A stretch of 64,000 nt of DNA, taken from the IMG/VR virus record IMGVR_UViG_3300029798_000001. One strand, 5' to 3'. This document shows, piece by piece, positions 1 through 64,000 of this stretch (position 1 is the first letter of the stretch; each line of letters starts with the position of its first letter). The position numbers were made by a program, and so were the translations under genes. The stretch is from a virus (Duplodnaviria; Caudoviricetes). The notes below the pieces were generated by a model. The model worked only from the letters and a program-made list of their open reading frames with translations, did not search any database and was not told the origin of the DNA.

Positions 1-3000
1 TTAGATCACCAAGTTGATACTACTCCATTCGCCGGTGGTACTAAAAACAATCAATGGGGTCCAAAAAATATGCCAGGTGGCAGATTTACAGTACAAGATG
101 TTGACCCTTACGACATCGGAGTTCATGAAGCTGTTGAACCCGGTGAAGAAATCTCAACAAATGAATTACTATACCGTGCGGCTGTTGAGTATATGCAACA
201 CATGGGCCGCGAAGGTCAGCCAGTTGACTACGAAACAGCCGTTAAGTTGGCAGCCAAACATTACCATATTCCTTACCGCCCAGGTATGGTTCCAGAATTA
301 CATGCCAAGCGTCAAGAACTAGATGCTAAACTTGATGCGGCTATTAGAGCTCGTCAAGCCGAGCGTGGTGCCCGTAAACAACGACAACTGGCTCGCACAG
401 CGCCAACTACCCCAGAACAGGAAAAGAAAATGCAAGACTATTGGTCCAAGAATGCGCCACAGGCTACAAGAGTAAAAGCACCAACACGAAGTTTAGAAGA
501 AAATCAACAGTTACATGTCGGTGATCCTATTGTTGTTACAGCACCCAACGAGTTTGAAGGTAAGACTGGTGAGATCTACGACTTTGCGCCAAGTGGCAAG
601 TTTGTTATTGTCAACTTGTACAATCACGGCAAACACAGTATGCACCTAAGTGATGTTGAATACAATCAATATGCCAACGACCAAGATGAGAAAGAATTTT
701 GGAATGGTGATAAAGAAGTTAATGAAAGCAATATGAGTGAGTTAGATGCAATGCGTCAAGATCTTGAATTAATGAATGATCGCCAATTTAAAGTTGCCTA
801 TGGTATAAGCAAGGTAGCATTTAGGCAAAAGTATCGTGCATTATTGAATCCAGCACCTCAACAAGATGTTCCGGTAGAAGAAGGATGGCAAGACTTCAAC
901 AAGGTAGAGCCATATGCTGTTTGTTTAGCTGGCAAGCCTGTTAAGAAGTTTGACTACTATGAAGAAGCTCGCCGCTTCCACGATAACTGGAAGAAGAAGT
1001 TGTACCGCGAAGGCAACAAAGAAAAAGCAGATAAGATTACCTTGATGCCCATCATGGACGAAGGTGATGATCAGAATGGTCAACCTAGGGCTGGATTACC
1101 TGCAAATTTTGCAAACAGAATAATGGCATTAGATTTTCCACAAAGAAAAATATTTAGAGATTATATAAATTCATTTAACAAAATTCGCCAGGCATCGGCC
1201 GATCTTAATAAGATGTTGGCTGGATTTCCTAAAGATATTATTGACGCTTATCAACAGTTAACTCCTGAGCAACAACAGTCAGTGTCAATGGTGTTAGAAC
1301 CTGGTTGGGAAGAAGAAAACCAACTGGTACAAAAATATAAAAATGGAGTTGTAAAAAAACAAGGCGTGACAGAAGCTGGTAGCCCAGCACAACAGGCTGC
1401 CATCGCCATTGCTATGAAGCGGGCTGGTAAGAAACCTAAGCAAGCAGATGAGGGACAATTTAGCGTCACTGATGATCCATCTGCACATATTAAAGTATTA
1501 TTTCTTAAAACAATAAACGGAAATGAATATCGTTTGGTAAAACAAGGCGGTGTGTATAAGATTTATGTAAACAGAAGTAAGAAAACCAAACAAGAATTTC
1601 CATCTTTTGACCTTGCTAAAAAAGCATTACAACAATTATTATTAAATGCAGTGAATACAGATGAAGCGTATACACCAAGTCCAGCTAAACCGTTTCGCAA
1701 TCCTAGAGGCTTTAATAAACAAGGCACAGGTGTAGGCAATAAATTAGCACAACAAACTCGTGCTGAGTTAGCAAACATACAACCAAGGAAAGGTACACCG
1801 GTTCCAGCCAAAGAATTTGCTCAAGGTGTTTTGAAAGATTTAAAGAAGGTGAATGTAAAAGAAGCAGAAGGTAGTTGGATTGTGTATGATCCCGAAACCA
1901 AACAGATCAAGAAGCGTTTTAAAACACACACCGCAGGCAAGAGCTATGCTCAAACTCACGGCCTAGGATTTGCCAGTAGTGAATACTACTTTGACCGTGT
2001 TAAAGAACCGGTTAATGAACTTGATGTTAATACCTTAAAGAGTTATGCAGACAAGCGTGGAGCACAAGTGGCCGCAATGAAGGCCGACAATCCTAATCCT
2101 CAAACAGGCAGTAAAGAATGGGTTCAACAAGCTGTTCCGGCACAACAAGTAGGTCTTGCAAATCGTAAGATTGCTCGTAAAGAACGCCAGCAAGGTGTGG
2201 CGGAGGACTGGATTGATGACGATGCCGCAGAGCCATTGGCCAAATACTTTGCTGACTTATACTATGGCGATTTTAGTGCTACTATGAAAGTTAAACTAAC
2301 CTCACACATTTATCAAGCTATTCAAAACGGTGAGTTGAGTATTGAACAACTTAAAGCTGACATTGATATGTTGGAAAAAGAAAAAGGCATTAAAGAGCAA
2401 GGTGTGGCGGAAGGCAAGGGTCTGGCTAAGAAGGTAAAGATTGTTAAAGGTCCAGATGCAGGCAAGACAGGTTGGATTAGAGAAGTTAAACATGGTGCTT
2501 TCAAAGGTGCTCCAAAAACTTATTATATTGATTTAGATGATGGTGGTCAGGCAAATAACTTACCGGCCACAGCATTACGATTAGTTAAAGAACAAGGCAT
2601 GGCGGAAGGCTATACTCCGGATACAAACTATTCTTATACTATTGTAGGCAACGGTGACGAATCTAAAGCGTATGATAGTAAAGAAGAAGCGCGAGATGCC
2701 ATGCGTAAACTTGGCGCTGGTTATAAGATTAAACGCAAGCCACGCACAAGTGCTCGTAGTGTTAAAAAACATTTTAGTAATCGCAATATGGAACTTGGTG
2801 AAACACACGAACCACAGAAGTTTATTGTTACTATCAATGGTAAAGCCACTAGCCCACTATACCCAGATATGGCAGATAAATTATACATAGCGGCCAAGCG
2901 GGCACAACCTAATGCTCGTGTTGAAAAGACTGTGGCACAAACTACGGAGCGTCAAAAAGGTATTGATCGTGTTAAAGCTGGCTACGGTGATGAAGATGCA

Positions 3001-3393
3001 TTAGAATTACATGAACAACTGCCATCAACACCGCCGGCTAATCGCAAAGAGTATTTAGATCAACGCGATAAGTTATTCCGTATGTTGGCAGTTGACACCA
3101 ACCCAGTTAATAAGCAGATTATTAAACAGGCATTAAAAGATTTAGACAATCGATATGGTTCTATAAAAAATCCAGTAAATGAAGAAAATAGCACCAGCAG
3201 TGAAGCTGTTGAAATAGCCCTAATTCGTCGTGTATTAGTAGCACATACTGATTTAATCATGGATTTTGGTCTTGACAAGGTTACACAAGCCATCGAGGAA
3301 GTTGCTTACAATGTTGGTGATGTGGATGAAATCGGCACCAGTGATGTTAGTGGCTGGATCCATCAAGTCAAACAAATACTCGGTGTTGAATGA
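1..3393 (+). CDS. Large modular protein (>=1107 aa, probably 5'-partial); putative head-packaged polyprotein with KOW/SH3-like modules
   Basis: Frame is open from base 1 through the ATG at 70. Recurrent [VILM]-x-E junctions (GVTEA, GVAED, GVAEG, GMAEG, VNEE, LHEQ). Two KOW-like segments (VGDPIVVT..GKTGEI; KVKIVKGPDAGKTGWI). Confidence 0.6.
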   Translation, partial: LDHQVDTTPFAGGTKNNQWGPKNMPGGRFTVQDVDPYDIGVHEAVEPGEEISTNELLYRAAVEYMQHMGREGQPVDYETAVKLAAKHYHIPYRPGMVPELHAKRQELDAKLDAAIRARQAERGARKQRQLARTAPTTPEQEKKMQDYWSKNAPQATRVKAPTRSLEENQQLHVGDPIVVTAPNEFEGKTGEIYDFAPSGKFVIVNLYNHGKHSMHLSDVEYNQYANDQDEKEFWNGDKEVNESNMSELDAMRQDLELMNDRQFKVAYGISKVAFRQKYRALLNPAPQQDVPVEEGWQDFNKVEPYAVCLAGKPVKKFDYYEEARRFHDNWKKKLYREGNKEKADKITLMPIMDEGDDQNGQPRAGLPANFANRIMALDFPQRKIFRDYINSFNKIRQASADLNKMLAGFPKDIIDAYQQLTPEQQQSVSMVLEPGWEEENQLVQKYKNGVVKKQGVTEAGSPAQQAAIAIAMKRAGKKPKQADEGQFSVTDDPSAHIKVLFLKTINGNEYRLVKQGGVYKIYVNRSKKTKQEFPSFDLAKKALQQLLLNAVNTDEAYTPSPAKPFRNPRGFNKQGTGVGNKLAQQTRAELANIQPRKGTPVPAKEFAQGVLKDLKKVNVKEAEGSWIVYDPETKQIKKRFKTHTAGKSYAQTHGLGFASSEYYFDRVKEPVNELDVNTLKSYADKRGAQVAAMKADNPNPQTGSKEWVQQAVPAQQVGLANRKIARKERQQGVAEDWIDDDAAEPLAKYFADLYYGDFSATMKVKLTSHIYQAIQNGELSIEQLKADIDMLEKEKGIKEQGVAEGKGLAKKVKIVKGPDAGKTGWIREVKHGAFKGAPKTYYIDLDDGGQANNLPATALRLVKEQGMAEGYTPDTNYSYTIVGNGDESKAYDSKEEARDAMRKLGAGYKIKRKPRTSARSVKKHFSNRNMELGETHEPQKFIVTINGKATSPLYPDMADKLYIAAKRAQPNARVEKTVAQTTERQKGIDRVKAGYGDEDALELHEQLPSTPPANRKEYLDQRDKLFRMLAVDTNPVNKQIIKQALKDLDNRYGSIKNPVNEENSTSSEAVEIALIRRVLVAHTDLIMDFGLDKVTQAIEEVAYNVGDVDEIGTSDVSGWIHQVKQILGVE

Positions 3394-4031
3394 GATTTGG
3401 TGAATTTAAACGAGCCAGCCAAGAACACCTTGACGAAATTCTAGTTCGTTTATGTGCTATGGTGGTTGACGGTCAGAAGAAAGACCCTGACCATTATGGC
3501 ATGGTTGCTGCTGCGGTATTAGATCCTGATAATAATTGTGTTGCGGCTACTAGTTATAATGAAGATGGCAAGTGGGTGCATGCCGAGAGGGCGGCAATAG
3601 ATGCATATCATAGTCGTGGTGGCCGTATTCCAGCCGGCAGTATTATTATTACAACCTGTAGTCCATGTAGTGAAAAAATGGATGACCGCTACAGTGAAAG
3701 TTGCACAGACTTAATTAATGATACAGGTGTAGACTTAGTCTATGCTGGCTATGAAGATCCCACCCAACATGCAGAGCAGGCCAAGTTCAAGGTTGAAGTG
3801 TCCGACAATCCAAAGATACACGAACTATGCCATGTATTTGCATCAACCTTTATGGACAAAGAAGCGGCACAGTTAGATGAACTCAGCTTCTTAGGATCGC
3901 CATGCACCAAAGACTGTTCGGGTCATCGTGCTGGCTATGCCTGGAGCCAAAGCAAAGGTGGGCGTGTTGCCCAAAGTCCTTTTAGTCCTAGTTTCAATAA
4001 TGGTAGCCAACTTCAAGTGGATGGTAAGTAG
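3390..4031 (+). CDS. Zn-dependent cytidine/deoxycytidylate-type deaminase with an N-terminal capsid-targeting-like peptide
   Basis: HAERAAI and TTCSPC...C motifs; ATGA overlap with the upstream gene; N-terminus MRFGEF...LDE. Confidence 0.7.
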   Translation: MRFGEFKRASQEHLDEILVRLCAMVVDGQKKDPDHYGMVAAAVLDPDNNCVAATSYNEDGKWVHAERAAIDAYHSRGGRIPAGSIIITTCSPCSEKMDDRYSESCTDLINDTGVDLVYAGYEDPTQHAEQAKFKVEVSDNPKIHELCHVFASTFMDKEAAQLDELSFLGSPCTKDCSGHRAGYAWSQSKGGRVAQSPFSPSFNNGSQLQVDGK

Positions 4032-4035
4032 AGTT

Positions 4036-4110
4036 ATGAACGAATACCCAGTATACCCAGAACAACAAGGTGAGGAGGATCGACCAGTCCTTCCTTACTC
4101 ACCTGTTTAA
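4036..4110 (+). CDS. 24-aa micro-ORF MNEYPVYPEQQGEEDRPVLPYSPV
   Basis: ATG at 4036, 4 nt downstream of the deaminase stop; immediately precedes a structured element. Confidence 0.35.
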   Translation: MNEYPVYPEQQGEEDRPVLPYSPV

Positions 4111-4115
4111 AGAAT

Positions 4116-4190
4116 AGCCTTAGGACCGCACTAGTTGCGAGGCTGGGTGGTTACTACCCTGGGTCATCCGATTCGCTACCGGAATCCCAA
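4116..4190 (+). ncRNA. Candidate structured RNA (multi-hairpin intergenic element)
   Basis: AGCCT/AGGCT stem enclosing CGCA-CTAGT-TGCG; GGGTGG-TTA-CTACCC hairpin; TGGG..TCCG-ATTCGCTAC-CGGA..CCCA hairpin. Confidence 0.4.
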
Positions 4191-4213
4191 AAAGTAACTT
4201 TACTAAAATATCA

Positions 4214-4241
4214 TTGACTTTCTAAAATAATACTGTATAAT
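4214..4241 (+). promoter_or_regulatory. Sigma70-like early promoter
   Basis: TTGACT-16 nt-TATAAT with TG extension; AGGAG RBS downstream. Confidence 0.7.
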
Positions 4242-4266
4242 AGTAAGACTTACTTAGGAGATTTAT

Positions 4267-4527
4267 ATGTCAGACCGTATTTTTACAGCAGAAGAGACCA
4301 AAAAACTTAATCAAATCATAAATGAGGGAATTCAAGTCACAATGGAAATCGAAACTCTTCAAGGTGGATTAACTGATACCGTAAAAGCAATTTCGGAAGA
4401 ACTCAACATTAAACCATCTATCCTCAAAAAAGCAATCCGCCTGGCACATAAATCAGAATTTGGCCGTGAGCAGGATGATCACAGTTTGCTCGAGCAAATA
4501 CTTACACAAGTAGGTAAGACACTATAA
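4267..4527 (+). CDS. Small DNA-binding protein (T4 DsbA/GapR-like)
   Basis: 86 aa, helical; pattern E.IETLQ..L.D.VKA..EEL.IKPSILKKAIRLAHK; position next to the polymerase. Confidence 0.5.
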   Translation: MSDRIFTAEETKKLNQIINEGIQVTMEIETLQGGLTDTVKAISEELNIKPSILKKAIRLAHKSEFGREQDDHSLLEQILTQVGKTL

Positions 4528-4605
4528 ATATTGTTTTACAACAGCGAGTCGCTCACGTTACGAACATGAATCAAGGTCAGTGGGCCATAAGCCACAAGGA
4601 GAAGA

Positions 4606-6756
4606 ATGAGTTTTGTAGATGCACTTTTTGATCGTGAACACGATCGTATCCATGTAGTTGAGCGCCGAGACGGTGAGCGGGTATACAAAGAATACCCTGC
4701 AAATTTTGTATTCTATTATGAAGACCCTCGTGGCAAGTTTCAAAGTATATTTGGCACACCGGTAAGTCGTTTTAGCTCACGTAACAATAAAGAATTCCGC
4801 AAAGAACTTAGGATACAATCAGGCAAGAAATTATTTGAATCTGATATCAATCCTGTATTTCGGTGCCTTGAAGAAAACTACAAAGGGCAAGACGGTCCAA
4901 AACTTAATGTAGCGTTCTTTGACATTGAGGTGGACTTTGATCCTGAGCGCGGATTTAGCCGCCCAGAGGATCCATTTAATGCTATCACTGCCATTTCAGT
5001 TTACCTACAGTGGTTAGAGCAAATGGTCACCTTGGTAATTCCACCTAAGCATATGAGCAAAGAAACAGCTCAAGAAATTGCCAACGAGTTTGAAAACACA
5101 ATCATATTCACTGAAGAAGGAGAACTGTTAAAAACATTCCTAGACTTAATCGAAGATGCAGATGCATTGTCGGGTTGGAACTCAGAAGGATTTGATATAC
5201 CGTACACTGTCAACCGTGTAACTCGTATACTAAGTAAAGATGATACCCGCAGGTTTTGCTTATGGAATCAATATCCCAAGAAGCGTACATTTGAACGCTT
5301 TGGTGCAGAAAACGAAACTTACGATTTGATTGGTCGTGTACATATGGATTATATGCAATTGTATCGAAAATATACATATGAAGAACGCCATAGTTACAGT
5401 TTAGATGCCATTGCTGAATATGAACTACAAGAAACTAAAACAGTGTTCGAAGGCACACTGGATCAATTATACAATCAAAACTTTAAAACATTTATTGAGT
5501 ATAATCGACAAGATACAATGATTCTTGCCAAGTTAGATAAGAAACTAAAATTTTTAGATCTAGCCAACACCTTGGCACATGAAAATACTGTGCTATTGCA
5601 AACTACTATGGGTGCCGTGGCTGTGACAGAACAGGCCATTATCAATGAGGCACACGAGCGTAGTATGGTTGTTCCTAATCGTAAGGAACGCTATTCGGAT
5701 GAAGATACACAAGCGGCCGGTGCCTATGTTGCTTATCCACGCAAGGGTATACATGAGTATGTAGGATCAATTGATATTAACTCACTATATCCAAGTGCTA
5801 TTCGTGCGCTTAATATGGGTCCAGAAACTATTGTGGGGCAACTCCGTCCTACAATGACCGATCGTTATATTGCCGATAAGATGCGTAGTGGAAGTAGTTT
5901 TGCCGCAGCGTGGGAAGGCCTGTTTGGATCATTAGAATATGAAGCTGTAATGGCCAGTGAGCGCGGCACAGAGATTACAGTAGATTGGCAAGGTGGTGAA
6001 GATTCTGTACACAGTGCGGCAGAAGTTTGGAAGATGATTTTTGATTCTAACCAACCATGGATGCTTAGTGCCAACGGTACAATCTTTACCTATGAAAAAG
6101 AAGCAATTATTCCGGGATTGTTAAAACGCTGGTACGCCGAGCGGAAAGAAATGCAGTCCAAACTTAAAGAATGTAAAAATGCAGAAGACGAAGAATATTG
6201 GGATAAACGACAACTCGTTAAAAAGATTAACCTTAACAGTCTCTATGGTGCTATCCTTAACCCTGGTTGCCGCTTTTTTGATAAGCGCATTGGACAATCT
6301 ACCACACTAACCGGTCGTGCTATCGCCAAGCACATGGACGCCTATGTAAATGAATGTATCACTGGCAAGTATGACCATGTAGGCGAATCAATTATTTACG
6401 GTGACAGTGTAACCGGCAATACTCTTATTAAGACTGATTCTGGAGAAATAGCTATTGAAGAATTATTTAGACAGACTCCTGAACATTGTATTATTGGTGA
6501 CAAGGAATATGCTACTGGAGCATTGGCCAAAGTTGTGGGATTTAATGCGTATGAAGATTCTCCTATAATGAGCAATATATCGTACGTAATGCGACACAAA
6601 ACAAAAAAGAAACTGTACAAAATTACGCTAGAAAATAATAAGTCAGTCACTGTAACCGAAGATCATAGTATAATGGTAGATCGTGACGGATTCCTAATGG
6701 AAGTAAAACCCAATGACATCTTGGGTAAAGATTTAATTATCAGTCTGAATACATAA
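4606..6756 (+). CDS. polB: Family B DNA polymerase, N-terminal part (3'-5' exonuclease + palm) fused to split intein IntN
   Basis: ExoI FDIEV, ExoII GWNSEGFD, ExoIII YNRQD; region II SIDINSLYPS; region III KKINLNSLYG; ends YGD then SVTG (intein). Confidence 0.95.
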   Translation: MSFVDALFDREHDRIHVVERRDGERVYKEYPANFVFYYEDPRGKFQSIFGTPVSRFSSRNNKEFRKELRIQSGKKLFESDINPVFRCLEENYKGQDGPKLNVAFFDIEVDFDPERGFSRPEDPFNAITAISVYLQWLEQMVTLVIPPKHMSKETAQEIANEFENTIIFTEEGELLKTFLDLIEDADALSGWNSEGFDIPYTVNRVTRILSKDDTRRFCLWNQYPKKRTFERFGAENETYDLIGRVHMDYMQLYRKYTYEERHSYSLDAIAEYELQETKTVFEGTLDQLYNQNFKTFIEYNRQDTMILAKLDKKLKFLDLANTLAHENTVLLQTTMGAVAVTEQAIINEAHERSMVVPNRKERYSDEDTQAAGAYVAYPRKGIHEYVGSIDINSLYPSAIRALNMGPETIVGQLRPTMTDRYIADKMRSGSSFAAAWEGLFGSLEYEAVMASERGTEITVDWQGGEDSVHSAAEVWKMIFDSNQPWMLSANGTIFTYEKEAIIPGLLKRWYAERKEMQSKLKECKNAEDEEYWDKRQLVKKINLNSLYGAILNPGCRFFDKRIGQSTTLTGRAIAKHMDAYVNECITGKYDHVGESIIYGDSVTGNTLIKTDSGEIAIEELFRQTPEHCIIGDKEYATGALAKVVGFNAYEDSPIMSNISYVMRHKTKKKLYKITLENNKSVTVTEDHSIMVDRDGFLMEVKPNDILGKDLIISLNT
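6406..6756 (+). mobile_element. Split intein, N-fragment (116 aa, Ser1)
   Basis: Block A SVTGNTLI directly after YGD; block B VTVTEDHS; ends at a TAA stop. Confidence 0.9.
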
Positions 6757-6760
6757 ATAC
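6751..6760 (+). promoter_or_regulatory. T4-like late promoter for the endonuclease, overlapping the IntN stop codon
   Basis: ACATAAATAC; the TAA at 6754-6756 is part of ATAAATA; AGGAG RBS follows. Confidence 0.55.
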
Positions 6761-6783
6761 TATGAAGATAGGAGTATCATCAT

Positions 6784-7743
6784 ATGCCAACATGTTTAGA
6801 GTGCGGGTATTCAGCCCCAAGATTACAGTGGACACACTTCAAATACAAATGTACCGGAAAATTCAAAAACGGTAATGAGTATATGTCCGCACACCCCGGT
6901 AGTGAGATAATAGATCCAGAATTAAAGAAAAAATACGGGTTTACACTTGACTCGGCTGTCAAAAAGTATGGTGCTGTGGAAGGTCAAAAACGATGGAATG
7001 AGTATTGTGATGCGCAGGCAACCACTAATACTTTTGAATACAAACATGAAAAATACGGTTGGACCCGTGAACAGTTTGACGAGTACAATTCATCAAGAGC
7101 AGTAACCATTGCAAACATGATCAAACGACATGGTGAAGAAATTGGAGTTGCTAAATGGCAAGAATATTGCGAACGACAAGGATATACCAATACCAAAGAA
7201 TATTTTATTGAAAAGTACGGTGCAATCATTGGCGTTAAAAAATATATTGAGGTTAACAAGAAAAAGAAAAACCCACACGACCCGGTGAGTATTTCTGAAA
7301 AATTAGGAATTACCTTGGACGAGGCGGTAGACATTATCTTGTCGAGAGAAAATTCTGGAAGAAGATATATTAGTAATCTTGAAGAAGAATTTACAAACAT
7401 GCTTGAAGATAAAGTAGGACCACTTGACTATACCTCAGCTAAACGACCATTTGGCAAATGGTCTCATTTATTGAATACCTATGTTGTATATGATATAAAA
7501 CACGGCAATTGCATTATTGAATTCAATGGTGATTACTGGCATGCTAATCCCAACATTTATGCTGGCACCGCTACAATAAGAGGTGTCCCGGCGGTTGATA
7601 TATGGCGCCAGAATGTGTTAAAATTACAAACAGCACAGGATTTGGAATTCAAAACCCTAGTGGTTTGGGAAACAGAATTTCGAAATGATAAAGTTGGAAC
7701 AATTAATAAGGTAGCAGAATGGATATTACAAGAACAACCGTAA
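6784..7743 (+). mobile_element. Free-standing Vsr-like (PD-(D/E)xK) homing endonuclease between the split polymerase halves
   Basis: C-terminal YDIK..IIEFNGDYWHANP...VVWE; N-terminal CxxC..H..C; internal repeats K[YH]G...G..[KR]W.EYC..Q..TNT.EY..EKYG. Confidence 0.8.
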
Positions 7744-8702
7744 AAAGTATTGATTGTCTCGGTGAGGTGGATGACTATGTGTATGATCTCAGTATAGAAG
7801 ATCAAGATCCTTATTTTTTTGCCAATGACATATTGGTGCATAATACCGACTCGTGTTATTTCACTGCATACCCTGTGTTGCAAAAAGAAATCGAAGCTGG
7901 TACAATGTCTTGGTCGAAAGAAATTGCGGTACAATTATATAACTCTATTGCCGACCAAGTTAATGATAGCTTTCCAGGATTTATGGAACAAGCATTTCAT
8001 GTACCTAGAGAAATGGGCGAAGTGATCAAAGGTGGGCGAGAGATTGTCGCAAGTAAAGGGCTGTTTATTACCAAGAAGCGGTATGCTGTATTGTATTATG
8101 ATAAAGAAAATAAGCGTGTAGATACCCACGGTAGTCCTGGTAAAGTAAAAGCCATGGGCCTTGATTTAAAAAGATCAGATACTCCCAAGGTTATTCAAGA
8201 ATTTTTAAGCGAGATTCTCGACGAGGTACTCACAGGCTCCACCAGAGATCAGGTTATTGAAAAGATCCGCGAATTTAAGTATATTTTTAAAGAGAGGCCG
8301 GGTTGGGAGAAGGGTAGTCCTAAGCGTGTAAACAACTTAACCAAATATGGTAAGGAAGAAGAAAGATTAGGCAAAGCCAATATGCCAGGACATGTCCGTG
8401 CTGCACTTAATTGGAATAATCTTCGCAGGATGAATGGCGACAAATATAGTTTACAGATTGTTGATGGCATGAAAACAATTGTATGTAAACTAAAATCTAA
8501 TCCACTTGGCTGGACTAGCATTGGTTACCCTACTGACGAAACACATTTGCCACAATGGTTTAAAGAGTTGCCGTTTGATGACACCGAAATGGAAGCCACT
8601 GTAGTTGATCAAAAGCTAGACAATTTATTAAGTGTATTAGAATGGGACTTGGCCAGTGCTACTAACACTAAAAATATTTTTCAAACATTGTTCGAGTGGT
8701 AA
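7719..8702 (+). CDS. polB: Split intein IntC (42 aa) fused to the DNA polymerase B C-terminal part
   Basis: YVYDLSIE (block F); ILVHN then TDSCYF (block G, Thr+1) restores YGDTDS; TKKRYA and KAMGLDLKRSD motifs. Confidence 0.93.
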   Translation: MDITRTTVKSIDCLGEVDDYVYDLSIEDQDPYFFANDILVHNTDSCYFTAYPVLQKEIEAGTMSWSKEIAVQLYNSIADQVNDSFPGFMEQAFHVPREMGEVIKGGREIVASKGLFITKKRYAVLYYDKENKRVDTHGSPGKVKAMGLDLKRSDTPKVIQEFLSEILDEVLTGSTRDQVIEKIREFKYIFKERPGWEKGSPKRVNNLTKYGKEEERLGKANMPGHVRAALNWNNLRRMNGDKYSLQIVDGMKTIVCKLKSNPLGWTSIGYPTDETHLPQWFKELPFDDTEMEATVVDQKLDNLLSVLEWDLASATNTKNIFQTLFEW

Positions 8703-8703
8703 T

Positions 8704-9636
8704 ATGAAACTTAGCAACCTTATTAATTATCGTAATCAGTTAAATGCGTTATCGGCGACATCGGTATTGGAAACAGCCAATGTTGAGCTTGATAAAGTAT
8801 TACATCTTGTTGACACCGAACCTGAGTTGATGAGTTTAGTTACCCATGATCTTGATCAACAATATGCAACTATACAACAGGCATTCATTAATTTTGAAAC
8901 AGACCTTAATAATTTAAAAACCCAACTACAAGTAAAAATTGAAGAGGCAGAACGGCCATGGATCCAAGAAGGGTATAATATGTACGACAAAGGAGAAGTA
9001 GATTATGTTAATACTATCCTTACTACCCGCAAAGATAATTCAGTAGATTCAACTCCGTTCCGTGCAAAACTGAATCAATATGCTAACTGGAAATATCCAG
9101 CAATGATCATTCGACCCGGCCTAGAAACATTTATTGAAGATATGGTAGCCTACGATCCTCTTTACATTGTAGATCTATCCTATGATTTTTTACGACCTGC
9201 CATGGATCGATTTAATAAACAATACCAAAATCGACTGAGACTGTATGTTGTTAAAGAAGATCTTGACGCTGGAATATTAAATAAATTACCCAACGAACAA
9301 TTTGGTATCTGTCTTGCTTACAATTATTTTAATTTTAGACCATTAGAAATAATTAAAAAATATTTAGAAGAAATATATCAAAAACTTAAACCAGGTGGTA
9401 TTTTTGTGTTTACCTTTAATGACTGTGATCGTCGTAGTGCAGTTGAATTAGTTGAAAACCATTATTGTTGTTATACTCCAGGACATATTATTCGAGAATT
9501 AATTTCAACTGTAGGTTACGAAATTACCTATTCCTGGAACGACGACGGTCCGAGCACCTGGATTGAAATACGAAAACCCGGTGAGCTGGATTCGTTAAAA
9601 GGTGGGCAAACCCTAGCAAAAATATTACCAAAGTAG
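8704..9636 (+). CDS. Coiled-coil N-terminus plus class I SAM-dependent methyltransferase-like domain
   Basis: LAYNYFNF...LKPGGIFVFTF motif; start reassigned to ATG 8704. Confidence 0.55.
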   Translation: MKLSNLINYRNQLNALSATSVLETANVELDKVLHLVDTEPELMSLVTHDLDQQYATIQQAFINFETDLNNLKTQLQVKIEEAERPWIQEGYNMYDKGEVDYVNTILTTRKDNSVDSTPFRAKLNQYANWKYPAMIIRPGLETFIEDMVAYDPLYIVDLSYDFLRPAMDRFNKQYQNRLRLYVVKEDLDAGILNKLPNEQFGICLAYNYFNFRPLEIIKKYLEEIYQKLKPGGIFVFTFNDCDRRSAVELVENHYCCYTPGHIIRELISTVGYEITYSWNDDGPSTWIEIRKPGELDSLKGGQTLAKILPK

Positions 9637-9685
9637 TTGCAAAATCTAAATAAACCCTGTACAATAAACAAATAAGGAGAATTAC

Positions 9686-10408
9686 ATGAGAGATCACTTA
9701 CTAGACTTAGTAGAACACACTTACGACTTAGGTTGCATTGACCTAGTTAAAATTACTGGTGATGATAAATCTACCGCAATTGCAGGAATATCTGAAGACC
9801 GTAGTGTTATTGTCGATGGAACATTTGCTGGCCCCGTGGCAGACTTTATCGGCACTTTTGGTATGCCAAATTTAAGTAAATTGAAAATTTTATTAAATTT
9901 AGAGCCCTACAGAGAAAATGCCAAACTTGCTATTACACGCAAGGACACAGGTGCATTAGATCAACTAACATTTGAAAATGCCACTGGCGATTTTAAAAAT
10001 AGTTATCGTTTTATGGCAACTGAAGTTATTAACGAAAAGTTAAAAAATGTTAAAATGAAACCAGTTAACTGGAATTTTGAATTTGAGCCGACTGTTGCGT
10101 CTATACAGAGACTAAAAATGCAAGCTAGTGCTAATGCCGAAGAATTAAACTTTAAGGCCAAGACAGATGGTACTGATTTGAAATTTTATTTTGGTGATCA
10201 CTCAACTCATGCAGGTAACTTTGTATTCCAGGCCAGCGTAGGTGGAACACTCAAGCGTGAATGGGCATGGCCAGTTAAGACAATCATTAGTATTCTTGAT
10301 TTAACCGGTGACAAAGTTATGCGCATTAGTGATGATGGTATTGCTGAAATCACTGTTGATTCGGGCCTGGCTGTTTATAGCTATAAGATTCCAGCGCAAT
10401 CTAAATAA
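9686..10408 (+). CDS. Putative DNA polymerase sliding clamp (gp45-like)
   Basis: 240 aa, alternating beta/alpha pattern, next to the polymerase; nested early/late promoter and AGGAG upstream. Confidence 0.45.
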   Translation: MRDHLLDLVEHTYDLGCIDLVKITGDDKSTAIAGISEDRSVIVDGTFAGPVADFIGTFGMPNLSKLKILLNLEPYRENAKLAITRKDTGALDQLTFENATGDFKNSYRFMATEVINEKLKNVKMKPVNWNFEFEPTVASIQRLKMQASANAEELNFKAKTDGTDLKFYFGDHSTHAGNFVFQASVGGTLKREWAWPVKTIISILDLTGDKVMRISDDGIAEITVDSGLAVYSYKIPAQSK

Positions 10409-10412
10409 GTTA

Positions 10413-12134
10413 ATGACCCAAGATAACTTAACTGCTAAACAACTCGGACCAGATGGGCAAAGCCAATATGCCGTTTTTCTCCCGGCCATCAGTGGCTTCT
10501 ATGCTACTTACATAGGTAAACAGCGTGATCCTGTTAATGGTCCATATGTAGATCCCAAAACCCGCATGCCCGCTGGTATGAAAGATATGGAAATGATGAA
10601 CTGGCTTAATAGTTCCAAAGGCCTATTTCCATACAAATGGTCCTTGTACTCGGGTGGCCACGCCAACTTAGACCTTACTAAGCAAGACTGGTCTGAAGAC
10701 ATGGTTCGTAATTGCGAACCCGGCACAGTCATGTTAGGTGACTCGGGTGGATTCCAGATTGCCAAAGGCTTATGGGAAGGTGAGTGGCGTGATCCAACTA
10801 GCCCTGCGGTGTTAGCAAAGATGGTCGAACTCAAGGCCAACGGGATCGAACATGTGCTAGATCTTAAACCAGACGGCACCGCAAAGCATGATAAAAATGG
10901 CAACAAAAAGTATGCCAAAATTGATCATGTTAAGAACTACCAGAACTTGCTAGATGCCGCACAGAAGAAACGAGAAGCAGTGGTTAAGTGGTTAGATGGT
11001 GTTTCAGATTATGGCATGACCCTAGATATACCAACTTGGGTTATACATGACAAGAATGCCAGCGACAAGTGTGGTATTACTACACTAGAAGAAGCAGTGG
11101 CCGCAACCAAGTATAATAATGATTACTATATGCGTCATCGTAAGGGTGCTCGGAACGGTGGCATGAAGGTGTTGAATGTTCTACAAGGTGCTAACCATGC
11201 CGATGCTGATCGTTGGTATGATACTATGAAACACTATTGTGATCCTACTGTATATCCAGACACACACTTTGATGGTTGGTCCATGGGCGGTCAGAACATG
11301 TGTGATGTGCATTTGGTATTACGCAGACTTGTGGCACTACGGCATGATGGATTACTTAAAGAAGGTGTCCATGATTGGATGCACTTCCTAGGCACAAGTA
11401 AATTAGAATGGGCAGTATTACTCACAGACATTCAACGAGCTGTTCGCAAGTATGTTAACCCAAGTTTTACTATTAGTTTTGACTGTGCTAGTCCATTCCT
11501 TGCTACTGCCAATGGACAAGTGTATCACCACATTGATCTGCCACACAACGACAAATGGTGTTATCGTATGAGTCCTATTGCTGATGATAAAAAGTATAGC
11601 ACAGACACACGCCCATATGGTCAAGCGGTGGTGGCAGATGGATTGGTTGATCACTTTGATGAAAGTCCAATTAGTCTACAGTTACAAATGAAAGATGTTT
11701 GTTATTACCAACCCGGCATGTTAAACAAAATTGGCAAAGAAGGTAAGACATCGTGGGATAGTTTTAGTTACGCATTATTAATGGGCCATAATGTTTGGAT
11801 GCACCTAGAAGCGGTTCAGCGGGCCAATCGTGAATATGATAACGGATCATATCCTGCTATGATGTGGGATCAAAACGGTGATCATACACGATTTAAAGAT
11901 ATAGTTGAAGCTATTTTTGCTACTCCAGATCGTGCGGAAGCCGAAGCCATTATCGAAAGTTATGACCGCTACTGGATGGACATTGTAGGTACTCGTGGGT
12001 TCAAAGGTAAGAAAGCCAAAAATGCACACAGCCAATTTAATGCATTGTTTGACGAAGTCGCTCCGGCACACGGCGAAAGTGAAGACGAAATAGAATTTGA
12101 CGAATCAAAATTAAATAATTTAGAGGCCCTATGA
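10413..12134 (+). CDS. dpdA: tRNA/DNA-guanine transglycosylase family protein (DpdA-like)
   Basis: TGT motifs GDSGGFQI, MTLDIP, VLQG, GWSMGG, HFLG, SFDCASP, HN; folE/queD/queE in the same region; start ATG 10413. Confidence 0.75.
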   Translation: MTQDNLTAKQLGPDGQSQYAVFLPAISGFYATYIGKQRDPVNGPYVDPKTRMPAGMKDMEMMNWLNSSKGLFPYKWSLYSGGHANLDLTKQDWSEDMVRNCEPGTVMLGDSGGFQIAKGLWEGEWRDPTSPAVLAKMVELKANGIEHVLDLKPDGTAKHDKNGNKKYAKIDHVKNYQNLLDAAQKKREAVVKWLDGVSDYGMTLDIPTWVIHDKNASDKCGITTLEEAVAATKYNNDYYMRHRKGARNGGMKVLNVLQGANHADADRWYDTMKHYCDPTVYPDTHFDGWSMGGQNMCDVHLVLRRLVALRHDGLLKEGVHDWMHFLGTSKLEWAVLLTDIQRAVRKYVNPSFTISFDCASPFLATANGQVYHHIDLPHNDKWCYRMSPIADDKKYSTDTRPYGQAVVADGLVDHFDESPISLQLQMKDVCYYQPGMLNKIGKEGKTSWDSFSYALLMGHNVWMHLEAVQRANREYDNGSYPAMMWDQNGDHTRFKDIVEAIFATPDRAEAEAIIESYDRYWMDIVGTRGFKGKKAKNAHSQFNALFDEVAPAHGESEDEIEFDESKLNNLEAL

Positions 12135-12337
12135 ATACCCATTTAGAACATAGATTAACGCATTTAGAAAAAGAACATGTACAGTTAGATAAGCGTATTG
12201 ATGGGTTAGAAGCAACCGGTGTGTTTGACGATACTGTTTTAGAAGTTTTGAAGAAGCAACGGTTGCATATTAAAGACGAAATTGTTAAAATTAAACTTAA
12301 GATGGCCTATGATACCGGTGCTAACGAAAGTGACTAA
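12131..12337 (+). CDS. DUF465/YdcH-like coiled-coil protein
   Basis: L..EH..LD.RI..LE......LKKQRL.IKDEI pattern. Confidence 0.65.
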   Translation: MNTHLEHRLTHLEKEHVQLDKRIDGLEATGVFDDTVLEVLKKQRLHIKDEIVKIKLKMAYDTGANESD

Positions 12338-13402
12338 TTGAACCGCAAAAACTTTTGTGCTGCTCCGTGGGCTGGACTTAGCTTAGATCCAGATGGTCAA
12401 GCTAAACTTTGTTGTATTAGTCAAGATCGAGTTCCATTGCAGGAGTTTGGTCATGCAAAATCTTTGTCTAAGTTTGTAGAAATTCGGCAGGCGTTTATTA
12501 ACGACCAACAACACACAAATTGTAGTGCTTGCTGGCAACGCGAAGAAGTTAATACTAATTGGGAAAGTCGTCGTAGCATTTATCAACATGATGATTTTCA
12601 TCATAATCTCAATTCGGCCACAGATTTTCAACTTGAACATTTAGATTTGCGCTGGAGCAATACTTGTAATCTTAATTGTGTGTATTGCAGTTCAACTTTC
12701 AGTAGTCGATGGGCTGAATTACAAGGAAAAAAACAAAGTTTTAAAATATCCCCCACAGTGACAGATTTGGATTTGGCCAATCTTAAAATATTACAACTGG
12801 CAGGTGGTGAGCCTTTGTTGATTAAAGAAAATCTAGGTATATTGGAACGTTTAAATAAAGTAAATCCTAATGTTAGTATCGAAGTCACAACCAATCTGAC
12901 CATGATCAACAATAATCGTATCTATGATAATTTAAAGCAGTTTGATAATGTGACTTGGATAGTCAGTTTTGAATCAACTGAGAAACGGTTTGAATACATT
13001 AGAAATGGTGCTAGGTGGGATGACTTTTATAATAATTTAAATAAGTTGGCCATGGATTTTATGGACATACAAGTAACTATGGTTTATTTTCCACTAAGTG
13101 GGTTAGGCATTACTAATGCAATACAAGTGGCGTTGGAATTTACTTCTCCGGATAATGTGTTTTTGGTCAGTCAATCTGGAGGACACGGATTTGACAATCT
13201 AAGTCGCTCTGCGTTACAATACATAAAACAACATAATTTAGACCAACTAATACAGTTACCCGATATTTTACAGACACGTTTACAAGATCAAATATTATCT
13301 GCTACAACGCAACAGACCGAAACACTATTACCGTTGTATGATAAATTTGATCAGCTTATTAACCAAAATCACCGTTTACTTTTCTCGGAGTTATATGAAT
13401 AG
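12338..13402 (+). CDS. Radical SAM protein with an N-terminal SPASM/twitch-type Cys cluster
   Basis: CNLNCVYC (CxxxCxxC) and GGEPLL; N-terminal CAAPW..CC..C..CW; TTG start. Confidence 0.85.
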   Translation: MNRKNFCAAPWAGLSLDPDGQAKLCCISQDRVPLQEFGHAKSLSKFVEIRQAFINDQQHTNCSACWQREEVNTNWESRRSIYQHDDFHHNLNSATDFQLEHLDLRWSNTCNLNCVYCSSTFSSRWAELQGKKQSFKISPTVTDLDLANLKILQLAGGEPLLIKENLGILERLNKVNPNVSIEVTTNLTMINNNRIYDNLKQFDNVTWIVSFESTEKRFEYIRNGARWDDFYNNLNKLAMDFMDIQVTMVYFPLSGLGITNAIQVALEFTSPDNVFLVSQSGGHGFDNLSRSALQYIKQHNLDQLIQLPDILQTRLQDQILSATTQQTETLLPLYDKFDQLINQNHRLLFSELYE

Positions 13403-13910
13403 AGCAGGACATGAAGAAATAAGTTTCTTTATAGGAACTGAAGTAGAGCACACCATTGCGTTTGGTCTGAAGACCTTGTTTGTGGTAGGCCTACAAGACG
13501 CACAGATCGTCCAACAAGAAGCTAAAAACAACAAGTGTGAGCATATCTATTTTGGTGCTGACCAAAGTTTTCCAGCCTTAGACAAGAATGATGGTGATGC
13601 TTGGCAGGAATGGGAATACATGGTGCAGTCATGCTTGGAGGCAGGATGGTTATGCACTCTTGACCTAGATCATGCACAGGCAGAAGGCCTATTAGAATCC
13701 GGCCTAGTAGAGTTCCATAATTTTGTTCCAATGATCAGTGTCAAACTTCCCTATATAAAACAGTTTGGATACCATGCCACTCTTAAAATTGATGATAGAG
13801 ATTTCGCGGCAACAAACCCAGGCGTGTGGTGTCACAGCCTACACGACTTACAAAATAAAGAAGTGTTTACTGACTGGTCTAAATATACCAAGGACGAAGT
13901 GATACAATGA
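13395..13910 (+). CDS. Conserved-looking hypothetical protein in the deazaguanine cluster
   Basis: Start M-N-R-A-G-H overlaps the radical SAM stop; HIYFGA and PGVWCHSL motifs. Confidence 0.55.
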   Translation: MNRAGHEEISFFIGTEVEHTIAFGLKTLFVVGLQDAQIVQQEAKNNKCEHIYFGADQSFPALDKNDGDAWQEWEYMVQSCLEAGWLCTLDLDHAQAEGLLESGLVEFHNFVPMISVKLPYIKQFGYHATLKIDDRDFAATNPGVWCHSLHDLQNKEVFTDWSKYTKDEVIQ

Positions 13911-14491
13911 AGAATCCTACAAAAGTTAAAGTTTTTAAACTTGCCGGTCAATTGATCGGGCAAGAATTACCTACTAATCAAGGCGGACATGCCGGTCGTG
14001 CCGCTGAAGATTTGGTCGAACAATTACTAGGCATGTCTCTTAACAGAGGTAAAGGCACTGATGTTAAAATCTGGGGCTGGGAAATTAAAACTAGAAAACG
14101 TACAGCCACCAGTGCGCAAACAGTATGCACCGTAAGTACAAATGATGTTAAGATATTACCATACAAACTAAGTCCAGTGTATGAAAAATTCCAACAACAG
14201 TTAAGGATTTATACTAATGCATTAGACATAATCGACGAAGCAATAGTAGTCGACTTTGATCAACCTCACATACAAGATTTAATTGAAAAAGCATACGAGC
14301 ATGGTAGGAAACAGATTATTAACAATCCTGATATAGGATATACTGAATATTCTGGCCACTGGGGATACTTTGAACAATGTCATTTACCAAATTCCACAGC
14401 ATACTCTTTTAGGATTAGCGGTGCTGATATGGACAAGTTAGAAGATATGGCACAATCTACATACAATGAATTATTTGAGGAGGCAGAATAA
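13907..14491 (+). CDS. PD-(D/E)xK nuclease, MvaI/BcnI/MutH-like
   Basis: E.L.E..LG.....GTDVK..GWEIKTR catalytic pattern. Confidence 0.55.
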   Translation: MKNPTKVKVFKLAGQLIGQELPTNQGGHAGRAAEDLVEQLLGMSLNRGKGTDVKIWGWEIKTRKRTATSAQTVCTVSTNDVKILPYKLSPVYEKFQQQLRIYTNALDIIDEAIVVDFDQPHIQDLIEKAYEHGRKQIINNPDIGYTEYSGHWGYFEQCHLPNSTAYSFRISGADMDKLEDMAQSTYNELFEEAE

Positions 14492-14838
14492 TGAGAAATT
14501 GGTTAAGACAGAAATTAATTAATATATTAATAGACGATGGCTCAGAGCCCGAGAAGAATGCCCGGCAACGACCTGCCACAATAAATCGTGCAAATCGAGG
14601 TAGTGGTAGTATTAGTGTTTGCTTGGATAACGGAGTTGATGATAGCCCAAGTGGAATTGATCTTCCGGATCCTATTGTGTTTAAGGTACAGGCAGTATCT
14701 GGAGGAACAGTGGTAGAAACTAAGTGGTACGACTACAAAAAAGACGAGCAACGGGTTAAACTGCATATCATCACCCAAGAGGAAAACTTATCCGAATCTA
14801 TTGGTAAAATTGTAACTATGGAACTACTACAAAAATGA
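14491..14838 (+). CDS. Hypothetical protein
   Basis: ORF track; TAATG coupling to the upstream gene. Confidence 0.55.
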   Translation: MRNWLRQKLINILIDDGSEPEKNARQRPATINRANRGSGSISVCLDNGVDDSPSGIDLPDPIVFKVQAVSGGTVVETKWYDYKKDEQRVKLHIITQEENLSESIGKIVTMELLQK

Positions 14839-15278
14839 TACAAGAAGAACGCAACACCGTAGAAAGAGTTATAGCAGCTGCAGATAGGAAAATCTGGGTG
14901 ACTTTCAAGAAGGAAGGAATCCATCGTTATCCTGCTGCCGCGACAGATCCGTTATTATGCACCGCTGGTGAATATGATGTTAGCTTTTTGGCTAATCCGC
15001 ACAGACATATTTTCTGGTTTAAAGTTTGGATAGATGTATTTCATTCTAATAGAGATTTGGAATTTATTCAATTTAAGCGTTGGTTAGAGAGTTTATATAG
15101 TAAAGATATTTTACAATTAGATTTTAAAAGCGTAGAGATGATTGCCGATGACCTATATATACAAATAGCCGATCGCTATCCTAATCGTGCTGTAGTAATT
15201 GAAGTATCCGAAGACGGCGAGAACGGATGCTCCATTAGTTATAACCTTACTCGTCCAACACAATCAATTGTAATTTAA
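14835..15278 (+). CDS. dpdL: QueD-like T-fold protein, probable DpdL (CDG decarboxylase) type
   Basis: LANPHRHIF matches the LxxxHRHxF signature I recall for DpdL; C-terminal SEDGENG. Confidence 0.6.
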   Translation: MIQEERNTVERVIAAADRKIWVTFKKEGIHRYPAAATDPLLCTAGEYDVSFLANPHRHIFWFKVWIDVFHSNRDLEFIQFKRWLESLYSKDILQLDFKSVEMIADDLYIQIADRYPNRAVVIEVSEDGENGCSISYNLTRPTQSIVI

Positions 15279-15288
15279 AGGAAACATC

Positions 15289-15516
15289 ATGGGCAAACCC
15301 CAACACCGTGTAAACCCAAGAGCTCTTCAAGCATTTGAAGATTTGTCAACCTACTTGGAATTCTGCGTAAACTACGGATATCGTTATAACGAAGCCGACT
15401 TGTATAACTTTAAGAGTTATGCATGGCAACAGTACAACAAGTTTACACAAGGTAAGAACGCCAAGAACATGTGGGAAGAAGATACCCGCAGATTCTCAGG
15501 ATATCGCCGTGCGTAA
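15289..15516 (+). CDS. Hypothetical protein
   Basis: ORF track; AAGGA RBS. Confidence 0.55.
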   Translation: MGKPQHRVNPRALQAFEDLSTYLEFCVNYGYRYNEADLYNFKSYAWQQYNKFTQGKNAKNMWEEDTRRFSGYRRA

Positions 15517-16711
15517 GTTATTCTACATGGGGATTGAAAAAATAGAATCCCGTTACACTTTACAACTAACTGAATGGAATCGGCGTGTATTTGATCGCCG
15601 AGGATTAGATGTTGTGTATGTTGATGGTGCAAACATTGACAATACACAGAGTATCTCAGTCGGACAAGTGTTAGATGCACACGGTCGTAGTTACTTTAGT
15701 ATGAGTCAAATGATGAATCTTGTTAAGATGATGAAAGCAGGAGAAGTTACAAGCGACGATATTATCTACTTTGAAGACATGTTTACTGTTGGTATTGAAA
15801 GCCTACCATATATCCTTGATCAAATAGATCCAAAGTATAGGCCAAAGATTTTTGTTAGATGTTTGGCCCAATCGGTGGATCCGGATGACTTTGTTCATGT
15901 GTGGGGCATGGCGGAATGGATGTCGACTTATGAAAAAATGGTCAACTGTTTTGTTACGGGCGTCTTAGCCACTAACGAAGAGATGGTGGCTCATATGCGT
16001 ATTGCCGGGTGGTCAGCTCCTATCTACAATATTTCAGGCCTGGCATTTGGCAAGGAAGAAGTTCTAGAGCGTATAGGTGGCTCGCAAAATATTCGACCGT
16101 TTGACCAACGTAAAATGCGTGTGGGCTTTGCCGCTAGGTTTGACCAAGAGAAGCAACCAGGATTCTTTATGGACTTAATTGAGATGTATTATAGTCAAGG
16201 TCGTCATAAGGATATTGAATTTGCTGTGTTCCAAGGTGGCCCATTACGCAGTAATAATCCTGAATATATTGATCGGGCTCGTCGATTAGAAGCAGAAGGT
16301 CGACTTAAAATTTATGAAGGGTTAAAGAAAAATGACTACTATAATTTACTCAATGATACTCGTGTTTTGTTTAATTGCGCTTTACAAGACTGGGTCTCAA
16401 ACACCGTTTCTGAAGCTGATACTCTTGGAAGTAATGTGCTTTATCCTGCTTATCGAAGTTTCCCAGAGACTTTTGCAGATGATCCAAACCGCTTATATGT
16501 CCCTTGGAGCATTAATGATGCTTATCACAAGTTAGAAAACTTGTTACAGGAACCCCATCACAACCAGGGCTTGATTAGTGACTGGACTGATGGCACCGTA
16601 GATCGAGTTGTAGACATCTTAGAAGGCAAGGGCGAATCTTGGAATCGCGCAGGCAATCGTTATCGTGATCATGTAAGTCAAGCCAAGTATCAACTAAGGA
16701 ATAATAAATGA
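15509..16711 (+). CDS. GT-B fold glycosyltransferase
   Basis: GTG start at 15509; FAARFDQEKQP and FNCALQDWVSNTVSEA (GT1/GT4-like E-x7-E region variant). Confidence 0.8.
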   Translation: MRKLFYMGIEKIESRYTLQLTEWNRRVFDRRGLDVVYVDGANIDNTQSISVGQVLDAHGRSYFSMSQMMNLVKMMKAGEVTSDDIIYFEDMFTVGIESLPYILDQIDPKYRPKIFVRCLAQSVDPDDFVHVWGMAEWMSTYEKMVNCFVTGVLATNEEMVAHMRIAGWSAPIYNISGLAFGKEEVLERIGGSQNIRPFDQRKMRVGFAARFDQEKQPGFFMDLIEMYYSQGRHKDIEFAVFQGGPLRSNNPEYIDRARRLEAEGRLKIYEGLKKNDYYNLLNDTRVLFNCALQDWVSNTVSEADTLGSNVLYPAYRSFPETFADDPNRLYVPWSINDAYHKLENLLQEPHHNQGLISDWTDGTVDRVVDILEGKGESWNRAGNRYRDHVSQAKYQLRNNK

Positions 16712-17661
16712 AGGTAATGGTAACTGGGGCCGCTGGATATATCGGCGGCGAAACGCTATTAAAATTAGTGGATGCCGGGCACGAGGTGTTAGGGGTTGAT
16801 ATTCGCATGCCACCGGAGTATTTGTTAAGGGTGCTAGGAATCTGGTGGCACACTGGTGATTTTGCTGGCGAGGTTGGCCTAGAAACTATTAAAATGTTTC
16901 AACCTGAGGTAATTATCCATTGTGCTGGTACTAGCCTAGTAGGGCCTAGCGTACTCAATCCTAGATTGTATTATGATAATAATTTTGTTAAAACTAAAAT
17001 ATTATTAGATTATCTTATTGATAATAAGTTAAATCATATTCGAGTTATTTTTAGTTCTAGTGCCGCTGTGTACGGTGAACCTATAATGACACCATGTGAT
17101 GAAGTAGATCCTACCTTACCGGTAAGTCCATATGGCGAAAGCAAGTTAATGATCGAGTGGATGCTATCTAATTACGCTCGGTCTTATGATTTAAATTATG
17201 TAGCATTTCGTTACTTTAATGCCTGTGGTGCAGATAGTCAAGGGCGACACGGGCAAGAACCTGGAGCGACACATATTATTGCCAGAGTACTGGAAGCTAT
17301 TAAAAACGATCAAGATTTTACTTTGTACGGTACTCGGTATCCTACACCAGATGGTACTTGTATTCGTGATTATATTCATGTGGAGGATTTAGCTGCCGCA
17401 CATATTAGAGCAGTAGAAAAAGATATTACAGCAGGAATTTATAATCTTGGAAATAATACAGGCCACAGCAATCTTGAAATTATCCAGGCCGCTGCAAGAA
17501 TTACAAACAAGGATGTGGGTGTATTGCATGGAGAACCAAGGACGGGCGATCCAGCGATGTTAACCGCCCGTGCTGATAAATTCCAAAAATTATCTGGGTG
17601 GGTTCCTACATTTGGGTTAGATAGTATTATACAGCACGCCTGGAGCTGGTATAATAGATGA
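16708..17661 (+). CDS. galE: UDP-glucose 4-epimerase (extended SDR)
   Basis: TGAAGYIG, FSSSAAVYG, YGESK, RYFNACGA, RDYIHV. Confidence 0.92.
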   Translation: MKVMVTGAAGYIGGETLLKLVDAGHEVLGVDIRMPPEYLLRVLGIWWHTGDFAGEVGLETIKMFQPEVIIHCAGTSLVGPSVLNPRLYYDNNFVKTKILLDYLIDNKLNHIRVIFSSSAAVYGEPIMTPCDEVDPTLPVSPYGESKLMIEWMLSNYARSYDLNYVAFRYFNACGADSQGRHGQEPGATHIIARVLEAIKNDQDFTLYGTRYPTPDGTCIRDYIHVEDLAAAHIRAVEKDITAGIYNLGNNTGHSNLEIIQAAARITNKDVGVLHGEPRTGDPAMLTARADKFQKLSGWVPTFGLDSIIQHAWSWYNR

Positions 17662-18251
17662 GTTTTCAAACACTATTTGATTTTGAATTGGCATTAGCCA
17701 AATATACCGGCGCACCGTATGCGGTTGTTACTGATGGATGTACCCACGCATTGGAATTATGCTTTAGGCATGATCAAATAAAAAAAACAGCATTTACACC
17801 TTTTACCTATCTTAGCATTCCTATGCTAATGCATCATTTAGGTATTGAATACCAGTTTCATAACGAAAGTCATAGACAACATACATGGACCGGTGAGTAT
17901 CATTTTGAAGGCACTAGAATTTGGGATAGTGCTCGCAGACTAGAACACGGAATGTATAAGAAGGGATTTATGCAATGCCTAAGTTTTGGCTGGACTAAAC
18001 CATTGCAAATAGGCAAGGTTGGTGCTATTTTATTAGATGATTATGAAGCATACAAAAAGTTTAGTCGTCAACGAGCAGACGGGCGCGATCTAAATATTCC
18101 ATGGGAAAAAGAAACACAGTTAATCTTGGGTTACCATTACTGCCCTACATTAGAATTATGTGCTAAGGGGTTAGAGTTGTTACCAACTATTATTCCTCAA
18201 TCACAATCTGCAGTTTATCCAGACTGTAGAAAAATTTCATTTGCACCTTGA
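17658..18251 (+). CDS. Short DegT/DnrJ/EryC1-like PLP aminotransferase
   Basis: AVVTDGCTHALEL; CLSFGWTKPL..G.VGAIL (Schiff-base Lys motif). Confidence 0.7.
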   Translation: MSFQTLFDFELALAKYTGAPYAVVTDGCTHALELCFRHDQIKKTAFTPFTYLSIPMLMHHLGIEYQFHNESHRQHTWTGEYHFEGTRIWDSARRLEHGMYKKGFMQCLSFGWTKPLQIGKVGAILLDDYEAYKKFSRQRADGRDLNIPWEKETQLILGYHYCPTLELCAKGLELLPTIIPQSQSAVYPDCRKISFAP

Positions 18252-18276
18252 CACGGTCCTAAATAACTGTTACAAT
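18248..18276 (+). promoter_or_regulatory. Nested early/late promoter for folE
   Basis: TTGACA-17-TACAAT with CTAAATA in the spacer; the -35 box overlaps the upstream TGA stop. Confidence 0.65.
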
Positions 18277-18296
18277 AGCAATATATCGGAGAATAA

Positions 18297-19043
18297 ATGA
18301 AATTAGAACCAGTAACACTAGATAACATCGACGAAGGTGGTTACCAAGATCACGAAATGAACTTAGCCGACTCTATCCGCCGTCAAATGAAGCGTGATAA
18401 GAAACGCTTTTGGGCAGGTGATAACATTAGCGATTATGTAGACGATTATCGCAAGCAAATATTAATCAACGAAGCAACTGTAGCATTTGAAAGTGTATTA
18501 GATGCATTGTTAATTGATCGTGAAAACGATCCTAACTCAAAAGGCACAGCACATCGCTTGGCCAAGATGTATTACAACGAAATTATGGGAGGTCGATATG
18601 ATCCAGCTCCTAGCGCAACAGCTTTTCCAAACGATTCAGCGGATAGATATGAAGGTATGTTGGTTGTGCGTAGCGAGTTGCGTAGTATGTGTAGCCATCA
18701 TCATCAACCTGTGTCTGGTGTTGCTTACATTGGAATTATTGCAGCCAATAAACTTATTGGCCTTAGCAAATATACTCGTATCGCTCAGTGGTGTGCTCGT
18801 CGTGGCACACTTCAAGAAGAACTATGTAATGACATTGCCCGCGAAATAATGCGAGCAACTGATAGTGAGAATGTCGGTGTGTATATACAAGCTCAACATG
18901 GGTGTTGTGAAAATAGGGGCATAATGGCACACTCTAGTCTAACACAGACCACAGTATTAAAAGGTGTATTTCAAAGAGACCCAGGAACTAAGAAAGAGTT
19001 CATGGACAATATCAAACTACAACAGGACTTTGCCCCTAGATGA
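18297..19043 (+). CDS. folE: GTP cyclohydrolase I
   Basis: SMCSHHH, IGLSK..RI, QEEL, HGCC..RG motifs. Confidence 0.95.
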   Translation: MKLEPVTLDNIDEGGYQDHEMNLADSIRRQMKRDKKRFWAGDNISDYVDDYRKQILINEATVAFESVLDALLIDRENDPNSKGTAHRLAKMYYNEIMGGRYDPAPSATAFPNDSADRYEGMLVVRSELRSMCSHHHQPVSGVAYIGIIAANKLIGLSKYTRIAQWCARRGTLQEELCNDIAREIMRATDSENVGVYIQAQHGCCENRGIMAHSSLTQTTVLKGVFQRDPGTKKEFMDNIKLQQDFAPR

Positions 19044-19759
19044 AAATATTAGACAATCTAAATTTAGAATTTAGAGAAGCAGTATATATGAATGGCCCAG
19101 GACAATGGTTGTGGCCAAAAGATGATCAGCAGTGTTGGAATTATTTTAACACCAGTGAAAAGACACTGTTTGACAGCAAAGGGAAAACCCCCTATCACTT
19201 ACCACACGATATTATAGAATTATTACCAGTTAACAGACGAGATCTTATTTTTCAAGCAGGTGGCAATGGTGGATTGTATCCATCAATCTATGCAGAATTC
19301 TTTAAACAGGTTATAACATTTGAACCGCATTATAGATGGTTTGCTTGTTTGAGTATAAATGCCCCCGAGGATAATGTTTTTAAATATCGTGCGGCATTAG
19401 GAAATGATAACGAACCTATACAAATTGTAATACCCGATAACAATATGGGAGGTATGTATATGCAACCCGATGGTATCATTCCTAAGTTAAAAATTGATTC
19501 ATTTGGATTAAATCCAGATCTAATACACCTAGATATCGAAGGTGCAGAATATGATGCCTTGTGTGGTGCTGTAGAAACCATTAAAAGATCTAGTCCGGCA
19601 ATTGTTCTTGAATGGGATAGCGGCATTATGCGTAGGTTTGGATATTCAAGTGGTGTCCTTGAACAATTTTTTAAAGATAACAATTATGTTTTACAAAAAT
19701 CCTGGCCAAGAGATCGTGCCTATGTACATGAAAGTAATTATAAAGAGGAATTAAAATGA
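19040..19759 (+). CDS. FkbM-family methyltransferase
   Basis: QAGGNGGLYP, FEP, LIHLDIEGAE. Confidence 0.85.
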   Translation: MKILDNLNLEFREAVYMNGPGQWLWPKDDQQCWNYFNTSEKTLFDSKGKTPYHLPHDIIELLPVNRRDLIFQAGGNGGLYPSIYAEFFKQVITFEPHYRWFACLSINAPEDNVFKYRAALGNDNEPIQIVIPDNNMGGMYMQPDGIIPKLKIDSFGLNPDLIHLDIEGAEYDALCGAVETIKRSSPAIVLEWDSGIMRRFGYSSGVLEQFFKDNNYVLQKSWPRDRAYVHESNYKEELK

Positions 19760-19886
19760 TGAACGCAAAAGATTTAGCAGATCAATTGATCGATTGTGCT
19801 AAAAATCTACAAGAGTTTTGTGTTCCGGCTATGACTCGGGCCGAGGCCGAAAGTCGTGTCGATGCCCGGTTAAACGGTCAACGAGT

Positions 19887-20213
19887 GTGACCTATGTTGT
19901 AGCAGAAGGATGTATTCTCTGTAAGCATACTGATTGTGTTGATGTTTGTCCGGTAGATTGTTTTGTAGAGGGGCCAAACTTTTTGGCTATTGATCCTGAC
20001 GGGTGTATTGACTGTGCGGTGTGTGTTCCAGAATGTCCAGAAAATGCCATCTACGCCGAAGACGATGTTCCGGAAGATCAAAAGCAATTTATTGCAATCA
20101 ATGCCGAACTGGCTAAGATTTGGAAACCTATTACCAAATCTAAAGACTCTATGCCCGAAGCTGAAAAATGGGCCGGTGTTGCTAATAAACTACAGTATCT
20201 AAAACGCAGTTGA
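19887..20213 (+). CDS. fdxA: 7Fe ferredoxin (FdxA/Azotobacter FdI type)
   Basis: GTG start; TYVV..CI.CKHTDCVDVCPVDC...CIDCAVCVPECP. Confidence 0.92.
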   Translation: MTYVVAEGCILCKHTDCVDVCPVDCFVEGPNFLAIDPDGCIDCAVCVPECPENAIYAEDDVPEDQKQFIAINAELAKIWKPITKSKDSMPEAEKWAGVANKLQYLKRS

Positions 20214-20270
20214 CCCAAAAATAGTTATTTGTTATAATAGTTGTATGATCAATTATTATAGACTATAATC

Positions 20271-22883
20271 GTGAAGAAAAAAACTGTATTCCGTCGTACT
20301 GCCATGGCCATAGCGGTATCTACCGTTTTCTTATTATCAGCTTGTGGTGGAGGAGGTGGTGGAGGAGGAGGTGGAGGTTCCAGCCCTTCATATACTAAAC
20401 CAGATACACCTACTCAGTATTATAGTTCTGGCACCCTGGCCAATTATGGATTTACCGCTGGGTCACGCTCGACGGTTCCTTACAGCACTCCTACTCTAGT
20501 CAGCACATTTAATCCTTACTCTGCGGATTCTAAGACCACTAACGTCAGCCAACAATATGTAGTAAATAATTTAACCGGCGATGGCGCCGATGATATGATT
20601 ATCACTGGTCGTGCCACCCAACCGACTACTGCCGCAAACTGGACCAATTCTTCTATACAACTGTTCAATTGGGAAAACGGTCAGTTTGTTAATAATACAG
20701 CCAAGTGGTTTGCTTCTGGCACCAACTCTATTTTGGGGACTGATCCTACAGTGCAGTTTGCTGATTTTTTCCATACCGGTCATACTGACATGTTGATCAG
20801 TCCCAGCACCGATATGCAATGGTTTGGATCCAGTGGTATTAGCCAAGCATGGTTATTTAAAAATACAGGTAATCAATTTAATTTAAACACTATCGATCTT
20901 GGTGCACAAGTATGGGGGCACGGTGCTACCATTGCCGACTTGACCAAGACCGGCTGGATGGATGCTATTATCACCGACTATGGTCCCAATACCACTTTCT
21001 TAATGAACAATCGCGTAAACGGATTTACAGTATATCAAGCAACCGGTAAAAATGATCTTTACTGGGGCACAAGTAGTATAGCAGCCGCAGACTTTATGAA
21101 CAATGGTTCAACACAAATAGTAGCCACAGACAGCACCTGTGCAAATGGTAGTAATATGCTTGGTTGCGGAGCATCTACTACTAAAATGTATTCTTGGGCT
21201 ATTGATCCTGTTACTAATAAACTTAGTATTAACTGGGCACAGGACTTACCAACTCCTATTCTAGGTAACAGTAGTCATAATTATCTGGTTATTAACTACG
21301 ACTTCCTTAGCAACGGAAATCAAGATTTAATTGTGTTTAGCCAACCTAATTTGAGTTCTGTTAAACAATCAGCCATACAATTTTTACAAAACGACGGGCA
21401 TGGCAATTTTACCGACGTGACCAGCAGTATGTTAGTGGGCTACAATACCAATACCTACGGCACATACCATCCACAATTTGTAGATCTTGGCAATGGTCAA
21501 ATGAGTATGATAGTAAGTCAGCAAGATTATTCGGGCACAGCAAATAGTAGCACACAAATCTTAATTAAACAAAGTGCCACAGGTCCGTATGTGTCAGCGT
21601 TTCAAAATATTATCACAGATTTTGCCAGCCAGGCCAATTTGATTGCCAGCAGTAGTAACAGTGGAAATCAAGTTGCTATAGTTAAAGATGCTAGTAAAAA
21701 TTTATATCTAGTAAGCACTCTACAGTTCCAAGGTAACGCTAATAGTCCAATGCGGATGAGCACCTATCTGAGTTTAATTGGCGGCAGTATAAGCACTACT
21801 ACTGCCCAGGCCGCATTTAATCAAGTCAAGGCCGTGTGGCCTTGGATGAGTCCGGCCCAGGTCAACCAAGTTTTAGCGCAAACATCTAGTAGCTACATGA
21901 CCGACGCCGGCGTCGGATTGGTATTAAATCCTGATAAGATGCTGAACCCAGTGGGCGCAATGAGCGTAGCTACTAGATCTGGTGCCATGCCCTTGTCTGG
22001 AGGTATTGCCGGTGTTAATCTTGGCGGCATGAATCAGCTACAGGCCTTTGACAGTCTTGGTCGCAACTATACAGTAAATTTTGCTAACAGTAATTACACA
22101 GGCCCTAACAGTTTTAACACCAACACCGAACATATCGATCAGTATAATATGACCAGTCACACAGAATACTTGTTAAACGGCCCTACTAATACAGTATATT
22201 CACCCATAGGTGCCATGCGCCTAGGGTATGAAAATCGTAATCCGTTTAACACCATGGGTGCTCCTGTAGCTCCTCGAGAGTTCGGTGACCAGTCCGGTAA
22301 TCAAGGATTGTACTTGGGTATGACGCAACCTAAGCAGTGGAGTTTTGGCCTGCCCGAAATATACCGTAATGGTAACTTCTCAACTGGCCTACAATATACC
22401 AGCCTTAACACCAACCCCTGGGTAAACTTCACTGGAGCATTTGGTTCAGTTAGTAATAGTGGCACTCTTGAACAAGTAGCGACCTACGCACGAGACGGAT
22501 TTAGTGTGCAGGGTGCCATCATGCGGACCACTACTAATTTTAGATCTGGTATGGTCACTGACGTAACTCCAATTACAGCGGCCTGGGCTGAAACCGGTTA
22601 TAGATATCGCGAAGATCCGTTTGGTGATCTGGGTGTTTATGTGGGTGTTAAACCGGTAGTCCTAAATGGTAGTGTAACAGCGATCTTGCCAACCGGTGTT
22701 GACAATGCTGGCAATACCGTATATACTACAAACAAGATGGGTATTGCGAGTAACACTACTCCATACCTTAGAGTTTTATACACTGGTGTTATTGATCGCA
22801 ACAATGGCTATAGATTAAGTGGAATGACCACTCAAGACGGTTTCTACCGCGCAATGGCCGAATATAGATATACATTTAATTAA
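20271..22883 (+). CDS. Large lipoprotein with FG-GAP/VCBS-like repeats and a C-terminal beta-barrel-like region
   Basis: Lipobox LLSAC plus poly-Gly; DLTKTGWMDAI, DFMNNGSTQIV, DFLSNGNQDLI, NDGHGNFTD repeats; aromatic C-terminus YRYTFN. Confidence 0.65.
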   Translation: MKKKTVFRRTAMAIAVSTVFLLSACGGGGGGGGGGGSSPSYTKPDTPTQYYSSGTLANYGFTAGSRSTVPYSTPTLVSTFNPYSADSKTTNVSQQYVVNNLTGDGADDMIITGRATQPTTAANWTNSSIQLFNWENGQFVNNTAKWFASGTNSILGTDPTVQFADFFHTGHTDMLISPSTDMQWFGSSGISQAWLFKNTGNQFNLNTIDLGAQVWGHGATIADLTKTGWMDAIITDYGPNTTFLMNNRVNGFTVYQATGKNDLYWGTSSIAAADFMNNGSTQIVATDSTCANGSNMLGCGASTTKMYSWAIDPVTNKLSINWAQDLPTPILGNSSHNYLVINYDFLSNGNQDLIVFSQPNLSSVKQSAIQFLQNDGHGNFTDVTSSMLVGYNTNTYGTYHPQFVDLGNGQMSMIVSQQDYSGTANSSTQILIKQSATGPYVSAFQNIITDFASQANLIASSSNSGNQVAIVKDASKNLYLVSTLQFQGNANSPMRMSTYLSLIGGSISTTTAQAAFNQVKAVWPWMSPAQVNQVLAQTSSSYMTDAGVGLVLNPDKMLNPVGAMSVATRSGAMPLSGGIAGVNLGGMNQLQAFDSLGRNYTVNFANSNYTGPNSFNTNTEHIDQYNMTSHTEYLLNGPTNTVYSPIGAMRLGYENRNPFNTMGAPVAPREFGDQSGNQGLYLGMTQPKQWSFGLPEIYRNGNFSTGLQYTSLNTNPWVNFTGAFGSVSNSGTLEQVATYARDGFSVQGAIMRTTTNFRSGMVTDVTPITAAWAETGYRYREDPFGDLGVYVGVKPVVLNGSVTAILPTGVDNAGNTVYTTNKMGIASNTTPYLRVLYTGVIDRNNGYRLSGMTTQDGFYRAMAEYRYTFN

Positions 22884-22884
22884 T

Positions 22885-23253
22885 ATGACAACATTACTAG
22901 ACACACAAGAAGCAGGCATTGCACCCTGGATTGATAAGATAAAAGATCATCCATTGGTTGCAGTATACCTAGACCGATATCCTTGCACTCCCGGACATAG
23001 ATTATATGTGCCTAAAGACGATAATCCAAATTGGATTGTGCAGGCCATGGAACAAGCCCTAGCCGACGGTAATCATATGGTAGAACAAGGTGAGTGTGAT
23101 GGGTTTAACATTGGTTTTAATTCTGGCACAGCAGCTGGACAGACTGTTATGTATCCTCACGTTCATCTTATTCCACGCAGAGCGGGCGATGTAGAAGATC
23201 CAGTAGGTGGCGTTAGAAATACAATACCCGGTAAAGGAAACTATAAGAAATGA
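22885..23253 (+). CDS. HIT-family nucleotide hydrolase
   Basis: AGQTVMYPHVHLIPR histidine triad. Confidence 0.9.
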   Translation: MTTLLDTQEAGIAPWIDKIKDHPLVAVYLDRYPCTPGHRLYVPKDDNPNWIVQAMEQALADGNHMVEQGECDGFNIGFNSGTAAGQTVMYPHVHLIPRRAGDVEDPVGGVRNTIPGKGNYKK

Positions 23254-23411
23254 TTATTGAATTAATTGGAACTTGGATAGTTATTGGATTCTTTACAGCA
23301 ATTGGATGGGGCACTGCTCAAAAAACTGTAGTGGAGCCATACATTAATCCAGCAATTGACAAAGTAATGCCTCCAGTAAAACCAGAAGCACCTACTGAAC
23401 AAACTAAATAA
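23250..23411 (+). CDS. Small membrane protein (53 aa)
   Basis: ATGA overlap; hydrophobic N-terminus MIIELIGTWIVIGFFTAIGWG. Confidence 0.5.
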   Translation: MIIELIGTWIVIGFFTAIGWGTAQKTVVEPYINPAIDKVMPPVKPEAPTEQTK

Positions 23412-23432
23412 ATTCACTAAGAAAGAGATTAA

Positions 23433-23666
23433 ATGGCACAAGACAGAACTTTTACACTCGAATTGAAAAATGATCAAACGATCACTTTGAAGTTTTCACC
23501 GATTGAATCTACCGGCGATCGCTTATGGCAGATGTTTGCAACTACAGAAGCACTCGATATTGTGGAACAACTGATTAGTCAAGGTGCTGATACTAGCACT
23601 AAGTCGGCTAGAAAAACAGCGCCAGATCCTGGTGCAGTCACAGTCACACCCAAAAAGAAAAAGTAA
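23433..23666 (+). CDS. Hypothetical protein
   Basis: ORF track; CTAAATA late promoter upstream. Confidence 0.5.
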   Translation: MAQDRTFTLELKNDQTITLKFSPIESTGDRLWQMFATTEALDIVEQLISQGADTSTKSARKTAPDPGAVTVTPKKKK

Positions 23667-23671
23667 ACAAC

Positions 23672-23737
23672 ACCGGCCTTTACGGCGTCACCCCGGTATA
23701 CAAACTCTGCCGCCTATGCTATAATCTAACATAGGAG
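23672..23737 (+). promoter_or_regulatory. Candidate structured 5' leader (pseudoknot plus SD-sequestering hairpin)
   Basis: ACCGG/CCGGT stem; loop CGGCG can pair with TGCCG (23708-23712); CCTATG/CATAGG hairpin covers AGGAG. Confidence 0.45.
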
Positions 23738-23793
23738 AATATATTTAAAACTACCATAGTATGATAAATAAAGTTAGACTATGGAGAGTTGAA

Positions 23794-24642
23794 ATGTATT
23801 ATCTTATGATAAAAGAGATTGAACAAACAGGGTTAAAATACCTCTGTAAACGAAAACAATACAAAGACCCATTAGACCACATCAAATACAAGGGGTCCGG
23901 TAAACTTTGGAGACGCACTTTAAATGCTCATCCAGAGTATACACTAAAAACAACTGTATTAGGATTGTATGATAAAAACGACCTAGCAAAATATGGTCTA
24001 TATTATAGCAATCTATACAACATAGTTGAATCAAAAGAGTGGGCAAACTTGATGCCTGAAGTAGGAGCCGGCGGACAAACTCACAAAGGAACCCATCCAT
24101 ACAAGAATATTGAAACAGGTGCTATTGTGTATAGAACGGAATGCCCAGAGGGACACGAGCCATTCTTTAACACACAAAAAGAAACCAGAGTTATACACAA
24201 CCCATTGACAGGCGAGTCTAAAAAGGTCGAGCCAACTGCTATTACTCCAGAAGGGTGGGTAGATGGCGGTGTTAAAGGCAAATCATATGGACCAAAAAAA
24301 GGACAGACTAAAGTTTATCATAATGGCAAACATAAGATTTATATCAAACACGGAGATCCTGTTCCGGAAGGATTTGAGCCCGGTGTCCATTATACAGGAA
24401 CTACCAAAGGAAGAGTAGGGTGCCATAATCCACTTACTAAAGAAAAACGGTATATTGATAAAAATGATCTTGTCCCGGAAGGATTTGTAGTAGGGCTCAC
24501 TCCGACTACTGGCAAAAAAATAAGCACTCCGTTTGGAGTATTTAATAGCGTAACTGAGTGTATGGCAAATACAAAGTTGACAAGATACGCTATTGAGTGT
24601 AAAATTAAAACAGAAAACAATTGGTTTTATATAAAGGATTAA
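23794..24642 (+). mobile_element. Seg-like GIY-YIG homing endonuclease
   Basis: YYLMIKE..GLKYLC, YKGSGKLW, WAN; C-terminal P[ED]G[WF]..G repeats and HTH; own GATAAATA promoter and GGAG RBS. Confidence 0.7.
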
Positions 24643-24643
24643 A

Positions 24644-25141
24644 ATGACATACCCAGCAATTCAAAAAAAGTATATGAGCACAAAAGAATATAAAGATGCC
24701 TTTCCTGTGGCATATCGCCAATGGCGAGATGATGGCAAATGTTCTATCGTTCACGGCTATGCGTTAACCGTTCGATTCTTTTTTGAATCGGATGAGTTAG
24801 ATGTCCGGAACTGGGTTCAAGATTACGGCGGACTTCGCCCACTTAAAGAGCAATTAGAAGAATGGTTTGATCATCGTTTATTAGTAGCCATTGACGACCC
24901 TCATAAAGATTTATTAGTAGCATTACACGATGCCGGTATTGCTAAGATTACAGAAGTAGAAAAGACCGGATGCGAAGGTATTGCTGACTTCTTATACGAA
25001 TATGTAAACACTATCTTCTTACCAAGTTATGGTAAAGCAGAAGCAGAGCGTATTTGGTGTTGTCGAGTAGAGGTTCGTGAAACACAAAGCAATATGGCAA
25101 TGCGGCAAGGGCATCGAGAGTGGAATGAATTCACAGATTAA
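24644..25141 (+). CDS. queD: 6-carboxy-5,6,7,8-tetrahydropterin synthase
   Basis: C..VHGY, DYGGL, FDHRLLV..DDP, GCEG, VEVRET. Confidence 0.85.
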   Translation: MTYPAIQKKYMSTKEYKDAFPVAYRQWRDDGKCSIVHGYALTVRFFFESDELDVRNWVQDYGGLRPLKEQLEEWFDHRLLVAIDDPHKDLLVALHDAGIAKITEVEKTGCEGIADFLYEYVNTIFLPSYGKAEAERIWCCRVEVRETQSNMAMRQGHREWNEFTD

Positions 25142-25150
25142 GAAAAATAT

Positions 25151-25375
25151 ATGAACGAGAAGATTAATGGACTTTGGGACAAGGCTGTTACCTTGGTTGA
25201 ACAAGAACCAGATGGGGATTGGTCGTTAGATACAATTAAAGACAAGTTCGCCGAGTTGATTGTTAAAGAATGTATTGGTATTTTAGAACCGAAAAGTAGA
25301 TATATGGGCGAAGGTCCCGAAGTATTAAAAGATAAGATTAGACAGATTAACCGACATTTCGGAGTTGAAGAATGA
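25151..25375 (+). CDS. Small protein of the FAELIV..C...HFGVEE paralog family
   Basis: Same motifs as ORFs at 57648, 58910, 60411 and 61591. Confidence 0.75.
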   Translation: MNEKINGLWDKAVTLVEQEPDGDWSLDTIKDKFAELIVKECIGILEPKSRYMGEGPEVLKDKIRQINRHFGVEE

Positions 25376-25470
25376 AGATATGGTGCTACTGTGTTGAAGT
25401 TCGTGAAACACAAAGCAATATGGCATTTCGTGAAAGCCACAGAGAGTGGTGCGAAGATTTATTTGCTTAA
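25372..25470 (+). pseudogene. Duplicated 3' end of queD (32-codon mini-ORF)
   Basis: MKIWCYCVEVRETQSNMAFRESHREW versus QueD IWCCRVEVRETQSNMAMRQGHREW; 27-nt identity 25399-25425 = 25073-25099. Confidence 0.8.
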
Positions 25471-25497
25471 TAAACGGCGCATATAAATATTCGCACT

Positions 25498-26316
25498 ATG
25501 TCAAATGAATACAAAATAGCAGTTATACTACCTACACGGGGCCGCACTGCGGCATTAACACACAGTCTCGTCGGACTATTAGAAAAAGCCGCGGATCTGG
25601 ACCAGATACAGGTATTGTTAGGCTTGGACACGGACGATACAGTAGGCATTAAACATTTCCAAGAATCATTACAACCCCAGTTAGATGATATGGGCGTGGC
25701 CTATACCGCCATGACATTCGAACCCATGGGCTACAGTCGTCTTAACGAATACATCAATACCCTGAGTAAAGAGTCTAGTGCAGATTGGATCTTTTTTTGG
25801 AACGATGATGCCTTGATGGAGAGTGACAATTGGGATTTAGAAATTGTTAAACGCACCGGTGAATTTAAATTACTAGCAGTTCACACCCATAACGACCATC
25901 CTTATAGTATATTTCCAATCGTTCCAAGAGAATGGTTAGATGTCGTCGGCCATTTAAGTTTACACAGTATGACTGATGCTTGGCTAAGTCAAATTGCTTT
26001 CATGATAGATATTTGGGAACGTATCGATGTGCATGTTGTCCATGATCGGGCCGACCTTACTGGTAATAATTTAGATGCTACTTATAAACAAAGAGAACTA
26101 CTAGAAGGCAATCCTAGTAATCCTAGAGATTTTCATAATCCTAGCATGACTGTATTGCGTATGCAAGAATGTGAAAAATTATCAATTTATATGAAATCGA
26201 TAGGATTAGATACTACCTGGTGGAAAAATGTTAAACTTAGCAAACAAGACCCTTGGGAAAAATTAAACCTTAACGATCCAAATGGCCAAATGAGACAGTT
26301 TCAATTTAAACCCTGA
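25498..26316 (+). CDS. GT-A (family 2-like) glycosyltransferase
   Basis: VILPTRGR and FFWNDDA (DxD-like); TATAAATA promoter at 25483. Confidence 0.75.
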   Translation: MSNEYKIAVILPTRGRTAALTHSLVGLLEKAADLDQIQVLLGLDTDDTVGIKHFQESLQPQLDDMGVAYTAMTFEPMGYSRLNEYINTLSKESSADWIFFWNDDALMESDNWDLEIVKRTGEFKLLAVHTHNDHPYSIFPIVPREWLDVVGHLSLHSMTDAWLSQIAFMIDIWERIDVHVVHDRADLTGNNLDATYKQRELLEGNPSNPRDFHNPSMTVLRMQECEKLSIYMKSIGLDTTWWKNVKLSKQDPWEKLNLNDPNGQMRQFQFKP

Positions 26317-27029
26317 TGAAATACCAAGTCACCACCCGGCATGGTCAAATGATACTGCCCTACGCTAATGATTACATTGCACAACAATTAATTAGTAATG
26401 GCGAGTATGAATGGTATGTAGTAGATATTATTAAACAGCTTAGTCAAGGACATGCCACAGGAATCATATTAGATATTGGGGCAAATATTGGAACAATGTG
26501 TTTGCCGTTAGCAAGAGATTTTCCTAATTATCAAATACATGCATTTGAAATACAGCCAAGATTGCTCAAAACTATAAAAGAAAATATCCAGCTCAATGGA
26601 TTAACTAATATTGTATTATACGAACACGGGCTTGGAAATATAGTTGATATTATATCCATCAGACAACCGGTTTATGATTCTGCTACCAATATCGGAGCAC
26701 TCAGTTTAAATCCATTGGTGTGGGAACATAGTGATATTAGTGTTGGGCACGGTGATGCTATTGACATTAATGTCGTTCCTCTTGATTCTATAAAGTTTGA
26801 TATTCCTATTAGATGTATAAAATTAGATGTCGAAGGATATGAACGATTGGTGATTGAGGGTGCTGTTGAAACTCTTAAACAACATAACTACCCGCCAATA
26901 GTTTACGAACTATGGGGATACAATGCTTGGTGGAAAGAGGAAGCTAAAAAATTAAAAGACCTATTGATTCAGTTAGGATATACTGATTTTAAACAAATCG
27001 ATGATACCGGAATTGCTATACACCCATGA
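26316..27029 (+). CDS. FkbM-family methyltransferase
   Basis: ILDIGANIG, AFEIQP, IKLDVEGYE. Confidence 0.9.
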   Translation: MKYQVTTRHGQMILPYANDYIAQQLISNGEYEWYVVDIIKQLSQGHATGIILDIGANIGTMCLPLARDFPNYQIHAFEIQPRLLKTIKENIQLNGLTNIVLYEHGLGNIVDIISIRQPVYDSATNIGALSLNPLVWEHSDISVGHGDAIDINVVPLDSIKFDIPIRCIKLDVEGYERLVIEGAVETLKQHNYPPIVYELWGYNAWWKEEAKKLKDLLIQLGYTDFKQIDDTGIAIHP

Positions 27030-27751
27030 AAAATTATCTTGTAAAAAGTCTTTTTAAAATTAAAGATCCTGATTGGAAAATATTAGATCGAAGTTACGAA
27101 AAAAATATGTATGAAAACTACATAGAGATGCATCGTCTTAGTGTTGCCAGTTATAAAAAATATTTAAAAGGCGACTGGGAATTAAAATTTATAACTGGTA
27201 ATTGTGATCATATTAATCAGGCTTTTGAAAATACTTTCTGGGCTATACATGATTTGTGGCACAAAGAACCATGTAATATTCTGTATACCGACCCAGATAC
27301 AGTAGCCATCAAGGATGTTGATCTGTGGGATCAATACGACCGTTTTATGATGTTTAATCATACAGATCCAAAGTCATTGACTACTAATAACATATACAAT
27401 AAACAGTTTGATAATTTTTTCAATGCTGGTGTACGATATTTTCCATCTACAATGACCGCAGATACTTGGAAATTAGGGACAGCGATTGCAAAAAACTGGG
27501 ATTATACAACCTACAATACTGAACAAATTATCCTAAATGACATGTTATGGAATCAAGGTATCGGCCTAAAAGAAATTATAGACCCAACTATGGCTTATCA
27601 GGTTTTAACTTTAGACGAAGCGCAAAGTGATATATGGAATAACAGTAAGTTGAGCCAGGCAAAAATTCTACATTTTCATAGCAGCAGAGATTCGTTTTCC
27701 CGGCGAGAAATTATGAAACAAATTTCTCAAGCCCACGGAACAATTTGTTGA
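27026..27751 (+). CDS. Nucleotide-diphospho-sugar transferase-like protein
   Basis: ILYTDPDT, FNAGV.YF, EQ.ILN, ILHFH. Confidence 0.6.
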   Translation: MKNYLVKSLFKIKDPDWKILDRSYEKNMYENYIEMHRLSVASYKKYLKGDWELKFITGNCDHINQAFENTFWAIHDLWHKEPCNILYTDPDTVAIKDVDLWDQYDRFMMFNHTDPKSLTTNNIYNKQFDNFFNAGVRYFPSTMTADTWKLGTAIAKNWDYTTYNTEQIILNDMLWNQGIGLKEIIDPTMAYQVLTLDEAQSDIWNNSKLSQAKILHFHSSRDSFSRREIMKQISQAHGTIC

Positions 27752-27782
27752 CTTTATCTTAATATTGCGTTATAATAGTAAC

Positions 27783-28331
27783 ATGAAAAAAGTATATTAC
27801 TCCTGGCAAGATGTTGAGAATCAGACTCAAGAGATCCTACGTCAGCTACAGCGTGATGCTTGGGTTCCTGATTATGTAGTCGGACTCACCCGGGGCGGAT
27901 TGGTTCCGGCTAACCTAATTAGTCAGTACTTAGAATGCCCAATGGAAACTCTTAAAGTAAGCCTACGAGATGATAATAGCTCTCCCGAAAGTAACTTATG
28001 GATGGCCGAAGAAGCATTTGGGTATGTTCCAAAAGATGAACAGATATTATCTGAATTTGATTATGCTATTACAGCCAAAAAAATCCTCATTATTGATGAC
28101 ATCAATGATAGCGGTGCCACATTAAATTGGATCAAGCAAGATTGGATGAGTGGGTGCTTGCCAGGGCATGAGCGTTGGAAAGGTGTTTGGGGTAATAATG
28201 TCCGTGTCGCCACCTTAGTAGATAACGAAGCAAGTGCTAGTGAATTAAATGTTAGTTATTCAGCCGTCGGCCTAAATAAGGCTGAAGAAGATTCGTGGAT
28301 TGTTTTTCCTTGGGAAGATTGGTGGAAGTGA
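27783..28331 (+). CDS. Type I phosphoribosyltransferase (gpt-like)
   Basis: VGLTRGGLVPA, ILIIDDINDSGAT, WIVFPWE. Confidence 0.88.
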   Translation: MKKVYYSWQDVENQTQEILRQLQRDAWVPDYVVGLTRGGLVPANLISQYLECPMETLKVSLRDDNSSPESNLWMAEEAFGYVPKDEQILSEFDYAITAKKILIIDDINDSGATLNWIKQDWMSGCLPGHERWKGVWGNNVRVATLVDNEASASELNVSYSAVGLNKAEEDSWIVFPWEDWWK

Positions 28332-28759
28332 GATTACTAGCTAAAATTATATTGATTTTTTTATTTGGTCTAAATACATCCTGGGCCGACACCTGGATTA
28401 GCATTGGCGGTGGCACTTATCATACTTGTGAAACTTGTGGGTATAACGGTGTTAATCCGGGATTAGGAATACAAACCGACTATTCAAAAGACTTGCGTTT
28501 TGTGGCAGGTGGATATTATAATAGCTACTATAAAGCTAGTTTTTATGGTGGCGGTGCTTGGCAACCAATACAGTACGAAATAATTAAAGTTGGAATAGTT
28601 GGCGGTGTAATATCAAACTATAATAATCTACGGGTGCCACTAATGGCATTACCCGTTATTAGTATAGAAGGTGAGCTACTAGGTATTGACATTATGGGTA
28701 TTCCGACAATAACAAACCATTCTGGTATTATAACTGCAAATTTAAAATTTAAATTATGA
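28328..28759 (+). CDS. Secreted small outer-membrane beta-barrel protein (PagP-like)
   Basis: Signal peptide; NPGLG, G.Y.NSY...S.Y.G, alternating beta strands, terminal FKL. Confidence 0.45.
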   Translation: MRLLAKIILIFLFGLNTSWADTWISIGGGTYHTCETCGYNGVNPGLGIQTDYSKDLRFVAGGYYNSYYKASFYGGGAWQPIQYEIIKVGIVGGVISNYNNLRVPLMALPVISIEGELLGIDIMGIPTITNHSGIITANLKFKL

Positions 28760-29616
28760 AAATTAAAGTAAGCGAATTATTTTATAGTCTACAAGGCGAG
28801 GGTCGCTTTGTTGGAGTGCCTAGTGTATTCTTACGCACTTATGGTTGCAATTTTACCTGCTCCGGATTCGGTTGCAAGCCCGGCGAAAAATCTACAGGCG
28901 CAGACGATGTAGCTGAAGTGGTTCATATGTATAATAACTTCTTAGAGTTGCCACTGGTTGAAACCGGCTGTGATAGCTACGCATCTTGGCATCCAGCATT
29001 CAAGCATCTGAGCCCTACATACGAAACAGCAGATCTAGTAGAAAAGATGCTAGAACTAACTCCTAACAATATGTGGGCCCAGAATAATGGCAATGATGTA
29101 CATTTGGTAATTACAGGTGGTGAACCTTTGCTAGGGTGGCAACGTGCCTATGCAGAATTATTAAGTCATCCACGTATGGCAGATTTAAAGAATATTACAT
29201 TTGAAACAAATGGTACTCAAGAATTACACGCAGACTTTAAACTGTATTTGATTAAATGGGCTCAAGAGGTTCCGGGTCGCGAAGTTACATTTAGTGTTAG
29301 TGCCAAATTAAGTGCGTCGGGAGAAACTTGGGCGGATGCAATTAAGCCAGAGATTGTGAAGAGCTATCAATTATATGGACACACCTATCTTAAGTTTGTT
29401 GTTGAAACCGAAGAACATGTGGATGAAGCTGTTCGTGCTGTGGATGCGTTTCGCAAAGGTGGGTTTACTGGTGTAGTTTATTTGATGCCGCAAGGCGGTG
29501 TCGTTAAACCGTATGAAAGTAATAAACTAAACATTGCCAACATCTGCGTTGAGCGTGGGTGGAACTATAGTCCACGTCTACACGTTGACCTTTGGGGCAA
29601 CGGATGGGGCAAGTAA
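28756..29616 (+). CDS. queE: 7-carboxy-7-deazaguanine synthase (radical SAM)
   Basis: ELFYSLQGEG, FLRTYGCNFTC....CDS, VITGGEP, TFETNGT, SPRLH..LWG. Confidence 0.92.
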   Translation: MKIKVSELFYSLQGEGRFVGVPSVFLRTYGCNFTCSGFGCKPGEKSTGADDVAEVVHMYNNFLELPLVETGCDSYASWHPAFKHLSPTYETADLVEKMLELTPNNMWAQNNGNDVHLVITGGEPLLGWQRAYAELLSHPRMADLKNITFETNGTQELHADFKLYLIKWAQEVPGREVTFSVSAKLSASGETWADAIKPEIVKSYQLYGHTYLKFVVETEEHVDEAVRAVDAFRKGGFTGVVYLMPQGGVVKPYESNKLNIANICVERGWNYSPRLHVDLWGNGWGK

Positions 29617-29906
29617 AAGTAAGGTACGGAATGTTCCCACAAGGATTATACAATATAAATCATATGCCAATGCCCATGGAAATTTACATGCCAACTGACT
29701 ACGATGACAAACGATTTCTAAGTCAAAATGATATAGAACTTGTCTGGTGCTTGTGGCCAAGGCGTTGTCAGGTTAGTCGCAAATGGATGTGGCTAACATT
29801 AGCTTACCGTGCCAGGTATGTTATAACTGGACCAGGGGATCCTGCTATATGGACACGGTGGTACAGCAACACAGAAATGTTAATATTAAAATTAAAAGGG
29901 TATTAA

Positions 29907-30695
29907 ATGACTACATTCACAACAGAAGATAGATTATCAGCAACTAATCTACTACAAGATCGCATTACCGACTGGATCAAAAACTATGCTCAACAGGCTG
30001 GTATGAAGTCATTAGTGATAGGTATCAGTGGTGGCATTGATAGTGCTGTAGTTAGTGCCTTATGTGCTCGCACTGGATTGAATACGGTTGCTGTGTCTAT
30101 GCCCATTCGCCAGCGTCCGGATCTACACGATTTAAGTATGCGTCAAGGTGCTTGGCTAGCCAACAACTTTGATAATGTTCGTCACGAAATTATTGATTTA
30201 ACTACAACCTTCGATGAGTTTGAACGTCGTCTTGCTACCTATCCTAACGAACTAGGACTAGCAAACAGTCGTAGTCGCTTGCGTATGGTTACGCTGTATC
30301 AAATTGCACAGAGCGTACAAGGAATCGTAGTAGGCACAGGCAACAAAGTAGAAGATTTTGGTGTAGGATTCTATACCAAGTATGGCGATGGTGGTGTAGA
30401 CATTAGTCCTATTGCTGACTGTTACAAAACTGAAGTATGGCAAATGGGCCGTGAGCTTGGTGTACTCGAAGACATCATCAATGCGGCTCCTACAGATGGA
30501 CTTTGGGATGATGGTCGCACTGACGAAGATCAACTAGGTGGACTTAGCTACGCTGATTTAGAAATGGCAATGCAAGTAGACGAGGCTGGTATGACCATAT
30601 ATGATCCAGCAATACAGGATATTGTAGAGAAATATCGTGCGATCCGTAGTCGCAGTCTACACAAGATGAATCCAATTCCGATATTTAAGAAGTAG
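29907..30695 (+). CDS. nadE: NH3-dependent NAD+ synthetase
   Basis: GISGGIDS, NSRSRLRMVTLY, GTGNKVE, GFYTKYGDG, PTDGLW, DEDQLG. Confidence 0.93.
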   Translation: MTTFTTEDRLSATNLLQDRITDWIKNYAQQAGMKSLVIGISGGIDSAVVSALCARTGLNTVAVSMPIRQRPDLHDLSMRQGAWLANNFDNVRHEIIDLTTTFDEFERRLATYPNELGLANSRSRLRMVTLYQIAQSVQGIVVGTGNKVEDFGVGFYTKYGDGGVDISPIADCYKTEVWQMGRELGVLEDIINAAPTDGLWDDGRTDEDQLGGLSYADLEMAMQVDEAGMTIYDPAIQDIVEKYRAIRSRSLHKMNPIPIFKK

Positions 30696-30767
30696 AAATT
30701 TTGGTCTGGTATCAAAACTACGATAAATTATAGTCTGTAGTATTCAAATATCATATCAAGGACAAAA

Positions 30768-32012
30768 ATGAAACGATGCAAGGTGGGGTTTGTAGGAATT
30801 GGAAAATTAGGGCTCGATTGTGCCGAAGTATTTGCTGAAAAACACGAAGTTCGCGGTTACGATATATATCCACGCACTAGTGACACTGTAACAGTATGTA
30901 GTATCGAGGAAGTAGTCAACGAAAGCGAATGGATTTTTATCGCTGTTCCTACTCCGCATGCTGAAGGCTACGATGGATCTGTTCCGTCAAGTCACATGAC
31001 TCCAAAAGACTTTGGGCATGATGCTGTTATTGATTCTATTAATAATATAAACAAGTATGCTACAACTCCTAAAAAAGTTGTATTGATTAGTACAGTATTA
31101 CCAGGCACTACTCGCAAGAAGTTTGTACCACTACTAGATCCCAAACATCAGTTTGTTTACAATCCGTATTTGATTGCCATGGGGTCGGTTAAGTGGGATA
31201 TGGTTAATCCTGAAATGATTATGTTGGGCACAGAGGATGGTAGTTTAACTGGGGTTGCTGGTGAACTCAAAGAACTGTATGAAACCATCATGCAAAATAA
31301 CCCACGCTACGAAGTTGGCACATGGGACGAGTGTGAAGCTATTAAGATTTTCTACAACACATTTATTAGTGCCAAGGTTGGCCTAGTTAATATGGTACAA
31401 GACTTTGCTATGAAGATTGGTAATATCAATGTTGATGTGGTTACAGATGCCTTGGCTAAAAGTACAATGCGTATCATGGGGCCCAAGTATATGACAGCGG
31501 GCATGGGTGATGCTGGCGCTTGTCATCCTCGTGATAACATTGCCCTGCGTTGGTTAGCTGAAGAATACGACATCGGCTATGACTTGTTTGACACAGTCAT
31601 GCATGCCAGAGAAATACAGGCAAGAAACTTAGCTGAATTTTTAGTTATACAAGCTACCAAATCCAATTTGCCTATTGTAATTCACGGTAAAGCCTATAAA
31701 CCAGATGTTGAATATTGTATTGGTAGTTACAGTACTCTTGTTGGGTTCTATGTTAAAGAATGTGGATTTGCTGTAAGTTATGTTGATCCGCTTGCTGACA
31801 ATCAAGATGAGGTAGTTGCCACAGTAGATACCCCGGCAGTATTTTTATGGGCACATAATCGTAAGATCACTTACGAGTATACTGGCGACCAATTAGATAC
31901 CCAACCATATTGTCCAATTTTGCCAGGATCGATTATTGTTGATCCATGGCGCAAATTACCCATTGACATGCCGGGTATTAATGTAGTACACTATGGTAAT
32001 ACACGACAATAG
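30768..32012 (+). CDS. ugd: UDP-glucose/GDP-mannose dehydrogenase
   Basis: GIGKLG, IAVPTP, STVLPG, NPY, K...N.F, GACHPRD. Confidence 0.88.
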   Translation: MKRCKVGFVGIGKLGLDCAEVFAEKHEVRGYDIYPRTSDTVTVCSIEEVVNESEWIFIAVPTPHAEGYDGSVPSSHMTPKDFGHDAVIDSINNINKYATTPKKVVLISTVLPGTTRKKFVPLLDPKHQFVYNPYLIAMGSVKWDMVNPEMIMLGTEDGSLTGVAGELKELYETIMQNNPRYEVGTWDECEAIKIFYNTFISAKVGLVNMVQDFAMKIGNINVDVVTDALAKSTMRIMGPKYMTAGMGDAGACHPRDNIALRWLAEEYDIGYDLFDTVMHAREIQARNLAEFLVIQATKSNLPIVIHGKAYKPDVEYCIGSYSTLVGFYVKECGFAVSYVDPLADNQDEVVATVDTPAVFLWAHNRKITYEYTGDQLDTQPYCPILPGSIIVDPWRKLPIDMPGINVVHYGNTRQ

Positions 32013-32020
32013 GAAACCCC

Positions 32021-32410
32021 ATGGGAATATTTGACATATTTAAAAAGAAAAAATCAGAAGTTAAAGCAGAGCCAAAACCAAAAAAAGCTCCTGTAAAAAC
32101 TGAAAAAGAGATAGCCACAGAAAAAGGCGAAGCGTATGTTAATATTCTAAGCATGGATGTTGATCCTGAAAATATCAGCGCAGGAGCATTTGAATTAGAT
32201 TGGAATGAAAAGTTTGTAGCTGATCTAGTTCGCCACGGTTACATGATGGATAAAAACGATACCGATGCTGATATTGTTGACCGTTGGTTCACTGCTGTAT
32301 GCCGTAATGTTGTACTTGAAACTTGGGAACAAGAACAAGCAATGAATCCCGAGCGTGATCGCGTAGTTAAAAGTCGCAACATAGGTGACGGTCTTTCTGA
32401 GGTTAGCTAA
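32021..32410 (+). CDS. Hypothetical protein
   Basis: ORF track. Confidence 0.6.
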   Translation: MGIFDIFKKKKSEVKAEPKPKKAPVKTEKEIATEKGEAYVNILSMDVDPENISAGAFELDWNEKFVADLVRHGYMMDKNDTDADIVDRWFTAVCRNVVLETWEQEQAMNPERDRVVKSRNIGDGLSEVS

Positions 32411-32561
32411 TGCGACCGTTGCCAGTTGAGCCGTATCTAAAAGTTTACATGTTAGTCAAGCAAGATGGAACATATCATAAAAAATAATAAAGAATTTAAA
32501 TACAAACCCCATTTGTCTATGAATGGTGGCAAAACTGAATGCTTATCAAAGGAAATTAAAA

Positions 32562-33041
32562 ATGATTTTTAACAAGATTGCTGAATTAAAAAAGCAAGGT
32601 AAGAAAATTGGCATTACTTTTAGTACGTTTGATTTAGGGCCACACGCAGGGCACGTGGCTATGCTTGCCGAAGCAAAGAATCACTGTGATTACTTAATAT
32701 GCGGCTTGCAAACTGATCCAACTATTGATCGTCCAGATACTAAAAATGCACCTGTGCAAAGTATCGTAGAGCGTCAAATTCAATTGGCTGCTTGCCGTTA
32801 TGTAGACGAGGTAGTAGTGTATCAAACAGAACAAGATTTAATTGACTTACTATTAATCCTCCCATTGGATATTCGTGTACTTGGTGTTGAGTACGAAGCC
32901 AAAGAGTTTACTGGCAAGCGTGAAGGATATAGTCGTGGTATTGAACATATCTTTAACGGTCGTGATCACTCATTCTCTAGTTCAGGTCTACGTAGTCGTG
33001 TGGTAGAGGCTGAAACTATAAAACTACTCAAGAAACAATGA
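32562..33041 (+). CDS. HIGH-motif cytidylyltransferase (TagD/RfaE-like)
   Basis: TFSTFDLGPHAGH, LICGLQTD, ER, FSSS..R; start reassigned to 32562. Confidence 0.8.
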   Translation: MIFNKIAELKKQGKKIGITFSTFDLGPHAGHVAMLAEAKNHCDYLICGLQTDPTIDRPDTKNAPVQSIVERQIQLAACRYVDEVVVYQTEQDLIDLLLILPLDIRVLGVEYEAKEFTGKREGYSRGIEHIFNGRDHSFSSSGLRSRVVEAETIKLLKKQ

Positions 33042-33742
33042 TTCTATTTGTAAATGGCGACAGTCATACCGCAGCGGCCGAAGCAGTTAATCCTCATGCC
33101 TTTGCCATGGACGATGGTGCTTTATTTTATCTAGGTCGTAGTCCACACCCTGATAATTTATCGGTTAGTTGGGGGAAATTATTAAGTCTAGCATTACACA
33201 GTGGGTTTCATTGTGCCGCAGAAAGTGCCAGCTCAAATGCTAGAATCTTAAGAACTACTCGTGCTTGGGTAGCAGAACATAAAAATAATCTACAAGATAT
33301 TTTAATTGTTATACAATGGTCTACTTGGGAACGAGAAGAATGGGAATACAATGGTATTACCTATCAAGTTAACGGTAGTGGCATTGACCATATTCCGCAG
33401 GAATTGCAAGAGAAATATAAACAATATATTATCGGAATAGACTGGCATCAAAAGACCCAAGAAGCGCATAATCAAATTTGGGAATTCCACCAAGAACTAA
33501 TAGTCCAAAATATACCTCATATATTCTTTAATGGTAACAATGATTTTTCATCCATTACAGATCAAAAGGAATGGGGCAATAACTATATCGGCCCATACGA
33601 TCCAGCCAGTACATACGATGCTCAAATTCGTAATGCTGGATTTGAAACTGTAGCCCCCAATTCATGCCATTTTGGTAAAGATGCCCATGCATGGTGGTTT
33701 AAATATATCCTTAATTACATTATCAAACATAAGTTTATTTGA
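33038..33742 (+). CDS. SGNH-like hypothetical protein
   Basis: NGDSH, SSN, terminal HFG..AH motif. Confidence 0.5.
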   Translation: MILFVNGDSHTAAAEAVNPHAFAMDDGALFYLGRSPHPDNLSVSWGKLLSLALHSGFHCAAESASSNARILRTTRAWVAEHKNNLQDILIVIQWSTWEREEWEYNGITYQVNGSGIDHIPQELQEKYKQYIIGIDWHQKTQEAHNQIWEFHQELIVQNIPHIFFNGNNDFSSITDQKEWGNNYIGPYDPASTYDAQIRNAGFETVAPNSCHFGKDAHAWWFKYILNYIIKHKFI

Positions 33743-33773
33743 CAAAGTCAGTAGAATCTGTTATACTAGTATT

Positions 33774-34775
33774 ATGAAATATGTCTTAATTGATACCGCA
33801 AATCTCTTCTTCCGTGCCAGACACGGTGCTTTCCGTGCCAGCGATACTTGGGAAAAGATTGGATTTGCACTTCATATTACCCTAATGGCCGCTAACAAAA
33901 TGGCCCGTAGGTTTGAAGCAGATCACGTGGTTTTTGCCTTAGAAGGGCGTAGTTGGCGTAAGGATATGTATAAACCTTACAAAAATAACCGTGCTGTAGC
34001 CCGAGCTGCCCTAACTGAAGAGCAAGCAGAAGAAGATAAGATGTTCTGGGAAACGTATGATTCTTTGACTAAATACTTGTCTGAAAGGACCAATTGCTCA
34101 GTCATTAGGTGCCCAACAGCAGAAGGTGACGATATCATTGCTCGCTGGATTGCATTACATCCCCGAGACGAACATGTAGTAATTTCAAGCGATACTGACT
34201 TTGTGCAGTTGCTTGCTTCAAATGTTAAACAATATAACGGAATTACAGACGAATTACACACTATAGAAGGAATCTTCGATGCCAAAGGTAAACCAGTTAT
34301 TGACAAAAAAAGCAAGGAGCCTAAGACTATTCCTGATCCGCAGTGGCTTCTCTTCGAGAAGTGTATGCGCGGTGACAGCTCAGATAATGTCTTCTCGGCA
34401 TTCCCTGGCGTTCGGACGAAAGGTACCAAAAACAAAGTCGGCCTACAAGAAGCGTATTCTGACAAGGATAAAAAAGGTTACAGTTGGAACAACCTTATGC
34501 TGCAAAGATGGACTGACCCAGACGGTGTTGAGCATCGTGTCCTAGATGATTACGAACGCAATCGTACGCTAATTGATTTAACAGCACAACCAGAAGAAAT
34601 TAAACAAGTAGTAGACACTTGCATTCGTGAGCAGATTAGTCACAAAGACATTGGGCAAGTCGGTGTGCGTTTTATGCAGTTCTGCGGAAAATATGAATTA
34701 AACAAGTGTAGCGAGTCAGCCGATTCATTTGGTCGGTGGTTGAATGAAACTTATAAAGGCGTGTTAAATGGCTAA
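33774..34775 (+). CDS. rnh: 5'-3' exonuclease / T4 RNase H-like flap endonuclease
   Basis: LIDTAN, SWRK..Y..YK.NR, EGDDII, SSDTDF.Q, GDSSDNV..FPG; early promoter at 33739-33767. Confidence 0.9.
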   Translation: MKYVLIDTANLFFRARHGAFRASDTWEKIGFALHITLMAANKMARRFEADHVVFALEGRSWRKDMYKPYKNNRAVARAALTEEQAEEDKMFWETYDSLTKYLSERTNCSVIRCPTAEGDDIIARWIALHPRDEHVVISSDTDFVQLLASNVKQYNGITDELHTIEGIFDAKGKPVIDKKSKEPKTIPDPQWLLFEKCMRGDSSDNVFSAFPGVRTKGTKNKVGLQEAYSDKDKKGYSWNNLMLQRWTDPDGVEHRVLDDYERNRTLIDLTAQPEEIKQVVDTCIREQISHKDIGQVGVRFMQFCGKYELNKCSESADSFGRWLNETYKGVLNG

Positions 34776-35408
34776 GGACATTTTTTGGGTCACAGTGACA
34801 TTTGGTATTTTAATTGCAATATTAACATTAGTATTACTACCAGGTAGCAACGGTAGTGTAGTTGTTGTACAATATGATTGCCGGATATTGATCGGTGGTT
34901 GGCATCCAGATGTGCCAGTAGCAGTACAAGAAGAATGTAGGAAAAGGAGTAACAAATGACACTAATAGCTCTACCAGTAGTAGACAAACAATATTGGATT
35001 TTAAAAGATAACGACCGCAAGGTTGGTAATGTAGAAGCCTGTGCAGGCGGCTATCAAGTTAAAATCAACAATCAGATAGCACAATATAAAACTATCAAGA
35101 TGGTCGAACAGCGAGTTAACATACATTTTGAACCATTGGCTAAACCTATAAAAATAAAAACACCAACTAACTTAGTACACGGGTATCCTGTGCCGGGTCG
35201 CATGTATAATCCTATGTGGGATCTTTCACAAAAATTACCTGTCTATACCAAGACTGCCAAAAGTAAAAGTTGGTTTTCTGCTGGATGGTATCGGGTAAAG
35301 AAAGGTCGTGCGTGGCAAGTACTACAAGGACCAAAACTAATTATGTTACAACGATATCCATATCACGGTCCGTTCCATTTAAAAGAGGAAGCACAGAGTC
35401 ATGACTAA
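34768..35408 (+). CDS. Two hypothetical proteins (34768-34959 membrane; 34956-35408)
   Basis: ORF track; overlapping start/stop coupling. Confidence 0.55.
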
Positions 35409-35769
35409 TCCATTCCGTGATTCAGAAAAATTTATGATTTCTTGTGGACAAACAGTAGGCGAGGAAAATGTCAATCAGTATAAACTATACCTAGACTTAA
35501 TCAACGAAGAAGTACAAGAGCTTAAAGACTCAACCACACCAGTAGACGACCTTGATGCATTAGTTGATATTTTAGTTGTTACTATAGGTGCTATCCATTC
35601 GATGGGTGCCGACGGTGAAGGTGCCTGGAGAGAAGTCATGTCAACTAACTTTGCTAAGATCGATAGGGTAACCGGTAAAGTTCGCAAGCGTGAAGATGGT
35701 AAGGTATTAAAACCCGAAGGGTGGACTGCTCCTGACTTAATGAAATATGTAAACAGGAATCATCAATGA
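35401..35769 (+). CDS. MazG-like / PRA-PH nucleotide pyrophosphohydrolase
   Basis: LINEEVQEL, LDALVDI, NFAK, DGKVLKPEGW. Confidence 0.8.
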   Translation: MTNPFRDSEKFMISCGQTVGEENVNQYKLYLDLINEEVQELKDSTTPVDDLDALVDILVVTIGAIHSMGADGEGAWREVMSTNFAKIDRVTGKVRKREDGKVLKPEGWTAPDLMKYVNRNHQ

Positions 35770-36678
35770 GCATTTACCTACAAAAGTTTGTGGACCGTGT
35801 TAGAGGGCTAGAGGCTCGCGGAGCCAAAGACTTTACTATGAGCATGGCAGATGCCAAAGACTTGCACGCCGATATTACTAGACTGCTTATTGACCTGCAA
35901 ACCCTGCGTGAACAAGCACTAACAACACCAACAGAAGAAGTAATTACAATTAAAATGGACGGTGGAACTTTCTAAAAGTACCTATATTTTAGCATAAATA
36001 AATGTAGGAGTATTATAATGTCCAGACCAAAGCCTACAGTACTAGTCGAAATAACTAACAAGTCTACCTATAAGACCGAGCAGGTATTGTCCAGCGAGGG
36101 TATATGGGCGGTATTTTTTGATAGTAACCCGATTAACCTCAAGACCAGCAATTTATTGGTGCAATATCCCGGTCCCAAATATAAAAAAGTTTCGTTCTCT
36201 AATCCTGGGCATGCTATTAACCTCGCCCGCAAACTTAACACACAATTTAAAACAGAAAAGTTTTCTGTGGTATTACTCACAGCCGGCGACAAAGTTTATC
36301 CATAATGTGCGTAATAAAAAGAAACTTACAGAAGAACTAGTTAAGCAACTAGATCCTGAACTCGGACGTACAGTCAAGAGATCATTACATACCTGGTGGT
36401 TTAATATACGAAATAACGGCGGCATGAGATTAACCACTGCTGGCTATCGTGTATTTTGTGATGAGTTAGATCTTACTTATTATGAATTTTCTATCAATAA
36501 TCCGCACGATTTTAATCAACATATGATATTAGAATTAGATAGCAAATTACAAATGCCGTACTACATTCACGCGACTAAAGGGATACCCAAAAAGATTGTA
36601 TTTTTTGGTAGCCAGGAAGCTATTATGGTTAATTTGTACGGCGATCTTAAAAAGTATCTTGACAACTACGAGCCCTAG
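35766..36678 (+). CDS. Three hypothetical proteins (35766-35975, 36018-36305, 36307-36678)
   Basis: ORF track; the third start is GTG 36307; CATAAATA promoter before 36018. Confidence 0.55.
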
Positions 36679-36696
36679 TGTTATACTGTTATTGTT

Positions 36697-36774
36697 GGGC
36701 GGTTAGCATAGTAGGTTAATGCCGGCGACTCATAATCGTCAGAGTGATAGGTTCAAATCCTTCACCGCCCACCA
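36697..36774 (+). tRNA. tRNA-Met/Ile2 (CAT)
   Basis: GGGCGGT/ACCGCCC acceptor, CT-CAT-AA loop, TTCAAAT, ACCA; early promoter at 36659-36687. Confidence 0.85.
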
Positions 36775-37081
36775 AATAAGGTAAATACTAGACCGTGGAA
36801 CAGCAAAAGAAACCCGTTAACCAGTATTACTATTCCGAAAAAGAATGGGCAAGATTGGGTTGTGGCCCGTTGCCCGACGAGCGTGATCGTTCTAAATTAC
36901 TAGATGCTCATGCAAAAGGTAATCCAAAGGTTGACAATAATATAGTAAAAGGATATAATTAACGATCATGATATGGTTAGCTATTTTTATTATCGGCGCT
37001 GTTGCAATGTATTTGTTAATTGAGCTAAAAGATTGGCTCGACAATGATCAGTAGTTAAAATTTAAAAGGAAGTATAGTAAA

Positions 37082-37285
37082 ATGGCATTTGGTAAAGTAA
37101 AATGGTTTAACGACGCAAAAGGTTTTGGTTTTATTACCCCCGATGGTGGTGGTGAAGATTTGTTTGCACATTTCTCAGCAATCGGTGGAAGTGGATTTAA
37201 AACTCTTAAAGAGAATCAAGCGGTACAGTTTGATGTAACGCAAGGCCCAAAAGGCAAACAAGCATCGAATATTATACCTGCGTAA
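37082..37285 (+). CDS. cspA: Cold-shock protein
   Basis: [31 protein letters not shown]. Confidence 0.97.
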
Positions 37286-37382
37286 GCTGGTACTAACAGA
37301 ATTGTTGTAACGTGGGCGCAGGGGTTAAATCCTGCGGACCATTTAGGTTGATTTTTAATTCGTTTTCTGCTACAATAGTAGT

Positions 37383-37994
37383 ATGAGAGTAAAGAATTTT
37401 GAGGTCGATTTAGATTCTGTAGAAGATTGCCAAAAGCTAATTAATCGACTTAAAAGTAATATAGGCGAACTTCGAATATTAACACACGGCTCTAAAAAGC
37501 AAAGAGTCCGTTCTGTATTTGAAGCTTGTCAAAAGATATACAATACCGATATCAGCGACTTGTATCGTCATTTAGATTTGGATCCAAACCCGATTTATTA
37601 TGTCTATACACATTCGGAACCTTCTAAAAAGATTGCTATAGGCAAAAACGGTATCAGTACTTTTGCGGCGACATTAGGAATGGAGTTAATTCCGTTCTAT
37701 GTAGGCAAGGGTGTTGGCGATAGAGCTTACGATTTAAACCGCAACGAGACGCATCGTAAAGTAAGACAAAAACTTCAGCAGTTCGGGCAGGAAGTATCTG
37801 TTAAAATATTAAAATCTGGACTTACTGAGATGGGAGCATTAATATTAGAATCTAAATTAATCGATATGTTCGGACTAATAGCTTCGGGCGGTAAATTAGT
37901 AAATTTGGACGAAGGTGTAAATAGTAAAGAACGACGCTTAAAATATAAAGACGAGCTTCGTGAGATAAGTATGTTATATAAGAATTCTGTCTGA
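37383..37994 (+). mobile_element. GIY-YIG endonuclease adjacent to tmRNA
   Basis: YYVY...PFYVGKG..DR...E..LI..FG....LVN; own early promoter at 37348-37377. Confidence 0.7.
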
Positions 37995-38335
37995 AGTTAG
38001 ACTGAAAGCTATGCAAGACGCGGAGTGGTGCCCGCCACCTCCACCACAAGCATACTGTGATGCGTTACCCAGCGTGAAGTTAAGAGGGTGAAAACAGTAT
38101 GCTTTTGATGGGGGTGTATAATCCTTTCGATTGTGTAGGAAGTAAGAATAATTAGGAATCGGTAGGCGATGACCGTATAAATCAAGCAAATCTCGTAAAT
38201 GCAAACGCAAATACAGGCGAAGTAACTGTTTCGGGCAAGGGCGTTAAGTTCTCTGCTCGTACAGCGAAAGCCGAATCTTTCGCAGTTTAATCACCGCGAT
38301 TGCGGAGTTATCCGTAGAAACAGAAAATAACAGAT
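37981..38335 (+). ncRNA. ssrA: Circularly permuted (two-piece) tmRNA
   Basis: Acceptor piece ends CACCTCC-ACCA (38046); hairpin spacer; coding piece starts GGGGGTG (38110) giving G3:U70; CTATGCAA pairs with TTGTGTAG; tag ORF 38201-38290 ANANTGEVTVSGKGVKFSARTAKAESFAV. Confidence 0.85.
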
Positions 38336-38360
38336 AGGGGCTTCGGCCCCTATTCTTTTG
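38334..38360 (+). terminator. Intrinsic terminator
   Basis: TAGGGG-CTTCGG-CCCCTA followed by a T-rich tail. Confidence 0.8.
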
Positions 38361-38446
38361 ACAAAATAATACAAAAATAAGACTTTTCTATTGCTCTGCA
38401 ACGACAAATACTATATACTAGTAGTATTAATCACGAAAGGCATATT

Positions 38447-38785
38447 ATGAAATTAATCACAGCAGTAATCAAGCCCTTTAAACTAGACGAAGTTCGAGAA
38501 GGTCTAGCCGAGGTTGGCATCACTGGGTTAACTGTAACAGAAGTCAAAGGCGTTGGGCGGCAAAAAGGCCATACCGAGTTGTATCGCGGTGCTGAGTATG
38601 TAGTAGATTTTTTACCCAAGGTTAAAGTCGAAGCAATCGTTGAGGAGGGCTTAGTTGATCGTGCTATTGAGGCCATTATCAAATCTTCCAAGACCGGTAA
38701 AATTGGTGACGGTAAGATTTGGGTTACCGCAATTGAAGGCCTGGTTCGTATTCGTACAGGTGAATCTGGAAAGGATGCAGTATAA
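38447..38785 (+). CDS. glnK: Nitrogen regulatory protein PII (GlnK)
   Basis: MKLITAVIKPFKLDEV, GRQKGHTELYRGAEY, GKIGDGKI. Confidence 0.97.
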   Translation: MKLITAVIKPFKLDEVREGLAEVGITGLTVTEVKGVGRQKGHTELYRGAEYVVDFLPKVKVEAIVEEGLVDRAIEAIIKSSKTGKIGDGKIWVTAIEGLVRIRTGESGKDAV

Positions 38786-40161
38786 TGAAAAAATTACTAA
38801 CAGCATTAGCATTGTTCGCAGTATCGGCAGTGGCATTGGCCGCAGATGCTCCGGTGCCTAACCCGGGTAATACCGCTTGGGTATTGACTAGTACAATCTT
38901 AGTAACACTCATGGCTATTCCAGGCCTTGCATTGTTCTATGGTGGACTAGTTCGTAGTAAAAATATGTTGAGTGTGCTCATGCAGACCTTTGTAGTATTT
39001 GCTCTCATGGGTGTTCTTTGGACGGTGTTTGGTTACACACTAGCATTTACAGCAGGTACACCATTTATTGGTAGTATTGACAAGTTGTTCTTGTTGGGTA
39101 TTACTCCGGACTCTGTAGCGGCAACATTTAGTAAAGGTGTTGTTATTCCTGAGTTTAGTTTTGTAGCCTTTCAACTTACCTTTGCCGCAATCACTCCGGC
39201 ACTGATTATTGGTGCGTTTGCCGAGCGTGTTAAGTTTGGCGCCTTGTTGGCATTTATTACCATTTGGTTTATCTTTGCTTACTTGCCCATGGCACACATG
39301 GTTTGGTATTGGGACGGCCCTGATGCTATTACCAGTGCCGCCACATTAGAAGCAGTCACTAATTCAGCAGGCTGGTTGTGGGCCAAGGGTGCTTTAGACT
39401 TTGCCGGAGGTACAGTAGTTCATATCAATGCTGGTATTGCTGGCTTGGTTGGTGCTATCATGTTAGGCCGTCGTGTTGGTCTTGGTAAAGAAAATATGAG
39501 TCCACACTCATTGACACTTACTATGGTTGGTGCCGCATTGTTGTGGGTAGGTTGGTTTGGCTTCAACGCTGGATCTAATCTCGAAGCCACAGGTGTTGCT
39601 GCTCTTGCAGTTGTAAACACAATGGTTGCCACAGCAATGGCTGTATTAAGTTGGTCTGGAGTTGAGAAGTTGTTCAAAGGTAAAGCAAGTATGTTAGGGG
39701 CCGCATCTGGTGCTGTAGCAGGCTTGGTTGCGATTACTCCTGCTGCTGGTTTTGTAGGACCGATTGGTGCGTTAGTAATTGGGTTGGTTGTTAGTCCGAT
39801 TTGTTTTTTCTTTGTTGACAAAGTTAAACGCACATTTGGGTACGATGACGCACTTGATGTATTTGGTATTCACGGTGTAGGTGGTATTGTTGGTGCTATC
39901 CTCACTGGAGTGTTTGTTGCTCCATACCTAGGTGGTACTGGTGTATACGACTATGTGGCCAACAAGGTAGCAGACTTCGATATGGTGGCTCAACTTACAG
40001 CTCAATTATGGGCAGTGGGTACAGCCGTAGTGTTAAGCGGTGTAGTATCCGTAGTAGCATTCAAGTTAATTGACCTAGTCATTGGCCTGCGTGTTCCAGA
40101 AGAAGATGAACGAGAAGGGTTGGACATCACTTCACACGGTGAAACAGCGTATCACAATTAA
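38785..40161 (+). CDS. amtB: Ammonium transporter
   Basis: FYGGLVR, AHMVW, DFAGGTVVH, GWFGFNAGS, DDALDVFGIHG; twin His retained. Confidence 0.97.
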   Translation: MKKLLTALALFAVSAVALAADAPVPNPGNTAWVLTSTILVTLMAIPGLALFYGGLVRSKNMLSVLMQTFVVFALMGVLWTVFGYTLAFTAGTPFIGSIDKLFLLGITPDSVAATFSKGVVIPEFSFVAFQLTFAAITPALIIGAFAERVKFGALLAFITIWFIFAYLPMAHMVWYWDGPDAITSAATLEAVTNSAGWLWAKGALDFAGGTVVHINAGIAGLVGAIMLGRRVGLGKENMSPHSLTLTMVGAALLWVGWFGFNAGSNLEATGVAALAVVNTMVATAMAVLSWSGVEKLFKGKASMLGAASGAVAGLVAITPAAGFVGPIGALVIGLVVSPICFFFVDKVKRTFGYDDALDVFGIHGVGGIVGAILTGVFVAPYLGGTGVYDYVANKVADFDMVAQLTAQLWAVGTAVVLSGVVSVVAFKLIDLVIGLRVPEEDEREGLDITSHGETAYHN

Positions 40162-40176
40162 AGTAGTCGTTAATGA

Positions 40177-40205
40177 TAAAAAGGTGGCATTTCTGCCACC
40201 TTTTT
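40177..40205 (+). terminator. Intrinsic terminator
   Basis: AAAAGGTGGC-ATTTCT-GCCACCTTTTT. Confidence 0.8.
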
Positions 40206-40283
40206 ATCGTGGGTCAGTAAAAACCACTAAATATTATTCACGGGACATATATCTATGCCCTATCTTAAAAGGAAATAAATCAA

Positions 40284-41027
40284 ATGAAAAAAGTACTATT
40301 AGCAATTCTTGCTCTGGCTGGCATTACCGCGGCTCACGCTCAGGTAACTGGCAATTTAGGGTTAGCTTCTGACTACCGCTTCCGTGGTATCAGTCAAAGC
40401 CAAAATGCTCCTGCTGTTCAGGGCGGCGTTGACTATGCTCACTCTAGTGGTTTGTATATTGGTAACTGGAACTCATCAGTTTCTAGCCAAGTATATACAA
40501 ATGGCGCTGGTGTTGAGTCTGACTTGTACGCAGGTTGGAAAAAAGATATTTACAAAGGTCTGACATTGGATGTTGGTTCTTATAACTATTTCTATCCTCG
40601 TGCTACAGCAGCAAAAACTGGTTCAAACTTTGATACTTATGAAGCATTCTTAGGTTTAGGGTATGGTCCTTTAGCTGTTAAGTATAGCCAAACACTGGGC
40701 AACGGTTACTTCGGTACTGTTAATGCCAAAAACTCAAACTACACAGGTGCTGATGTAAATCAATCCTTTGAGCCACTAAGTGATACGTTGAAAGACTTGA
40801 GCTTCCTAGCTCACTATGGTCATACTTCGGTTGCTAATAGTTCTAACTTAAACTACAACGACATGAATGTTGGTCTAGGTTATGTATTGCCAAAAGATTG
40901 GAATATTGCTGCCAGGTACTATACTAATAGTTCAATGACCAGCACTTTCCAAAATGCTAACAATGTAAATGGACAGAAACTTTACAAAAATGCAGTTGTC
41001 GCAACATTGACAAAAACATTTGAATAA
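40284..41027 (+). CDS. TorF-family (TIGR02001-like) putative porin
   Basis: Signal peptide; SDYRFRGISQS..PAVQGG.DY.H.SG.Y.G.W.S, E.DLY.G; terminal KTFE. Confidence 0.85.
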   Translation: MKKVLLAILALAGITAAHAQVTGNLGLASDYRFRGISQSQNAPAVQGGVDYAHSSGLYIGNWNSSVSSQVYTNGAGVESDLYAGWKKDIYKGLTLDVGSYNYFYPRATAAKTGSNFDTYEAFLGLGYGPLAVKYSQTLGNGYFGTVNAKNSNYTGADVNQSFEPLSDTLKDLSFLAHYGHTSVANSSNLNYNDMNVGLGYVLPKDWNIAARYYTNSSMTSTFQNANNVNGQKLYKNAVVATLTKTFE

Positions 41028-41043
41028 TTATTCAATGTAACCA

Positions 41044-41069
41044 AAAAGGGCTCTTCGGAGCCTTTTTTT
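41044..41069 (+). terminator. Intrinsic terminator
   Basis: AAAAGGGCTC-TTCG-GAGCCTTTTTTT. Confidence 0.85.
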
Positions 41070-41149
41070 ACGGCTGGTTGACCTTATACACTAACTAGTA
41101 TATACTGAGCACTTAGTTAAAAATATTTTAGGAAATTAGCAAATATAGG

Positions 41150-41804
41150 GGTTGACAAAGTATAAATAACCCTACATATGAAACGAGCAATAATTCTAGG
41201 ATGTAGTCACGCAGCCGGTACCGAAATAGATAATGGCCGTACCTGTAGTTACCCAGTTAAAATTGCAGAACAGCTAGGATACACTCCGGAAAATTATGCC
41301 ATTGCCGGTGGCAGTAATGATGCGATGTTTCGCATATATGAAGAACAACACCCAAGTCTTGATAGTGCTGATATAATTATAGCCTGTTGGTCTGGCTACA
41401 ATCGTACAGAGATTTGGAATGATAAAATCAAAAACTGGCAAGCTCTTGCTCCCGGTAAAACAGATGTGGCGCCAAAGGAATACTTAGACTATCAACAGCA
41501 ATGGGTCACATACCATACCAATGATCATATTGGTCGTTTAAACAAAATTAAAAATATTATTGCGTTAAACACATTGGCTCAACAACAACATGTTCCGGTT
41601 GTTAATGTTGACAGTTTCTGGCCTGTACATAATTTTATATGGCCCAACTCGATTCAGTGGCCAATGACGGTTGACTTTTGGGAGTGGTGCAGTTATAATA
41701 ACTATCCAAAGACAGCGTGGGGACACTTTTTTGAACCTGCCCATAAAGAATTCGCAGAAATTGTTGTAAAAAGTGTAAAACCCAGGTTGACAAAGTATAA
41801 ATAA
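41150..41804 (+). repeat. 20-bp direct repeat of a dual early/late promoter flanking one gene
   Basis: GGTTGACAAAGTATAAATAA at 41150-41169 and 41785-41804. Confidence 0.9.
41178..41804 (+). CDS. SGNH-like hypothetical protein
   Basis: LGCSH, AIAGGSN, terminal GHF...AH. Confidence 0.55.
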   Translation: MKRAIILGCSHAAGTEIDNGRTCSYPVKIAEQLGYTPENYAIAGGSNDAMFRIYEEQHPSLDSADIIIACWSGYNRTEIWNDKIKNWQALAPGKTDVAPKEYLDYQQQWVTYHTNDHIGRLNKIKNIIALNTLAQQQHVPVVNVDSFWPVHNFIWPNSIQWPMTVDFWEWCSYNNYPKTAWGHFFEPAHKEFAEIVVKSVKPRLTKYK

Positions 41805-41824
41805 ACCTATATAATAACACTATT

Positions 41825-42037
41825 ATGAAACATTTAAACACTCATTCTTATTGTGTAGCGATAACAGGGAAACAGCCCGCGCCAGCCAATTGGCTCAGCA
41901 TCGAGGCATTATCCTTTACAAGTATTCGCGGCACAGATATTAATAGAATGGATTCAGAGGGTTGGGATGATTAGATAATAACATTATAATTTAATCACAC
42001 AACCCTGGAACTAAACACTCCGGGGTTTTTTATTTTA
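41825..42037 (+). promoter_or_regulatory. Candidate transcription attenuator: 49-aa leader, antiterminator and terminator
   Basis: Leader ORF 41825-41974; AGGGTT..TGATTA pairs with TAATCA..AACCCT, which overlaps terminator CCCTGGA/TCCGGGG + T-run. Confidence 0.65.
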
Positions 42038-42047
42038 AGGAAAGGAT

Positions 42048-42227
42048 TTATGCAGACAGATTATACAAAATTGAACGATCGTATTGTGAAGCAGGCGTAT
42101 GAAGTAGCTAACTTGACACTGAGTGAAGAACTCAAGACGAGACTGTTTCAGAATAAGATTGATCGTGCAGTTGCTATACTAAGGGCAAGAGAATTAAGCC
42201 CAGCGTTTAGTAGAAGCGAGTACTAAG
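42048..42227 (+). CDS. Small hypothetical protein MQTDYTKLNDRIVKQ...
   Basis: AAGGA RBS; 59 codons open; first ORF after the attenuator. Confidence 0.45.
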
Positions 42228-42420
42228 ATCAAGTAGTAAGTGTTATAGGAAACGAGATCCTTAACTCACTATAAAAAGTTTAAATGGGCGGCCAGTATGA
42301 TGAATCTCCTTGTGTGGAGTGAAAAACTACTGCGTATTAAAGCACATAGTATAGCGACTAAGCTATCACAGAAATGTGTAACTATGTGCTTTAATACACG
42401 CATTCCAAAGAGTGCGTTAT

Positions 42421-42509
42421 GGGCGCTGTTCTCACCGGGGGACTGTAAATCCCTTGCCTTAATATGGTGAGTGGTCGGCGATTAGGTTCAATTCCTTCAG
42501 TGCCCACCA
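42421..42509 (+). tRNA. Atypical tRNA-Tyr(GTA)-like RNA lacking a normally placed D-arm
   Basis: GGGCGCT/AGTGCCC acceptor, 9-nt linker, GGGGA-CTGTAAA-TCCCT arm, AGTGGT segment after the variable arm, TTCAATT loop, ACCA. Confidence 0.6.
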
Positions 42510-42517
42510 TTATATTC

Positions 42518-42562
42518 ATTGACGAGTTGAATGAGTAGGTTCGAATCCTACTGTCAGCACCA
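42518..42562 (+). pseudogene. tRNA minihelix/remnant (acceptor + T arm only)
   Basis: TTGACG/TGTCAG, GTAGG-TTCGAAT-CCTAC, ACCA. Confidence 0.5.
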
Positions 42563-42568
42563 AATATT

Positions 42569-42643
42569 GCCCTATTATCCTTAATGGTAGAGGTCCTGTT
42601 TTGTAATCAGGGTGTGGAAGTTCGATTCTTTCATGGGGCACCA
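42569..42643 (+). tRNA. tRNA-Thr(TGT)
   Basis: Cloverleaf, TT-TGT-AA loop, ACCA. Confidence 0.9.
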
Positions 42644-42773
42644 GATTATTGTTGTTTTTAGCAACAGAATGAATCGGTTGACCCAAAATGGGTAATAGCA
42701 TATAATAGTTGTATATTAAGTAATAAAGTTCATTAACAATTTGAGTAGAATATAAGCACCCTGGGAAGGGTCA

Positions 42774-43008
42774 CCATATTGAAGCATATTACTAACTATG
42801 GCTGGAGACCGACGGGCCTGTACGGTAGTTGATAGTATGTTTCAATATGGTGAGTCGGACAAACGTGTATGGACAACCGGGTAACTGGGGCTAATCCTAC
42901 ACACCGACACCATATTGAAGCATACTGCACTGAGTCGCTATCAGGCAGGAACATAGGGTTTGATCACCCGGGTAGGTTCGAATCCTACTGTAGTGTGTTT
43001 CAATATGG
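42774..43008 (+). repeat. Two copies of a long spacer stem CCATATTGAAGCATA.../...TGTTTCAATATGG
   Basis: 42774-42850 and 42910-43008; the second encloses a tRNA-like fold with a GTAGG-TTCGAAT-CCTAC T arm. Confidence 0.8.
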
Positions 43009-43084
43009 TAAGGTGGCCGAGGGGACCAAGGCAAGTGACTGCAAATCTCTACAACCGGGGGTTCGAATCCCTCTCTTACCTCCA
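43007..43084 (+). tRNA. tRNA-Cys(GCA)
   Basis: CT-GCA-AA loop, TTCGAAT, TCCA. Confidence 0.9.
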
Positions 43085-43199
43085 GAGCATTCCCGATCTA
43101 CTGAACTGGAAAACGGACAGTAAGTGGGAATCAAGTCCGGAATGCAAGCGCGGACCTAGGCACTAAAAAGGCCCTAGGCAACATGCTTCCCATAAATTT

Positions 43200-43276
43200 G
43201 GTTTGTTAGTCGAGTTGGTTAAGACGCCTGCCTGTCACGCAGGAGACCAGGGGTTCGAGTCCCCTACAGACCGCCA
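43200..43276 (+). tRNA. tRNA-Asp(GTC)
   Basis: CT-GTC-AC loop, GCCA. Confidence 0.92.
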
Positions 43277-43280
43277 AATT

Positions 43281-43775
43281 GCTCTCATCGTCTAGAGGCC
43301 TAGGACATCACCCTCAAGTGGTTGACAGCAGGGATAAATACTGTTTATGAGAGCTAAAGATTTTGTAGATATGCAACCGCAAACAAATCTACATGATTTG
43401 ACCCTTGCAGCATGGGTTTTTTATTCTACTACACCCGACAATGTTGACATTGACTTAAAATCTGAACCAATTGATAAATTTATTCCGCAGGCAAAAGGAA
43501 TATGGAATCATTTTAAGAAACAAATCGGCGAGAAGAGAAAAGTAGAGAGTATGATATCAACAATAAAAGCCAATATACCTTTCTCTCTTCCTGTATATGT
43601 TAAATTTAATGATCCTACTTTATACGTAGTAGAAGGAAGGCATCGATTATGCGCTTACTGGTTATCTGGAGCAAAAACTATTCCTGTTGCTTACGTGAAA
43701 CCTATAAGTCAAGATGGATCAAACTTAGTTAAAGCACCGCCTCTGGCACGCTAGGTTCGATCCCTGAGACCGCCA
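43281..43775 (+). pseudogene. tRNA-Glu-type gene split by an inserted ORF
   Basis: 5' half GCTCTCA-TCGTCTAGAGGCCTAGGACA-TCACC (43281-43315); 3' half AGGTTCGATCCC-TGAGACC-GCCA (to 43775). Confidence 0.65.
43347..43754 (+). CDS. ParB/Sulfiredoxin-like domain protein with an MRAKDF N-terminus
   Basis: YVVEGRHRL.AY...G...IPV motif; GATAAATA late promoter. Confidence 0.65.
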   Translation: MRAKDFVDMQPQTNLHDLTLAAWVFYSTTPDNVDIDLKSEPIDKFIPQAKGIWNHFKKQIGEKRKVESMISTIKANIPFSLPVYVKFNDPTLYVVEGRHRLCAYWLSGAKTIPVAYVKPISQDGSNLVKAPPLAR

Positions 43776-43784
43776 AAGTTTTAT

Positions 43785-43859
43785 ACAGCCATCGTCTAAC
43801 GGTTAGGACACCTGGTTTTCATCCAGGCAATCGGAGTTCGATTCTCCGTGGCTGTACCA
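43785..43859 (+). tRNA. tRNA-Glu(TTC)
   Basis: TT-TTC-AT loop, ACCA. Confidence 0.92.
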
Positions 43860-43869
43860 GTTTTACAAT

Positions 43870-43945
43870 CGCAGGGAGGGTCCGGTCACCAGCGGGGTCT
43901 CATAAGCCTTTGCCGTCCTTGGTTCAAATCCAAGCCCTGCAACCA
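43870..43945 (+). tRNA. Initiator tRNA-fMet(CAT)
   Basis: C1:A72 mismatch, G-rich anticodon stem, CT-CAT-AA. Confidence 0.8.
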
Positions 43946-43951
43946 AACAAT

Positions 43952-44027
43952 TCCGCAGTAGCTCAGTTGGTAGAGCGCAAAACTGTTAATTTTGATGTCC
44001 GAGGTTCGAGACCTCGCTGTGGAGCCA
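43952..44027 (+). tRNA. tRNA-Asn(GTT)
   Basis: CT-GTT-AA loop, GCCA. Confidence 0.92.
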
Positions 44028-44034
44028 AAACAAA

Positions 44035-44122
44035 GGAAGGTTGGCAGAGTGGTCGATTGCGTCAGTCTTGAAAACTGAAGGCTGTAACAGGTCCGTGAGT
44101 TCGAATCTCACACTTTCCTCCA
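44035..44122 (+). tRNA. tRNA-Ser(TGA)
   Basis: CT-TGA-AA loop, long variable arm. Confidence 0.92.
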
Positions 44123-44254
44123 GTATAGACCTCTAGGAGCCGGGTCCGGCGGTTAAGCTCTTAACCTAGTAAAATAAACAAGAGTGAGTTCTGCCAGTAA
44201 CTTTCAGTAGGATAAAAGTGTAGCTTGCTACTACTTCACTGGCAACTAATTTAA

Positions 44255-44341
44255 GGAGAGTTGGCCGAGCGGTAAGGCAACAGATTGCTAATCTGTCATT
44301 GGGTAACCGGTGGATAGGTTCGATTCCTATACTCTCCACCA
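44255..44341 (+). tRNA. tRNA-Ser(GCT)
   Basis: TT-GCT-AA loop, long variable arm. Confidence 0.92.
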
Positions 44342-44346
44342 GTAGT

Positions 44347-44420
44347 GCGGGTATGATGAAAAGGTATCCTGAATCCTTGCCAAGGATTATTTGAGAGTTC
44401 GATTCTCTCTACCCGCTCCA
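44347..44420 (+). tRNA. tRNA-Gly(GCC)
   Basis: TT-GCC-AA loop, TCCA. Confidence 0.9.
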
Positions 44421-44426
44421 AACAAC

Positions 44427-44504
44427 GGGTCTGTATGCCGCTTGGCTTCGAACCAAGAGAAAGCTAATGGATACATGCAGGTTCGACCCCTGTCAGACCC
44501 TCCA
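44427..44504 (+). tRNA. Atypical tRNA-Arg(TCG)-like RNA lacking a normally placed D-arm
   Basis: GGGTCTG/CAGACCC acceptor, 7-nt linker, CTTGG-CTTCGAA-CCAAG arm, AGCTAATGGAT segment, T arm, TCCA. Confidence 0.6.
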
Positions 44505-44507
44505 AGT

Positions 44508-44683
44508 TTTGTAAGTGTAGATGTTGAGAAAGTACAGTCCGCAAGACTGTATGAGAGGACGGTACAAGCCCGACCAAATGATAGCTACTCAAGTATCAAC
44601 TATCACTACGTACCTCTGTACCGGGCGCCCTAGTATTAACGGTTAAAATGATAGCGAATGAGTGAGGCGCTATTACTTACAAA
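44508..44683 (+). ncRNA. Candidate ncRNA enclosed by a TTTGTAAGT/ACTTACAAA stem
   Basis: Terminal 9-bp stem; internal hairpin TACAGTC-CGCAA-GACTGTA. Confidence 0.4.
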
Positions 44684-44692
44684 TTAATCAAT

Positions 44693-44894
44693 ATCCCTCC
44701 GTAAAGGATGTAGTAAGGAGCTCTCAGTTCCCTGTATGGTGAAGTAGTAGTTGATCCGAATCGCTCCTTGGTCGGAGTAGATGGTGATACTAAACGCTTC
44801 GTAAACTAAGAAAGTAAAGTCTAACCAACTGCACAATCTTAATACATATAAAGCTCTCCCGAATAACAGTGGTGAAAATCCACAAGGGATGCCA
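44693..44894 (+). ncRNA. Candidate ~200-nt RNA with tRNA-like termini
   Basis: ATCCCT/AGGGAT acceptor-like stem, GTGG-TGAAAAT-CCAC T-like arm, GCCA end. Confidence 0.5.
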
Positions 44895-44895
44895 C

Positions 44896-44974
44896 ACCCG
44901 GTTAGCTCAGTTGGTTTAGTAGCATTCGCTTGATAAGCGAAAGGTCCCTAGTTCGAGTCTAGGACCGGGTACCA
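44896..44974 (+). tRNA. tRNA-Ile(GAT)
   Basis: TT-GAT-AA loop, ACCA. Confidence 0.92.
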
Positions 44975-44981
44975 GTATTAT

Positions 44982-45055
44982 GAGTCTCAAGTGTTACGGT
45001 AGCACATCAGCCTCCAAAGCTGAGGGCCGGGGTTCGACTCCCTGGAGATTCGCCA
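44982..45055 (+). tRNA. tRNA-Trp(CCA)
   Basis: CT-CCA-AA loop, GCCA. Confidence 0.92.
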
Positions 45056-45061
45056 GTCAAT

Positions 45062-45110
45062 GGCGTGGGTAGCAAGGAAAGATAGGTTAAGCCCTAGACC
45101 TGCGTCGCCA
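45062..45110 (+). pseudogene. tRNA minihelix/remnant
   Basis: GGCGTGGGT/ACCTGCGTC stem, TAGG-TTAAGC-CCTA arm, GCCA. Confidence 0.45.
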
Positions 45111-45132
45111 AATTAACTTAAGAAAGAACCAA

Positions 45133-45606
45133 ATGAAGTTCAATATTCCACACATAACACAATTTATAGAAGCGCAAGGTCCAAACACTCGTATCTATAT
45201 TGGTGTGGATTCAGAACGTGTTCGCGGTCATGATAAGCAATGGCAAGCGATATACACTGCGGCTATTGTTGTACATATTAATGGTAACAACGGCTGTAAG
45301 TTATTTGGTGAGGTTACTCGTGAACGAGACTACGACCGAGTCGATAAGCCTAATACTCGCTTGATGACCGAAGTGTTCAAGGTAAGCGAACTGTATTTAA
45401 AACTTGCAGAAGTCTTAGAAGGTCGTGCTGTTGAGGTTCATCTTGATCTGAATCCAGACGAGCATCACGCTAGCTCTAATGTGGTGGCACAGGCTATTGG
45501 ATACATCCGCGGCACTTGTAATGTAGAGCCATTGGTTAAACCAAATGGATTTGCCGCAAGTTATGCTGCTGATAGAATGAGAGGTTTGCAGGTTGCTAAC
45601 GGGTAG
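45133..45606 (+). CDS. RNase H-like YkuK/DUF458-family protein
   Basis: IYIGVDS, RLMTEV, EVHLDLN, VKP..FAASYAAD. Confidence 0.75.
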   Translation: MKFNIPHITQFIEAQGPNTRIYIGVDSERVRGHDKQWQAIYTAAIVVHINGNNGCKLFGEVTRERDYDRVDKPNTRLMTEVFKVSELYLKLAEVLEGRAVEVHLDLNPDEHHASSNVVAQAIGYIRGTCNVEPLVKPNGFAASYAADRMRGLQVANG

Positions 45607-45665
45607 ACGCATTTTAATATTTTAATGCGTCTACCAATCATAAATAAACATAACAGGAGAGTATT

Positions 45666-46286
45666 ATGTTATGCGACTATGGTTGTAGTAAAGAAGCTAA
45701 GTTTACCCTTAAAAACGGAAAAAACTGTTGTAGTAAACGCCCGGCTGGATGCGAAGTGTTAAAGAAAATCAATGCCGATAAAGTAGCATTATCGCACAAA
45801 GAAGGCAGGCACGGGTATACTTACAATCCCAAAAGCAATTGGGCAAAAGGAAAAACCAAACTCGATGATAATAGAATTGGTAGTAGCTATAATCCAGATA
45901 CTCTATTTTCTTATGGTGAAAAGAACTTAGGCTCTATTGTTAGAAAACAAACTCTTATTAAAGAGCGTGGTCATAAGTGCGAATGTTGTAAATTAGAATT
46001 ATGGTTGGATACTCCTATTACCTTAGAACTCGATCATATTGACGGTGATAACAAAAATAATGTCAGAGACAATCTGAGACTATTGTGCCCTAATTGTCAT
46101 TCTAAAACTCCAACTTGGAGGAAGAGAAAGGCACCCGGCGGCAATTCCAAACATAGTGAAGATGCAATGTTAGTTGCAATTAAACAATCGGCTAATATGA
46201 ACGAAGTATTAAAAAGGTTAAATTTAAAGTGGGGTAGCTCTAGCACAATTGCAAGATTGATGTTAAAATATAATTTGAACTTTTAG
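45666..46286 (+). mobile_element. HNH homing endonuclease within the tRNA array
   Basis: CECC..ELDHIDGD..NN...NLRLLCPNCH; CATAAATA promoter; 11-bp hairpin upstream. Confidence 0.85.
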
Positions 46287-46291
46287 TAATT

Positions 46292-46377
46292 GGGGGAGTG
46301 ATGAAATTGGTAGACTTCCGGTCCTTAGAAGTCCGGGTCCTATGGGCGTGTCGGTTCGAGTCCGACCTTCCCCACCA
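46292..46377 (+). tRNA. tRNA-Leu(TAG)
   Basis: CT-TAG-AA loop, variable arm, ACCA. Confidence 0.88.
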
Positions 46378-46384
46378 TAAACAA

Positions 46385-46459
46385 GGGCCGTTAGCTTAAT
46401 GGTAAAGCGGAGAACTCATAATTCTAGGAGTGCTAGTTCAATTCTAGCACGGCCCACCA
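46385..46459 (+). tRNA. tRNA-Ile2/Met(CAT)
   Basis: CT-CAT-AA loop, ACCA. Confidence 0.85.
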
Positions 46460-46468
46460 AGTAGTAAT

Positions 46469-46553
46469 GCGACTGTGATGAAATTGGTATACATAGAAGA
46501 TTTAAAATCTTCCGGCGCAAGCCATGGCGGTTCAAGTCCGCCCAGTCGTACCA
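46469..46553 (+). tRNA. tRNA-Leu(TAA)
   Basis: TT-TAA-AA loop, variable arm. Confidence 0.92.
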
Positions 46554-46554
46554 T

Positions 46555-46628
46555 GCGGGGTTCGTATAGTGGTAATACCCTAGCCTTCCAAGCTAGAGCT
46601 GAGGGTTCGATTCCCTTACCCCGCTCCA
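46555..46628 (+). tRNA. tRNA-Gly(TCC)
   Basis: CT-TCC-AA loop. Confidence 0.92.
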
Positions 46629-46638
46629 TTTTAAATTT

Positions 46639-46713
46639 GGGGGATTAGTGCTAATGGGAACACATCTGGTTTGCAACCAGAAATTGAGAGTTCGATTCTC
46701 TCATCCTCCACCA
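46639..46713 (+). tRNA. tRNA-Ala(TGC)
   Basis: TT-TGC-AA loop, G3:U70. Confidence 0.92.
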
Positions 46714-46719
46714 AACAAT

Positions 46720-46794
46720 CTCAGTGTCGGCAAGTGGCATGTCACTCGCTTTGGGAGCGAGATTTCGAGTGTTCGATTCACTCCACTGAGACCA
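46720..46794 (+). tRNA. tRNA-Pro(TGG)
   Basis: TT-TGG-GA loop. Confidence 0.9.
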
Positions 46795-46800
46795 AACAAT

Positions 46801-46874
46801 TGAGATATAGTGTAACGGCAGCACCACTCCCTTTGACGGAGTTAGTCTAGGTTCGAGTCCTAGTACCTCTACCA
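46801..46874 (+). tRNA. tRNA-Gln(TTG)
   Basis: CT-TTG-AC loop. Confidence 0.88.
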
Positions 46875-46877
46875 AAT

Positions 46878-46952
46878 GCCTCGTTAAGTAAACGGTTATA
46901 CTGCCCTCCTTACAAGTGGGTCTTGGTGGTTCGATTCCATCACGAGGTACCA
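46878..46952 (+). tRNA. tRNA-Val(TAC)
   Basis: CT-TAC-AA loop. Confidence 0.88.
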
Positions 46953-46987
46953 AGCAACTTTAGCAAGGATGATTACGAAAAGATTTT

Positions 46988-47066
46988 GCGAGGTGAGCTA
47001 GTCTGGTGATTTCAGCGTATGCCTGAAGAGCATAAGAACTAGGTTCGATTCCTAGACCTCGCACCA
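46988..47066 (+). tRNA. tRNA-Phe(GAA)
   Basis: CT-GAA-GA loop. Confidence 0.9.
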
Positions 47067-47150
47067 AGTTTTAGAGTTTTGTCGCAAGACCTGTCCAGAC
47101 CCTTGACGCACTGTAACCATTCAGACCCGTAGGGAAAGACTCTAAATTAT

Positions 47151-47240
47151 GCCCGAGTGGACGAATTGGTAGAGTCACTTCTCTCAAAAGGAAGAAGGCA
47201 AAACGCTTAGTTGAGGGTTCGAATCCCTCCTTGGGTACCA
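47151..47240 (+). tRNA. tRNA-Leu(CAA)
   Basis: CT-CAA-AA loop, variable arm. Confidence 0.92.
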
Positions 47241-47241
47241 C

Positions 47242-47315
47242 GCTCTTATAGGTAAGTGGCATACCATATCCTTGGTAAGGATAAATCACAAGTTCGATTC
47301 TTGTTAAGAGCACCA
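47242..47315 (+). tRNA. tRNA-Thr(GGT)
   Basis: TT-GGT-AA loop. Confidence 0.9.
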
Positions 47316-47342
47316 CTCAATGGGGTCATTAGTGACAATAGG

Positions 47343-47418
47343 GGTAACCATAGTGTAAAATTGGCACCCAACTCTGTGAAAGTTGTAGTCTGAGTGAGAC
47401 TTCTCAGTGGTTACCCCT
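47343..47418 (+). tRNA. tRNA-His(GTG), no encoded CCA, nested in an extended stem
   Basis: G-1:C73 pair, CT-GTG-AA loop, atypical T loop TGAGACT; outer TGACAATAGG/CCTATTGTCA stem. Confidence 0.7.
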
Positions 47419-47455
47419 ATTGTCATACTCACTAAAGATTTTTAAAGGAGTTGTT

Positions 47456-47692
47456 ATGGATTATACACCACGGATTGCTAAAGCAGATTTAGTGCATGGT
47501 GCATATTATCAAGGTCGTTGCCGTAATGCAACTATCGCTCGCTGGAATGCCGACGATGAACAATTTTATCATTGGCGTTATAAGTTTGGTTGGTTTGTAG
47601 ATACAATCTGTCACCCAGAGGACGAGCAAGACTTTGATGTGTTTGTAGTAGAGGCTCCTTGTGAGCCAGAAAAAGAAATACCATTCGATTAA
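47456..47692 (+). CDS. Hypothetical protein
   Basis: AAGGAG RBS, ATG 47456. Confidence 0.6.
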   Translation: MDYTPRIAKADLVHGAYYQGRCRNATIARWNADDEQFYHWRYKFGWFVDTICHPEDEQDFDVFVVEAPCEPEKEIPFD

Positions 47693-47703
47693 GGAGAAGT
47701 GAA

Positions 47704-47886
47704 ATGAAACCAAGAAATCCCTTTGCCATAGTGGTAAAGAAAAGGAAGGCGGGCTCGCACCGCAAGAGCACCAAAGCTCTAAGAAAGCAGGCTAAACAAT
47801 CGGGGTATGGTGAAATGGTATCACATGGCACTTTTAATGCTTCGTTCAGAGTTCAACTCTCTGTGCCCCGACCAAGTTTATATTAA
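47704..47886 (+). CDS. Short basic ORF (ArfA-like composition) running in frame through tRNA-Lys
   Basis: AAGGAG RBS; MKPRNPFAIVVKKRKAGSHRKSTKALRKQAKQ; no stop before the tRNA 5' end at 47801. Confidence 0.5.
   Translation: MKPRNPFAIVVKKRKAGSHRKSTKALRKQAKQSGYGEMVSHGTFNASFRVQLSVPRPSLY
47801..47874 (+). tRNA. tRNA-Lys(TTT)
   Basis: CT-TTT-AA loop, ACCA. Confidence 0.85.
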
Positions 47887-47916
47887 AGCATACTGTTCAG
47901 TGTATTTTAATATAAA

Positions 47917-47991
47917 CTGCCGATAGTTCAACGGATAGAACATAGAGCTTCTACCTCTAGAATGTGGGTTCGATTCCTGCTCGGCAGACCA
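47917..47991 (+). tRNA. tRNA-Arg(TCT)
   Basis: CT-TCT-AC loop. Confidence 0.92.
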
Positions 47992-47992
47992 C

Positions 47993-48069
47993 GGAAATGT
48001 AGCATAGTGGCTTAATGCAGTTGCTTCATACGCAACCTATCGTAGGTTCGAATCCTACCATTTCCACCA
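47993..48069 (+). tRNA. tRNA-Met(CAT), elongator type
   Basis: TT-CAT-AC loop. Confidence 0.85.
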
Positions 48070-48131
48070 GATTGACAAGTTTTACCAATTGTAGTATAAT
48101 GTATTATTAACCATAAAGAAAGGAGGCTAAT

Positions 48132-48701
48132 ATGCCATCAGTATGGTTATATTCAGATCCGCACTTTTCCCATCAAGGGGTGTGTAGGTTCCTGCGAGCA
48201 GATGGAGTGACCAAACTCCGTCCTTGGGACACCGCAGAAGAGATGGACGAAGAACTTGTTCGTAAATTTAACGAAACAGTTGGTCCTAACGACAAAGTGT
48301 ATATGCTGGGAGATATTGCGTTTAAGCGTAGTCATATCCGCATCTTAGAGCGTCTAAACTGTAAGGACCTGGTCCTTATCAAAGGTAATCACGATGTAGA
48401 AGACCTTAAACTCTACTCGCAATACTTCCGCGATATCCGTGCTTATCATATTATGGATAACTACTTGTTATCACATATTCCCATCCACCCAGAAAGTTTG
48501 AGTAGATGGAAAGGTAACTGGCACGGTCACACACACGCCAACAGCGTTATGCGGGATCTCGCCACTGCCGGTCGTCCCAATGTTGTCGATCCAAGGTATA
48601 TGTGCTTGTGCGTTGAGCAAACTGACTTCCGCCCAATCTTGTTTGAACGGGCACGAGATCGGTTTAATGAACAGATGGAACTAAGCCGGCAGCCTTTGTA
48701 G
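48132..48701 (+). CDS. Calcineurin-like metallophosphoesterase
   Basis: SDPHF.H, LGDI, GNHD, SH.P, HGH.H. Confidence 0.9.
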   Translation: MPSVWLYSDPHFSHQGVCRFLRADGVTKLRPWDTAEEMDEELVRKFNETVGPNDKVYMLGDIAFKRSHIRILERLNCKDLVLIKGNHDVEDLKLYSQYFRDIRAYHIMDNYLLSHIPIHPESLSRWKGNWHGHTHANSVMRDLATAGRPNVVDPRYMCLCVEQTDFRPILFERARDRFNEQMELSRQPL

Positions 48702-48835
48702 TGCGTCCGCGGCTCCACTCAGGACCCGGACTGTCTTTAGACATTTTAATTGTAGTTCCGTAATGGTAATGGCCCTGCAATGTAGTTGACAAGCATAGTA
48801 GGATTATGTTATAATGTAATTTTACAGGAGAAGTT

Positions 48836-49063
48836 ATGAAACCAAGAATCGCAAGTCGTGGTCCAGAAATTGACATGGAAAAATGTGTACAGCAAGCCGG
48901 TGGCGGACGCTATGATATGGTTCTAATTGGCGCACAACGCCTACGTGAACTCAAACGTATCCATCGTGAAGATACTAGCCGTTATGTAACCTGCGTAGAT
49001 GCACTACATGAGATTCAAGCAGGACAGGTTAATTTAGTTGACTATTTGGCTAAAGTAAAATGA
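48836..49063 (+). CDS. rpoZ: RNA polymerase omega subunit-like protein
   Basis: GGRYDMVLIGAQR.REL ... AL.EI.AG. Confidence 0.75.
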   Translation: MKPRIASRGPEIDMEKCVQQAGGGRYDMVLIGAQRLRELKRIHREDTSRYVTCVDALHEIQAGQVNLVDYLAKVK

Positions 49064-49403
49064 CACGCAAAGATACACTTGATCGAGCGTATGGACAGGT
49101 TCCTAAAGAGATTCCAGATCCGTTTAGTTGGACTGATGAATTTTTGCCTCGCTCTTTAAAGTATTTTTGGTTAAAATGGATTGTAAGAAAATTTTTTAGA
49201 TAGGAATTAAAATGTCAAAACCAAAACAAACAGCAAGCGATAGAGATCGTACATTATCCGGACAATGGTCAAAGACCGAAAAACGGGCCCACATTAGTCG
49301 TCAGATGATGGCGAGTAAGCTGCGCACCCATGCCGCTATCAAGGCATTCAAGCAAGGGTTATTTCTAAATAAGTAACTTAGTTAAAAGATATGAAGTTAA
49401 TAT

Positions 49404-49495
49404 AGTGAGTTGGATGAGTGGCTTAAATCGGCACCCTGCTAAGGTGTTGTATATAGAAATATGTACCGTGGGTTCAAATCCCACACTCACTGCCA
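49404..49495 (+). tRNA. tRNA-Ser(GCT), second copy
   Basis: CT-GCT-AA loop, long variable arm, GCCA. Confidence 0.9.
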
Positions 49496-49564
49496 GTATT
49501 TAGGAGAGCTACACCCTCCGCCAAGTAATATTGAGTAATAAATAAATTTTTAGATGGTGGTCCG

Positions 49565-50323
49565 ATGAATATAGGATTTTTTGGCGACAGTTATGTCGAC
49601 ATGATATGGCACAGATTTACCAATGTTAGGCCACTAGTACCACCGGATCAAATATCATGGTGTGAGCGGTTACTTAAAGATTTTAATGCTCCATTTATAT
49701 GTTCAGGTCTGGGCGGCAGCAGTCAATATCATGCCATTGCAGAATGGCAACATTTTTCTCAAAAATACAAGTTCGATGTGGCTATTTTTACTTTTACCTG
49801 GGATCATCGACTTTACGCCGCCACTAAACAAACTGAACGAATTTTAACCGCTAACATAGAACAAAGAGATATAGAATTAGCCACCCAATTGGACGAAGAA
49901 ATTCAAGTGGCATTGAATCACTATTATTCCAAGTTAGCCAGCAGAGAATCTAATAAATTTTGTTATGCGCTAATGGTCAAATGGATATTGGAGTTGCCAG
50001 AGCAGTACCCTGATACCAAATTTATTTTTTTACCCAATACTGTAGATTCTCAAAATATGTCAAAAAAATATTTTGACCAAGGAGTATTGGTTGATTTTGC
50101 ATTTGAAGTACTAACCGAAGCCGAAGGTGAACGAGTTGGTGTGCGGCCATTTATTCCGAATCGTGTTGGACATTTGAGCGGGAACACTCACGAAAAAGTC
50201 AACACTATGATCAAAGATATCATAGTAAATTATGATTCTTATAAAAATAAAATTTTTCTCGTAAACTATGATCGTTTTGAACTAAAAACAATCTATACAA
50301 ATTTTTACCCCGACCAACAATAA
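49565..50323 (+). CDS. SGNH-like hypothetical protein
   Basis: FFGDSY, GLGGSS, GHL. Confidence 0.5.
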   Translation: MNIGFFGDSYVDMIWHRFTNVRPLVPPDQISWCERLLKDFNAPFICSGLGGSSQYHAIAEWQHFSQKYKFDVAIFTFTWDHRLYAATKQTERILTANIEQRDIELATQLDEEIQVALNHYYSKLASRESNKFCYALMVKWILELPEQYPDTKFIFLPNTVDSQNMSKKYFDQGVLVDFAFEVLTEAEGERVGVRPFIPNRVGHLSGNTHEKVNTMIKDIIVNYDSYKNKIFLVNYDRFELKTIYTNFYPDQQ

Positions 50324-50353
50324 AAATAAGTACTAGTCAACATAAGGAATATC

Positions 50354-50563
50354 ATGGCAAGCAATAAAACAGGTCAAAAGAGTCGTAAAGCAGATCCAAT
50401 GCGTACCAAGAATGGCAAAGAACGTTTGGGTCCATTGAATCTAGCACAGTTGGAAAAGTTGTTGACTAACGCTCGTAAAAAGACTGCACCAAAAATTGCC
50501 CGCAGGATTGCAGTAATCAAAGGCCGCCCAGGTTTCGTCGAAAAAGAAGTTGTAGCAGAGTAA
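50354..50563 (+). CDS. Small basic hypothetical protein
   Basis: AAGGA RBS; ORF track. Confidence 0.55.
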   Translation: MASNKTGQKSRKADPMRTKNGKERLGPLNLAQLEKLLTNARKKTAPKIARRIAVIKGRPGFVEKEVVAE

Positions 50564-50585
50564 TATGGTGGAGTCGGTAGTAACT

Positions 50586-50671
50586 ATGCCCTGGTCACAT
50601 AGTGGGATTGTAGCTGATTTGTAATCAGCCCGGAAACGAGAGGGTGTTCGATTCACCCCCAGGGCATGCCA
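50586..50671 (+). tRNA. Atypical tRNA-Thr(TGT) with a long variable arm and extended acceptor stem
   Basis: ATGCCCTGG/CCAGGGCAT 9 bp; TT-TGT-AA loop; 12-nt variable region; GCCA. Confidence 0.7.
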
Positions 50672-50679
50672 AACAATTT

Positions 50680-50961
50680 ATGACAAAGAAAAAAGTAGAA
50701 AAGCAAGAGGTACCAACCTGGGGCAAGACCCTAACTCGAGAAGAGTTATTAGCATTACTAGCAAGATTAGATGCAAAGAAAAAGGAACGCGAAATGAGTA
50801 AACTCTCTGATACAATAGCTCGAGCATTAGCAAAGAAACAAGGCAAGACCCATGTAGATCCGGATGCTCTGCCTACAGTAGAAGTAAAGCAGGTCAAAGC
50901 TAAACCTTCGGCCGGCCCGGCTAAAAAACCGCCAACAAGAAGTGCTGGGCGTGGTCGATAA
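50680..50961 (+). CDS. Basic hypothetical protein
   Basis: Start moved to ATG 50680, outside the tRNA. Confidence 0.45.
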   Translation: MTKKKVEKQEVPTWGKTLTREELLALLARLDAKKKEREMSKLSDTIARALAKKQGKTHVDPDALPTVEVKQVKAKPSAGPAKKPPTRSAGRGR

Positions 50962-50963
50962 TT

Positions 50964-51950
50964 ATGTTAAAAAATGATGTATTTCTCCTGTATCCTCCAG
51001 GATATTCAGGAAATTATCTACAATGGATCATAAATGTCAGCGAGAGAGATTCAGCTGCCCGCACTGTACAAGATCCACTATTACCTGACGGAACTACTCA
51101 CGGATTTGTAAGGCGTCCAACACATCTTGGGCTGATGCGACTGCTACAGTGGATGTTAAAAAATAATCCAGAAAAACCACAAACCTATATAGTTAATGCT
51201 TTTCAACACCCAACTTCGTGGCACATGCATTCGGCCTACGGTGCTTTTTTTATGTTACATGCTAGGCCTAATTGTGCGGTGGTGAACATCTATGCCGACA
51301 CCGATGACGAAATCAAACACGGTGCATTAAATACCTATACCAAGTGGCCTACTTTTTTTGATTCCACTGTATATTTTGGAGACTACGGTTTTGACCTTTG
51401 GGGATCTGATAAGCCAGCTACTATAAAAGATCGAAACCATCTCTACGATTCATGGAAAAAAGATTTTCCTATAAATCCCAATAGTAACTTTTGGGAGGAG
51501 TTTGACTACAATACTGAAGCAAATAGGTTGTGGTACGAAAGTCGCAACAAATTACAACCGTGGGAAATTAATGAAACAGAATATACCACATGTGACTCAA
51601 TCGCTAAAGAAAGAATTTTAAATATCAGACTGACAGATATACTAAAAGATAGATTTTTAGAGGATATTTTTGTGCCTTGGGTAGACTCTCAACATATTGG
51701 TGAGTTTGATTGGACCCATGCCTTGTCCTATCACTTGACATATGTTGCAGCTCAAAAAAATATCATTTGGTTTGAGGCCATAAAACAGTTTAGACAATTA
51801 CAGATCGTTGATAAGTTTTTACTGAGTAATTCGTTGGTACAGGCATTTGTCCTAGAAGAGTTGGGCGATCGATTACAAGCACTACCAGATTGGCGAGATC
51901 AATCTATAGAGGAGATACTACAGCAGTTTAACTATCAAATTAAAATTTAA
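50964..51950 (+). CDS. Hypothetical protein
   Basis: 328-aa ORF; YPPGYSGNYL N-terminal motif. Confidence 0.6.
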   Translation: MLKNDVFLLYPPGYSGNYLQWIINVSERDSAARTVQDPLLPDGTTHGFVRRPTHLGLMRLLQWMLKNNPEKPQTYIVNAFQHPTSWHMHSAYGAFFMLHARPNCAVVNIYADTDDEIKHGALNTYTKWPTFFDSTVYFGDYGFDLWGSDKPATIKDRNHLYDSWKKDFPINPNSNFWEEFDYNTEANRLWYESRNKLQPWEINETEYTTCDSIAKERILNIRLTDILKDRFLEDIFVPWVDSQHIGEFDWTHALSYHLTYVAAQKNIIWFEAIKQFRQLQIVDKFLLSNSLVQAFVLEELGDRLQALPDWRDQSIEEILQQFNYQIKI

Positions 51951-52105
51951 ATGAAAGTTTCACTAAATAAAAAAGCAACGCCGGGTTCTTCCGACGTCGG
52001 ATCAAATAGACGCTAGACATTGAGATGTTTTTACTGTAGAATATACTACAGAACGCCAACCGTAAGTAGAGTTCTTCTGCTAGCAAAATCCAAACGAAAA
52101 TAAAA

Positions 52106-53029
52106 ATGAAAAATCTAATTCTGTCTATTATTTTTGGCATATTTGCCAGCGTAGCATTTGCTAACTCAAAACAAGAAATTACTATTATAGTTCCATATCC
52201 ACCAGGTAGTACTAACGATCGTTGGGCCAGGCCGTTAGCATTGGACCTTGAAAAACGCCTGGACTTTGTTGTTACAGTAAAAAATATGCCGGGTGCAGCC
52301 AACATGGTAGCAATCAACCAAGTACTCAACAACACTGATAAAGGATACTCGTTTATATTAACAATTAACGACTTTATCACAGGACCATTATTTCAAGATA
52401 ATAACTCCTATGCACAATTTCAAGCAGTGAATATCATGGGCACCTTACCATTTGTAGTGTTTGGAGATAAGAATTCGTTTCAGGATAAGTTCAAATTACA
52501 AATTCAAAATCACGACACCGTAAATATTGGCAATAACGGAATGAACGGCAGTGCAGAATTATGGATTTCAAGTTTAAAATCTTTGTTAAATATCAATCCT
52601 ATTCCGTACAAGGGCGGAAATCCATTGATTTCTGATGTCAGAGGAAATCAGATCGAATACGGAGTTATGTCTATTGCTGGAATATATAGTTTTGTCAAGG
52701 ATGGCAGTTTAAATCCCATTATGATATCAAGTGATCGTCGATCTCCAGCCATGCCTGCGGTACCTACCTATCGAGAGCTTGGATTCAAAGGTTCCGGTGC
52801 AACCTCGTGGACTGGAATATTTGCCCGTCGTGATATGCCCAAAGATATGGTTAAAGCTGTAAGTATGGCTGTACAAGAGTCGGTTATGACAGATCCCTTG
52901 CTACAAGATTTTAAAAATCAAGGTGTACATTTAATTAATTTGGATTATATCGAGGCCGAGAAATTTTTTCAAAACGAAATAAGTTATTACAAAAAGATCA
53001 GAGAAAATAATAAAAATGACAAACTATGA
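52106..53029 (+). CDS. Bug/TctC tripartite tricarboxylate transporter substrate-binding protein
   Basis: Signal peptide; IIVPYPPGSTND..AR, V.NMPGA, IPYKGG, PAVPT..E.G, WTGIFA...MP. Confidence 0.85.
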   Translation: MKNLILSIIFGIFASVAFANSKQEITIIVPYPPGSTNDRWARPLALDLEKRLDFVVTVKNMPGAANMVAINQVLNNTDKGYSFILTINDFITGPLFQDNNSYAQFQAVNIMGTLPFVVFGDKNSFQDKFKLQIQNHDTVNIGNNGMNGSAELWISSLKSLLNINPIPYKGGNPLISDVRGNQIEYGVMSIAGIYSFVKDGSLNPIMISSDRRSPAMPAVPTYRELGFKGSGATSWTGIFARRDMPKDMVKAVSMAVQESVMTDPLLQDFKNQGVHLINLDYIEAEKFFQNEISYYKKIRENNKNDKL

Positions 53030-54149
53030 TGATTCCCCGTACGGACACTGGGTCGTGGCTGGCAAAAAATATTATAATAAATTACAAGCAGTGACAGATG
53101 CAGTACCGCATGGGTGGTGGCCACATTTTTGGTTTCACGAAGATAAATTTTCTTTGTGCAATTGGACTGTAGAACCAGTTGAGTCGCTAGACAATCTTTA
53201 CCTGCGGCGAGCTAGAGCTCTGCGTAAAAAATATAATCACATCAGTATATACTTTAGTGGTGGCGGGGACAGTAGTACAGCACTATACAGTTTTCTAAAG
53301 CAAGGTCTTCACGTAGATTTGGTGTTACACAATTTTGTAGATTTAGTAGATTTTGGTGTAGAAGATAAAGATGCTAGTAATATCCACATCGAGGCAAAAC
53401 ACCAAGCCTGGCCCTGGTTTAAGAAATTTCAGGAACTAGATCCAACAATGAAATGGCAACTAAACTACACCGCAGATATAATCCGAGATGGGTGGTCATC
53501 GGGGCCAGTAGATCCATATTTTTATAATGTGTTCAATGTTAATCTCATGAACAAAATCCCGGGACAAGGTTGGGACATACTGAAAAATGTTCCATCCGAC
53601 AATGCAGCAGTTGTATTCGGTCTTGACAAACCCAATTTATTTTTTGAGAACAATAAGTTTTATCTATATTTTCCAGAATCTCGTATCACACATTTTGCAC
53701 TCATGGAACGAAAATTACTAGGATTACCGTATACCGATGTGCCTTTCTATTGGGATACAGAATGCAGTGATTTGATAATCAAACAGGCACATACTATAAT
53801 GAATTGGTTTAAACAAAATCCAAGGATGTTGCCATTAATCAGTAATCGTCATTATCGTAGCGATATATATAATCAAATTGTAAAGCGTCTTATATATCCA
53901 GATTACCAGGAAGACTGGCAAACAGAAAACCCACAAGGATTGTACTACATGAATACCGAAAAATGGTTTCACGAAGGAACTGATCATACACAATATAAAA
54001 AAAATTGGAACAAATCCATGCAGGTGTTAAGTGACTCTATCAACGACTTACTAATAGGTACCGAATTTGAATCATTCGTACAGAAAGAAGACGGTTATTC
54101 TATTATAGCTAGTGGATGGAGCAAGCTGTACTATATAGGATCTTTGTAG
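53016..54149 (+). CDS. PP-loop (adenine nucleotide alpha-hydrolase) superfamily protein
   Basis: YFSGGGDS motif; GLDKP. Confidence 0.6.
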   Translation: MTNYDDSPYGHWVVAGKKYYNKLQAVTDAVPHGWWPHFWFHEDKFSLCNWTVEPVESLDNLYLRRARALRKKYNHISIYFSGGGDSSTALYSFLKQGLHVDLVLHNFVDLVDFGVEDKDASNIHIEAKHQAWPWFKKFQELDPTMKWQLNYTADIIRDGWSSGPVDPYFYNVFNVNLMNKIPGQGWDILKNVPSDNAAVVFGLDKPNLFFENNKFYLYFPESRITHFALMERKLLGLPYTDVPFYWDTECSDLIIKQAHTIMNWFKQNPRMLPLISNRHYRSDIYNQIVKRLIYPDYQEDWQTENPQGLYYMNTEKWFHEGTDHTQYKKNWNKSMQVLSDSINDLLIGTEFESFVQKEDGYSIIASGWSKLYYIGSL

Positions 54150-54158
54150 ATTTTTAGG

Positions 54159-54451
54159 TTGACCATTAATGCCCTTTTTGCTATAATAGTTGTATAGTAA
54201 TTAAAAGGAGTTCAAGATGGCTTATACCGTTTTCCAACACAATCCTAACTTTGGCCCACGCAAGGGCTTAGAAGGGCCTTTTCATTACCCAAGCGGTGCT
54301 GTATTATACTATGATCCTAAAGCAGGTGAGTATTATGACCCACGCACAGATTGGTATGTGAGCAACGAAGATGTTGCCGTTTTACAACAACAGATCTTTG
54401 ATCGTTTGACACAGAATTCGTAATTTGCTATAATAGTCGTATAGTAATTAA
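54159..54451 (+). repeat. Duplicated early promoter flanking small ORF 54217-54423
   Basis: TTTGCTATAATAGT[T/C]GTATAGTAATTAA at 54177-54204 and 54424-54451; third partial copy at 57880-57898. Confidence 0.8.
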
Positions 54452-54490
54452 TTTCAACTTGTAGTAAGTAATTTATAGGACACAGCCCTT

Positions 54491-55576
54491 ATGTCAGAAA
54501 CAAGAACAGTCACTTCGGTGCAAGCTCGTAAGAGTTTGCTCAAAGCATTTAAAAAACAACGCCCACTATTCCTCTGGGGCCCTCCCGGTATTGGTAAGTC
54601 TGAGTTAGTAGCAGACATCACTGCTGAACTTGGTGGTGCTATGATTGACCTTCGTTTGGGTCAAATGGAGCCCACAGACATTCGTGGTATTCCTTTTTAT
54701 AACAAAGACAACGGCAAAATGGATTGGGCTCCCCCAATTGATTTGCCCACTGAAGAATTTGCTAGTCAGTATCCGATTGTAGTATTGTTCCTTGATGAAA
54801 TGAACTCTGCGGCCCCTTCAGTTCAGGCCGCTGGATACCAGTTAATTCTAAATCGACGTAGTGGCAAATACTTTTTGCCTAAGAATGTAGTAATGGTTGC
54901 CGCAGGTAATCGTGAGTCAGATAAAGGTGTTACATATCGCATGCCAACACCACTTGCGAATCGTTTCATTCATCAAGAGATGAAATGTGATTTTAGCTCA
55001 TGGCAGGAGTGGGCTGTAAACAAGAACATCCACAAGGACGTGGTAGGTTACTTGTCATTTGCCAAACAAGATTTGTACGACTTCGACGCTAAATCTGCTA
55101 GTCGTGCCTTTGCAACACCACGTTCGTGGACCTTTGTAAGCGAATTGCTCGAAGACGAAGATGGTGATGACGATACTATCATGAACTTGATTGCTGGTAC
55201 TGTAGGTGAAGGCCTTGCTGTTAAGTTTATGGCACACCGTAAGATTGCTGGTCGTATGCCCAAGCCCGAAGACATTTTGTCAGGCAAGGAAAAAGAGCTG
55301 AATGTTAAAGAAGTGTCGGCTATGTATAGCTTGGTGATTAGTATGTGCTATGAGCTCAAAGGTGCAATTGAGAAAAAGGTTGCGGATAAACAGTTTCATG
55401 AAATGGCCGATAATTTCTTTGCTTACATGATGAAGAACTTTGAAACTGAGTTAGTTGTGATGGGGGCAAGGATAGCCTTGACAACATATAATCTTCCATT
55501 CCAACCTACCAAGTTGAAAAACTTTGATGAGTTCCACCAACGCTATGGAAAATATATTCTCCAAGCATCTGCCTAA
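54491..55576 (+). CDS. MoxR-like AAA+ ATPase
   Basis: GPPGIGKS, LFLDEMN, AAGNR, PLANRF, TPRSW. Confidence 0.9.
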   Translation: MSETRTVTSVQARKSLLKAFKKQRPLFLWGPPGIGKSELVADITAELGGAMIDLRLGQMEPTDIRGIPFYNKDNGKMDWAPPIDLPTEEFASQYPIVVLFLDEMNSAAPSVQAAGYQLILNRRSGKYFLPKNVVMVAAGNRESDKGVTYRMPTPLANRFIHQEMKCDFSSWQEWAVNKNIHKDVVGYLSFAKQDLYDFDAKSASRAFATPRSWTFVSELLEDEDGDDDTIMNLIAGTVGEGLAVKFMAHRKIAGRMPKPEDILSGKEKELNVKEVSAMYSLVISMCYELKGAIEKKVADKQFHEMADNFFAYMMKNFETELVVMGARIALTTYNLPFQPTKLKNFDEFHQRYGKYILQASA

Positions 55577-55646
55577 ACAACTCGGGCATTTACGGGCTGT
55601 GGGTGCCCAACAGTTGGCAAAAGGATCGTAGGATCCTTTTGTTTTG

Positions 55647-55722
55647 GCCACCTGGCCTCTCACAGAAGCACACTTGGGTGGGTTTTTTACGACTTGACTC
55701 TTAATACTGAATATAGTATAAT
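55647..55722 (+). repeat. Terminator + early promoter cassette, copy 1
   Basis: GCCACC..GCCTCTCAC.GAAGCACACTTGGGTGG.TTTTTTAC, 40/44 identical to 60296-60339; TTGACT-17-TATAAT follows. Confidence 0.85.
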
Positions 55723-56670
55723 AGTAGCATGAGTCAACTATTATATCCACATCTTGTTGTTGCTGTAGATACCGAACCGTTTTATGCGGATTTGGTTGCT
55801 GAATATCCCACTGCCCTTTTCTCAAATCGCAACCGGATTCGTAACGAGATCCGTCAGCGGCGTGAAGGTATGAGTGCCTGGTTGGTTCGTCACGGTTATC
55901 AGTGTGGCCCGGATTATCAGCAGACCGAATCAGGCTATAGATTTGCCTCTGATGCATTGGCAACTTTTTTTAGATTGGCTTGGAGTTAAAATGATTGGGT
56001 ATTCTACAAATTGGATGGGCGTGATCAATTTACAATGGTATAGAGACCGTGGCCTTACCCAACGAGTATCAAGAACACTCACAGAAGATTCCAAATTGAC
56101 AGGTCGTCGGGCCGGTGATGTCTTTGAATATGATGAGATCACGCAGGAGTATTCGTGTGGTCGAATTGATTGTCGTGGCACGGGGTTAGGACCATATGGA
56201 GCAGAGCTTGGTGTGGATCCTATGAAGGCCCAAGATTGGGCGAGACTTAGCGATTGGTTAGATACATTTGAAACTGACGACTTATGGACCATAGATCAAA
56301 TAGTAGAGCTGTATGAAAAAACAAATCCTAAAATAGAATGGTGGATAGAAAAATGAACGAAACCTGGCCAACAACCACAATCGAATCACAGGGCTTACAA
56401 TACGCTTCCATAATTGATATGGGTGATCGGGTAAGAATCCAATTGTATCCTAACCAAGTGAATAAAACAATGTTTATCAATATTGATAAACGAGTCATAT
56501 CTGAACTGATCAGAGCTTTAGAAAAGGTAGAACAATGGTAATGAACGCAAATGAACTAGCTGATATTTTAGAAAAAGGTGAACAAGGTGAAAAATACACA
56601 GGTAAAGATATGAAAAATGCCGCCACCATGCTACGCCAGCAACAAGCTGAAATCCGAGACCTACAACAAC

Positions 56671-58525
56671 AAGTAGCATTCTTGGAAGACTATCGGGCAG
56701 TTTGGGCTCCGGTGATCCGCCAACATCAAGGATTGGACCGATGACTACAGCAACCACACGAATTAGAGCCGGTAATTCAGCCGCCTGGTATTATACATAC
56801 GCATTTTGTGAGAAGAATTTTGGCCCAGGCGGAGTTCAAAAAGGTCGTCGTTGGTTTGCTAGATTGATAACACCGGTTACTATAGAAGTATATCACGACA
56901 ACTCCTGGGGCAGGACACGGCACCGTCGTAGTCCCGTTGCTGATCGCACTGAAGATTATACCATGGTCTATTTTAGAAACCCTGCAGATGCTGTATGGTT
57001 TAGACTAAAGTTTGGAGCAGAACAATGAACTGGAGCATAATCGGATTCATAATATTAATTTGGCTTATCATCATAGCGTTTGGAGTGATGATTTACTTTG
57101 AATACATTGACCCTTTACGGCGTCAGGCACAGTGGCGGCGAGAACAGGAAAACAAATCCTATACCCTTGCCTCAGACGGTTATCCAGCCGTCACTTGGTT
57201 ATTAGAAGCCAAGTTTCGAGAATTGTCAGATACAGAAATAGCAGATGCCCTGTATGTGGCAGACATAACCTTAAACAATCTTAGCGATGGCGATATTCCA
57301 ATTGAAAGAATTAACGCATTTGCTAGAGCAATACTAAGAAAGGCACAAGAGAAATGAATACTGTTTACGACATTGTTATGGAGCATTACATTGACCAACA
57401 AAACAAGCATGAACTTGGTGAAGGCTGGGCGGAAAGGCAAATAGAAGAAATGGACAAAATAGAATTTCTTTTGTCAATCAGCGATGCGGTAAACACGCTT
57501 TTATTAAGAAAGGCACAAGAGAAATGAACAAACTATTTGATTGGTGGTTTAGTGGTCGTTGTTTACGGCATCCAATGGTAGTAGCCGTTGTGTTTTATAC
57601 GATTGGTTATTTTGTTGGTAAAAGTTAAGAAAGGCACAGGAAAAATAATGAACGATAGAATTCAACAACTTGCCAAACAGGCTCACTTTTATCAAGCGGA
57701 CGATAACTATTTTACTGCGGCACAGGAAGAGTTTGCCCGGTTGATTGTGAAGGAATGCGGTGCTGTGGCGTTGAATATCGGATGCGGCGACATTGAAGAT
57801 GAATTGCTAAAACACTTTGGAGTTGCATAGTGTTGTTTTTTCACAACATCTAAATCGGTTGACTATAAATTCGTTATCAGCTATAATAGTTGTATAGTTA
57901 AAGAAAAGGAGTATATAGATGACACAAGATAAACTAAAACAACTGTTGGCACAGAGTGGTATCACTCTAAAGATTGACGGCACCTACTCAGGTGACTTGG
58001 CCAACTTTCATCGCCTGCTGGCGTTACACACTGATTGGTTGGATCAACTTGCGGCTGACGATCAAGCAAACTGGGCTCTTGGATACGGGATGAACTAATG
58101 ATTGAACGACGCAAGTTTCGAGTAAGCATTGAAGAAGGCCATTGCCCGCAATGCGGCGATGATGGCGAAGAATTAAGCTATCACGATGGTACTGGAATGT
58201 ATTACTGTGAATCCTGTTGGGAAGATCACGAGGATAAATGGACGGATGCGGAATGAAACCACATATGACAAATACTGATAATCCCATCGACTTCCCTCAA
58301 GAAGAAATAGAGCCTACTCTATTAGACCCAGGTTGTGCTGAACGAGGCTGTATGGGTTACAGCCCACAGTTTGGTGATACTGAATGTGAGGAATATTTCC
58401 CTGCCGCCTATGTGTATGAACTACAGCGTGAGATAGCTAGACTCCGACAAGAAGTAGCATTCTTAGAAGACTATCGGGCAGTCTGGGCTCCAGTGATCCG
58501 CCAACATCAAGGATTGGACCGATGA
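56671..58525 (+). repeat. 74-nt duplicated gene 3' end (VAFLEDYRAVWAPVIRQHQGLDR)
   Basis: 56671-56744 versus 58452-58525; 3 mismatches, all synonymous. Confidence 0.92.
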
Positions 58526-58913
58526 ACGCACAGATAAGACTAAACTTAGATACGGGTGCTACTGAAATATTTACGGGCGACAAATGGGTAGCTACTTATA
58601 CTCAAGAAGACCTTGATGAAACTCGGGCACTTTGGTATTCAAAAGGTCACACGGACGGGCAGAAAATAAACACACTGAAAGAACTGACCAATGATCAAAT
58701 ACTTGGCTTGTGGGATTGGAACAGTGGTGAAGTGTTGGCTACTGATATTTTAGACTTTGCGGACTTTTATCGTAGAGCATTGTTGGGTGAAGAAGGGTTG
58801 ATAAAATAATGGACTACGCATTGGGTTTTTTAGCCGGAATGTATTTCACTATTTTGTGTATTTGGACACAGTTGATTGTTAGAGAAAACAAAAGAAAGGC
58901 ACAAGAGAAATGA
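57335..58913 (+). repeat. Junction repeat AAGAAAGGCACAAGAGAAATGA (x3, plus one variant)
   Basis: 57335-57357, 57505-57527, 58892-58913; variant 57626-57651. Confidence 0.92.
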
Positions 58914-59339
58914 CTGAAAGACCTAAAATGAACCAGCGGCTCAGTGCTATCAAACAGCAGGCTCACCTGTATGCCCTTGACCAAGAATGGTATATTGATT
59001 CTTTTGAACAACGGTTCGCTGAATTGATTGTGGCGGAATGTGCCAGTGTAGCATTAAACACAGGTTGCGGCGACATTGAAGATGAATTACTAAAACATTT
59101 CGGGGTAGAAGAATGATCCATACGAGACCGGAAGGAACACCAACTCGCCAGGGCTTGAACCTGTATCCCTGGTCAGATAGGAACAGCAGAGGCGGCTTGT
59201 TGCGAGTGGGCAACTGGATCGTCCGACTACGCTGGAGCAGAACAGCAAGGCGTTTTTTTGGTGGTGTAGAGCGGATTGACCCGGTGCAGGAACAGGCAAT
59301 ATTACAGAAATTTCAGCAGGATTTGGACTAAATATTTGT

Positions 59340-59621
59340 ATGAAAACCATCCGCGAATTGATCAATTTGATAGAAACGGCTCAACCTATGACCCACAACA
59401 ACCTTATCCTACAACTGGCTCAACAGGCTGGTATATTATTCGACACTGAGACTGTGCCCGAAACTGGGCTCAAATATGAAGGTGCAATGATTTCTCGTGA
59501 AGATTTGGAACAGTTTGCCCGGTTATTGATTAACGCCTGTGCTGAACAGGTCGATGACTATTGGAGCGAGCTAGACCATCGGTTTGCTGACAAGCGTATT
59601 AAACAACTGTTCGGACTATGA
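59340..59621 (+). CDS. Capsid-targeting-like peptide fused to a FARLL..C family domain
   Basis: MKTIRELINLIE; CTAAATA late promoter at 59328. Confidence 0.6.
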   Translation: MKTIRELINLIETAQPMTHNNLILQLAQQAGILFDTETVPETGLKYEGAMISREDLEQFARLLINACAEQVDDYWSELDHRFADKRIKQLFGL

Positions 59622-60283
59622 AAACCATCCGCGAATACATTGACCTGATAGAATCTGCTCAGACTCCGGTGACCGAAGGTGAAATCTCACAACAATACAC
59701 AGTAGCAGTTGATTGCGGCGAAGATGGCACTTTTACAGTAAAAGTTCACGCCGGCGACAAAGGAGAAGCACTACGCAAAGCTCAAAAAATTGTTCGTAAT
59801 GAATATGATACATATCCAGAGGGAGCAAGAATTGTCGGGCAAGGTGTAGCCGAAGATCTCATTGACCACGATGCCGCAGAGCCACTGGCTCGACACTTTG
59901 CTGAGTTGTATTACAACGGCCTTAGCTCAGCTGATGAAGCAAAAATGGCCGCTCGTGTCTATCAGCAAGTAGTTGATGGTGAAATGTCTATAGATCAACT
60001 TAAACAACATATTGCCAAGTTAGAAAAAGAAAAAGGTATTAAAGAGGCTACTAATGTCAATAACTTATTAAGTAAGGCCACTAAAGATGCAAACAAAGAT
60101 TTTAAAAAAGCCAAGGCTGATAAATTAAAAGCTGCTGGTGACTACTTCACAAAAGGAGAGCACTGGCAAGGTGCTAAGCCAGGTGATTATGGCTACACGG
60201 GCTATCAAGGCCACGGTATGCCAACCGACCGGGCGGAACGAGCTCGCATCCGTGCTGACAAGAAAAAACAACAAGACAAGTAA
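59618..60283 (+). CDS. Putative internal head polyprotein sharing a module with ORF 1-3393
   Basis: MKTIREYIDLIE..VTE; QGVAED...EKEKGIKE module. Confidence 0.7.
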   Translation: MKTIREYIDLIESAQTPVTEGEISQQYTVAVDCGEDGTFTVKVHAGDKGEALRKAQKIVRNEYDTYPEGARIVGQGVAEDLIDHDAAEPLARHFAELYYNGLSSADEAKMAARVYQQVVDGEMSIDQLKQHIAKLEKEKGIKEATNVNNLLSKATKDANKDFKKAKADKLKAAGDYFTKGEHWQGAKPGDYGYTGYQGHGMPTDRAERARIRADKKKQQDK

Positions 60284-60295
60284 TCCAACCACATA

Positions 60296-60379
60296 GCCAC
60301 CCTGCCTCTCACTGAAGCACACTTGGGTGGCTTTTTTACCTCCAAATGATTTGACACAAAATAGTCGATATAGTATAAT
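60296..60379 (+). repeat. Terminator + early promoter cassette, copy 2
   Basis: GCCACCC/GGGTGGC stem + T6; TTGACA-17-TATAAT. Confidence 0.85.
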
Positions 60380-61420
60380 AGTAGTATTGTAAAAGATCAG
60401 GAGTTGAATTATGAACCAACACATTGAACGCTTGTTAGAGTCAGCACCATACACCACCATCAGCACCGAAGGTAGATTGTTCTCACAGCGAGATATGGCT
60501 CGATTTGCCGAAGCCTTGGTTAAGGAGTGTGCTGATGTGATTGATCAGGTACAGTCCGAAGGCGGCGATTTTGTCCGCAGACATTTTGGAGTTGAAGAAT
60601 GATGGATTTTTTACAATACTACTTGCCCTATGTGGCGGGCTATATCATTGGCTCCGTAATAACTTACCTTATTATGAGGCAGAAATGATTTTATATGACA
60701 TTGAACTACGATTTGTTGAAAGACCAGTAGTAGAAATGATTGATGCGACTACTGGCACAACTCGTATCGTTAAGATTTTACAGTCCAGAAAACTTACAGA
60801 AGATGGTTACGAAAATCGTTATTGGACAGACTGGCAAGATATTCCATTAGAGGCCGAAGAGAAATGAACGCTGACACATTCTTTTTAGGATTCGTAGCAG
60901 GCACTTGGGCCACTTGTTTAACTATTATGTCGGTGTTGGAAATTCGTGCCCGCTGGGCAGAAAGAGAGAAAGAATGAAAAGATTTAGTGATGCCGTAGAT
61001 CATAAAATGGTTCCCCCAGACTGGATCGGCTGTTCAGGTGAGCATTTGGAACCTGTGAAATTACAATTGGCCGCTCATTGGTGTGGAGAAACTTGCGGAC
61101 TTGGCTGGATAAAAATGGGCTATGACTTTTGGTTCAAGCGAGCAGAAGATGCTACTATGTTTAAGTTAAAGTGGAGTTAAAGAATGATCTTCCTACTCTT
61201 ACTCGTCGTATTCCTAATCTGGATAGCCTACCGTCGAGCGGAGATTGACAATGAAAATTGAACTACGCTACCTTGATCGCAAGACCGGTAACAACTATAA
61301 CATAGGTGGGCGAACTGCTTTTGCCATCCGTGAAACTGTGCTACAGTATCGCATCAGCAAGGGCGAAGTTTGGGAGTTGTGTGACTGGACTGATATACCC
61401 ACTGTGAAAGAAGAAGACCA

Positions 61421-61594
61421 ATGAGTGCCAACACCACATACTACGCACGAGTTCCTCGAATAACTTGGGAGTGGATTGAAGTATCAGCCCTGGTTGCCGC
61501 GGATGAAAGTGTTTACTCTTACGAGCAAGGTGCTATCGCTGGTATGAATGAATCAGTTTTAGTAATTAAACAACATTTCGGAGTTGAAGAATGA
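61421..61594 (+). CDS. 57-aa chimeric ORF ending in HFGVEE (absent from the ORF track)
   Basis: MSANTTYYARVPRITWEWIEVSA...IKQHFGVEE; coupled to neighbours at both ends (start overlaps the upstream stop; ATGA overlap downstream). Confidence 0.55.
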   Translation: MSANTTYYARVPRITWEWIEVSALVAADESVYSYEQGAIAGMNESVLVIKQHFGVEE

Positions 61595-63761
61595 ACGAGA
61601 AGATTAAACAACTTGCTGATGACGCTGGCATAAACTATCAATTTGCTATGGGAGCAAGTGCCGACTCAGTTACTGACCTACAGTTGGAAGAGTTCGCCGA
61701 GTTGATTGTTAGGGAATGTTCCACAGCGTTTGAAGCAGAAGTTGATACTTGGAAAGAAATGGATCCATATCAAGGTAGCATAAAGCGACAAGGCACTAAG
61801 GCGATTAAACAACATTTCGGGGTTGCGGAATGAGAACTGAACTTAAAATAAAACGATTACTCACTAAGCATACTACCTATCGCCGGTATGATCCTTGCCT
61901 TGAACAAGCAGAAGGTGAACCTATTGTTATGGAAACGGTGTATTGTTTTAAAGAAAGCGATTTAAAGAAGTTTGTCAGCGGACTTATTGATATACAGATT
62001 AAAGCACGAGAGCAAGGATTAAACCCGCAACCTCAATTTTATGAGCAATATATCGGAGTTGAAAAATGAAAACTCGTGAAGCAATTATTATCAGTATGTG
62101 TCGGACCTACAGACACGATTATGGCTTAGAAAAGTCTACAGGAGAGTCGGGCCCGTATCCATTACCTTCGGGTATGACTCGTCAAGAGCGTGAAGCATTA
62201 CATAGACAGATGGCACAGATATTTGATAATGACATAGCACCCTATATGGAGTTTAAGAAGTGATTAAATTCAGAGGACCACAAGGACCGTGGAAGCCTGT
62301 TTTTACTTGGCGACCACGCCGAATCAACGGACGCTGGCATTGGCTCACTACCATATACCGTAGAGAACTCAATGAATATGTATGGCCGCCGCAAGGTTAT
62401 GAGTTCGGTGATGACGGTGATTTTATTTTTGACGCACTGAGGAACTCGTGATACATAGGATAGGCTGGCTTGTGATAGAAATCGCTGTTGTTGCGGTCCT
62501 GGTTCCTATTCTTGCGGTGTTGTTGCCACTTGCTGTCGTGTTCTGGGCGTTTGGGGGATTTAGATGAAAAAAACTTATATCAAAGAAAACGGTGAGTACC
62601 AACAGGTATACAAGGCCAAGATGCCAGAAGCATACGCCCGTGTAGAATGGTGTAAGCAAGCATTCGGCGGTGAGGGAGAGCCTTTGTGGGAGAAGTATCG
62701 CGGTGTCAATATCACTCGTGGCCTACGCTGGTGGCGTAGACAAGGGCACTTGTTCTTCCGTAGTGAGCAGGATTATGTATTTTATTGTTTGAGGTGGGGT
62801 TCGTCAAGATGACTCAGCTCAAACATTTGCCCACGCTGGCCACAATACAACATAACATAAAATATTCTGGCTGGACTGGTGTGTCAGGTGAGCATATCCT
62901 TCGTCCAGAACCTGTGATTTCTTGGTGTTGCAGAAACATAGGCGGATGGGATGATTGGGATCAGGTGGGCTATGATTATTGGTTTCGGAATCCGCAGGAT
63001 GCGGTGTTGTTTAGATTGCGATGGGGTTGATATGGCAACATTGTATGTGGGCGAGCCCTTTTTGACAGATCGAAATCTTGCTTGGGAAGTCACGGCTACA
63101 GGACGGGCTGAAGAATACATTAGTCAAACTGATTTTGAAATGACAGTGGCCGATTGGTTGGCCCAGCACCGGATATCGTTCCACAAGACTGGCAACACCA
63201 CTAAATCTAACTCTGCAGGCCGAATCTATCAGTATCACATTTGTATTGCCGACGAGCAAGCTAGAACTTTGTTTACGCTGAGGTGGTCATAATGGTCCGG
63301 TTATTTGTGCGTGATAGCGAAGACCCGCATATGATTGTGTGGTTGGATGAAACAATTGGGCGACCCAACTGGAAATATAATATTGCGTGGAGTTGGGACT
63401 TTGACGAACCCACGCAGTCCGCAGGCTATTGGCAGGTTGAAACAGACGGTCGAAAGTTGCGTGGCAAAAAGCGCACGGAATTTGTATTGAAATGGGGGAA
63501 ATAGTGAAAGGCAAGCAAATTACCGGAGTATGGATAGACGACATCAACCCCAATACACCATTTAATCAACGCTACGACTGGTGTTTGGCCAACCTTGGGC
63601 CCGGACTTGAATCGCCACCGCGTTGGGAACCCATAGGCATCGGCAATCCCAAGTTTAAGTTCCGTGATCCACAAGATGAAGTGTGGTTTCGATTACGGTG
63701 GGGCGAGTAAGTTGTATTACACAGGGCTGTGTTCGCACCGCCCTCCAACCTTTTATACACA

Positions 63762-64000
63762 TGAACTATCAAATACTAGAAGTTAGACAAAACGAGTATT
63801 TTAAACACGGTATCAGAGTGCGCGGAATGTTGGACTTTCATGCTGTTCGTAATTGGTTTAGTCAAACATATGGCCCGTGTGAAAGTTTGGCTCATGGCAA
63901 TAAGATAGATAACACGCACTGGAGTTATGAAGTTATCTATCAGAACTATACAGTTTATGTTCGGGGCAATGAAGAATTAAATTGGTTTCAACTTAAACAC
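63762..64000 (+). CDS. 3'-truncated small ORF, probably F.L[KR]-family
   Basis: ATG 63762 open to the window end (..ELNWFQLKH). Confidence 0.45.

Follow-up and report, generated by a model that had tools for sequence, protein, structure and literature searches.

A phage polyprotein of small modules joined at hydrophobic-x-Glu sites, probably packaged in the capsid and cut into small pieces

The window analysed here is the whole 64,000-nucleotide stretch of virus record IMGVR_UViG_3300029798_000001, from an uncultured jumbo phage in the T4 superfamily; among cultured phages, the PA5oct group, Vibrio phage 2.275.O and Phosso are closest to it. At its start lies an open reading frame (ORF 1-3393, + strand) that is open at the 5′ end, with the 3′ 1130 codons and the stop codon inside the window. 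Judged from the relative P0002, a further ~640 aa are encoded upstream of the window, and relatives measured 1350-1730 aa; the original description of a giant ORF is an understatement, because the frame continues past the 5′ end of the window. The gene was located within a block of replication and nucleotide-metabolism genes, with ferritin, dCMP deaminase and PolB among its neighbours, and neither head genes nor a protease gene were found in the 64-kb window. In the relative L001, which like L003 comes from a freshwater sample, a neighbouring protein of 1431 aa carried nucleotidyltransferase, sigma-70 region 4 and amidoligase domains.

The product of ORF 1-3393 is a beads-on-a-string chain of ~16 small, mutually dissimilar domains (Table 1). 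Self-BLAST of the 1130-aa protein found no similarity between modules, and the AlphaFold model of the same 1130 aa (pTM 0.32) consisted of confident small-domain islands with low-confidence linkers between them, so that the structure prediction suggested earlier as a check returned separate small domains, not one continuous fold. The linkers contained 9 of the 11 junctions originally proposed. Foldseek with the whole 1130-aa model returned nothing at E<=0.001 (weak rows for AcrF1 and MmoD were discounted), a feature search of the ESM Atlas yielded no usable hit, and no family of known function in Pfam or PHROG matched the mature part.

Table 1. Features of the polyprotein gene, its joints and the second module-bearing ORF. 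Arrows mark the predicted cut after Glu; residue numbers count from the first codon in the window.
Feature	Position (nt)	Strand	Basis or remark
Polyprotein gene, 3′ part	1..3393	+	389 homologues of 620-1970 aa
Helical segment, aa 1-167 (helices 53-151), end SLEE↓N	1..501	+	variably present among relatives
KOW/Tudor-like five-stranded beta-barrel module, aa 168-242 (barrel 170-225)	502..726	+
Conserved three-helix module, aa 243-294, end VEE↓G	727..882	+	pLDDT 91-96
Conserved beta-beta-alpha-beta module, aa 295-354, end IMDE↓G	883..1062	+	pLDDT 96-98
Three variable modules, aa 355-555	1063..1665	+	break points, AlphaFold, comparison with P0002
Fourth, diverged joint QGVTE, CAA GGC GTG ACA GAA	1360..1374	+
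Segment and two modules, aa 556-735	1666..2205	+	break points, AlphaFold, charge
Junction DNA repeat, copy 1, encodes QGVAE	2189..2204	+
Acidic helical module, aa 736-804, QGVAE at both edges	2206..2412	+
Junction DNA repeat, copy 2, encodes QGVAE	2396..2411	+	16 nt identical to copy 1
Basic KOW-like module, aa 805-869, edges QGVAE↓G and QGMAE↓G	2413..2607	+
Junction DNA repeat, copy 3, encodes QGMAE	2591..2606	+	81% identical
Three modules, aa 870-1061	2608..3183	+	break points, AlphaFold
Acidic helical C-terminal module, aa 1062-1130 (net -9), family hallmark	3184..3390	+	alignment A1
Second, small member of the module pool	59618..60283	+	leader MKTIREYIDLIE↓S, then QGVAE↓D, copy of module 736-799

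The most conserved module was the barrel at aa 168-242, with 24 invariant columns across the 63 sequences of alignment A3, an acidic DDWYD-type tail and the end VNE↓S. AlphaFold mis-modelled both KOW-like modules when given the mosaic alignment A2; refolding aa 158-245 with the clean alignment A3 yielded a folded first KOW-like module (pLDDT ~88-90) that Foldseek matched to the KOW domains of Spt5, NusG and L24 (E ~1e-3). The second, at aa 805-869, had a weak Pfam KOW match and a match to phrog_26930, and copies 96-97% identical to it occurred in other proteins (P0231, P0003). Of the remaining groups, aa 355-555 comprised a helical module (369-429), a short basic one (459-485) and a beta-sheet with a helix (497-552), with internal joints QGVTE↓A, QADE↓G and NTDE↓A; P0002 lacked all three, and the edges of the deletion were exactly two xxE sites. 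Within aa 556-735, a largely disordered basic stretch (net +9) was accompanied by two modules, one beta-beta-alpha-beta (622-673) and one helical (674-735), with joints VKE↓A, VNE↓L and QGVAE↓D. Three modules lay in aa 870-1061, the first DUF2188-like and beta-beta-alpha-beta (876-914), the second at 937-983 and the third helical (997-1055), with joints LGE↓T, LHE↓Q and VNE↓E.

The original prediction had read the protein as a string of unrelated segments separated by [VILM]-x-E junctions, and this was borne out by the null self-BLAST and by the coincidence of the junctions with AlphaFold linkers and with the ends of alignments to homologues. Every listed motif was present in the ORF: SLEE (aa 164), VNE (240, 671 and 1059), VEEG (292), MDEG (352), GVTEA (455), VKEA (619), GVAED (732), IKEQGVAEG (797), VKEQGMAEG (862), LHEQ (1003) and VNEE (1059). 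The total of 24 [VILM]xE sites in 1130 aa was mildly raised over expectation (16.5 ± 3.5); the signal lies in the placement of the sites, not in their number. HSP ends against 120 homologues clustered at the junctions, 10 of 14 break peaks being no more than 8 aa from a [VILM]xE site compared with 31% at random (P=0.002). In the AlphaFold model, 14-15 of the 24 sites fell in low-confidence linkers (p 0.001-0.01) and 7-10 inside folded modules.

The same held across the family, where [VILM]xE occurred at 81% of 106 non-redundant break points compared with 29% of random windows, whereas [VILM]xD, xK and xQ were unenriched (24-26% against 27-37%). The P3 residue at junctions was V, L, M or I, mostly Val (47/89); Ala or Thr occupied it at only two break points (QADE↓G and NTDE↓A), and some break points carried xDE↓G or xDE↓A alone, with no hydrophobic P3. 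Only part of the proposed correspondence with the T4-type (I/L)-x-E site stood: hydrophobic-x-Glu joints were far above chance, but their P3 was mostly Val, not Leu or Ile. The commonest joint was QGVAE↓G, with the extended consensus (K/R)(E/K/Q)QGVAE(G/A/D), and QG[VIML][ATSV]E occurred 143 times in 121 proteins, in 130 different contexts, compared with 1.9 expected. The [VILM]xE junction types are the general rule of the family, and QGVAE is one over-represented special case.

A search with the C-terminal module (E<=1e-3; matches mostly C-terminal) returned no fewer than 1138 clusters (50% identity). When the whole protein and three parts of it were compared by megablast and tblastn with 50,697 phage records, no usable match emerged (the lone hit had E=0.6), and neither the C-terminal-module profile nor phrog_26930 matched in PA5oct, Vibrio phage 2.275.O or Phosso. 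Judging by these searches, the family is large, without a name and not among cultured phages. Its members were mosaic, with rapid turnover of the middle modules, and the C-terminal module was invariably preceded by a hydrophobic-x-E site (alignment A1). Compared with P0002, P0001 carried whole modules inserted exactly between two xxE sites, and the module-order comparison advised in the original prediction showed that order varies, for instance in P0003. This pattern supports the view that the modules are independent and freely reshuffled between relatives.

A conserved N-terminal leader, MFALDLFN-x6-[LI]-x-E↓G, was present in 82 of 121 relatives; the corresponding position of the window polyprotein lies off the window with its missing 5′ end. 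Sister mosaic proteins that share modules bore other short leaders ending in hydrophobic-x-E, such as MKTFRDYINLIE and MKTIREYIDLIE. The latter, on ORF 59618-60283, resembles the T4 capsid-targeting sequence (CTS) MKTYQEFIAE, with which T4 IPII and IPIII start (MKTYQEFIAE↓A); the same ORF contains a copy of the module at aa 736-804 (59% identical). A search of PA5oct for leader-like N-termini came up empty, and the published virion proteome of that phage is therefore unusable as support.

Among the relatives' genomes, PF03420 (Peptidase_S77, the gp21-type prohead protease) exceeded the cut-off both in G001, at 86.9 bits, and in G002, at 111.1 bits. G001 is closely related to the window (PolB 90% and ATPase 94% identical) and syntenic at the polyprotein locus; its S77 gene, at 48039-48695 on the minus strand, adjoins those for portal, scaffold and MCP, and the MCP N-terminus carries LLE↓G twice. 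No G001 head protein contained QGVAE, and G002 lacked it altogether, so the joint is more specific than a protease site would require. The C-terminal module profile matched no scaffold or core gene among the head genes of G001 and G002, and a scaffold-tail origin of this module was therefore rejected.

The neighbouring ferritin, dCMP deaminase and PolB genes would also suit a cytoplasmic early or middle polyprotein, cut by the host or by another phage protease or unconnected to the capsid, as would the lack of a late-promoter consensus. The T4 late promoter TATAAATA was not present upstream in L001, L003 or G001, an absence that is uninformative because the T4 consensus may not be the late consensus of this clade. 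The cytoplasmic reading is nevertheless very unlikely, given that neither the protein nor its relatives offered another protease candidate, that the joint motif is that of the one well-known class of Glu-specific phage protease, which a close relative encodes, and that the T4 internal-protein genes ipII and ipIII too sit among non-structural genes.

Judged from sequence, the polyprotein probably enters the capsid and is cut into small proteins. The leader would dock the precursor into the prohead scaffolding core, as the 10-19-residue T4 CTS does, and would be removed by the phage's gp21-type Peptidase_S77 prohead protease; the same enzyme would cut after Glu at exposed [V/L/I/M]-x-E joints between the ~16 folded modules. 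The resulting pieces of 3-12 kDa, basic or acidic, would stay with the DNA, leave the head with it at infection, and could then act separately on host targets. The KOW-like barrels here, and modules in relatives that resemble RMF, point tentatively to transcription and translation as the machinery targeted; the RMF assignment is kept as a hint only, because its scores (25.6-27.9 bits) lay at the edge of the 27.9-bit cut-off. Taken as a whole, the interpretation we favour, at slightly better than even confidence, is a precursor targeted to the head and processed into small proteins that are internal or ejected. Several observations weigh against it: the family's absence from cultured phages, the gene's position among replication and nucleotide-metabolism genes with no T4 late promoter upstream in relatives, the lack of QGVAE in G001 head proteins and in G002, the mostly Val P3, the sites inside folded modules and the break points that have no hydrophobic P3.

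Two alternatives bear on the fate of the chain. It could remain an uncleaved multidomain protein of the polyvalent type, with tethered modules and with Glu joints that are flexible hinges or recombination scars. Single-polypeptide multi-effectors are common in phages (PMC5512222), the 1431-aa neighbour in L001 joins three domains, and the nucleotide-level conservation of QGVAE described below would allow a purely recombinational joint. We consider this unlikely, since neither a hinge nor a scar explains Glu at P1 with a hydrophobic P3 when D, K and Q are unenriched, nor the conserved leaders with the same end motif, nor the T4-CTS-like leader on the module-sharing ORF; moreover, Pfam found neither a polyvalent signature domain nor an embedded peptidase. 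In P0001 and seven full-length relatives, the Pfam search returned no LPD, MuF, ArdC-N, enzymatic effector domain or MPTase peptidase, and the matches in some relatives (RMF, LysM and PGDYG) were borderline.

Alternatively, the chain could be packaged and cut as an accessory part of the prohead core, or a filler akin to scaffold, whose fragments mostly exit before DNA packaging, like T4 gp22, gp67 and gp68. In T4, the core proteins are cleaved to several fragments, which leave the head (PMC9026906), some modules here are acidic (net -8 to -9), the C-terminal acidic helical module is invariant, and the conserved upstream neighbour is itself acidic and rich in [VILM]xE. The extreme mosaicism and fast turnover of the middle modules, however, better suit a conflict or cargo role, the small folded KOW-like and RMF-like domains are unlike scaffold, and the profile search above linked the C-terminal module to no scaffold or core gene, all of which makes a filler role rather improbable.

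The joints of the proposed head-targeted precursor were also conserved as DNA. Reuse of CAAGG[T/C][G/A]TGGCGGA had been noted originally, and the element was found exactly at 2191, 2398 and 2593; exact 16-nt repeats would be expected by chance at an estimated ~0.001 in 3.4 kb. Codon use at the joint was skewed, the QGVAE-coding DNA being conserved further than its amino acids demand: Val was GTG in 16 of 26 cases (background 13%), GTA in 9 and GTC in 1, and never GTT (background 45%), Ala was GCG in 16 of 25 (background 7%) and Gln was CAA in 29 of 30. The abundance of GTG, with Met (ATG) second commonest at the position, could suggest that QG(V/M)AE joints are internal translation starts giving nested C-terminal products. 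This is extremely improbable and was rejected on the codon counts: the GTA and GTC codons cannot start translation, nor can those for Ile, which also occurs at the position; no properly spaced Shine-Dalgarno was evident, and most other junction types lack any start codon.

The codon conservation is consistent with exchange of cassettes at the junction. In such an exchange, the joint DNA CAAGGTGTGGCGGAA would serve as a short stretch of identity through which cassettes pass between paralogues and between phages, giving rise to the mosaic family. Tentatively, the 15-16-nt element may have two jobs, as an optimal (K/E)QGVAE↓G head-protease site and as the microhomology for cassette swaps among paralogues and co-infecting phages. 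If it does, a phage population would keep reshuffling injected mini-proteins, at least hundreds of them, between one leader and one C-terminal module. The nucleotide conservation of the joint makes motif-guided cassette shuffling a concrete proposition that can be tested. Should the packaging reading be correct, uncultured aquatic jumbo phages would have expanded the T4 scheme, with its single tag, protease and cargo, to a dozen or more small, fast-reshuffled proteins delivered per precursor. The family (at least 1138 clusters, 50% identity) would be a very large reservoir of mini-proteins that are candidates for injected host-takeover or anti-defence factors, the leader with [VLIM]xE joints would be a sequence rule for finding virion cargo in metagenomes, and the arrangement would be a natural design for multi-payload loading of T4-type capsids.

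Several known systems share parts of this design. Polyvalent proteins of phages and conjugative elements (Iyer, Burroughs, Anand, de Souza, Aravind 2017; PMC5512222) likewise combine many unrelated domains per polypeptide in variable combinations, with proposed co-delivery with DNA and proteolytic release; their defining pattern of 2-15 unrelated domains in a phage- or plasmid-encoded polypeptide of variable architecture has a counterpart in the ~16 modules and mosaic relatives of ORF 1-3393. They differ in having large enzymatic domains, usually an embedded zincin-like (MPTase) peptidase, and LPD domains, none of which Pfam detected here, whereas the present modules span 30-100 aa, include no known enzyme domain, and have release sites that match an external prohead protease.

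The inner-body and ejection proteins of phiKZ, 201phi2-1 and SPN3US also belong to giant phages with many head-internal proteins, and a gp21-related protease cuts them after Glu at a three-residue motif, at multiple sites per protein. That motif is S/A-X-E and serves mainly for propeptide removal from large proteins, whereas P3 here is V/L/M/I; there is no sequence relationship and no common joint consensus. As to shuffling, Tetart, Desplats and Krisch reportedly described in 1998 His-box-mediated domain swapping in T-even tail-fibre adhesins, in which short conserved motifs are said to flank variable segments and to be recombination points that shuffle modules between phages. Those are receptor-binding segments of tail fibres and not head cargo, and the boxes are said to have no proteolytic role.

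The closest parallel is with T4 IPI, IPII, IPIII and Alt. The gp21 cleavage motif L/I-X-E and the role of the CTS have been described in T4, where a change of the P1 Glu to Asp blocks CTS processing (PMC9026906), and both systems have a short N-terminal leader ending in hydrophobic-x-Glu (here in relatives of the polyprotein and in ORF 59618-60283), a gp21-type S77 protease (here in a close relative), highly diverse mature parts and genes outside the head-gene cluster. In T4 internal proteins one leader precedes one cargo, whereas here one leader precedes ~16-25 unrelated modules with a further site between each; there is no sequence homology, and P3 is mostly Val here and Leu/Ile in T4. The (K/R)(E/K/Q)QGVAE(G/A/D) joint and the conserved C-terminal module have no T4 counterpart. 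With cleavage and packaging predicted, the family would extend the T4 CTS/gp21 cargo system to a polyprotein.

The best explanation for ORF 1-3393, and one that we hold to be somewhat probable, is that it encodes a head-addressed, protease-jointed cargo precursor. The encoded protein (P0001) comprised 1130 residues inside the window, because the ORF runs off the open 5' edge. It matched no Pfam family at cut-off, giving weak matches to KOW (aa 811-829) and DUF2188 (aa 875-904), and neither its DNA nor its protein matched any of 50,697 cultured-phage records. The polyprotein family was also absent from the cultured relatives searched, including PA5oct, which counts against the cargo reading. 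The sole PHROG matching the polyprotein was phrog_26930 (unknown function; aa 785-846). Two genes of G002, an IMG/VR contig with a family member, matched different parts of this 698-position profile, and phrog_26930 is therefore itself a mosaic of polyprotein modules.

A search of 5.8 billion proteins yielded 389 large metagenome homologues. Despite high bit scores, their best local alignments spanned 5-50% of the query, with identities of 60-95%, and the homologues are therefore mosaic. The ends of 383 HSPs clustered at the junctions listed in the original prediction (aa 164-167, 240, 292, 352, ~485, 619, 671, 732, 1003, 1059), with 10 of 14 break peaks lying ≤8 residues from a [VILM]xE site, compared to 31% at random (P = 0.002). 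Given fragment alignments as input, AlphaFold2 produced a model (pTM 0.32) with high-confidence islands between low-confidence linkers, the latter holding 9 of the 11 listed junctions and 14-15 of the 24 [VILM]xE sites (p = 0.001-0.01). Two KOW-like modules were mis-modelled because the alignment was mosaic. A new prediction from a clean alignment gave a confident five-stranded barrel for aa 170-225 (pLDDT ~88-90), similar to KOW domains in Spt5, NusG and L24. Self-BLAST of P0001 detected no similarity among modules. Taken with the HSP break points and the islands and linkers, this identifies P0001 as a chain of small domains that are unrelated to one another, as had been proposed; structure prediction returned domain islands, not one fold, and module order varied among relatives. 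In the homologue P0003, a copy of aa 799-870 preceded a copy of aa 581-740. Compared with the homologue P0002, P0001 had ~190 extra residues that fit precisely between ...MDE↓ and ...TDE↓A (↓, putative cut after Glu), at a point where P0002 reads ...MKEQGVAE↓A. The KOW-like folds, together with borderline RMF-like modules in relatives, offer only hints of function.

All the junction motifs initially listed were found in P0001. [VILM]xE triplets were only mildly raised in number (24 vs 16.5 ± 3.5), and the signal lies in their position, not their bare number. Several fell within folded modules, and some breaks carried xDE↓G/A only; both observations count against the cargo reading. Comparing 121 members all against all gave break points that reduced to 106 non-redundant junction contexts. 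Of these, 81% held [VILM]xE, compared to 29% of windows drawn at random from these proteins, whereas the controls [VILM]xD, xK and xQ were not enriched at junctions (24-26% vs 27-37%). Anchored on Glu, the junctions had V (47), L (22), M (10) or I (10) at P3 and mostly G, D, E, N or A at P1'. QGVAE was the commonest 5-mer across the whole family, and QG[VIML][ATSV]E occurred 143 times in 130 different contexts (1.9 expected after shuffling), with the consensus (K/R)(E/K/Q)-Q-G-V-A-E-(G/A/D). Weighing against the cargo reading, in G001, another IMG/VR contig with a family member, QGVAE was confined to the polyprotein and a single ORF next to it, and it was absent from G002, whose member has other joints. 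QGVAE is therefore more than a minimal protease site.

Three modules (aa 165-355) were carried by nearly all members, as was an acidic helical module at the C-terminus (aa 1062-1130), which in every case followed a hydrophobic-x-E site; the middle modules were variably present. A profile of the C-terminal module, run against 1.84 billion cluster representatives, matched 1138 of them at E ≤ 1e-3 and 950 at E ≤ 1e-10, mostly at or close to the C-terminus. Smaller mosaic proteins also carried polyprotein modules.

At the DNA level, the three predicted copies of the QGVAE-encoding motif (2191, 2398, 2593) were all recovered, and a repeat search of the ORF returned a 16-nt repeat that is exact at 2189 and 2396 and 81% identical at 2591. 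At 30 QGxxE sites in 14 genes of the window and loci of relatives, some orthologous and hence not independent, codon choice departed strongly from that of the genes as a whole: Val was GTG at 16 of 26 sites (background 13%), GTA at 9 and GTT at 0 (background 45%), Ala was GCG at 16 of 25 (background 7%) and Gln was CAA at 29 of 30. The variants look like G-to-A decay of a single ancestral CAAGGTGTGGCGGAA, and the joints therefore either share descent or are kept alike as DNA. Their flanks were unrelated to each other. This likeness would fit cassette copy-and-paste through the joint, and is not proof of recombination there.

Leaders were present as well. The N-terminus MFALDLFN-x6-[LI]-x-E↓GA(V/I)D was found in 82 of 121 relatives, and in more distant members the same putative mature N-terminus followed a shorter leader (MNLFDIFE↓G, MFLDDIVGPMSMKE↓A or MFVFNLFE↓N). 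Module-sharing proteins started with MKTFRDYINLIE↓N, MKASEFITE↓G or, in the window, MKTIREYIDLIE↓S; T4 IPII and IPIII start with MKTYQEFIAE↓A. The window protein is the single match there to a T4-like capsid-targeting sequence (CTS) pattern, which matched nothing in G001, G002 or PA5oct (~815 kb in all). Judged from its sequence, it is probably a second, small member of the cargo pool.

Features of the window and of related loci
Location	Feature	Remarks
1-3393 (+)	Polyprotein (P0001)	
3390-4031	dCMP deaminase	
4606-6756	Family-B DNA polymerase (PolB), first piece	Exonuclease and polymerase N part; 3' end is N half of intein splicing domain
6784-7743	phrog_22677, unknown function	Same frame as 4606-6756, after a stop
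7719-8702	PolB, last piece	Different frame; intein C end and polymerase C part
12338-13402, 28756-29616	Two radical-SAM enzymes	One QueE-like
25498-26316	Glycosyltransferase	
30768-32012	UDP-glucose dehydrogenase	
59618-60283	Candidate small cargo protein, 221 aa	T4-CTS-like leader, then QGVAE↓D, then 59%-identical copy of module 736-799
G002:44840-45502, 204734-207220	phrog_26930 matches	
L001:1353-5648	1431-aa protein	Few genes upstream of polyprotein
L001:9340-9990, L003:9215-9985	Acidic 216-256-aa gene	Just upstream of polyprotein; conserved, no known family

Genes are densely packed in the window, which is part of a jumbo-phage genome; nearly all its long ORFs are on the + strand, and the window encodes a dCMP deaminase, PolB, radical-SAM/QueE-type enzymes, an exonuclease and an ATPase. 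Its polymerase shared at most ~50% aa identity with its nearest matches, which came from the Pseudomonas phage PA5oct group, Phosso, SCTP-2 and Atu_ph07. The PolB pieces could reflect either a split intein or an intein whose endonuclease has decayed or stands free; in relatives PolB was intact (885 aa, L001) or split by a minus-strand ORF (L003). The radical-SAM pair, glycosyltransferase, UDP-glucose dehydrogenase and dCMP deaminase suggest DNA-base or sugar modification pathways.

Both G001 and G002 encoded a Peptidase_S77 protein above the Pfam cut-off, the family of the T4 prohead protease gp21. G001 (228 kb) is closely related to the window phage (PolB 90% identical, an ATPase 94%) and has the same order of polyprotein, dCMP deaminase, PolB and ORF240. 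Its protease gene sits between portal and scaffold/MCP. The MCP of G001 starts with MSQELLE↓GRWSETKDALLE↓G and shares 64-65% identity with its counterparts in Vibrio phage 2.275.O, Phosso and PA5oct. The T4 late-promoter consensus was not found upstream of the polyprotein gene in L001, L003 or G001, which counts against the cargo reading. The position beside replication genes is no strong objection, because T4 ipII and ipIII lie among non-structural genes (denV, e, nudE). The acidic upstream neighbour in L001 and L003 starts with MAQDHNDIYSIVE↓RLAILE↓G, is rich in [VILM]xE and could be either a polyprotein partner or one more head-core or cargo protein. The 1431-aa protein of L001 combines a nucleotidyltransferase (NTP_transf_2), sigma-70 region 4 and amidoligase_2, a classical polyvalent-type architecture.

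The proposal of a protease-cleavable polyprotein with shuffling junctions was thus supported in part, by the modular string, [VILM]xE at break points, the leaders, the S77 protease in a relative and the joint DNA likeness; the predominance of Val at P3, which counts against the cargo reading, and the extent of QGVAE beyond a minimal protease site fit it less well. A literature search returned no description of such polyproteins. With polyvalent proteins (Iyer et al., PMC5512222) P0001 has the idea in common, but Pfam detected none of their signature domains or embedded peptidases in it. Neither its motif nor its sequence is that of phiKZ-type inner-body proteins. In T4, gp21 recognises L/I-X-E and cleaves behind the Glu, internal proteins carry propeptides of 10-19 residues that are their capsid-targeting sequences, and the CTS may be a general route by which T4-like phages package a variety of proteins (PMC9026906). 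The polyprotein would resemble this route in its mode of working, but would differ in carrying many cargos per precursor.

Follow-up and report, generated by a model that had tools for sequence, protein, structure and literature searches.

Fractured genes, as described by Dassa et al. (2009), consist of the N-terminal part of a host gene fused to IntN, a free-standing homing endonuclease gene (HEG) and IntC fused to the remainder of the host gene, on one strand and at one locus. In the available portion of that paper (PMC2677866) the 3' end of the HEG overlaps IntC and a possible hairpin precedes the HEG; the host genes are gp41, NrdA/J, IMPDH and DnaE, plus two newly recognised hosts of inteins, terminase and DNA ligase, and family-B DNA polymerase (PolB) appears as prior work only. 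In phage PolB a split intein with a Vsr-type HEG is already a known layout, both annotated and characterised; published fractured examples are Aes123 PolB1, CP21 PolB1, LCGC14 and GOM-OPS-1 PolB2, and MIJ3/PA5oct. The Aes123 PolB1 split intein (PDB 9HTH) comes from T4-like Aeromonas salmonicida phages, and CL and CLm were derived from it; trans-splicing activity has been reported for it and for the PolB16 intein (PMC11923092, PMC10189870).

Ogata (2005) assigned insertions at YGD/TDS with Ser1 and Thr+1 to the pol-c site, and placed the split intein of N. equitans there too (PMC549080). The Mimivirus PolB intein has the same insertion point, Ser1, Asn and Thr+1 (PMC549080), and is unsplit and contains a LAGLIDADG domain, as do archaeal pol-c inteins. 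The N. equitans Pol intein, at the same position III, is naturally split and cysteine-less; its halves derive from a hyperthermophile and need 50-70 C, and its two genes are found at different loci, not separated by a HEG (Dassa et al. 2009, PMC2677866).

We analysed a window of 64,000 nucleotides (the whole stretch of DNA under consideration, IMGVR_UViG_3300029798_000001) from an uncultured freshwater giant or jumbo phage, in which the replicative PolB gene is interrupted. Judged by its sequence, the interruption is very probably a mobile IntN/Vsr-like HEG/IntC cassette that has fractured the gene, as Dassa et al. (2009) use the term, at YGD/TDS: as in their description, host-N with IntN, a free HEG, and IntC with host-C lie on one strand at one locus. 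Unlike the archaeal and Mimivirus pol-c inteins it is split and carries a Vsr-type HEG, and its sequence matches to inteins at this position are weak (NEQ528, E = 0.09; the archaeal PolB intein PI-PkoII, E = 9.5e-4). With Aes123 it shares the order of PolB plus IntN, free Vsr-type HEG, and IntC plus PolB, as well as Ser1, the NX-motif His, TxxH, the terminal His-Asn and the sizes of IntN (approximately 116-120 aa) and IntC (39-42 aa). Identity is 34% for IntN and, against the protein annotated 'putative VSR endonuclease' in Aeromonas phages, 38-39% for the HEG. However, the Aes123 site lies two codons downstream (YIDTD/S), whereas that of the window follows YGD; because Aes123 is inserted after DTD, its +1 residue is Ser and not Thr. 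Insertion after DTD with Ser+1 is found in Aes123, PA5oct, CP21, PTm1 and VPALA, and the window does not carry the Aes123 allele. The Aes123 intein is also Cys-free throughout, its polymerase is further split into gp43A/B, and its trans-splicing has been shown biochemically (PMC11923092).

The closest polymerases of cultured phages, at approximately 50% identity, are those of MIJ3/PA5oct and Salicola phage SCTP-2, with 41-42% identity in IntN. The Pseudomonas jumbo phages MIJ3/PA5oct (Imam et al. 2019, PMC6892783) have a split PolB intein, but at YGDTD/S (Ser+1), with an N-terminal extension ahead of IntC and a 560-aa HEG annotated as 'Hef-like' or HNH. SCTP-2 has an intein at exactly YGD/TDS, yet this is a contiguous mini-intein, unsplit and without HEG, ending in Lys-Asn. 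The Klebsiella jumbo phage KP13-7/phiKp_21 (OP617745, LC768491) has exactly the same site (VIYGD/S...HN/TDSVYF, Ser1 and Thr+1) and a 326-aa Vsr-like HEG between the halves; it is distant from the window (IntN 34%, HEG 33%), the IntC gene is annotated with about 80 additional residues at its N terminus, and all genes are annotated 'hypothetical protein', the intein not being described in the record. A tree built from 12 inteins leaves 6 of 9 inner branches open, gives KP13-7 and SCTP-2 long branches, and does not resolve a grouping by Thr+1 (YGD/TDS) or Ser+1 (DTD/S); on this tree, no case can be made for one shift of site or for separate invasions.

Organization of the interrupted gene and its empty alleles

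Features of the fractured polymerase locus, in window coordinates
Feature	Position	Strand	Description
PolB N gene	4606-6756	+	716 aa; 600 aa PolB, 116-aa IntN and stop
PolB N-extein	4606-6405	+	600 aa; exonuclease and palm/fingers; ends IIYGD, the first Asp of motif C
IntN	6406-6756	+	116 aa; Ser1 codon at 6406 (residue 601); TAA at 6754-6756
Spacer	6757-6783	+	27 nt; three in-frame stops
HEG, free-standing homing endonuclease gene	6784-7743	+	319 aa
IntC	7719-7844	+	42 aa; own ATG at 7719; ends ILVHN
PolB C gene	7719-8702	+	42-aa IntC, then TDSCYF and remaining PolB
PolB C-extein	7845-8702	+	285 aa and stop; opens with TDSCYF, whose Thr is +1 and whose Asp is the second of motif C

The N-extein matches Pfam DNA_pol_B_exo1 (2.8e-20) and DNA_pol_B (2.3e-28) and shares 83-97% identity with the uninterrupted alleles of IMG/VR, with which the C-extein (DNA polymerase profiles phrog_262 and phrog_1918, ~1e-48) is collinear from their residue 601 onward. 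The uninterrupted gene was found in 66 related IMG/VR contigs and always reads in frame through IIYGD/TDS(C/V)YF. Since residue 600 adjoins TDS in frame in these empty alleles, the junctions can be placed at YGD/TDS, and the insert, a cassette of 1,439 bp (IntN, HEG and IntC) between the YGD and TDS codons, begins and ends in frame with exactly the first and last intein codons. The junction residues are Ser1, the terminal Asn and Thr+1, and the insertion is at pol-c or position III. Silent-site differences between occupied and empty alleles at the homing site showed no clear pattern, and megablast found no counterpart of the locus among 50,697 phage records.

Most of this anatomy had been proposed in a first-pass annotation, and the ends it gave for the N gene (YGD, then a 116-aa IntN with SVTG and TEDH, then a stop) and the start of the C gene (a 42-aa IntC, YDLS...VHN, then TDSCYF) were correct to the base. 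The free HEG of the layout it named is here an ORF with a Vsr fold between the halves, and the first-pass assignment to pol-c agrees with both the Ogata (2005) definition (PMC549080) and the empty-site alleles. It had also described the fractured layout as one known from gp41, NrdJ, IMPDH and DnaE; the kind of layout stands, but it is not limited to those genes, phage PolB cases having been annotated and characterised. It further suggested that IntN resembles the start of the Mimivirus PolB intein; the one hit obtained in this direction was the weak match to PI-PkoII (E = 9.5e-4).

The ATG of IntC falls within the 3' end of the HEG, an overlap of 25 nt. A GGAG Shine-Dalgarno sequence (6771-6774) would be looped out by a hairpin of 9 bp that may form at 6761-6784, which reaches the HEG start codon and folds at -10.7 kcal/mol (z -0.97); the stem is kept in an alignment fold of seven loci, with one compensatory pair and some pairs broken, and there is a weak possibility that the hairpin is real. 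A promoter and terminator scan gave signals not above those of shuffled sequences and, as no separate signal was found, a single transcript is probable.

Nothing was found in favour of errors of assembly or sequencing having broken a contiguous intein-HEG, and this is scarcely credible, given the three in-frame stops of the spacer, the different frame of IntC, and the occurrence of the same layout in independent contigs, in 20 sequencing runs and in the genomes of the cultured phages KP13-7, Aes123, PTm1 and PA5oct. We would put as little weight on joining at the RNA level, whether through a group I/II intron or RNA trans-splicing, with the intein-like motifs being incidental: Vsr-like HEGs do occur in group I introns (I-Bth0305I), but an Rfam search over 6000-8300 found no family at E<=1, hence no group I intron match, the insert is bounded by intein codons in frame, and both of its flanking pieces are under purifying selection at the protein level. 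The sequencing runs listed for the element include no RNA run, and the joints observed in contigs had short sides or stemmed from diverged contigs.

Intein residues and the predicted complex of the halves

The two halves match complementary parts of one HINT-domain profile (Pfam Intein_splicing), IntN covering positions 11-93 of 155 (34.3 bits) and IntC positions 117-155 of 155 (25.9 bits), each falling below the gathering score (35.8 bits) as expected for half domains. IntN matches the Aes123 PolB1 intein (PDB 9HTH, E 8.7e-14) and IntC the PolB16 intein (8CPO, E 1.3e-5); in sequence terms the match to inteins is far beyond chance. IntN (SVTGN...TEDH...SLNT) contains block A (SVTG), the Arg-His of the NX motif in VMRHKTKKK and block B (TEDH), while IntC (MDITR...YDLS...ILVHN) contains blocks F (VYDLSIED) and G (ILVHN), such that Ser1, the block B TxxH, the block-F Asp, His-Asn, Thr+1 and complementary halves, as are characteristic of class 1 inteins (which are typically split where an endonuclease would be inserted), are all present. 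In Ser1 oxyester ('cysteine-independent') inteins the NX-motif His is preceded by Arg or Lys (Hoffmann et al. 2023, PMC10189870), here by Arg. Ser1, Arg-His (R68 and H69 in alignment numbering) and TEDH do not vary in nine IntN relatives, nor do block-F D23, H41, N42 and T43 in 20 aligned IntC sequences. Among the best 120 C-gene cluster representatives, 41 are split halves of 327-330 aa, and HN/TDS and the same 42-aa IntC start are present in every one of these. The invariant catalytic residues and the exact empty-site alleles together support the proposal, made at first pass, of a naturally split intein with Ser1 and Thr+1 at YGD/TDS of a phage PolB.

We propose that the polymerase would be translated as two polypeptides, probably from one transcript, and that the 116-aa IntN and 42-aa IntC would associate to form a HINT fold. 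Class-1 oxyester splicing would then begin with an N-O shift at Ser1 and proceed by transesterification onto Thr+1 and cyclisation of Asn to a final O-N shift, restoring YGDTDS (motif C), and presumably activity, and freeing the intein. The predicted IntN/IntC complex is intertwined and scores 0.78 against 0.00 for the best control, clearing a mark that 58 of 80 solved complexes, but also 2 of 110 mismatched pairs, attained; pLDDT of the partners is at least 76 and runs agree on at least 94% of contacts. Because similar complexes have already been solved, the prediction conveys likeness only, and it may have passed because the predictor has memorised split inteins of known structure; from the model we infer that IntN and IntC associate.

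A tight complex as predicted would suffice for assembly if the intein halves just held the polymerase fragments together non-covalently, without splicing, and fractured phage genes that work unspliced, namely the HEG-fractured NrdA of Aeh1 and gp43A/B of some T4-like phages, are documented (cited by Dassa et al. 2009, PMC2677866). We regard this as improbable: the residues needed for chemistry only (Ser1, the TEDH His, the NX His, the terminal His-Asn and Thr+1) are invariant despite saturated synonymous sites, an unspliced domain of 158 aa would separate the two metal-binding aspartates of YGDTDS, and the homologous Aes123 intein does splice.

As first annotated, both splice junctions are free of Cys and each fragment has one internal Cys. 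These are Cys33 in IntN, where most relatives have Ser, and Cys13 in IntC, which does not vary in the 41 cluster representatives from the best 120. With one Cys per half, the window intein falls outside the cysteine-less split inteins of the Aes123/CL, PolB16 and LCGC14 type, in contrast to Aes123 itself; several published inteins of this type also needed removal of one or two Cys. Among characterised Ser1 inteins, some carry out the penultimate-His/Asn and Thr+1 chemistry more slowly, and for this reason splicing efficiency is not predictable. The characterised ambient-temperature cysteine-independent split inteins that we found in the literature are all Ser+1 and none Thr+1. A mesophilic split intein accepting Thr+1 in its native D/TDS context would give a broader range of junctions to choose from and could prove orthogonal, and dozens of natural variants, some without the IntN Cys, are at hand for engineering. 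We tentatively raise the idea, in itself rather doubtful, that a mesophilic Ser1/Thr+1 intein with a natural split is available for the first time from this clade, and that it could be orthogonal to tools derived from Aes123, PolB16 and LCGC14. On that reading, the homology with the DTD/S cassettes would imply that a single split-intein/Vsr-HEG cassette has moved its point of insertion inside motif C.

Conservation of the split state

In each of the seven complete loci with the intein, IntN runs into a stop at approximately 116 aa and IntC has a start of its own, and the relative frames differ between loci. At one (L008) the HEG is absent and just a 48-nt spacer remains, and at another (L039) an internal deletion has shrunk the HEG to 66 aa; IntN and IntC are intact at both. 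The split arrangement recurs in contigs of at least 10 studies from 2012-2023, and the exteins of intein-bearing alleles are conserved equally to those of empty alleles. Estimates of dN/dS are 0.03-0.10 for IntN, 0.03-0.13 for IntC and 0.03-0.13 across IntN, IntC and HEG, values that reflect saturated dS and a dN of 0.04-0.22; by this measure strong purifying selection acts on the HEG as well as on the two halves of the intein.

The decay of the HEG in this population, to a 66-aa remnant or to nothing, would be in keeping with a cassette that is itself a decaying, inactive remnant, with PolB broken and another polymerase replicating the phage. We think this very improbable, because the same two loci still have intact, conserved IntN and IntC, and because dN/dS of 0.03-0.13, the recurrence across studies and the equal conservation of the exteins all speak against it. 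Trans-splicing that rebuilds motif C, the core reading of the first-pass annotation, gains support at the level of sequence and model, the split being kept in all relatives, dN/dS being at most ~0.13 and the complex prediction passing.

The homing endonuclease and movement of the cassette

The N-terminal part of the HEG contains CxxC and a helical-repeat domain, putatively DNA-binding, and residues 194-319 form a Vsr-fold nuclease. The protein matches phrog_22677 (2.2e-62) and has 583 homologues at E<=1e-5. In alignment, D237, E246, Y251-W252-H253 and E296 are invariant and D250 nearly so. No Pfam family and no meaningful match in a PDB sequence search were found, and Foldseek E-values are weak (0.07). 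In the AlphaFold model (pLDDT 85), residues 194-319 align by VIA-align with Vsr (1cw0_A; Z 11.9, rmsd 2.7, 112 aa) and with I-Bth0305I (3r3p_A; Z 11.1, rmsd 3.5, 96/97 aa), the prototype of Vsr-like/EDxHD homing endonucleases, with which it has the nuclease fold in common. Composite catalytic residues E, D, H and D and an aromatic-Trp-His stretch characterise that family, and Vsr itself has D51, H69 and D97. The HEG would presumably cleave alleles of co-infecting relatives that lack the intein, close to the point of insertion, after which repair would copy in the entire cassette.

Comparison with other contigs is consistent with such movement. Against one (L007), the N-extein of the window has 87.0% nucleotide identity with mismatches up to 6402, the cassette 99.7% (4 of 1,439 positions differ) and the next 110 nt 100%, before identity falls to 80.9%; against another (L006), the values are 86.7% for the N-extein and 99.2% for the cassette, then immediately 76%. 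A near-identical cassette in diverged flanks, with breaks at the intein ends, is a signature of recent homing and indirect evidence for site-specific cleavage of the empty allele; the same cassette, near-identical in diverged flanks, was seen in contigs from four studies, and at L008 and L039 the protein identities of intein and extein are discordant. On these sequence comparisons, the cassette is shown to have spread horizontally between lake phage lineages with breakpoints at its ends. All stages of the homing cycle occur side by side in the population: sites still empty, cassettes that are intact, a HEG with an internal deletion, and a split intein that has lost its HEG, the last a stage where loss of the intein is no longer possible. 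A natural homing series with breakpoints mapped to a few bases, here within 4-9 nt of the cassette ends, has rarely been documented for a fractured gene.

Anatomy and junctions of the split polymerase locus

The element is an Aes123/MIJ3-type fractured gene of a phage family-B DNA polymerase (PolB), situated at the pol-c position. All phage genes in the array of the window lie on one strand, and among them the polymerase is divided between two genes that carry the N- and C-terminal halves of an intein (IntN and IntC), with a free-standing homing endonuclease gene (HEG) between them. The N-extein ends in IIYGD and continues into an IntN of 116 aa, which is closed by TAA and followed by a 27-nt spacer containing GGAG and two further in-frame stops. 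IntC forms the first 42 residues of the C gene, ends in ILVHN and covers the C-terminal end of the Pfam intein profile that IntN also matches; TDSCYF and the remainder of PolB follow directly. The observation made from the sequence in the first-pass annotation was exact: the insert runs from IntN Ser1 to the IntC Asn at precisely 6406-7844, and each fragment has one internal cysteine. Downstream, an ORF with a weak methyltransferase domain overlaps, as listed, the last 47 nt of the C gene.

Features of the polymerase locus and other ORFs in the window
Feature	Position	Strand	Length	Assignment
PolB N gene with IntN	4606-6756	+	716 aa	PolB exonuclease (Pfam, 2.8e-20) and polymerase (Pfam, 2.3e-28) domains
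IntN	from codon at 6406 (residue 601)	+		N-terminal part of intein splicing domain (Pfam)
HEG	6784-7743	+	319 aa	
IntC with PolB C gene	from 7719	+	327 aa	Frame differs from HEG; 25-nt overlap with HEG
ORF	8656-9636	+	326 aa	Weak class-I methyltransferase domain (Methyltransf_11, 1.3e-4)
ORF	12338-13402	+		Radical SAM protein (3.5e-12)
ORF	30768-32012	+		UDP-glucose/GDP-mannose dehydrogenase family protein (4.7e-15)
ORF	38785-40161	+	458 aa	Ammonium transporter, full length (9.3e-112 to Pfam Ammonium_transp, profile 1-399/399)

A scan of IMG/VR returned 80 close relatives, with an uninterrupted polymerase in 66 and the insert in nine loci. In all 66 uninterrupted alleles the match to N-extein residue 600 stops one base before the C-extein match begins, in frame, and the junction reads IIYGD/TDS(C/V)YF. 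Since the empty alleles join residue 600 to the C-extein in this way, the inserted DNA begins exactly at the first intein codon and ends exactly at the last. Such bounds are predicted of an intein and not of a group I intron; an Rfam search of the locus gave zero matches at E<=1.

Maintenance of the split and movement of the cassette

The split is genuine and has been maintained. Seven loci span the whole insert; in each, a stop closes IntN at 116-117 aa and IntC opens with a start codon of its own, ATG or probably GTG, while the frame of one half relative to the other varies among these loci. When C-gene relatives were clustered at 90% identity, 41 of the 120 best representatives were split halves of 327-330 aa, every one beginning with the 42-aa IntC and reading HN/TDS. 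Decay of the HEG is seen in locus L039 (3206-3409), where an internally deleted ORF of 66 aa joins the beginning of the HEG to roughly its final 58 residues and lacks the E..D..H nuclease motif; in locus L008 (4252-4299) the HEG is absent and a 48-nt spacer alone separates the IntN stop from the IntC ATG, the intein being still split. Aligned homologues share, without exception, Ser1, TEDH, the block-F Asp, His-Asn, Thr+1 and the Arg-His NX motif that PMC10189870 describes for Ser1 inteins. Between lineages, synonymous sites are saturated and dN is 0.04-0.22 for IntN, IntC and HEG, with dN/dS, wherever computable, of 0.03-0.13 for all three. Cys13 of IntC (xCLGE; 7719-7844 and homologues) is invariant in the 41 split halves of the clade, and Aes123, CP21 and PTm1 have Asp, Ser or Cys there. 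Cys33 of IntN is replaced by Ser in natural variants.

Nucleotide comparison of the window with intein-bearing relatives produced a sharp mosaic. Locus L007 is 87.0% identical in the N-extein, with mismatches up to base 6402, 99.7% in the cassette (4 differences in 1,439 nt), 100% in the first 110 nt of the C-extein and 80.9% in its remainder. For locus L006 the values are 86.7% in the N-extein, 99.2% in the cassette, 76% at the start of the C-extein, beginning 9 nt after the cassette, and 80.9% in the remainder. The exteins of an empty allele, L010, are 86.3% and 82.9% identical to those of the window, and those of L006 and L007 are no closer. Contigs from four different studies, one of 12.5 kb, show few differences within 6406-7844 and dense differences outside. 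At the protein level, identity between L008 and the window is 93% and 90% for the exteins but 71% and 74% for the two parts of the intein; for L039 the exteins give 73% and 71%, against 81% and 93% for the intein parts. The nucleotide mosaic and these discordant identities show that the whole cassette moves between phage lineages by recombination. This starts at or beside the insertion point, and the co-converted tracts are short and of variable length, the cut presumably being made by the HEG; such a start is consistent with the cutting position of the homing endonuclease I-Bth0305I, which cleaves immediately beside its own insertion site.

The stretch or its cassette was found in runs of at least ten freshwater or lake metagenome studies and one labelled marine, dating from 2012-2023. 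In the latter run (X16, 2023), the cassette lies on a 12.5-kb contig at a word depth of ~190 (window 5400-8700), well above that of the freshwater runs compared.

Relatives of the intein and of the endonuclease

The best solved relatives are the Aes123 PolB1 intein for IntN (9HTH, E 8.7e-14) and the PolB16 intein for IntC (E 1.3e-5), both proven trans-splicers. Prediction of the IntN/IntC complex with custom alignments scored 0.78 against 0.00 for the best control, a mark that 58 of 80 solved complexes reach, as do 2 of 110 mismatched pairs, with partner pLDDT of at least 76 and contact agreement between runs of at least 94%; because split-intein complexes are already solved, this pass indicates likeness and is no proof of binding. 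The proposal that active polymerase depends on trans-splicing is well supported by the empty-site junctions, the maintained split, the invariant catalytic residues, purifying selection and homology to trans-splicers.

The novelty implied by the first-pass annotation is not supported, since phage PolB fractured genes of this type are already annotated and published. Insertion at YGD/TDS, combined with Ser1/Thr+1, defines the classical pol-c allele, and the N. equitans split intein occupies the same position (PMC549080). The three-gene layout is annotated in Aeromonas phages Aes123, Aes508 and AS-gz and Tenacibaculum phage PTm1, as 'intein-containing split DNA polymerase precursor' and 'VSR endonuclease'; the split PolB intein of MIJ3/PA5oct is published (PMC6892783), and Aes123 PolB1, CP21 PolB1, LCGC14 PolB2 and GOM-OPS-1 PolB2 have been characterised by the Mootz laboratory. 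Unlike the window, Aes123, PA5oct, CP21, PTm1 and VPALA (all examined at sequence level) have the insertion after DTD, two codons further on, with Ser+1; the published set is stated to have Ser at +1. The window's exact site carries a contiguous mini-intein in Salicola phage SCTP-2 and a fractured one with a Vsr-like HEG in Klebsiella jumbo phage KP13-7, where all the genes are annotated 'hypothetical'. A tree of 12 inteins did not tell whether YGD/TDS and DTD/S inteins are separate lineages. The added value is moderate, and consists in a large natural family of putative mesophilic Ser1/Thr+1 split inteins and an unusually clear natural record of fractured-gene cassette homing, endonuclease loss and persistent split.

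No Pfam family matched the HEG. It falls in phrog_22677 (2.2e-62), has 583 homologues at E<=1e-5 and is 38-39% identical to the 'putative VSR endonuclease' between the PolB intein halves of Aeromonas phages. Its AlphaFold model (pLDDT 85) has a helical repeat in the N-terminal part and a C-terminal domain (residues 194-319) that can be superposed both on Vsr of E. coli (Z 11.9, rmsd 2.7, 112 aa) and on the I-Bth0305I catalytic domain (Z 11.1, rmsd 3.5, 96/97 aa). The modelled fold places the HEG in the Vsr-like/EDxHD family, which was first described in fractured genes (PMC2677866, PMC3239194).

As annotated, the IntC genes of KP13-7 (L087:7053-8267) and PA5oct (L001:7085-8224) place ~80 and ~55 additional N-terminal residues ahead of the IntC sequence; either these are true appendages, or the starts were called wrongly. 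The annotated PolB of Agrobacterium phage Atu_ph07 (L086:4001-6970) consists of two neighbouring genes ~19 nt apart, divided well upstream of motif C. Neither an intein nor a HEG separates them, and the division is thus of another kind than the intein-bearing one. Elsewhere in the window, the ammonium transporter lies within the phage gene array and is a candidate auxiliary metabolic gene.

What the first reader, a model, noticed from the sequence alone, without database searches (positions are those of the whole stretch)
10413..29616. 7-deazaguanine DNA-modification route without QueC, with a DpdL-like enzyme and an adjacent glycosyltransferase: possible new hypermodified G
Seen: TGT/DpdA-like gene (10413), HRH T-fold protein (14835), GT-B glycosyltransferase (15509) coupled to GalE and a DegT-like gene, then FolE, QueD, QueE and a PRTase. 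No QueC, QueF or Gat-QueC is recognisable in the window. Known: FolE-QueD-QueE gives CDG; DpdL is predicted to decarboxylate CDG to 7-deazaguanine; DpdA inserts the base into DNA. Inference: the genome carries dDG or dCDG, and the tight DpdL-GT-GalE linkage suggests a sugar is added, a glycosylated deazaguanine I do not recognise as described. Alternative: the GT acts on proteins or the cell surface.
Basis: partly seen in the sequence, partly recalled or inferred. Interest (0 to 1): 0.8.

Follow-up and report, generated by a model that had tools for sequence, protein, structure and literature searches.

The report
Sugar transferase inside phage deazaguanine genes
A freshwater giant phage carries the known gene set for swapping guanine in its DNA for 7-deazaguanine, and a sugar-transferring enzyme almost always travels with that set, so its DNA may carry a sugar-bearing purine that I found in no paper and that cultured relatives could test.

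Summary
The window holds a TGT-fold DpdA-like gene, a DpdL with the published LxxxHRHxF signature, a GT4-type GT-B glycosyltransferase coupled by overlapping codons to GalE, and FolE, QueD, a purine PRTase and QueE. There is no QueC or QueF here. Two complete ~350-kb relatives also lack QueC, QueF and any ThyA-type hydroxymethylase.

The main new result is comparative. The glycosyltransferase family lies on the same strand as DpdL, at a median gap of 679 bp, in cultured phages of seven lineages (PA5oct group, ACP17, BUDD/X1, BCSR5, Phosso, BUCT-ZZ01) and in environmental phages. Of the GT clusters at 70% identity, 42 of 44 have DpdL within 5 kb. Of DpdL-seeded loci, 45 of 47 have the GT within 4 kb. 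phiST, the one DpdL phage with measured plain dDG, has no such GT.

The glycosyltransferase is therefore probably part of the deazaguanine pathway. Its acceptor is unknown: the free base, the base in DNA, or an intermediate. I found no paper describing the link. PA5oct is reported to have a modified G of unknown identity.

This scan has noted the same pattern before on other DNA (96 notes, at least 77 genomes). An earlier QTMAN-likeness claim was not reproduced for this family.

The parts
10413..12134 (+). DpdA-like base-exchange enzyme (TGT fold, 573 aa), of a long subfamily shared with PA5oct EST35_0316
   Evidence: The AlphaFold model has pLDDT 87, and the Foldseek top 50 are all Z. mobilis TGT at E about 1e-7. 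Invariant D110 (DSGGFQ), D205 (MTLDIP) and D357 (SFDCAS) align to the TGT-like family of BUDD/ACP17/BUCT-ZZ01 by hhalign (prob 91%, E 9e-7). It is 28% identical over 97% of its length to the PA5oct protein. It gets no Pfam TGT hit.
13338..13910 (+). Conserved protein of unknown family that travels with the module (about 170 aa; the likely start is further in, near 13395)
   Evidence: Found in 74 of 80 close loci, 49 of 80 diverse GT loci and in ACP17 (ASD50402). No Pfam or PDB match. The atlas score of 0.78 is below a reliable level.
14835..15278 (+). DpdL (QueD-like T-fold protein; predicted 7-carboxy-7-deazaguanine decarboxylase)
   Evidence: Carries the LxxxHRHxF signature. It is 34% identical (E 1e-17) to phiST CGPG_00067 and 52-65% identical to the PA5oct, ACP17 and Phosso copies. 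hhalign to QueD gives prob 69%, E 4.5e-5, with HRH aligned on HGY.
15289..15516 (+). Small conserved ORF (75 aa) between DpdL and the GT
   Evidence: Present in 80 of 80 close loci, 61 of 79 DpdL-seeded loci and 19 of 80 diverse GT loci, but not in the cultured phages examined. Function unknown.
15527..16711 (+). GT4-type GT-B glycosyltransferase (394 aa; alternative starts at 15509 and 15419)
   Evidence: The model has pLDDT 95. VIA-align gives Z 26.3 to sucrose-phosphate synthase, 25.4 to BshA, 22.6 to pteridine glucosyltransferase 5zer and 20.2 to T4 alpha-GT bound to DNA. Foldseek's top hits are glycogen synthase, BshA and MshA. R204, E208 and K209 are invariant, and there is a D288-x7-E296 motif. 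Glycos_transf_1 hits 78 of 105 family members, while the window protein itself scores only E 0.049. Linkage to DpdL.
16708..17661 (+). GalE, UDP-hexose 4-epimerase, overlapping the GT stop by 4 bp
   Evidence: TIGR01179 scores 292.5 bits against a cut-off of 262.3. It lies within about 0-30 bp of the GT in most loci of this lineage and of related lineages.
17658..18251 (+). Short DegT-like protein (197 aa), overlapping the GalE stop by 4 bp
   Evidence: The Pfam DegT match covers only profile positions 28-88 of 360. The ~200-aa length is conserved in about 100 loci.
18297..19043 (+). FolE, GTP cyclohydrolase I
   Evidence: Pfam PF01227, E 7e-39. Present near the GT in most loci.
24644..25141 (+). 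QueD (CPH4 synthase; CxxxHGY variant of the motif)
   Evidence: Pfam PTPS, E 3e-16. It is 64% identical to ACP17 QueD. Alignment.
25498..26316 (+). Second, GT2-like (GT-A) glycosyltransferase candidate
   Evidence: Atlas score 0.99 to viral clusters in which 62% of members carry PF00535. Present in 51 of 80 close loci. No direct Pfam hit.
27765..28331 (+). Purine (xanthine/guanine-type) phosphoribosyltransferase
   Evidence: Pfam Pribosyltran, E 5e-16. NCBIfam xanthine PRTase, E 6e-12, below its cut-off. Homologues sit in the BUCT-ZZ01 and PA5oct modules.
28756..29616 (+). QueE, 7-carboxy-7-deazaguanine synthase (radical SAM)
   Evidence: PHROG 2076 'QueE-like', E 4e-53. NCBIfam QueE N-terminal matches. 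It is 47% identical to BUCT-ZZ01 QueE.

Best explanation
This is a DpdL-type 7-deazaguanine DNA-modification module without QueC, in a freshwater jumbo phage of about 350 kb. It has a glycosyltransferase built into it.

Inferred from family knowledge:
- FolE, QueD and QueE convert GTP to 7-carboxy-7-deazaguanine (CDG).
- DpdL turns CDG into 7-deazaguanine. This is a published prediction that has not been demonstrated.
- The TGT-fold DpdA-like enzyme exchanges guanine in phage DNA for the deazapurine.
- The purine PRTase recycles the released guanine, or acts on the deazapurine.

Shown here by comparative genomics: a retaining GT4-type glycosyltransferase is a near-constant, same-strand neighbour of DpdL across unrelated phages. 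In this lineage it is coupled by overlapping codons to GalE.

Most likely mechanism (inference): the GT uses a UDP-hexose supplied by GalE to put a sugar on the deazapurine. This happens either on the free base made by DpdL before insertion, or on the base once it is in DNA. The virion DNA would then carry a glycosylated 7-deazaguanine rather than plain dDG.
For: Gene identities.

Linkage in cultured phages:
- The GT is adjacent to DpdL in BUCT-ZZ01, ACP17, the PA5oct group and Phosso.
- It is one gene away in BUDD/X1 and within 3 kb in BCSR5.
- Gene orders differ between these phages.

Linkage in IMG/VR:
- GT-seeded diverse loci nearly all hold DpdL within 3.5 kb.
- Of DpdL-seeded loci with at least 4 kb on both sides, 45 of 47 hold the GT within 4 kb.
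- After dereplication, 42 of 44 clusters (70% identity), 16 of 17 (50%) and 8 of 8 (40%) have DpdL nearby. All 225 pairs are on the same strand, with a median gap of 679 bp.
- In complete genome G008 the GT-DpdL pair stays 18 bp apart while QueE and DpdA lie about 50 kb away.

Other support:
- All five complete jumbo genomes tested that carry the GT and DpdL also have QueE and the DpdA-like gene.
- QueC and QueF are absent.
- The two closest complete relatives have no ThyA-type hydroxymethylase and do have ThyX, so there is no hmC or hmU acceptor.
- phiST has measured dDG and no GT of this family anywhere in its genome.
- PA5oct, which carries the same module, has a modified G by restriction analysis (PMC12191111).
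- A GT that glycosylates a preQ0-derived deazapurine base is already known (HuiG of huimycin; bioRxiv 10.64898/2026.04.15.718813).
- The module sits among replication genes.
Against: - No chemical data exist for any GT-bearing phage.
- 7-deazaguanine offers no hydroxyl. A sugar would need an N-, C- or (on CDG) ester linkage, and I know of none of these for a retaining GT4 enzyme acting on nucleic acid.
- The GT's structural neighbours are generic GT4 enzymes that act on small molecules (BshA, MshA, sucrose-phosphate synthase), not DNA glycosyltransferases in particular.
- The tightest partner is DpdL, a small-molecule enzyme, rather than DpdA. That also fits a role that leaves no sugar in DNA.
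- DpdL's activity is unproven. Co-expressing DpdL with DpdA gave no dDG in E. coli (PMC10516641).
- This window carries further sugar genes typical of polysaccharide work.
- Many of the loci counted are related, so the raw counts overstate independence. The dereplicated clusters and the seven cultured lineages are the fairer measure.
Confidence: 0.45

Rival explanations
1. The GT belongs to the pathway but acts only on a small molecule, and the final DNA base is plain dDG or another sugar-free deazapurine. The acceptor could be a pterin or CDG intermediate, a by-product, or a transient carrier form of the base.
For: - The GT's closest partner is DpdL, a T-fold small-molecule enzyme. The pair stays together even when QueE and DpdA are 50 kb away.
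- The best structural neighbours act on small acceptors (BshA, MshA, sucrose-phosphate synthase). A pteridine glucosyltransferase that acts on tetrahydrobiopterin scores Z 22.6.
- FolE plus a PTPS-like enzyme plus a GT4 enzyme resembles the cyanobacterial pteridine-glycoside route (my own knowledge).
Against: - Every complete genome tested that carries the GT and DpdL also has QueE and a DpdA-like gene. Most loci keep all of them in one same-strand block.
- phiST makes dDG without any such GT, so the GT is not needed to make or insert 7-deazaguanine.
- No pterin reductase was recognised.
Confidence: 0.2
2. The GT and the other sugar genes glycosylate something unrelated to nucleic acid, such as virion proteins or host envelope glycans. 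Their place beside DpdL would then reflect shared early expression or inheritance.
For: This window also has a GT2-like gene, two FkbM methyltransferases, a UDP-sugar dehydrogenase-like gene and a cytidylyltransferase-like gene. A few family members lie without deazaguanine genes nearby. Examples are L095, which sits next to a sugar nucleotidyltransferase, and the PhiXhv-12 group, which sits next to GlmS and an LmbE-like deacetylase.
Against: - The linkage to DpdL holds in both directions. It survives dereplication and changes of gene order across unrelated phage families.
- The extra sugar genes are not conserved with the module, whereas the GT is.
- The module lies among replication genes. 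Even the exception L103 has the GT between a DNA polymerase and a clamp.
Confidence: 0.15
3. The deazapurine enters DNA before replication. The PRTase makes a deazapurine ribonucleotide, as in tubercidin biosynthesis, and this is converted to the dNTP and polymerised. The DpdA-like protein would play a lesser or different part, and the GT's role would remain open.
For: A purine PRTase sits in the module in this window, in BUCT-ZZ01 and (weakly) in PA5oct. The tubercidin clusters use CDG, a PRTase and a decarboxylase. A MazG-like pyrophosphohydrolase lies at 35401-35769.
Against: - The PRTase is missing from many loci that carry the module.
- A DpdA-like gene with all three catalytic aspartates is conserved.
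- Published work finds a DpdA in all phages known to carry deazaguanines in their DNA (PMC10516641).
- The PRTase is equally well explained as salvage of the released guanine.
Confidence: 0.1
4. The TGT-like enzyme modifies tRNA rather than DNA.
For: It has the TGT fold and the catalytic motifs.
Against: The gene sits in the replication module next to DNA polymerase. PA5oct, which has the orthologous module, has restriction-resistant G sites in its DNA. In the published phage cases such enzymes act on DNA.
Confidence: 0.03

Closest known systems
DpdL-type dDG system of Cellulophaga phage phiST (Cui, Hutinet et al., NAR 2023, PMC10516641)
   Same: It has FolE, QueD and QueE and no QueC. It has DpdL with the LxxxHRHxF signature (34% identity, E 1e-17). 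It has a distant TGT-family inserter, and it sits beside replication genes.
   Different: phiST has no GT of this family anywhere in its genome, and its DNA carries plain dDG. Its DpdA3 is 259 aa and only marginally alignable to the 573-aa protein here (hhalign prob 50%). The window adds the GT4 enzyme, GalE, a PRTase, a conserved 170-aa unknown and a 75-aa ORF.
Deazaguanine module of Pseudomonas jumbo phage PA5oct and relatives (Wroclawvirus; EST35_0316 to 0322)
   Same: The neighbourhood is the same: PolB, a phrog_12062 protein, the long DpdA-like protein (28% identity), the GT (24% identity, E 2e-15), DpdL (52%), a PRTase-like gene and QueE. A modified G in its DNA was inferred from restriction digests (PMC12191111).
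   Different: PA5oct has no GalE next to its GT, and the order there is GT then DpdL. The chemical identity of its modified G is not reported in the papers I could search.
Phage T4 glucosylation of 5-hydroxymethylcytosine (alpha- and beta-glucosyltransferases)
   Same: A phage-encoded GT-B enzyme uses a UDP-sugar to decorate a non-canonical base. T4 alpha-GT bound to DNA aligns to the model at Z 20.2, rmsd 4.0, over 320 residues.
   Different: The T4 acceptor is a hydroxymethyl group on a pyrimidine, made by a ThyA-type hydroxymethylase. No such enzyme exists in the two closest complete relatives. Generic GT4 enzymes score higher than T4 alpha-GT.
HuiG of huimycin biosynthesis (GT acting on a preQ0-derived 7-deazapurine base with UDP-GlcNAc)
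   Same: A glycosyltransferase whose acceptor is a 7-deazaguanine-type free base made through FolE, QueD and QueE.
   Different: It belongs to actinomycete secondary metabolism and needs QueC. There is no DpdA and no DNA target. I did not compare the sequences, because I held no HuiG sequence.
QTMAN/GTDC1, the GT4 enzyme that mannosylates queuosine in tRNA
   Same: By my own knowledge, it is a GT4-class enzyme that puts a sugar on a 7-deazaguanine derivative within a nucleic acid.
   Different: Its acceptor is a hydroxyl on the cyclopentenediol side chain. The QTMAN_N domain was not detected in any of 105 family members or in five phage genomes. GTDC1 is not among the top 30 Swiss-Prot structural matches.

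Membership tests
DpdL (predicted CDG decarboxylase, QueD paralogue) | Signature LxxxHRHxF in place of the CxxxHGH of QueD | tested here: met
   The window protein reads L-ANP-HRH-I-F. The signature is as defined in PMC10516641. The histidines are invariant in an eight-lineage alignment.
DpdL (predicted CDG decarboxylase, QueD paralogue) | Homology to the founding member, phiST CGPG_00067 | tested here: met
   BLASTP: 34% identity, E 1e-17, over the full length.
DpdL (predicted CDG decarboxylase, QueD paralogue) | T-fold relationship to QueD | tested here: inconclusive
   hhalign of the DpdL alignment against the QueD alignment gives prob 69%, E 4.5e-5, with HRH on HGY. No direct Pfam PTPS hit. 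No structure was predicted for it.
DpdL (predicted CDG decarboxylase, QueD paralogue) | Genome has FolE, QueD, QueE and a DpdA but no QueC | tested here: met
   Window. Complete relatives.
DpdL (predicted CDG decarboxylase, QueD paralogue) | Decarboxylates CDG to 7-deazaguanine | not testable with these tools
   This is only a prediction in the literature. Heterologous expression gave no dDG.
TGT/DpdA superfamily | TGT-type TIM-barrel fold | tested here: met
   The model has pLDDT 87. The Foldseek top 50 are all TGT, E about 1e-7, TM by target about 0.5.
TGT/DpdA superfamily | Catalytic aspartates in the DSGGxQ, xxDE/I and xFDC/S motifs | tested here: met
   D110, D205 and D357 are invariant in 78 sequences. 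They align with the same motifs of the BUDD/ACP17/BUCT-ZZ01 TGT-like family. The correspondence to Z. mobilis D102/D156/D280 rests on my reading of the motifs.
TGT/DpdA superfamily | Match to the Pfam TGT model PF01702 | tested here: not met
   No Pfam family at E up to 0.01, and no NCBIfam family either. The protein is too divergent for the curated models.
DpdA3 subfamily (phiST CGPG_00065, Campylobacter phages) | Sequence relationship to phiST DpdA3 | tested here: inconclusive
   hhalign prob 50%, E 1.6e-4, over 78 columns around the HFLG motif. The lengths are 573 aa against 259 aa. It looks like a separate long subfamily shared with PA5oct.
TGT/DpdA superfamily | Acts on DNA rather than tRNA | not testable with these tools
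   The only support is indirect: its place in the replication module, and the modified G of PA5oct DNA.
GT4-type retaining GT-B glycosyltransferases | Two-Rossmann-domain GT-B fold | tested here: met
   pLDDT 95. Z 26.3, 25.4 and 24.7 to sucrose-phosphate synthase, BshA and glycogen synthase. Foldseek prob 1.00.
GT4-type retaining GT-B glycosyltransferases | Pfam Glycos_transf_1 domain | tested here: inconclusive
   The window protein scores only E 0.049, below the cut-off. However, 78 of 105 family members match, with a best E of 2e-10.
GT4-type retaining GT-B glycosyltransferases | Phosphate-binding R/K and an EX7E-type motif in the C-terminal domain | tested here: met
   R204, E208 and K209 are invariant, and D288-x7-E296 is nearly invariant. 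The PA5oct, Phosso and ACP17 copies read E-x7-E. The first acid is D in the window's lineage.
QTMAN/GTDC1 (tRNA-queuosine mannosyltransferase) | QTMAN_N domain PF12038 | tested here: not met
   No hit in 105 family members at E up to 0.1. No hit in five phage genomes that carry the GT at E up to 1.
QueC-dependent preQ0/ADG/G+ phage systems | QueC (or Gat-QueC) present | tested here: not met
   None in the window. None in complete relatives G001 and G002. Only partial matches, all but one below the cut-off, in 43 further records.
T4-like hydroxymethyl-pyrimidine glycosylation | ThyA-type dCMP/dUMP hydroxymethylase providing the acceptor | tested here: not met
   No PF00303 match in the complete relatives G001 and G002, which carry ThyX instead. 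A more distant relative, G005, has a ThyA-family gene. The rest of the window's own genome could not be searched.
GalE (UDP-glucose 4-epimerase) | Score above the TIGR01179 equivalog cut-off | tested here: met
   292.5 bits against 262.3.

The most novel reading that the evidence does not exclude
Virion DNA of this phage, and of the many phages that keep the DpdL-GT pair (including the cultured PA5oct, ACP17, BUCT-ZZ01, BUDD/X1, BCSR5 and Phosso), carries a glycosylated 7-deazaguanine. That would be the first sugar-bearing purine in any DNA. A GT4 enzyme would have to form an unprecedented linkage to a deazapurine: N-glycosidic on N2 as in huimycin, or C-glycosidic at C7 coupled to DpdL-assisted loss of the carboxylate.
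Probability: 0.35. Interest if true: 0.9.

Novelty: new variant of a known kind. Interest (0 to 1): 0.72.

Why it matters
All DNA glycosylations known to me sit on hydroxymethyl-pyrimidines. A sugar on a purine analogue would be a new class of DNA hypermodification, and it would need new glycosyltransferase chemistry. It would also matter for restriction, for Type IV and END-nuclease defence, and for sequencing and cloning of such genomes.

The module is very common. The GT query returned about 8,000 proteins at E up to 0.001, falling into 723 clusters at 50% identity, from lake, marine and soil viromes. It includes therapy-relevant Pseudomonas jumbo phages whose modified G is still unidentified.

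The published failure to reconstitute dDG from DpdL plus DpdA also suggests the pathway is not fully understood. The conserved GT, the 170-aa unknown and the 75-aa ORF are concrete candidates for missing components.

The question can be tested directly in phages already in culture, with phiST as a natural control that has DpdL but no GT.

Tried and rejected
- Megablast of 11.7 kb against cultured phages: no match.
- No whole genome is held for the window, so QueC, QueF and ThyA were sought in complete relatives instead.
- PDB sequence searches with the GT and the DpdA-like protein: nothing.
A distant relationship within GT4 is not excluded.
- Isoelectric points as a hint of DNA binding: the GT family is acidic (median 5.8), but so are the DpdA-like proteins. 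This was uninformative.
- NadE (29907-30695) as a stand-in for QueC: rejected. It scores as a genuine NadE, the QueC similarity is limited to the PP-loop, and it was seen in only 1 of 80 close loci. It lies about 13 kb from the GT, so it may simply fall outside the 10-kb flanks.
- The 170-aa conserved unknown: no Pfam or PDB match by profile, and the atlas score of 0.78 is below a reliable level.
- Sequencing runs: no RNA holder was listed, and no Nanopore run was listed. Only contigs were available, so no read-level test of modified G was possible and read laying was not used.
- Supplementary tables of PMC10516641 are not held, so I could not check which ACP17 or PA5oct proteins its authors called DpdA.

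Full report
**What is in the window**

All genes from 4.6 to 35 kb lie on the + strand. The window comes from a lake or freshwater metagenome, and near-identical sequence recurs in three studies. Close relatives in IMG/VR include complete genomes of 352,754 and 346,856 bp with terminal repeats. This is therefore an uncultured freshwater jumbo phage. Megablast finds no cultured relative. The local synteny (split PolB, a phrog_12062 protein, the DpdA-like gene) matches Pseudomonas phage PA5oct and Sinorhizobium phage Phosso.

**The observation**

- The protein at 10413-12134 has no Pfam, PHROG or NCBIfam hit, but it contains GDSGGFQ.
  - With an alignment of 78 homologues its AlphaFold model reaches pLDDT 87. 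All top 50 Foldseek matches in the PDB are tRNA-guanine transglycosylase.
  - Three aspartates are invariant: D110, D205 and D357. By hhalign (prob 91%, E 9e-7) they align with the DSGGLQ, FDEIP and SYDS motifs of the shorter TGT-like proteins of BUDD (annotated queuine tRNA-ribosyltransferase), ACP17 and BUCT-ZZ01.
  - It is only marginally alignable to phiST DpdA3. I treat it as a long subfamily of the DpdA/TGT superfamily.
- The protein at 14835-15278 carries the published DpdL signature and is homologous to the founding DpdL.
- The glycosyltransferase, with its best-supported start at 15527, gives a pLDDT-95 model with a GT-B fold closest to retaining GT4 enzymes.
- GalE scores above its equivalog cut-off.
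- The 'DegT-like' gene is a conserved ~200-aa protein with only partial DegT similarity.
- FolE, QueD, the PRTase and QueE are clear.
- Four-base overlaps join the GT to GalE and GalE to the DegT-like gene, and join DpdL to the ORF upstream of it (coordinates).

**QueC and QueF**

Neither is in the window. The only PP-loop protein is a genuine NadE. The two complete close relatives have no QueC and no QueF. Among 43 further viral records that carry the GT, DpdL or both, nine of them at least 90% complete, there is no full-length QueC. There are only partial matches, all but one below the cut-off. The route therefore ends at CDG or something derived from it.

**The glycosyltransferase travels with DpdL**

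In cultured phages a member of this GT family lies next to DpdL, or within about 3 kb of it:

- BUCT-ZZ01 (64% identity to the window GT)
- ACP17
- the PA5oct group
- Phosso
- BUDD/X1
- BCSR5

Gene orders differ between them: DpdL-GT, GT-DpdL, and GT-DpdA-DpdL. These phages belong to different families and infect different hosts.

In IMG/VR the same holds:

- Of 80 loci seeded with a divergent GT alignment, nearly all have DpdL within 3.5 kb, together with FolE, QueD and QueE.
- Of 47 loci seeded with DpdL that have at least 4 kb on both sides, 45 have the GT within 4 kb.
- After single-linkage clustering of the GT, 42 of 44 clusters (70% identity), 16 of 17 (50%) and 8 of 8 (40%) have DpdL within 5 kb.
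- All 225 GT-DpdL pairs are on the same strand, with a median gap of 679 bp.

In complete genome G008 the pair is 18 bp apart while QueE and the DpdA-like gene lie about 50 kb away. DpdL is therefore the GT's tightest partner. All five complete genomes tested that carry the GT and DpdL also carry QueE and the DpdA-like gene.

Some genomes have DpdL but no GT of this family at all: phiST and Rhizobium phage RHph_I1_18. phiST is the phage in which plain dDG was measured.

A few family members lie without deazaguanine genes in reach:

- L095, beside a sugar nucleotidyltransferase, a NIR_SIR protein and a radical SAM enzyme
- L103, between a family A polymerase and a clamp
- the more distant PhiXhv-12 group, beside GlmS and an LmbE-like deacetylase

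**What it most likely does**

The steps from GTP to CDG follow from established knowledge of FolE, QueD and QueE. DpdL as CDG decarboxylase is a published prediction, and co-expression with DpdA gave no dDG. Base exchange into DNA is inferred from three things: the TGT fold and catalytic residues, the module's place among replication genes, and PA5oct, whose DNA resists enzymes with G in their sites.

The GT has the nucleotide-sugar binding residues of GT4 enzymes, and in this lineage it is coupled to GalE. That points to a UDP-hexose donor such as UDP-galactose.

The two closest complete relatives have no ThyA-type hydroxymethylase, so there is no hydroxymethyl-pyrimidine acceptor. The acceptor that best fits the linkage is the deazapurine made by DpdL, either free or in DNA.

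There is chemical precedent. HuiG glycosylates a preQ0-derived base. QTMAN glycosylates queuosine in tRNA (my own knowledge). T4 alpha-GT aligns to the model at Z 20.2.

Against this, 7-deazaguanine has no hydroxyl, and the structural neighbours are generic. I put the sugar-on-deazaguanine reading at about 0.45 for the full mechanism. I put about 0.7 on the weaker statement that the GT works in this pathway.

**Rivals**

- A small-molecule role that leaves no sugar in DNA, including a pterin glycoside. The pteridine glucosyltransferase 5zer scores Z 22.6.
- A target unrelated to nucleic acid. This is favoured only by the extra sugar genes in this window, which are not conserved with the module.
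- A pre-replicative nucleotide route through the PRTase, by analogy with tubercidin.
- A tRNA target, which I consider unlikely.

**Literature and novelty**

Only the NAR 2023 paper and its preprint mention DpdL in the library. Searches that combined deazaguanine with glycosyltransferase, glycosylated or DpdA returned no paper linking a GT to a phage deazaguanine module. The END-nuclease preprint reports a modified G in PA5oct without identifying it.

This scan has noted the same pattern before on other DNA: 96 notes in at least 77 genomes. I re-derived the linkage independently. I could not reproduce one earlier claim, that the GT is QTMAN-like, for this family.

**Verdict**

This is a new variant of a known kind of system. 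It can be tested directly in cultured phages, with phiST as the GT-less control.

Noticed in passing
window 4606-8702: The family B DNA polymerase is in pieces. An N-terminal part with the start of an intein (4606-6756) is followed by a 319-aa ORF with no family hit (6784-7743). That ORF is in the same frame but comes after a stop codon. Then comes a C-terminal part that opens with the end of an intein (7719-8702), in another frame. PA5oct likewise has its polymerase split around a homing endonuclease gene.
   Followed up: partly
window 38447-41027 and 52106-53029: Host-like metabolic genes in the phage: a P-II nitrogen regulator directly followed by an ammonium transporter (Amt, E 9e-112), then a Gcw_chp protein, and further on a TctC-type solute receptor.
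   Followed up: no
window 29907-30695 and 32523-33041: A genuine NadE (NAD synthase) and a cytidylyltransferase-like protein (possibly NMN adenylyltransferase-like) lie just downstream of QueE. NadE performs the same ATP- and ammonia-dependent carboxylate-to-amide chemistry as the first half of QueC. It does not appear to travel with the module.
   Followed up: partly
window 12338-13402: A radical SAM enzyme with an N-terminal twitch domain (NF033640, above its cut-off) sits between the DpdA-like gene and DpdL. It is present in only 11 of 80 close loci and 12 of 80 diverse loci. A radical SAM/SPASM enzyme also lies near the GT family member in L095, which has no deazaguanine genes in reach.
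   Followed up: partly
window 19040-19759, 25498-27029, 30768-32012: A wider sugar toolkit is interleaved with the deazaguanine genes: two FkbM-type methyltransferases, a GT2-like protein and a UDP-glucose/GDP-mannose dehydrogenase-like protein. Their conservation varies. The GT2-like gene is in 51 of 80 close loci, and the others are rare.
   Followed up: partly
window 20271-22883: An 870-aa protein with FG-GAP-like repeats lies in the middle of the module, between a ferredoxin (19818-20213) and a HIT-family protein (22885-23253).
   Followed up: no
window 3390-4031 and 35401-35769: A dCMP deaminase-like gene and a MazG/PRA-PH-type nucleotide pyrophosphohydrolase. phiST has a MazG-like gene right next to its DpdL, so a role in clearing a canonical dNTP is conceivable.
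   Followed up: no
L006 (Rhizobium phage RHph_I1_18) 9971-11232: In this DpdL phage, which lacks the GT, the gene directly after DpdL encodes a macro-domain (Appr-1-p processing) protein. This hints at a different follow-up chemistry on the same pathway.
   Followed up: no
L258 (Xanthomonas phage PhiXhv-12) 4735-7969: A more distant member of the GT family (24% identity over 67% of the PA5oct GT) follows GlmS and an LmbE/BshB-like deacetylase, with no deazaguanine genes annotated nearby. This looks like a GlcNAc-transfer-then-deacetylate pair with an unknown target.
   Followed up: no
L001 (Synechococcus phage BUCT-ZZ01) 8992-10335: The 447-aa hypothetical protein between FolE and the TGT-like gene weakly matches the C-terminal half of the GT profile (E 2e-5). 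This cultured cyanophage may carry two GT-B-like proteins in its module.
   Followed up: no

Follow-up and report, generated by a model that had tools for sequence, protein, structure and literature searches.

A putative phage-specific riboswitch leader of queD, apparently cut off from its gene by an endonuclease-queD cassette

The described RNA that comes closest to the leader reported here is the preQ1-I riboswitch (Rfam RF00522). In preQ1-I switches (types I-III) the ligand pocket has a G-C floor, a specificity C located 5' of the P1 3' strand and an A-rich L3, and every class I preQ1 switch acts as an OFF switch in the same pathway (PMC11625349). An RNA able to bind reduced pterins has been described as THF-II (PMC6800512), and riboswitches of phages are, according to the literature searched, rare and copies of bacterial classes, e.g. 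glutamine (PMC9004378). Phage leader structures that are bound by protein are known from T4 gene 32 (PMC535899, PMC3014915), and T4 endonucleases carry a late promoter inside the hairpin that hides their ribosome binding site (RBS; PMC2988022).

We analysed a stretch of 64,000 nucleotides (the window) that is part of the genome of a large tailed phage encoding FolE (18297), QueD (24644) and QueE (28756), and identified an uncatalogued riboswitch candidate upstream of queD; the leader, cassette and queD features given below are all on the plus strand. The P1 helix of the leader (23672-23737) is formed by ACCGG (23672-76) and CCGGT (23693-97), and its closing pair G23676-C23693 is the would-be floor of a pocket. 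L1 (23677-23683) has A, C or U, never G, at position 6, followed by C7, an invariant U8 and a variable linker. P2, the pseudoknot helix (23684-23714), pairs GGCG (23684-87) with CGCC (23711-14) and, beyond a U23688.C23710 mismatch, CA (23689-90) with UG (23708-09). L2 consists of two bases (23691-23692), of which C23692 lies directly 5' of the P1 3' strand, and L3 (23698-23707) of ten bases, A-rich and with a terminal YUC. An anti-SD hairpin P3, CCTATG (23713-18) with CATAGG (23730-35), shares 23713-14 with P2 and covers the Shine-Dalgarno (SD) sequence AGGAG (23733-37). An earlier note on this DNA had described both P1 and this hairpin, and both are present in the sequence, the three outer P1 pairs covarying in relatives. 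The pseudoknot partner it had proposed, TGCCG, was rejected: this register is paired at 37-58% per position versus 79-90% for GGCG/CGCC among the 268 copies listed, and the loop pairs with 23708-23714 instead. Behind the strong SD there is, as stated earlier, no start codon; ATG, GTG and TTG are absent and only ATA, ATA and ATT occur (23739-43), while the queD ATG (24644) is located 907 nt downstream of the SD, in agreement with the distance of about 900 nt given before. The motif occurs as a single copy within the 64-kb window. When folded alone as a single sequence the leader was no more stable than shuffled sequences (z -0.6), and Rfam searches of the window, at the gathering threshold as well as with E values up to 10, gave no match, nor did those of seven other loci with E values up to 1, so that the case rests on relatives.

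Three pattern scans of viral contigs returned at least 357 matches, including at least 268 distinct cores with queD downstream and at least 241 with queD within 60 nt; the sequences counted are related, and the counts here and below are not independent events. The scan pattern fixed several motif positions, with the outer three P1 pairs and U8 not among them. These three pairs were all paired in 317 of the 357 viral matches listed versus 7 of the 120 bacterial chance matches listed, and U8 was kept in all 268 copies listed though absent from the pattern. When the pattern was altered, as a control, to have G at position 6, it found 13 matches, none with a paired P1 or with queD, which also gives the chance rate. 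The floor G-C pair and the junction C were fixed in the pattern, yet they are kept too in copies gathered by protein similarity, two of which (L725 and L730) show covariation of the fourth P1 pair. The CA/UG extension of P2 beyond the mismatch is A-U in 227 and G-C in 41 of the 268 copies listed, without exception. Among 71 diverse copies 91% of cells were paired, compared to 68% when shuffled and 36-50% when slid, and both-sided changes occurred at nine of twelve helix pairs; in P2 alone, such changes affect six of seven pairs and 86% are paired as against 36-50% in slid controls, G-U pairs being present. Covariation, which the earlier note had set as a test, was thus found in both helices, among the 268 copies listed as well as the 71 diverse copies, and by sequence comparison the leader is a real, covarying H-type pseudoknot. 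P1 pair 3 also covaries with positions in L3, which may indicate a base triple and is confounded with the -35 box and with subfamily. A minimal motif of about 40 nt with a P1 of 3-4 bp and an L3 of 7 nt was seen 60 nt before queD at L665, L671, L678 and about 20 related loci.

QueD, as matched to the QueD of the window, was found downstream in 328 of 331 listed viral matches with a good P1 and enough DNA, and two of the remaining three precede more distant PTPS-family genes. Among 80 viral loci chosen for the similarity of their QueD, the leader is present in about 50, nearly always at the start codon, and many phage queD genes are without it. The genes behind it belong to at least six types of the PTPS family, with 29-69% identity to the QueD of the window and one of them unalignable, and each of five phages of 236-382 kb contains one motif copy per genome. 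The earlier note held that the leader had belonged to queD and named association with queD in endonuclease-free genomes as a condition. This association holds, the leader sitting on the queD translation start in such relatives, and we consider it almost certain that in these relatives the leader is a structured cis-regulator of queD. A stop-codon readthrough signal was considered and rejected, since most copies follow promoters and not a stop at a fixed distance. In about 4% of copies the RBS behind the leader is used by another gene, and the leader is a gene-insertion hot spot. Unrelated genes sit on the leader's RBS with queD second at L008, L033, L083, L119, L229, L238 and L302; L701 has the leader twice, before an inserted 236-aa gene (632-676) and before queD (1429-1473); and at L237 and L413 two different QueD-family genes follow one leader in tandem.

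Outside viral contigs, a covariance model found no match in about 155 bacterial genomes (150 sampled from one proteobacterial phylum and four others), the positive control being matched in five of five phages. The bacterial pattern scan was loose, its listed matches were chance matches, none of them with queD downstream, and it is silent on true absence. Among cultured phages there was no DNA match, and the motif is missing at the three nearest queD loci. No description of the motif was found in the literature searched, and it is unmentioned in the text of a catalogue of viral structured RNAs (PMC10690425), among whose 10,000 candidates it may sit.

Promoter-like sequences are found just 5' of P1, namely a late-type TAAATA in 66 of 107 copies listed of one subfamily (background 0.6%) and a sigma-70-type promoter in 63 of 155 others listed, which places the leader in the 5' UTR. 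A second sigma-70-type promoter overlaps the fold itself. In the window it reads TATACA, 17 nt, TG-n-TATAAT (23697-23725; 10/12 consensus), with the TATAAT (23720-25) in the hairpin loop. The earlier note had cautioned that this TATAAT could simply be a promoter, and in one subfamily a promoter does appear to be there, as a second overlapping element and not as an alternative to the RNA fold. This subfamily comprises 109 of the 268 copies listed; the hairpin loop provides a good -10 (TATAAT in 65, TAAAAT in 22) and, at proper spacing, L3 provides a good -35, which has at most two mismatches in 105 of these 109 copies. The same 109 copies mostly have the late-type TAAATA and almost never a sigma-70 promoter 5' of P1, the reverse being true for the other 159. 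The simplest reading would be that the locus gives rise to two transcripts: a short early RNA with its start in the loop, lacking the switch, and a long late RNA that carries the switch. No plus-strand terminator was found for the leader. One might argue from the good promoter in these 109 copies that only DNA is conserved, i.e. a promoter with an inverted-repeat operator and no RNA function, and the promoter may indeed account for retention of the window's copy. However, the overlapping promoter leaves the covariation unexplained: the two crossing helices covary with G-U pairs included, P1 and L3 shorten together in a marine variant, the spacer length varies from 5 to 12 nt, and 159 copies listed keep the fold without that promoter. 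We therefore regard conservation at the DNA level alone as extremely improbable and largely refuted.

The leader shares with preQ1-I a small H-type pseudoknot, a 5-bp P1 closed by G-C, an A-rich L3, a C directly 5' of the P1 3' strand (here preceded by U or A in 85%), a downstream gene of the 7-deazaguanine pathway and translational control. It differs from preQ1-I at two of the residues that read the ligand. In preQ1-I the conserved U6 reads the N9 edge of the ligand, whereas A, C and U are all common here (C in the window), and this variability of a ligand contact counts against the reading that we prefer below. Likewise, an L3 adenine next to P2 (A30 in the Can switch) reads N3/N2 in preQ1-I, where the leader, in its inferred register, has YUC. 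Further differences are a long covarying P2 with the U.C mismatch, control of queD, occurrence only in phages and the lack of an Rfam match. In preQ1-I, formation of the pseudoknot hides the SD or promotes termination (OFF), while here the SD lies outside P2 and would be freed (ON). By sequence and predicted architecture the leader is preQ1-I-like and not a member of that class, in keeping with the earlier statement that it does not match known preQ1 classes. THF-II (folE motif; PMC6800512) is similar in being a small RNA for reduced pterins that acts on translation of a neighbouring pathway step; it differs in fold, in its gene (folE), in being bacterial and in its proposed OFF logic, and the leader has no match to the THF-II family in Rfam.

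The wiring of the switch was addressed in 233 leaders, in which the P2 3' strand has an alternative pairing partner in the SD, in the start codon or in both. In nested folding under constraints, with the pseudoknot itself outside the score, opening of the RBS cost 8.4 kcal/mol with P1 only and 4.6 kcal/mol with the pseudoknot strands held, and holding these strands saved more than 1 kcal/mol in 90% of the leaders; a control with shuffled P2 strand (7.2 versus 8.4 kcal/mol) recovers much of the effect. Subfamilies differ in whether the masking pairing is anti-SD or anti-AUG. Since the same P2 3' strand also forms the helix that hides the SD or AUG, formation of the pseudoknot would free the RBS, and we infer that the pseudoknot is the ON state of queD translation. 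A true riboswitch with OFF logic or with a product as ligand (CPH4, CDG or host preQ0/preQ1), missed by the folding test, could be proposed instead, as feedback is the usual logic of biosynthetic genes and the class I preQ1 switches of this pathway are all OFF (PMC11625349). We regard this as quite improbable: the SD is never inside P2, the SD/AUG helix has P2 as a competitor in each of the subfamilies that were examined, and none of the five phages tested, all of which have FolE and a TGT-like gene, encodes QueC above cut-off. The absence of QueC in these five genomes also disfavours preQ0 or preQ1 as a phage-made ligand.

The leader combines the general features of riboswitches, i.e. a covarying structure, conserved unpaired bases, a position in 5' UTRs of genes serving a single metabolic function and an expression platform, and is probably a small-molecule riboswitch. 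QueD uses dihydroneopterin triphosphate, which FolE produces from GTP and which is shared with folate synthesis. A guanine-faced small molecule would bind at the P1/P2 junction, be read by the C before the P1 3' strand and stabilise the pseudoknot, switching QueD translation ON. The likeliest ligand would lie upstream of or beside QueD, such as dihydroneopterin triphosphate, the reduced pterin/folate pool or GTP/guanine, and pterin would then leave host folate synthesis for 7-deazaguanine DNA modification only when plentiful. We see an even chance that the leader switches queD ON in response to a precursor that is a pterin or resembles guanine.

As the main rival, the pseudoknot could serve as an operator of translation to which a protein binds (QueD, another phage protein or a host factor), similar to the T4 gp32 leader. 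There is phage precedent for such leader structures (PMC535899, PMC3014915), the motif was found only in phages, and T-fold proteins bind guanine- and pterin-like rings. The T4 gene 32 pseudoknot resembles the leader as a phage 5'-leader structure over the translation of its own gene, but it is protein-bound and repressive and its sequence diverges even among close phages, while here the same nucleotides are kept before QueD families that are about 30% identical or unalignable. The floor pair, the junction C and the A-rich L3 are furthermore features of a small-molecule pocket, and no shared sequence or family match to the gene 32 pseudoknot was found. We therefore consider a protein-bound operator unlikely. 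Our preferred reading, to which we assign a probability of roughly 55%, is a phage-specific queD leader switch that is turned ON by a guanine-faced ligand and that in this genome was cut off by an endonuclease-queD cassette.

The gene between leader and queD (ATG 23794, stop 24642) encodes a free-standing endonuclease of 282 aa with GIY-YIG fold, as indicated by a structure model and its comparison to I-TevI. The model (pLDDT 88) matched the catalytic domain of I-TevI with Z 8.4 (rmsd 2.7, 81 aligned) and, with its C-terminal module, the DNA-binding domain of I-TevI with Z 6.7, and a BFVD match to GIY-YIG had an E value of 3e-11; sequence searches of Pfam, PHROGs and PDB gave no match and Foldseek against PDB only weak ones. 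Residues Y16, Y32, H46, G68, N85 and E89 are invariant, and 55 near-full-length homologues were found. Judged by the model, the ORF is a Seg-like, putatively homing GIY-YIG endonuclease with predicted nuclease activity. Its RBS (23783-88) and ATG are covered by a hairpin (23738-23800; z -5.2, 0 of 200 shuffles) with a late-promoter-like TAAATA (23765-70) in the loop, which corroborates the earlier description of a Seg-like gene with its own promoter and RBS at this position. The hairpin can be extended by pairing of 23730-36 with 23802-08, so that the old SD can pair into its base, and an RBS-hiding hairpin is kept in distant cassettes. As in T4 Seg endonucleases (PMC2988022), a GIY-YIG-fold, free-standing enzyme stands beside its putative target gene, has a late promoter in the RBS-hiding hairpin and contains the promoter of the downstream gene within its ORF, as segG contains gene 32 promoters. 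Unlike in Seg, the position here is the 5' end of queD with an own queD start, graded remnants and an RNA switch cut off, and the protein is without Pfam or PHROG match.

The present queD (24644-25141; PF01242, E 3e-16) is preceded by a sigma-70-type promoter within the endonuclease gene (TTGACA, 17 nt, TAAAAT; 24577-24605; 11/12), 38 nt before queD, and by an unstructured RBS AAGGA (24634-38). Nine of the 16 cassette loci have such an embedded promoter (10-11/12, 38-48 nt before the queD ATG), against a background of 8 at most elsewhere in the gene, and the cassette lies directly 5' of queD in nine of nine families looked up, with differing upstream genes. Most likely queD is now expressed from this predicted promoter and the fresh open RBS. 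Behind queD follow a 74-aa ORF without family match (25151-25375) and a remnant (25378-25470) made up of the final 31 codons of an older queD allele, recognisable by a 72-nt direct repeat of the queD end. This remnant is 84% identical to the C-terminus of another QueD type, and its best DNA matches are queD genes behind the same leader subfamily. In related loci, graded 5' remnants of the old queD precede the cassette, with 46 codons in L744 (intact leader), 40 in L746, about 32 in L747, 11 in L748 and 5 in L064, and L567 also belongs to this series; the genome of the window has none. The remnants end near the conserved RQWRADSHC codons, which may suggest that the endonuclease target is located there. 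An endonuclease-queD cassette would have replaced most of the old queD, leaving leader and SD in front and the 31 codons behind, although the 3' remnant at 25378-25470 may derive from a second event. In L002 the endonuclease gene is reduced to its final ~30 nt (2970-3000), followed by a 96%-identical queD, i.e. the cassette was lost again. At L175 an unrelated GIY-YIG-type gene has likewise left the front of an old queD upstream, and at L003 and L004 a different nuclease-like gene resembling the ORF at 6784 of the window precedes the closest QueD alleles, without leader.

Graded remnants, embedded promoter and the constant position of the cassette 5' of queD agree with the earlier proposal that a homing endonuclease orphaned the leader, and very probably the leader is functionally orphaned from queD in this genome. 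The orphan in L576 has a broken, chimeric P1, a state absent from the 328 normal matches listed, and that in L569 an extra base in L1; these few cases hint at relaxed selection. That the copy in the window is intact means either that it was orphaned recently or that selection still maintains it for some other role. The switch might also be relayed instead of orphaned, if ribosomes at the old SD melted the endonuclease hairpin and translational coupling continued to queD. In four close relatives (L001, L566, L572 and L576) a TTG located 7 nt behind the SD opens an ORF of four codons whose end falls in the hairpin arm, and the remnant ORF of L744 runs into the hairpin. When 23725-60 is covered, the endonuclease RBS can be opened for 5-9 instead of 18-21 kcal/mol, and the stop codon of the endonuclease gene and the ATG of queD are 1 nt apart. 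However, the window has TTA (23745-47) at the place of the TTG, and L576 has the TTG yet a broken P1. In both switch states the old SD is paired into the endonuclease hairpin and the endonuclease RBS stays buried. A separate promoter and an unstructured RBS serve queD, and many cassettes are without any leader. We thus attribute a very low probability to such a relay and a small chance to relayed control in the four TTG relatives.

Returning to a switch cut off by the cassette, a more far-reaching version can be offered tentatively, and we would sooner doubt than assert it: a new phage-only class on a preQ1-I-like scaffold in which a pterin or guanine-nucleotide precursor turns queD ON and gates viral DNA modification, and whose leader a specialised family of homing endonucleases has cut off or captured again and again, with the endonuclease of some relatives possibly itself under metabolite control. 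If true, a phage-confined ON class with an altered pocket would mean that viruses read host pterin/purine pools in timing DNA modification. The leader core is a 45-nt RNA that can be probed directly, the cassettes that cut off the switch provide a natural knock-out series of queD without leader, and the locus illustrates how selfish endonucleases rewire control of a host gene by bringing their own promoter.

Elsewhere in the window we found a TGT-like gene (10413) and a T-fold ORF (14835-15278) with the LxxxHRHxF signature described for DpdL; together with FolE, QueD, QueE and no QueC, this suggests a 7-deazaguanine route without preQ0. A region with 26 tRNA genes (36697-49492) includes a permuted tmRNA (37983-38290). 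The DNA polymerase B gene (4606-8702) is in two pieces (4606-6756 and 7719-8702) with intein-like ends and a 319-aa endonuclease-like ORF between them, which by analogy looks like the fractured-gene arrangement of PMC2677866.
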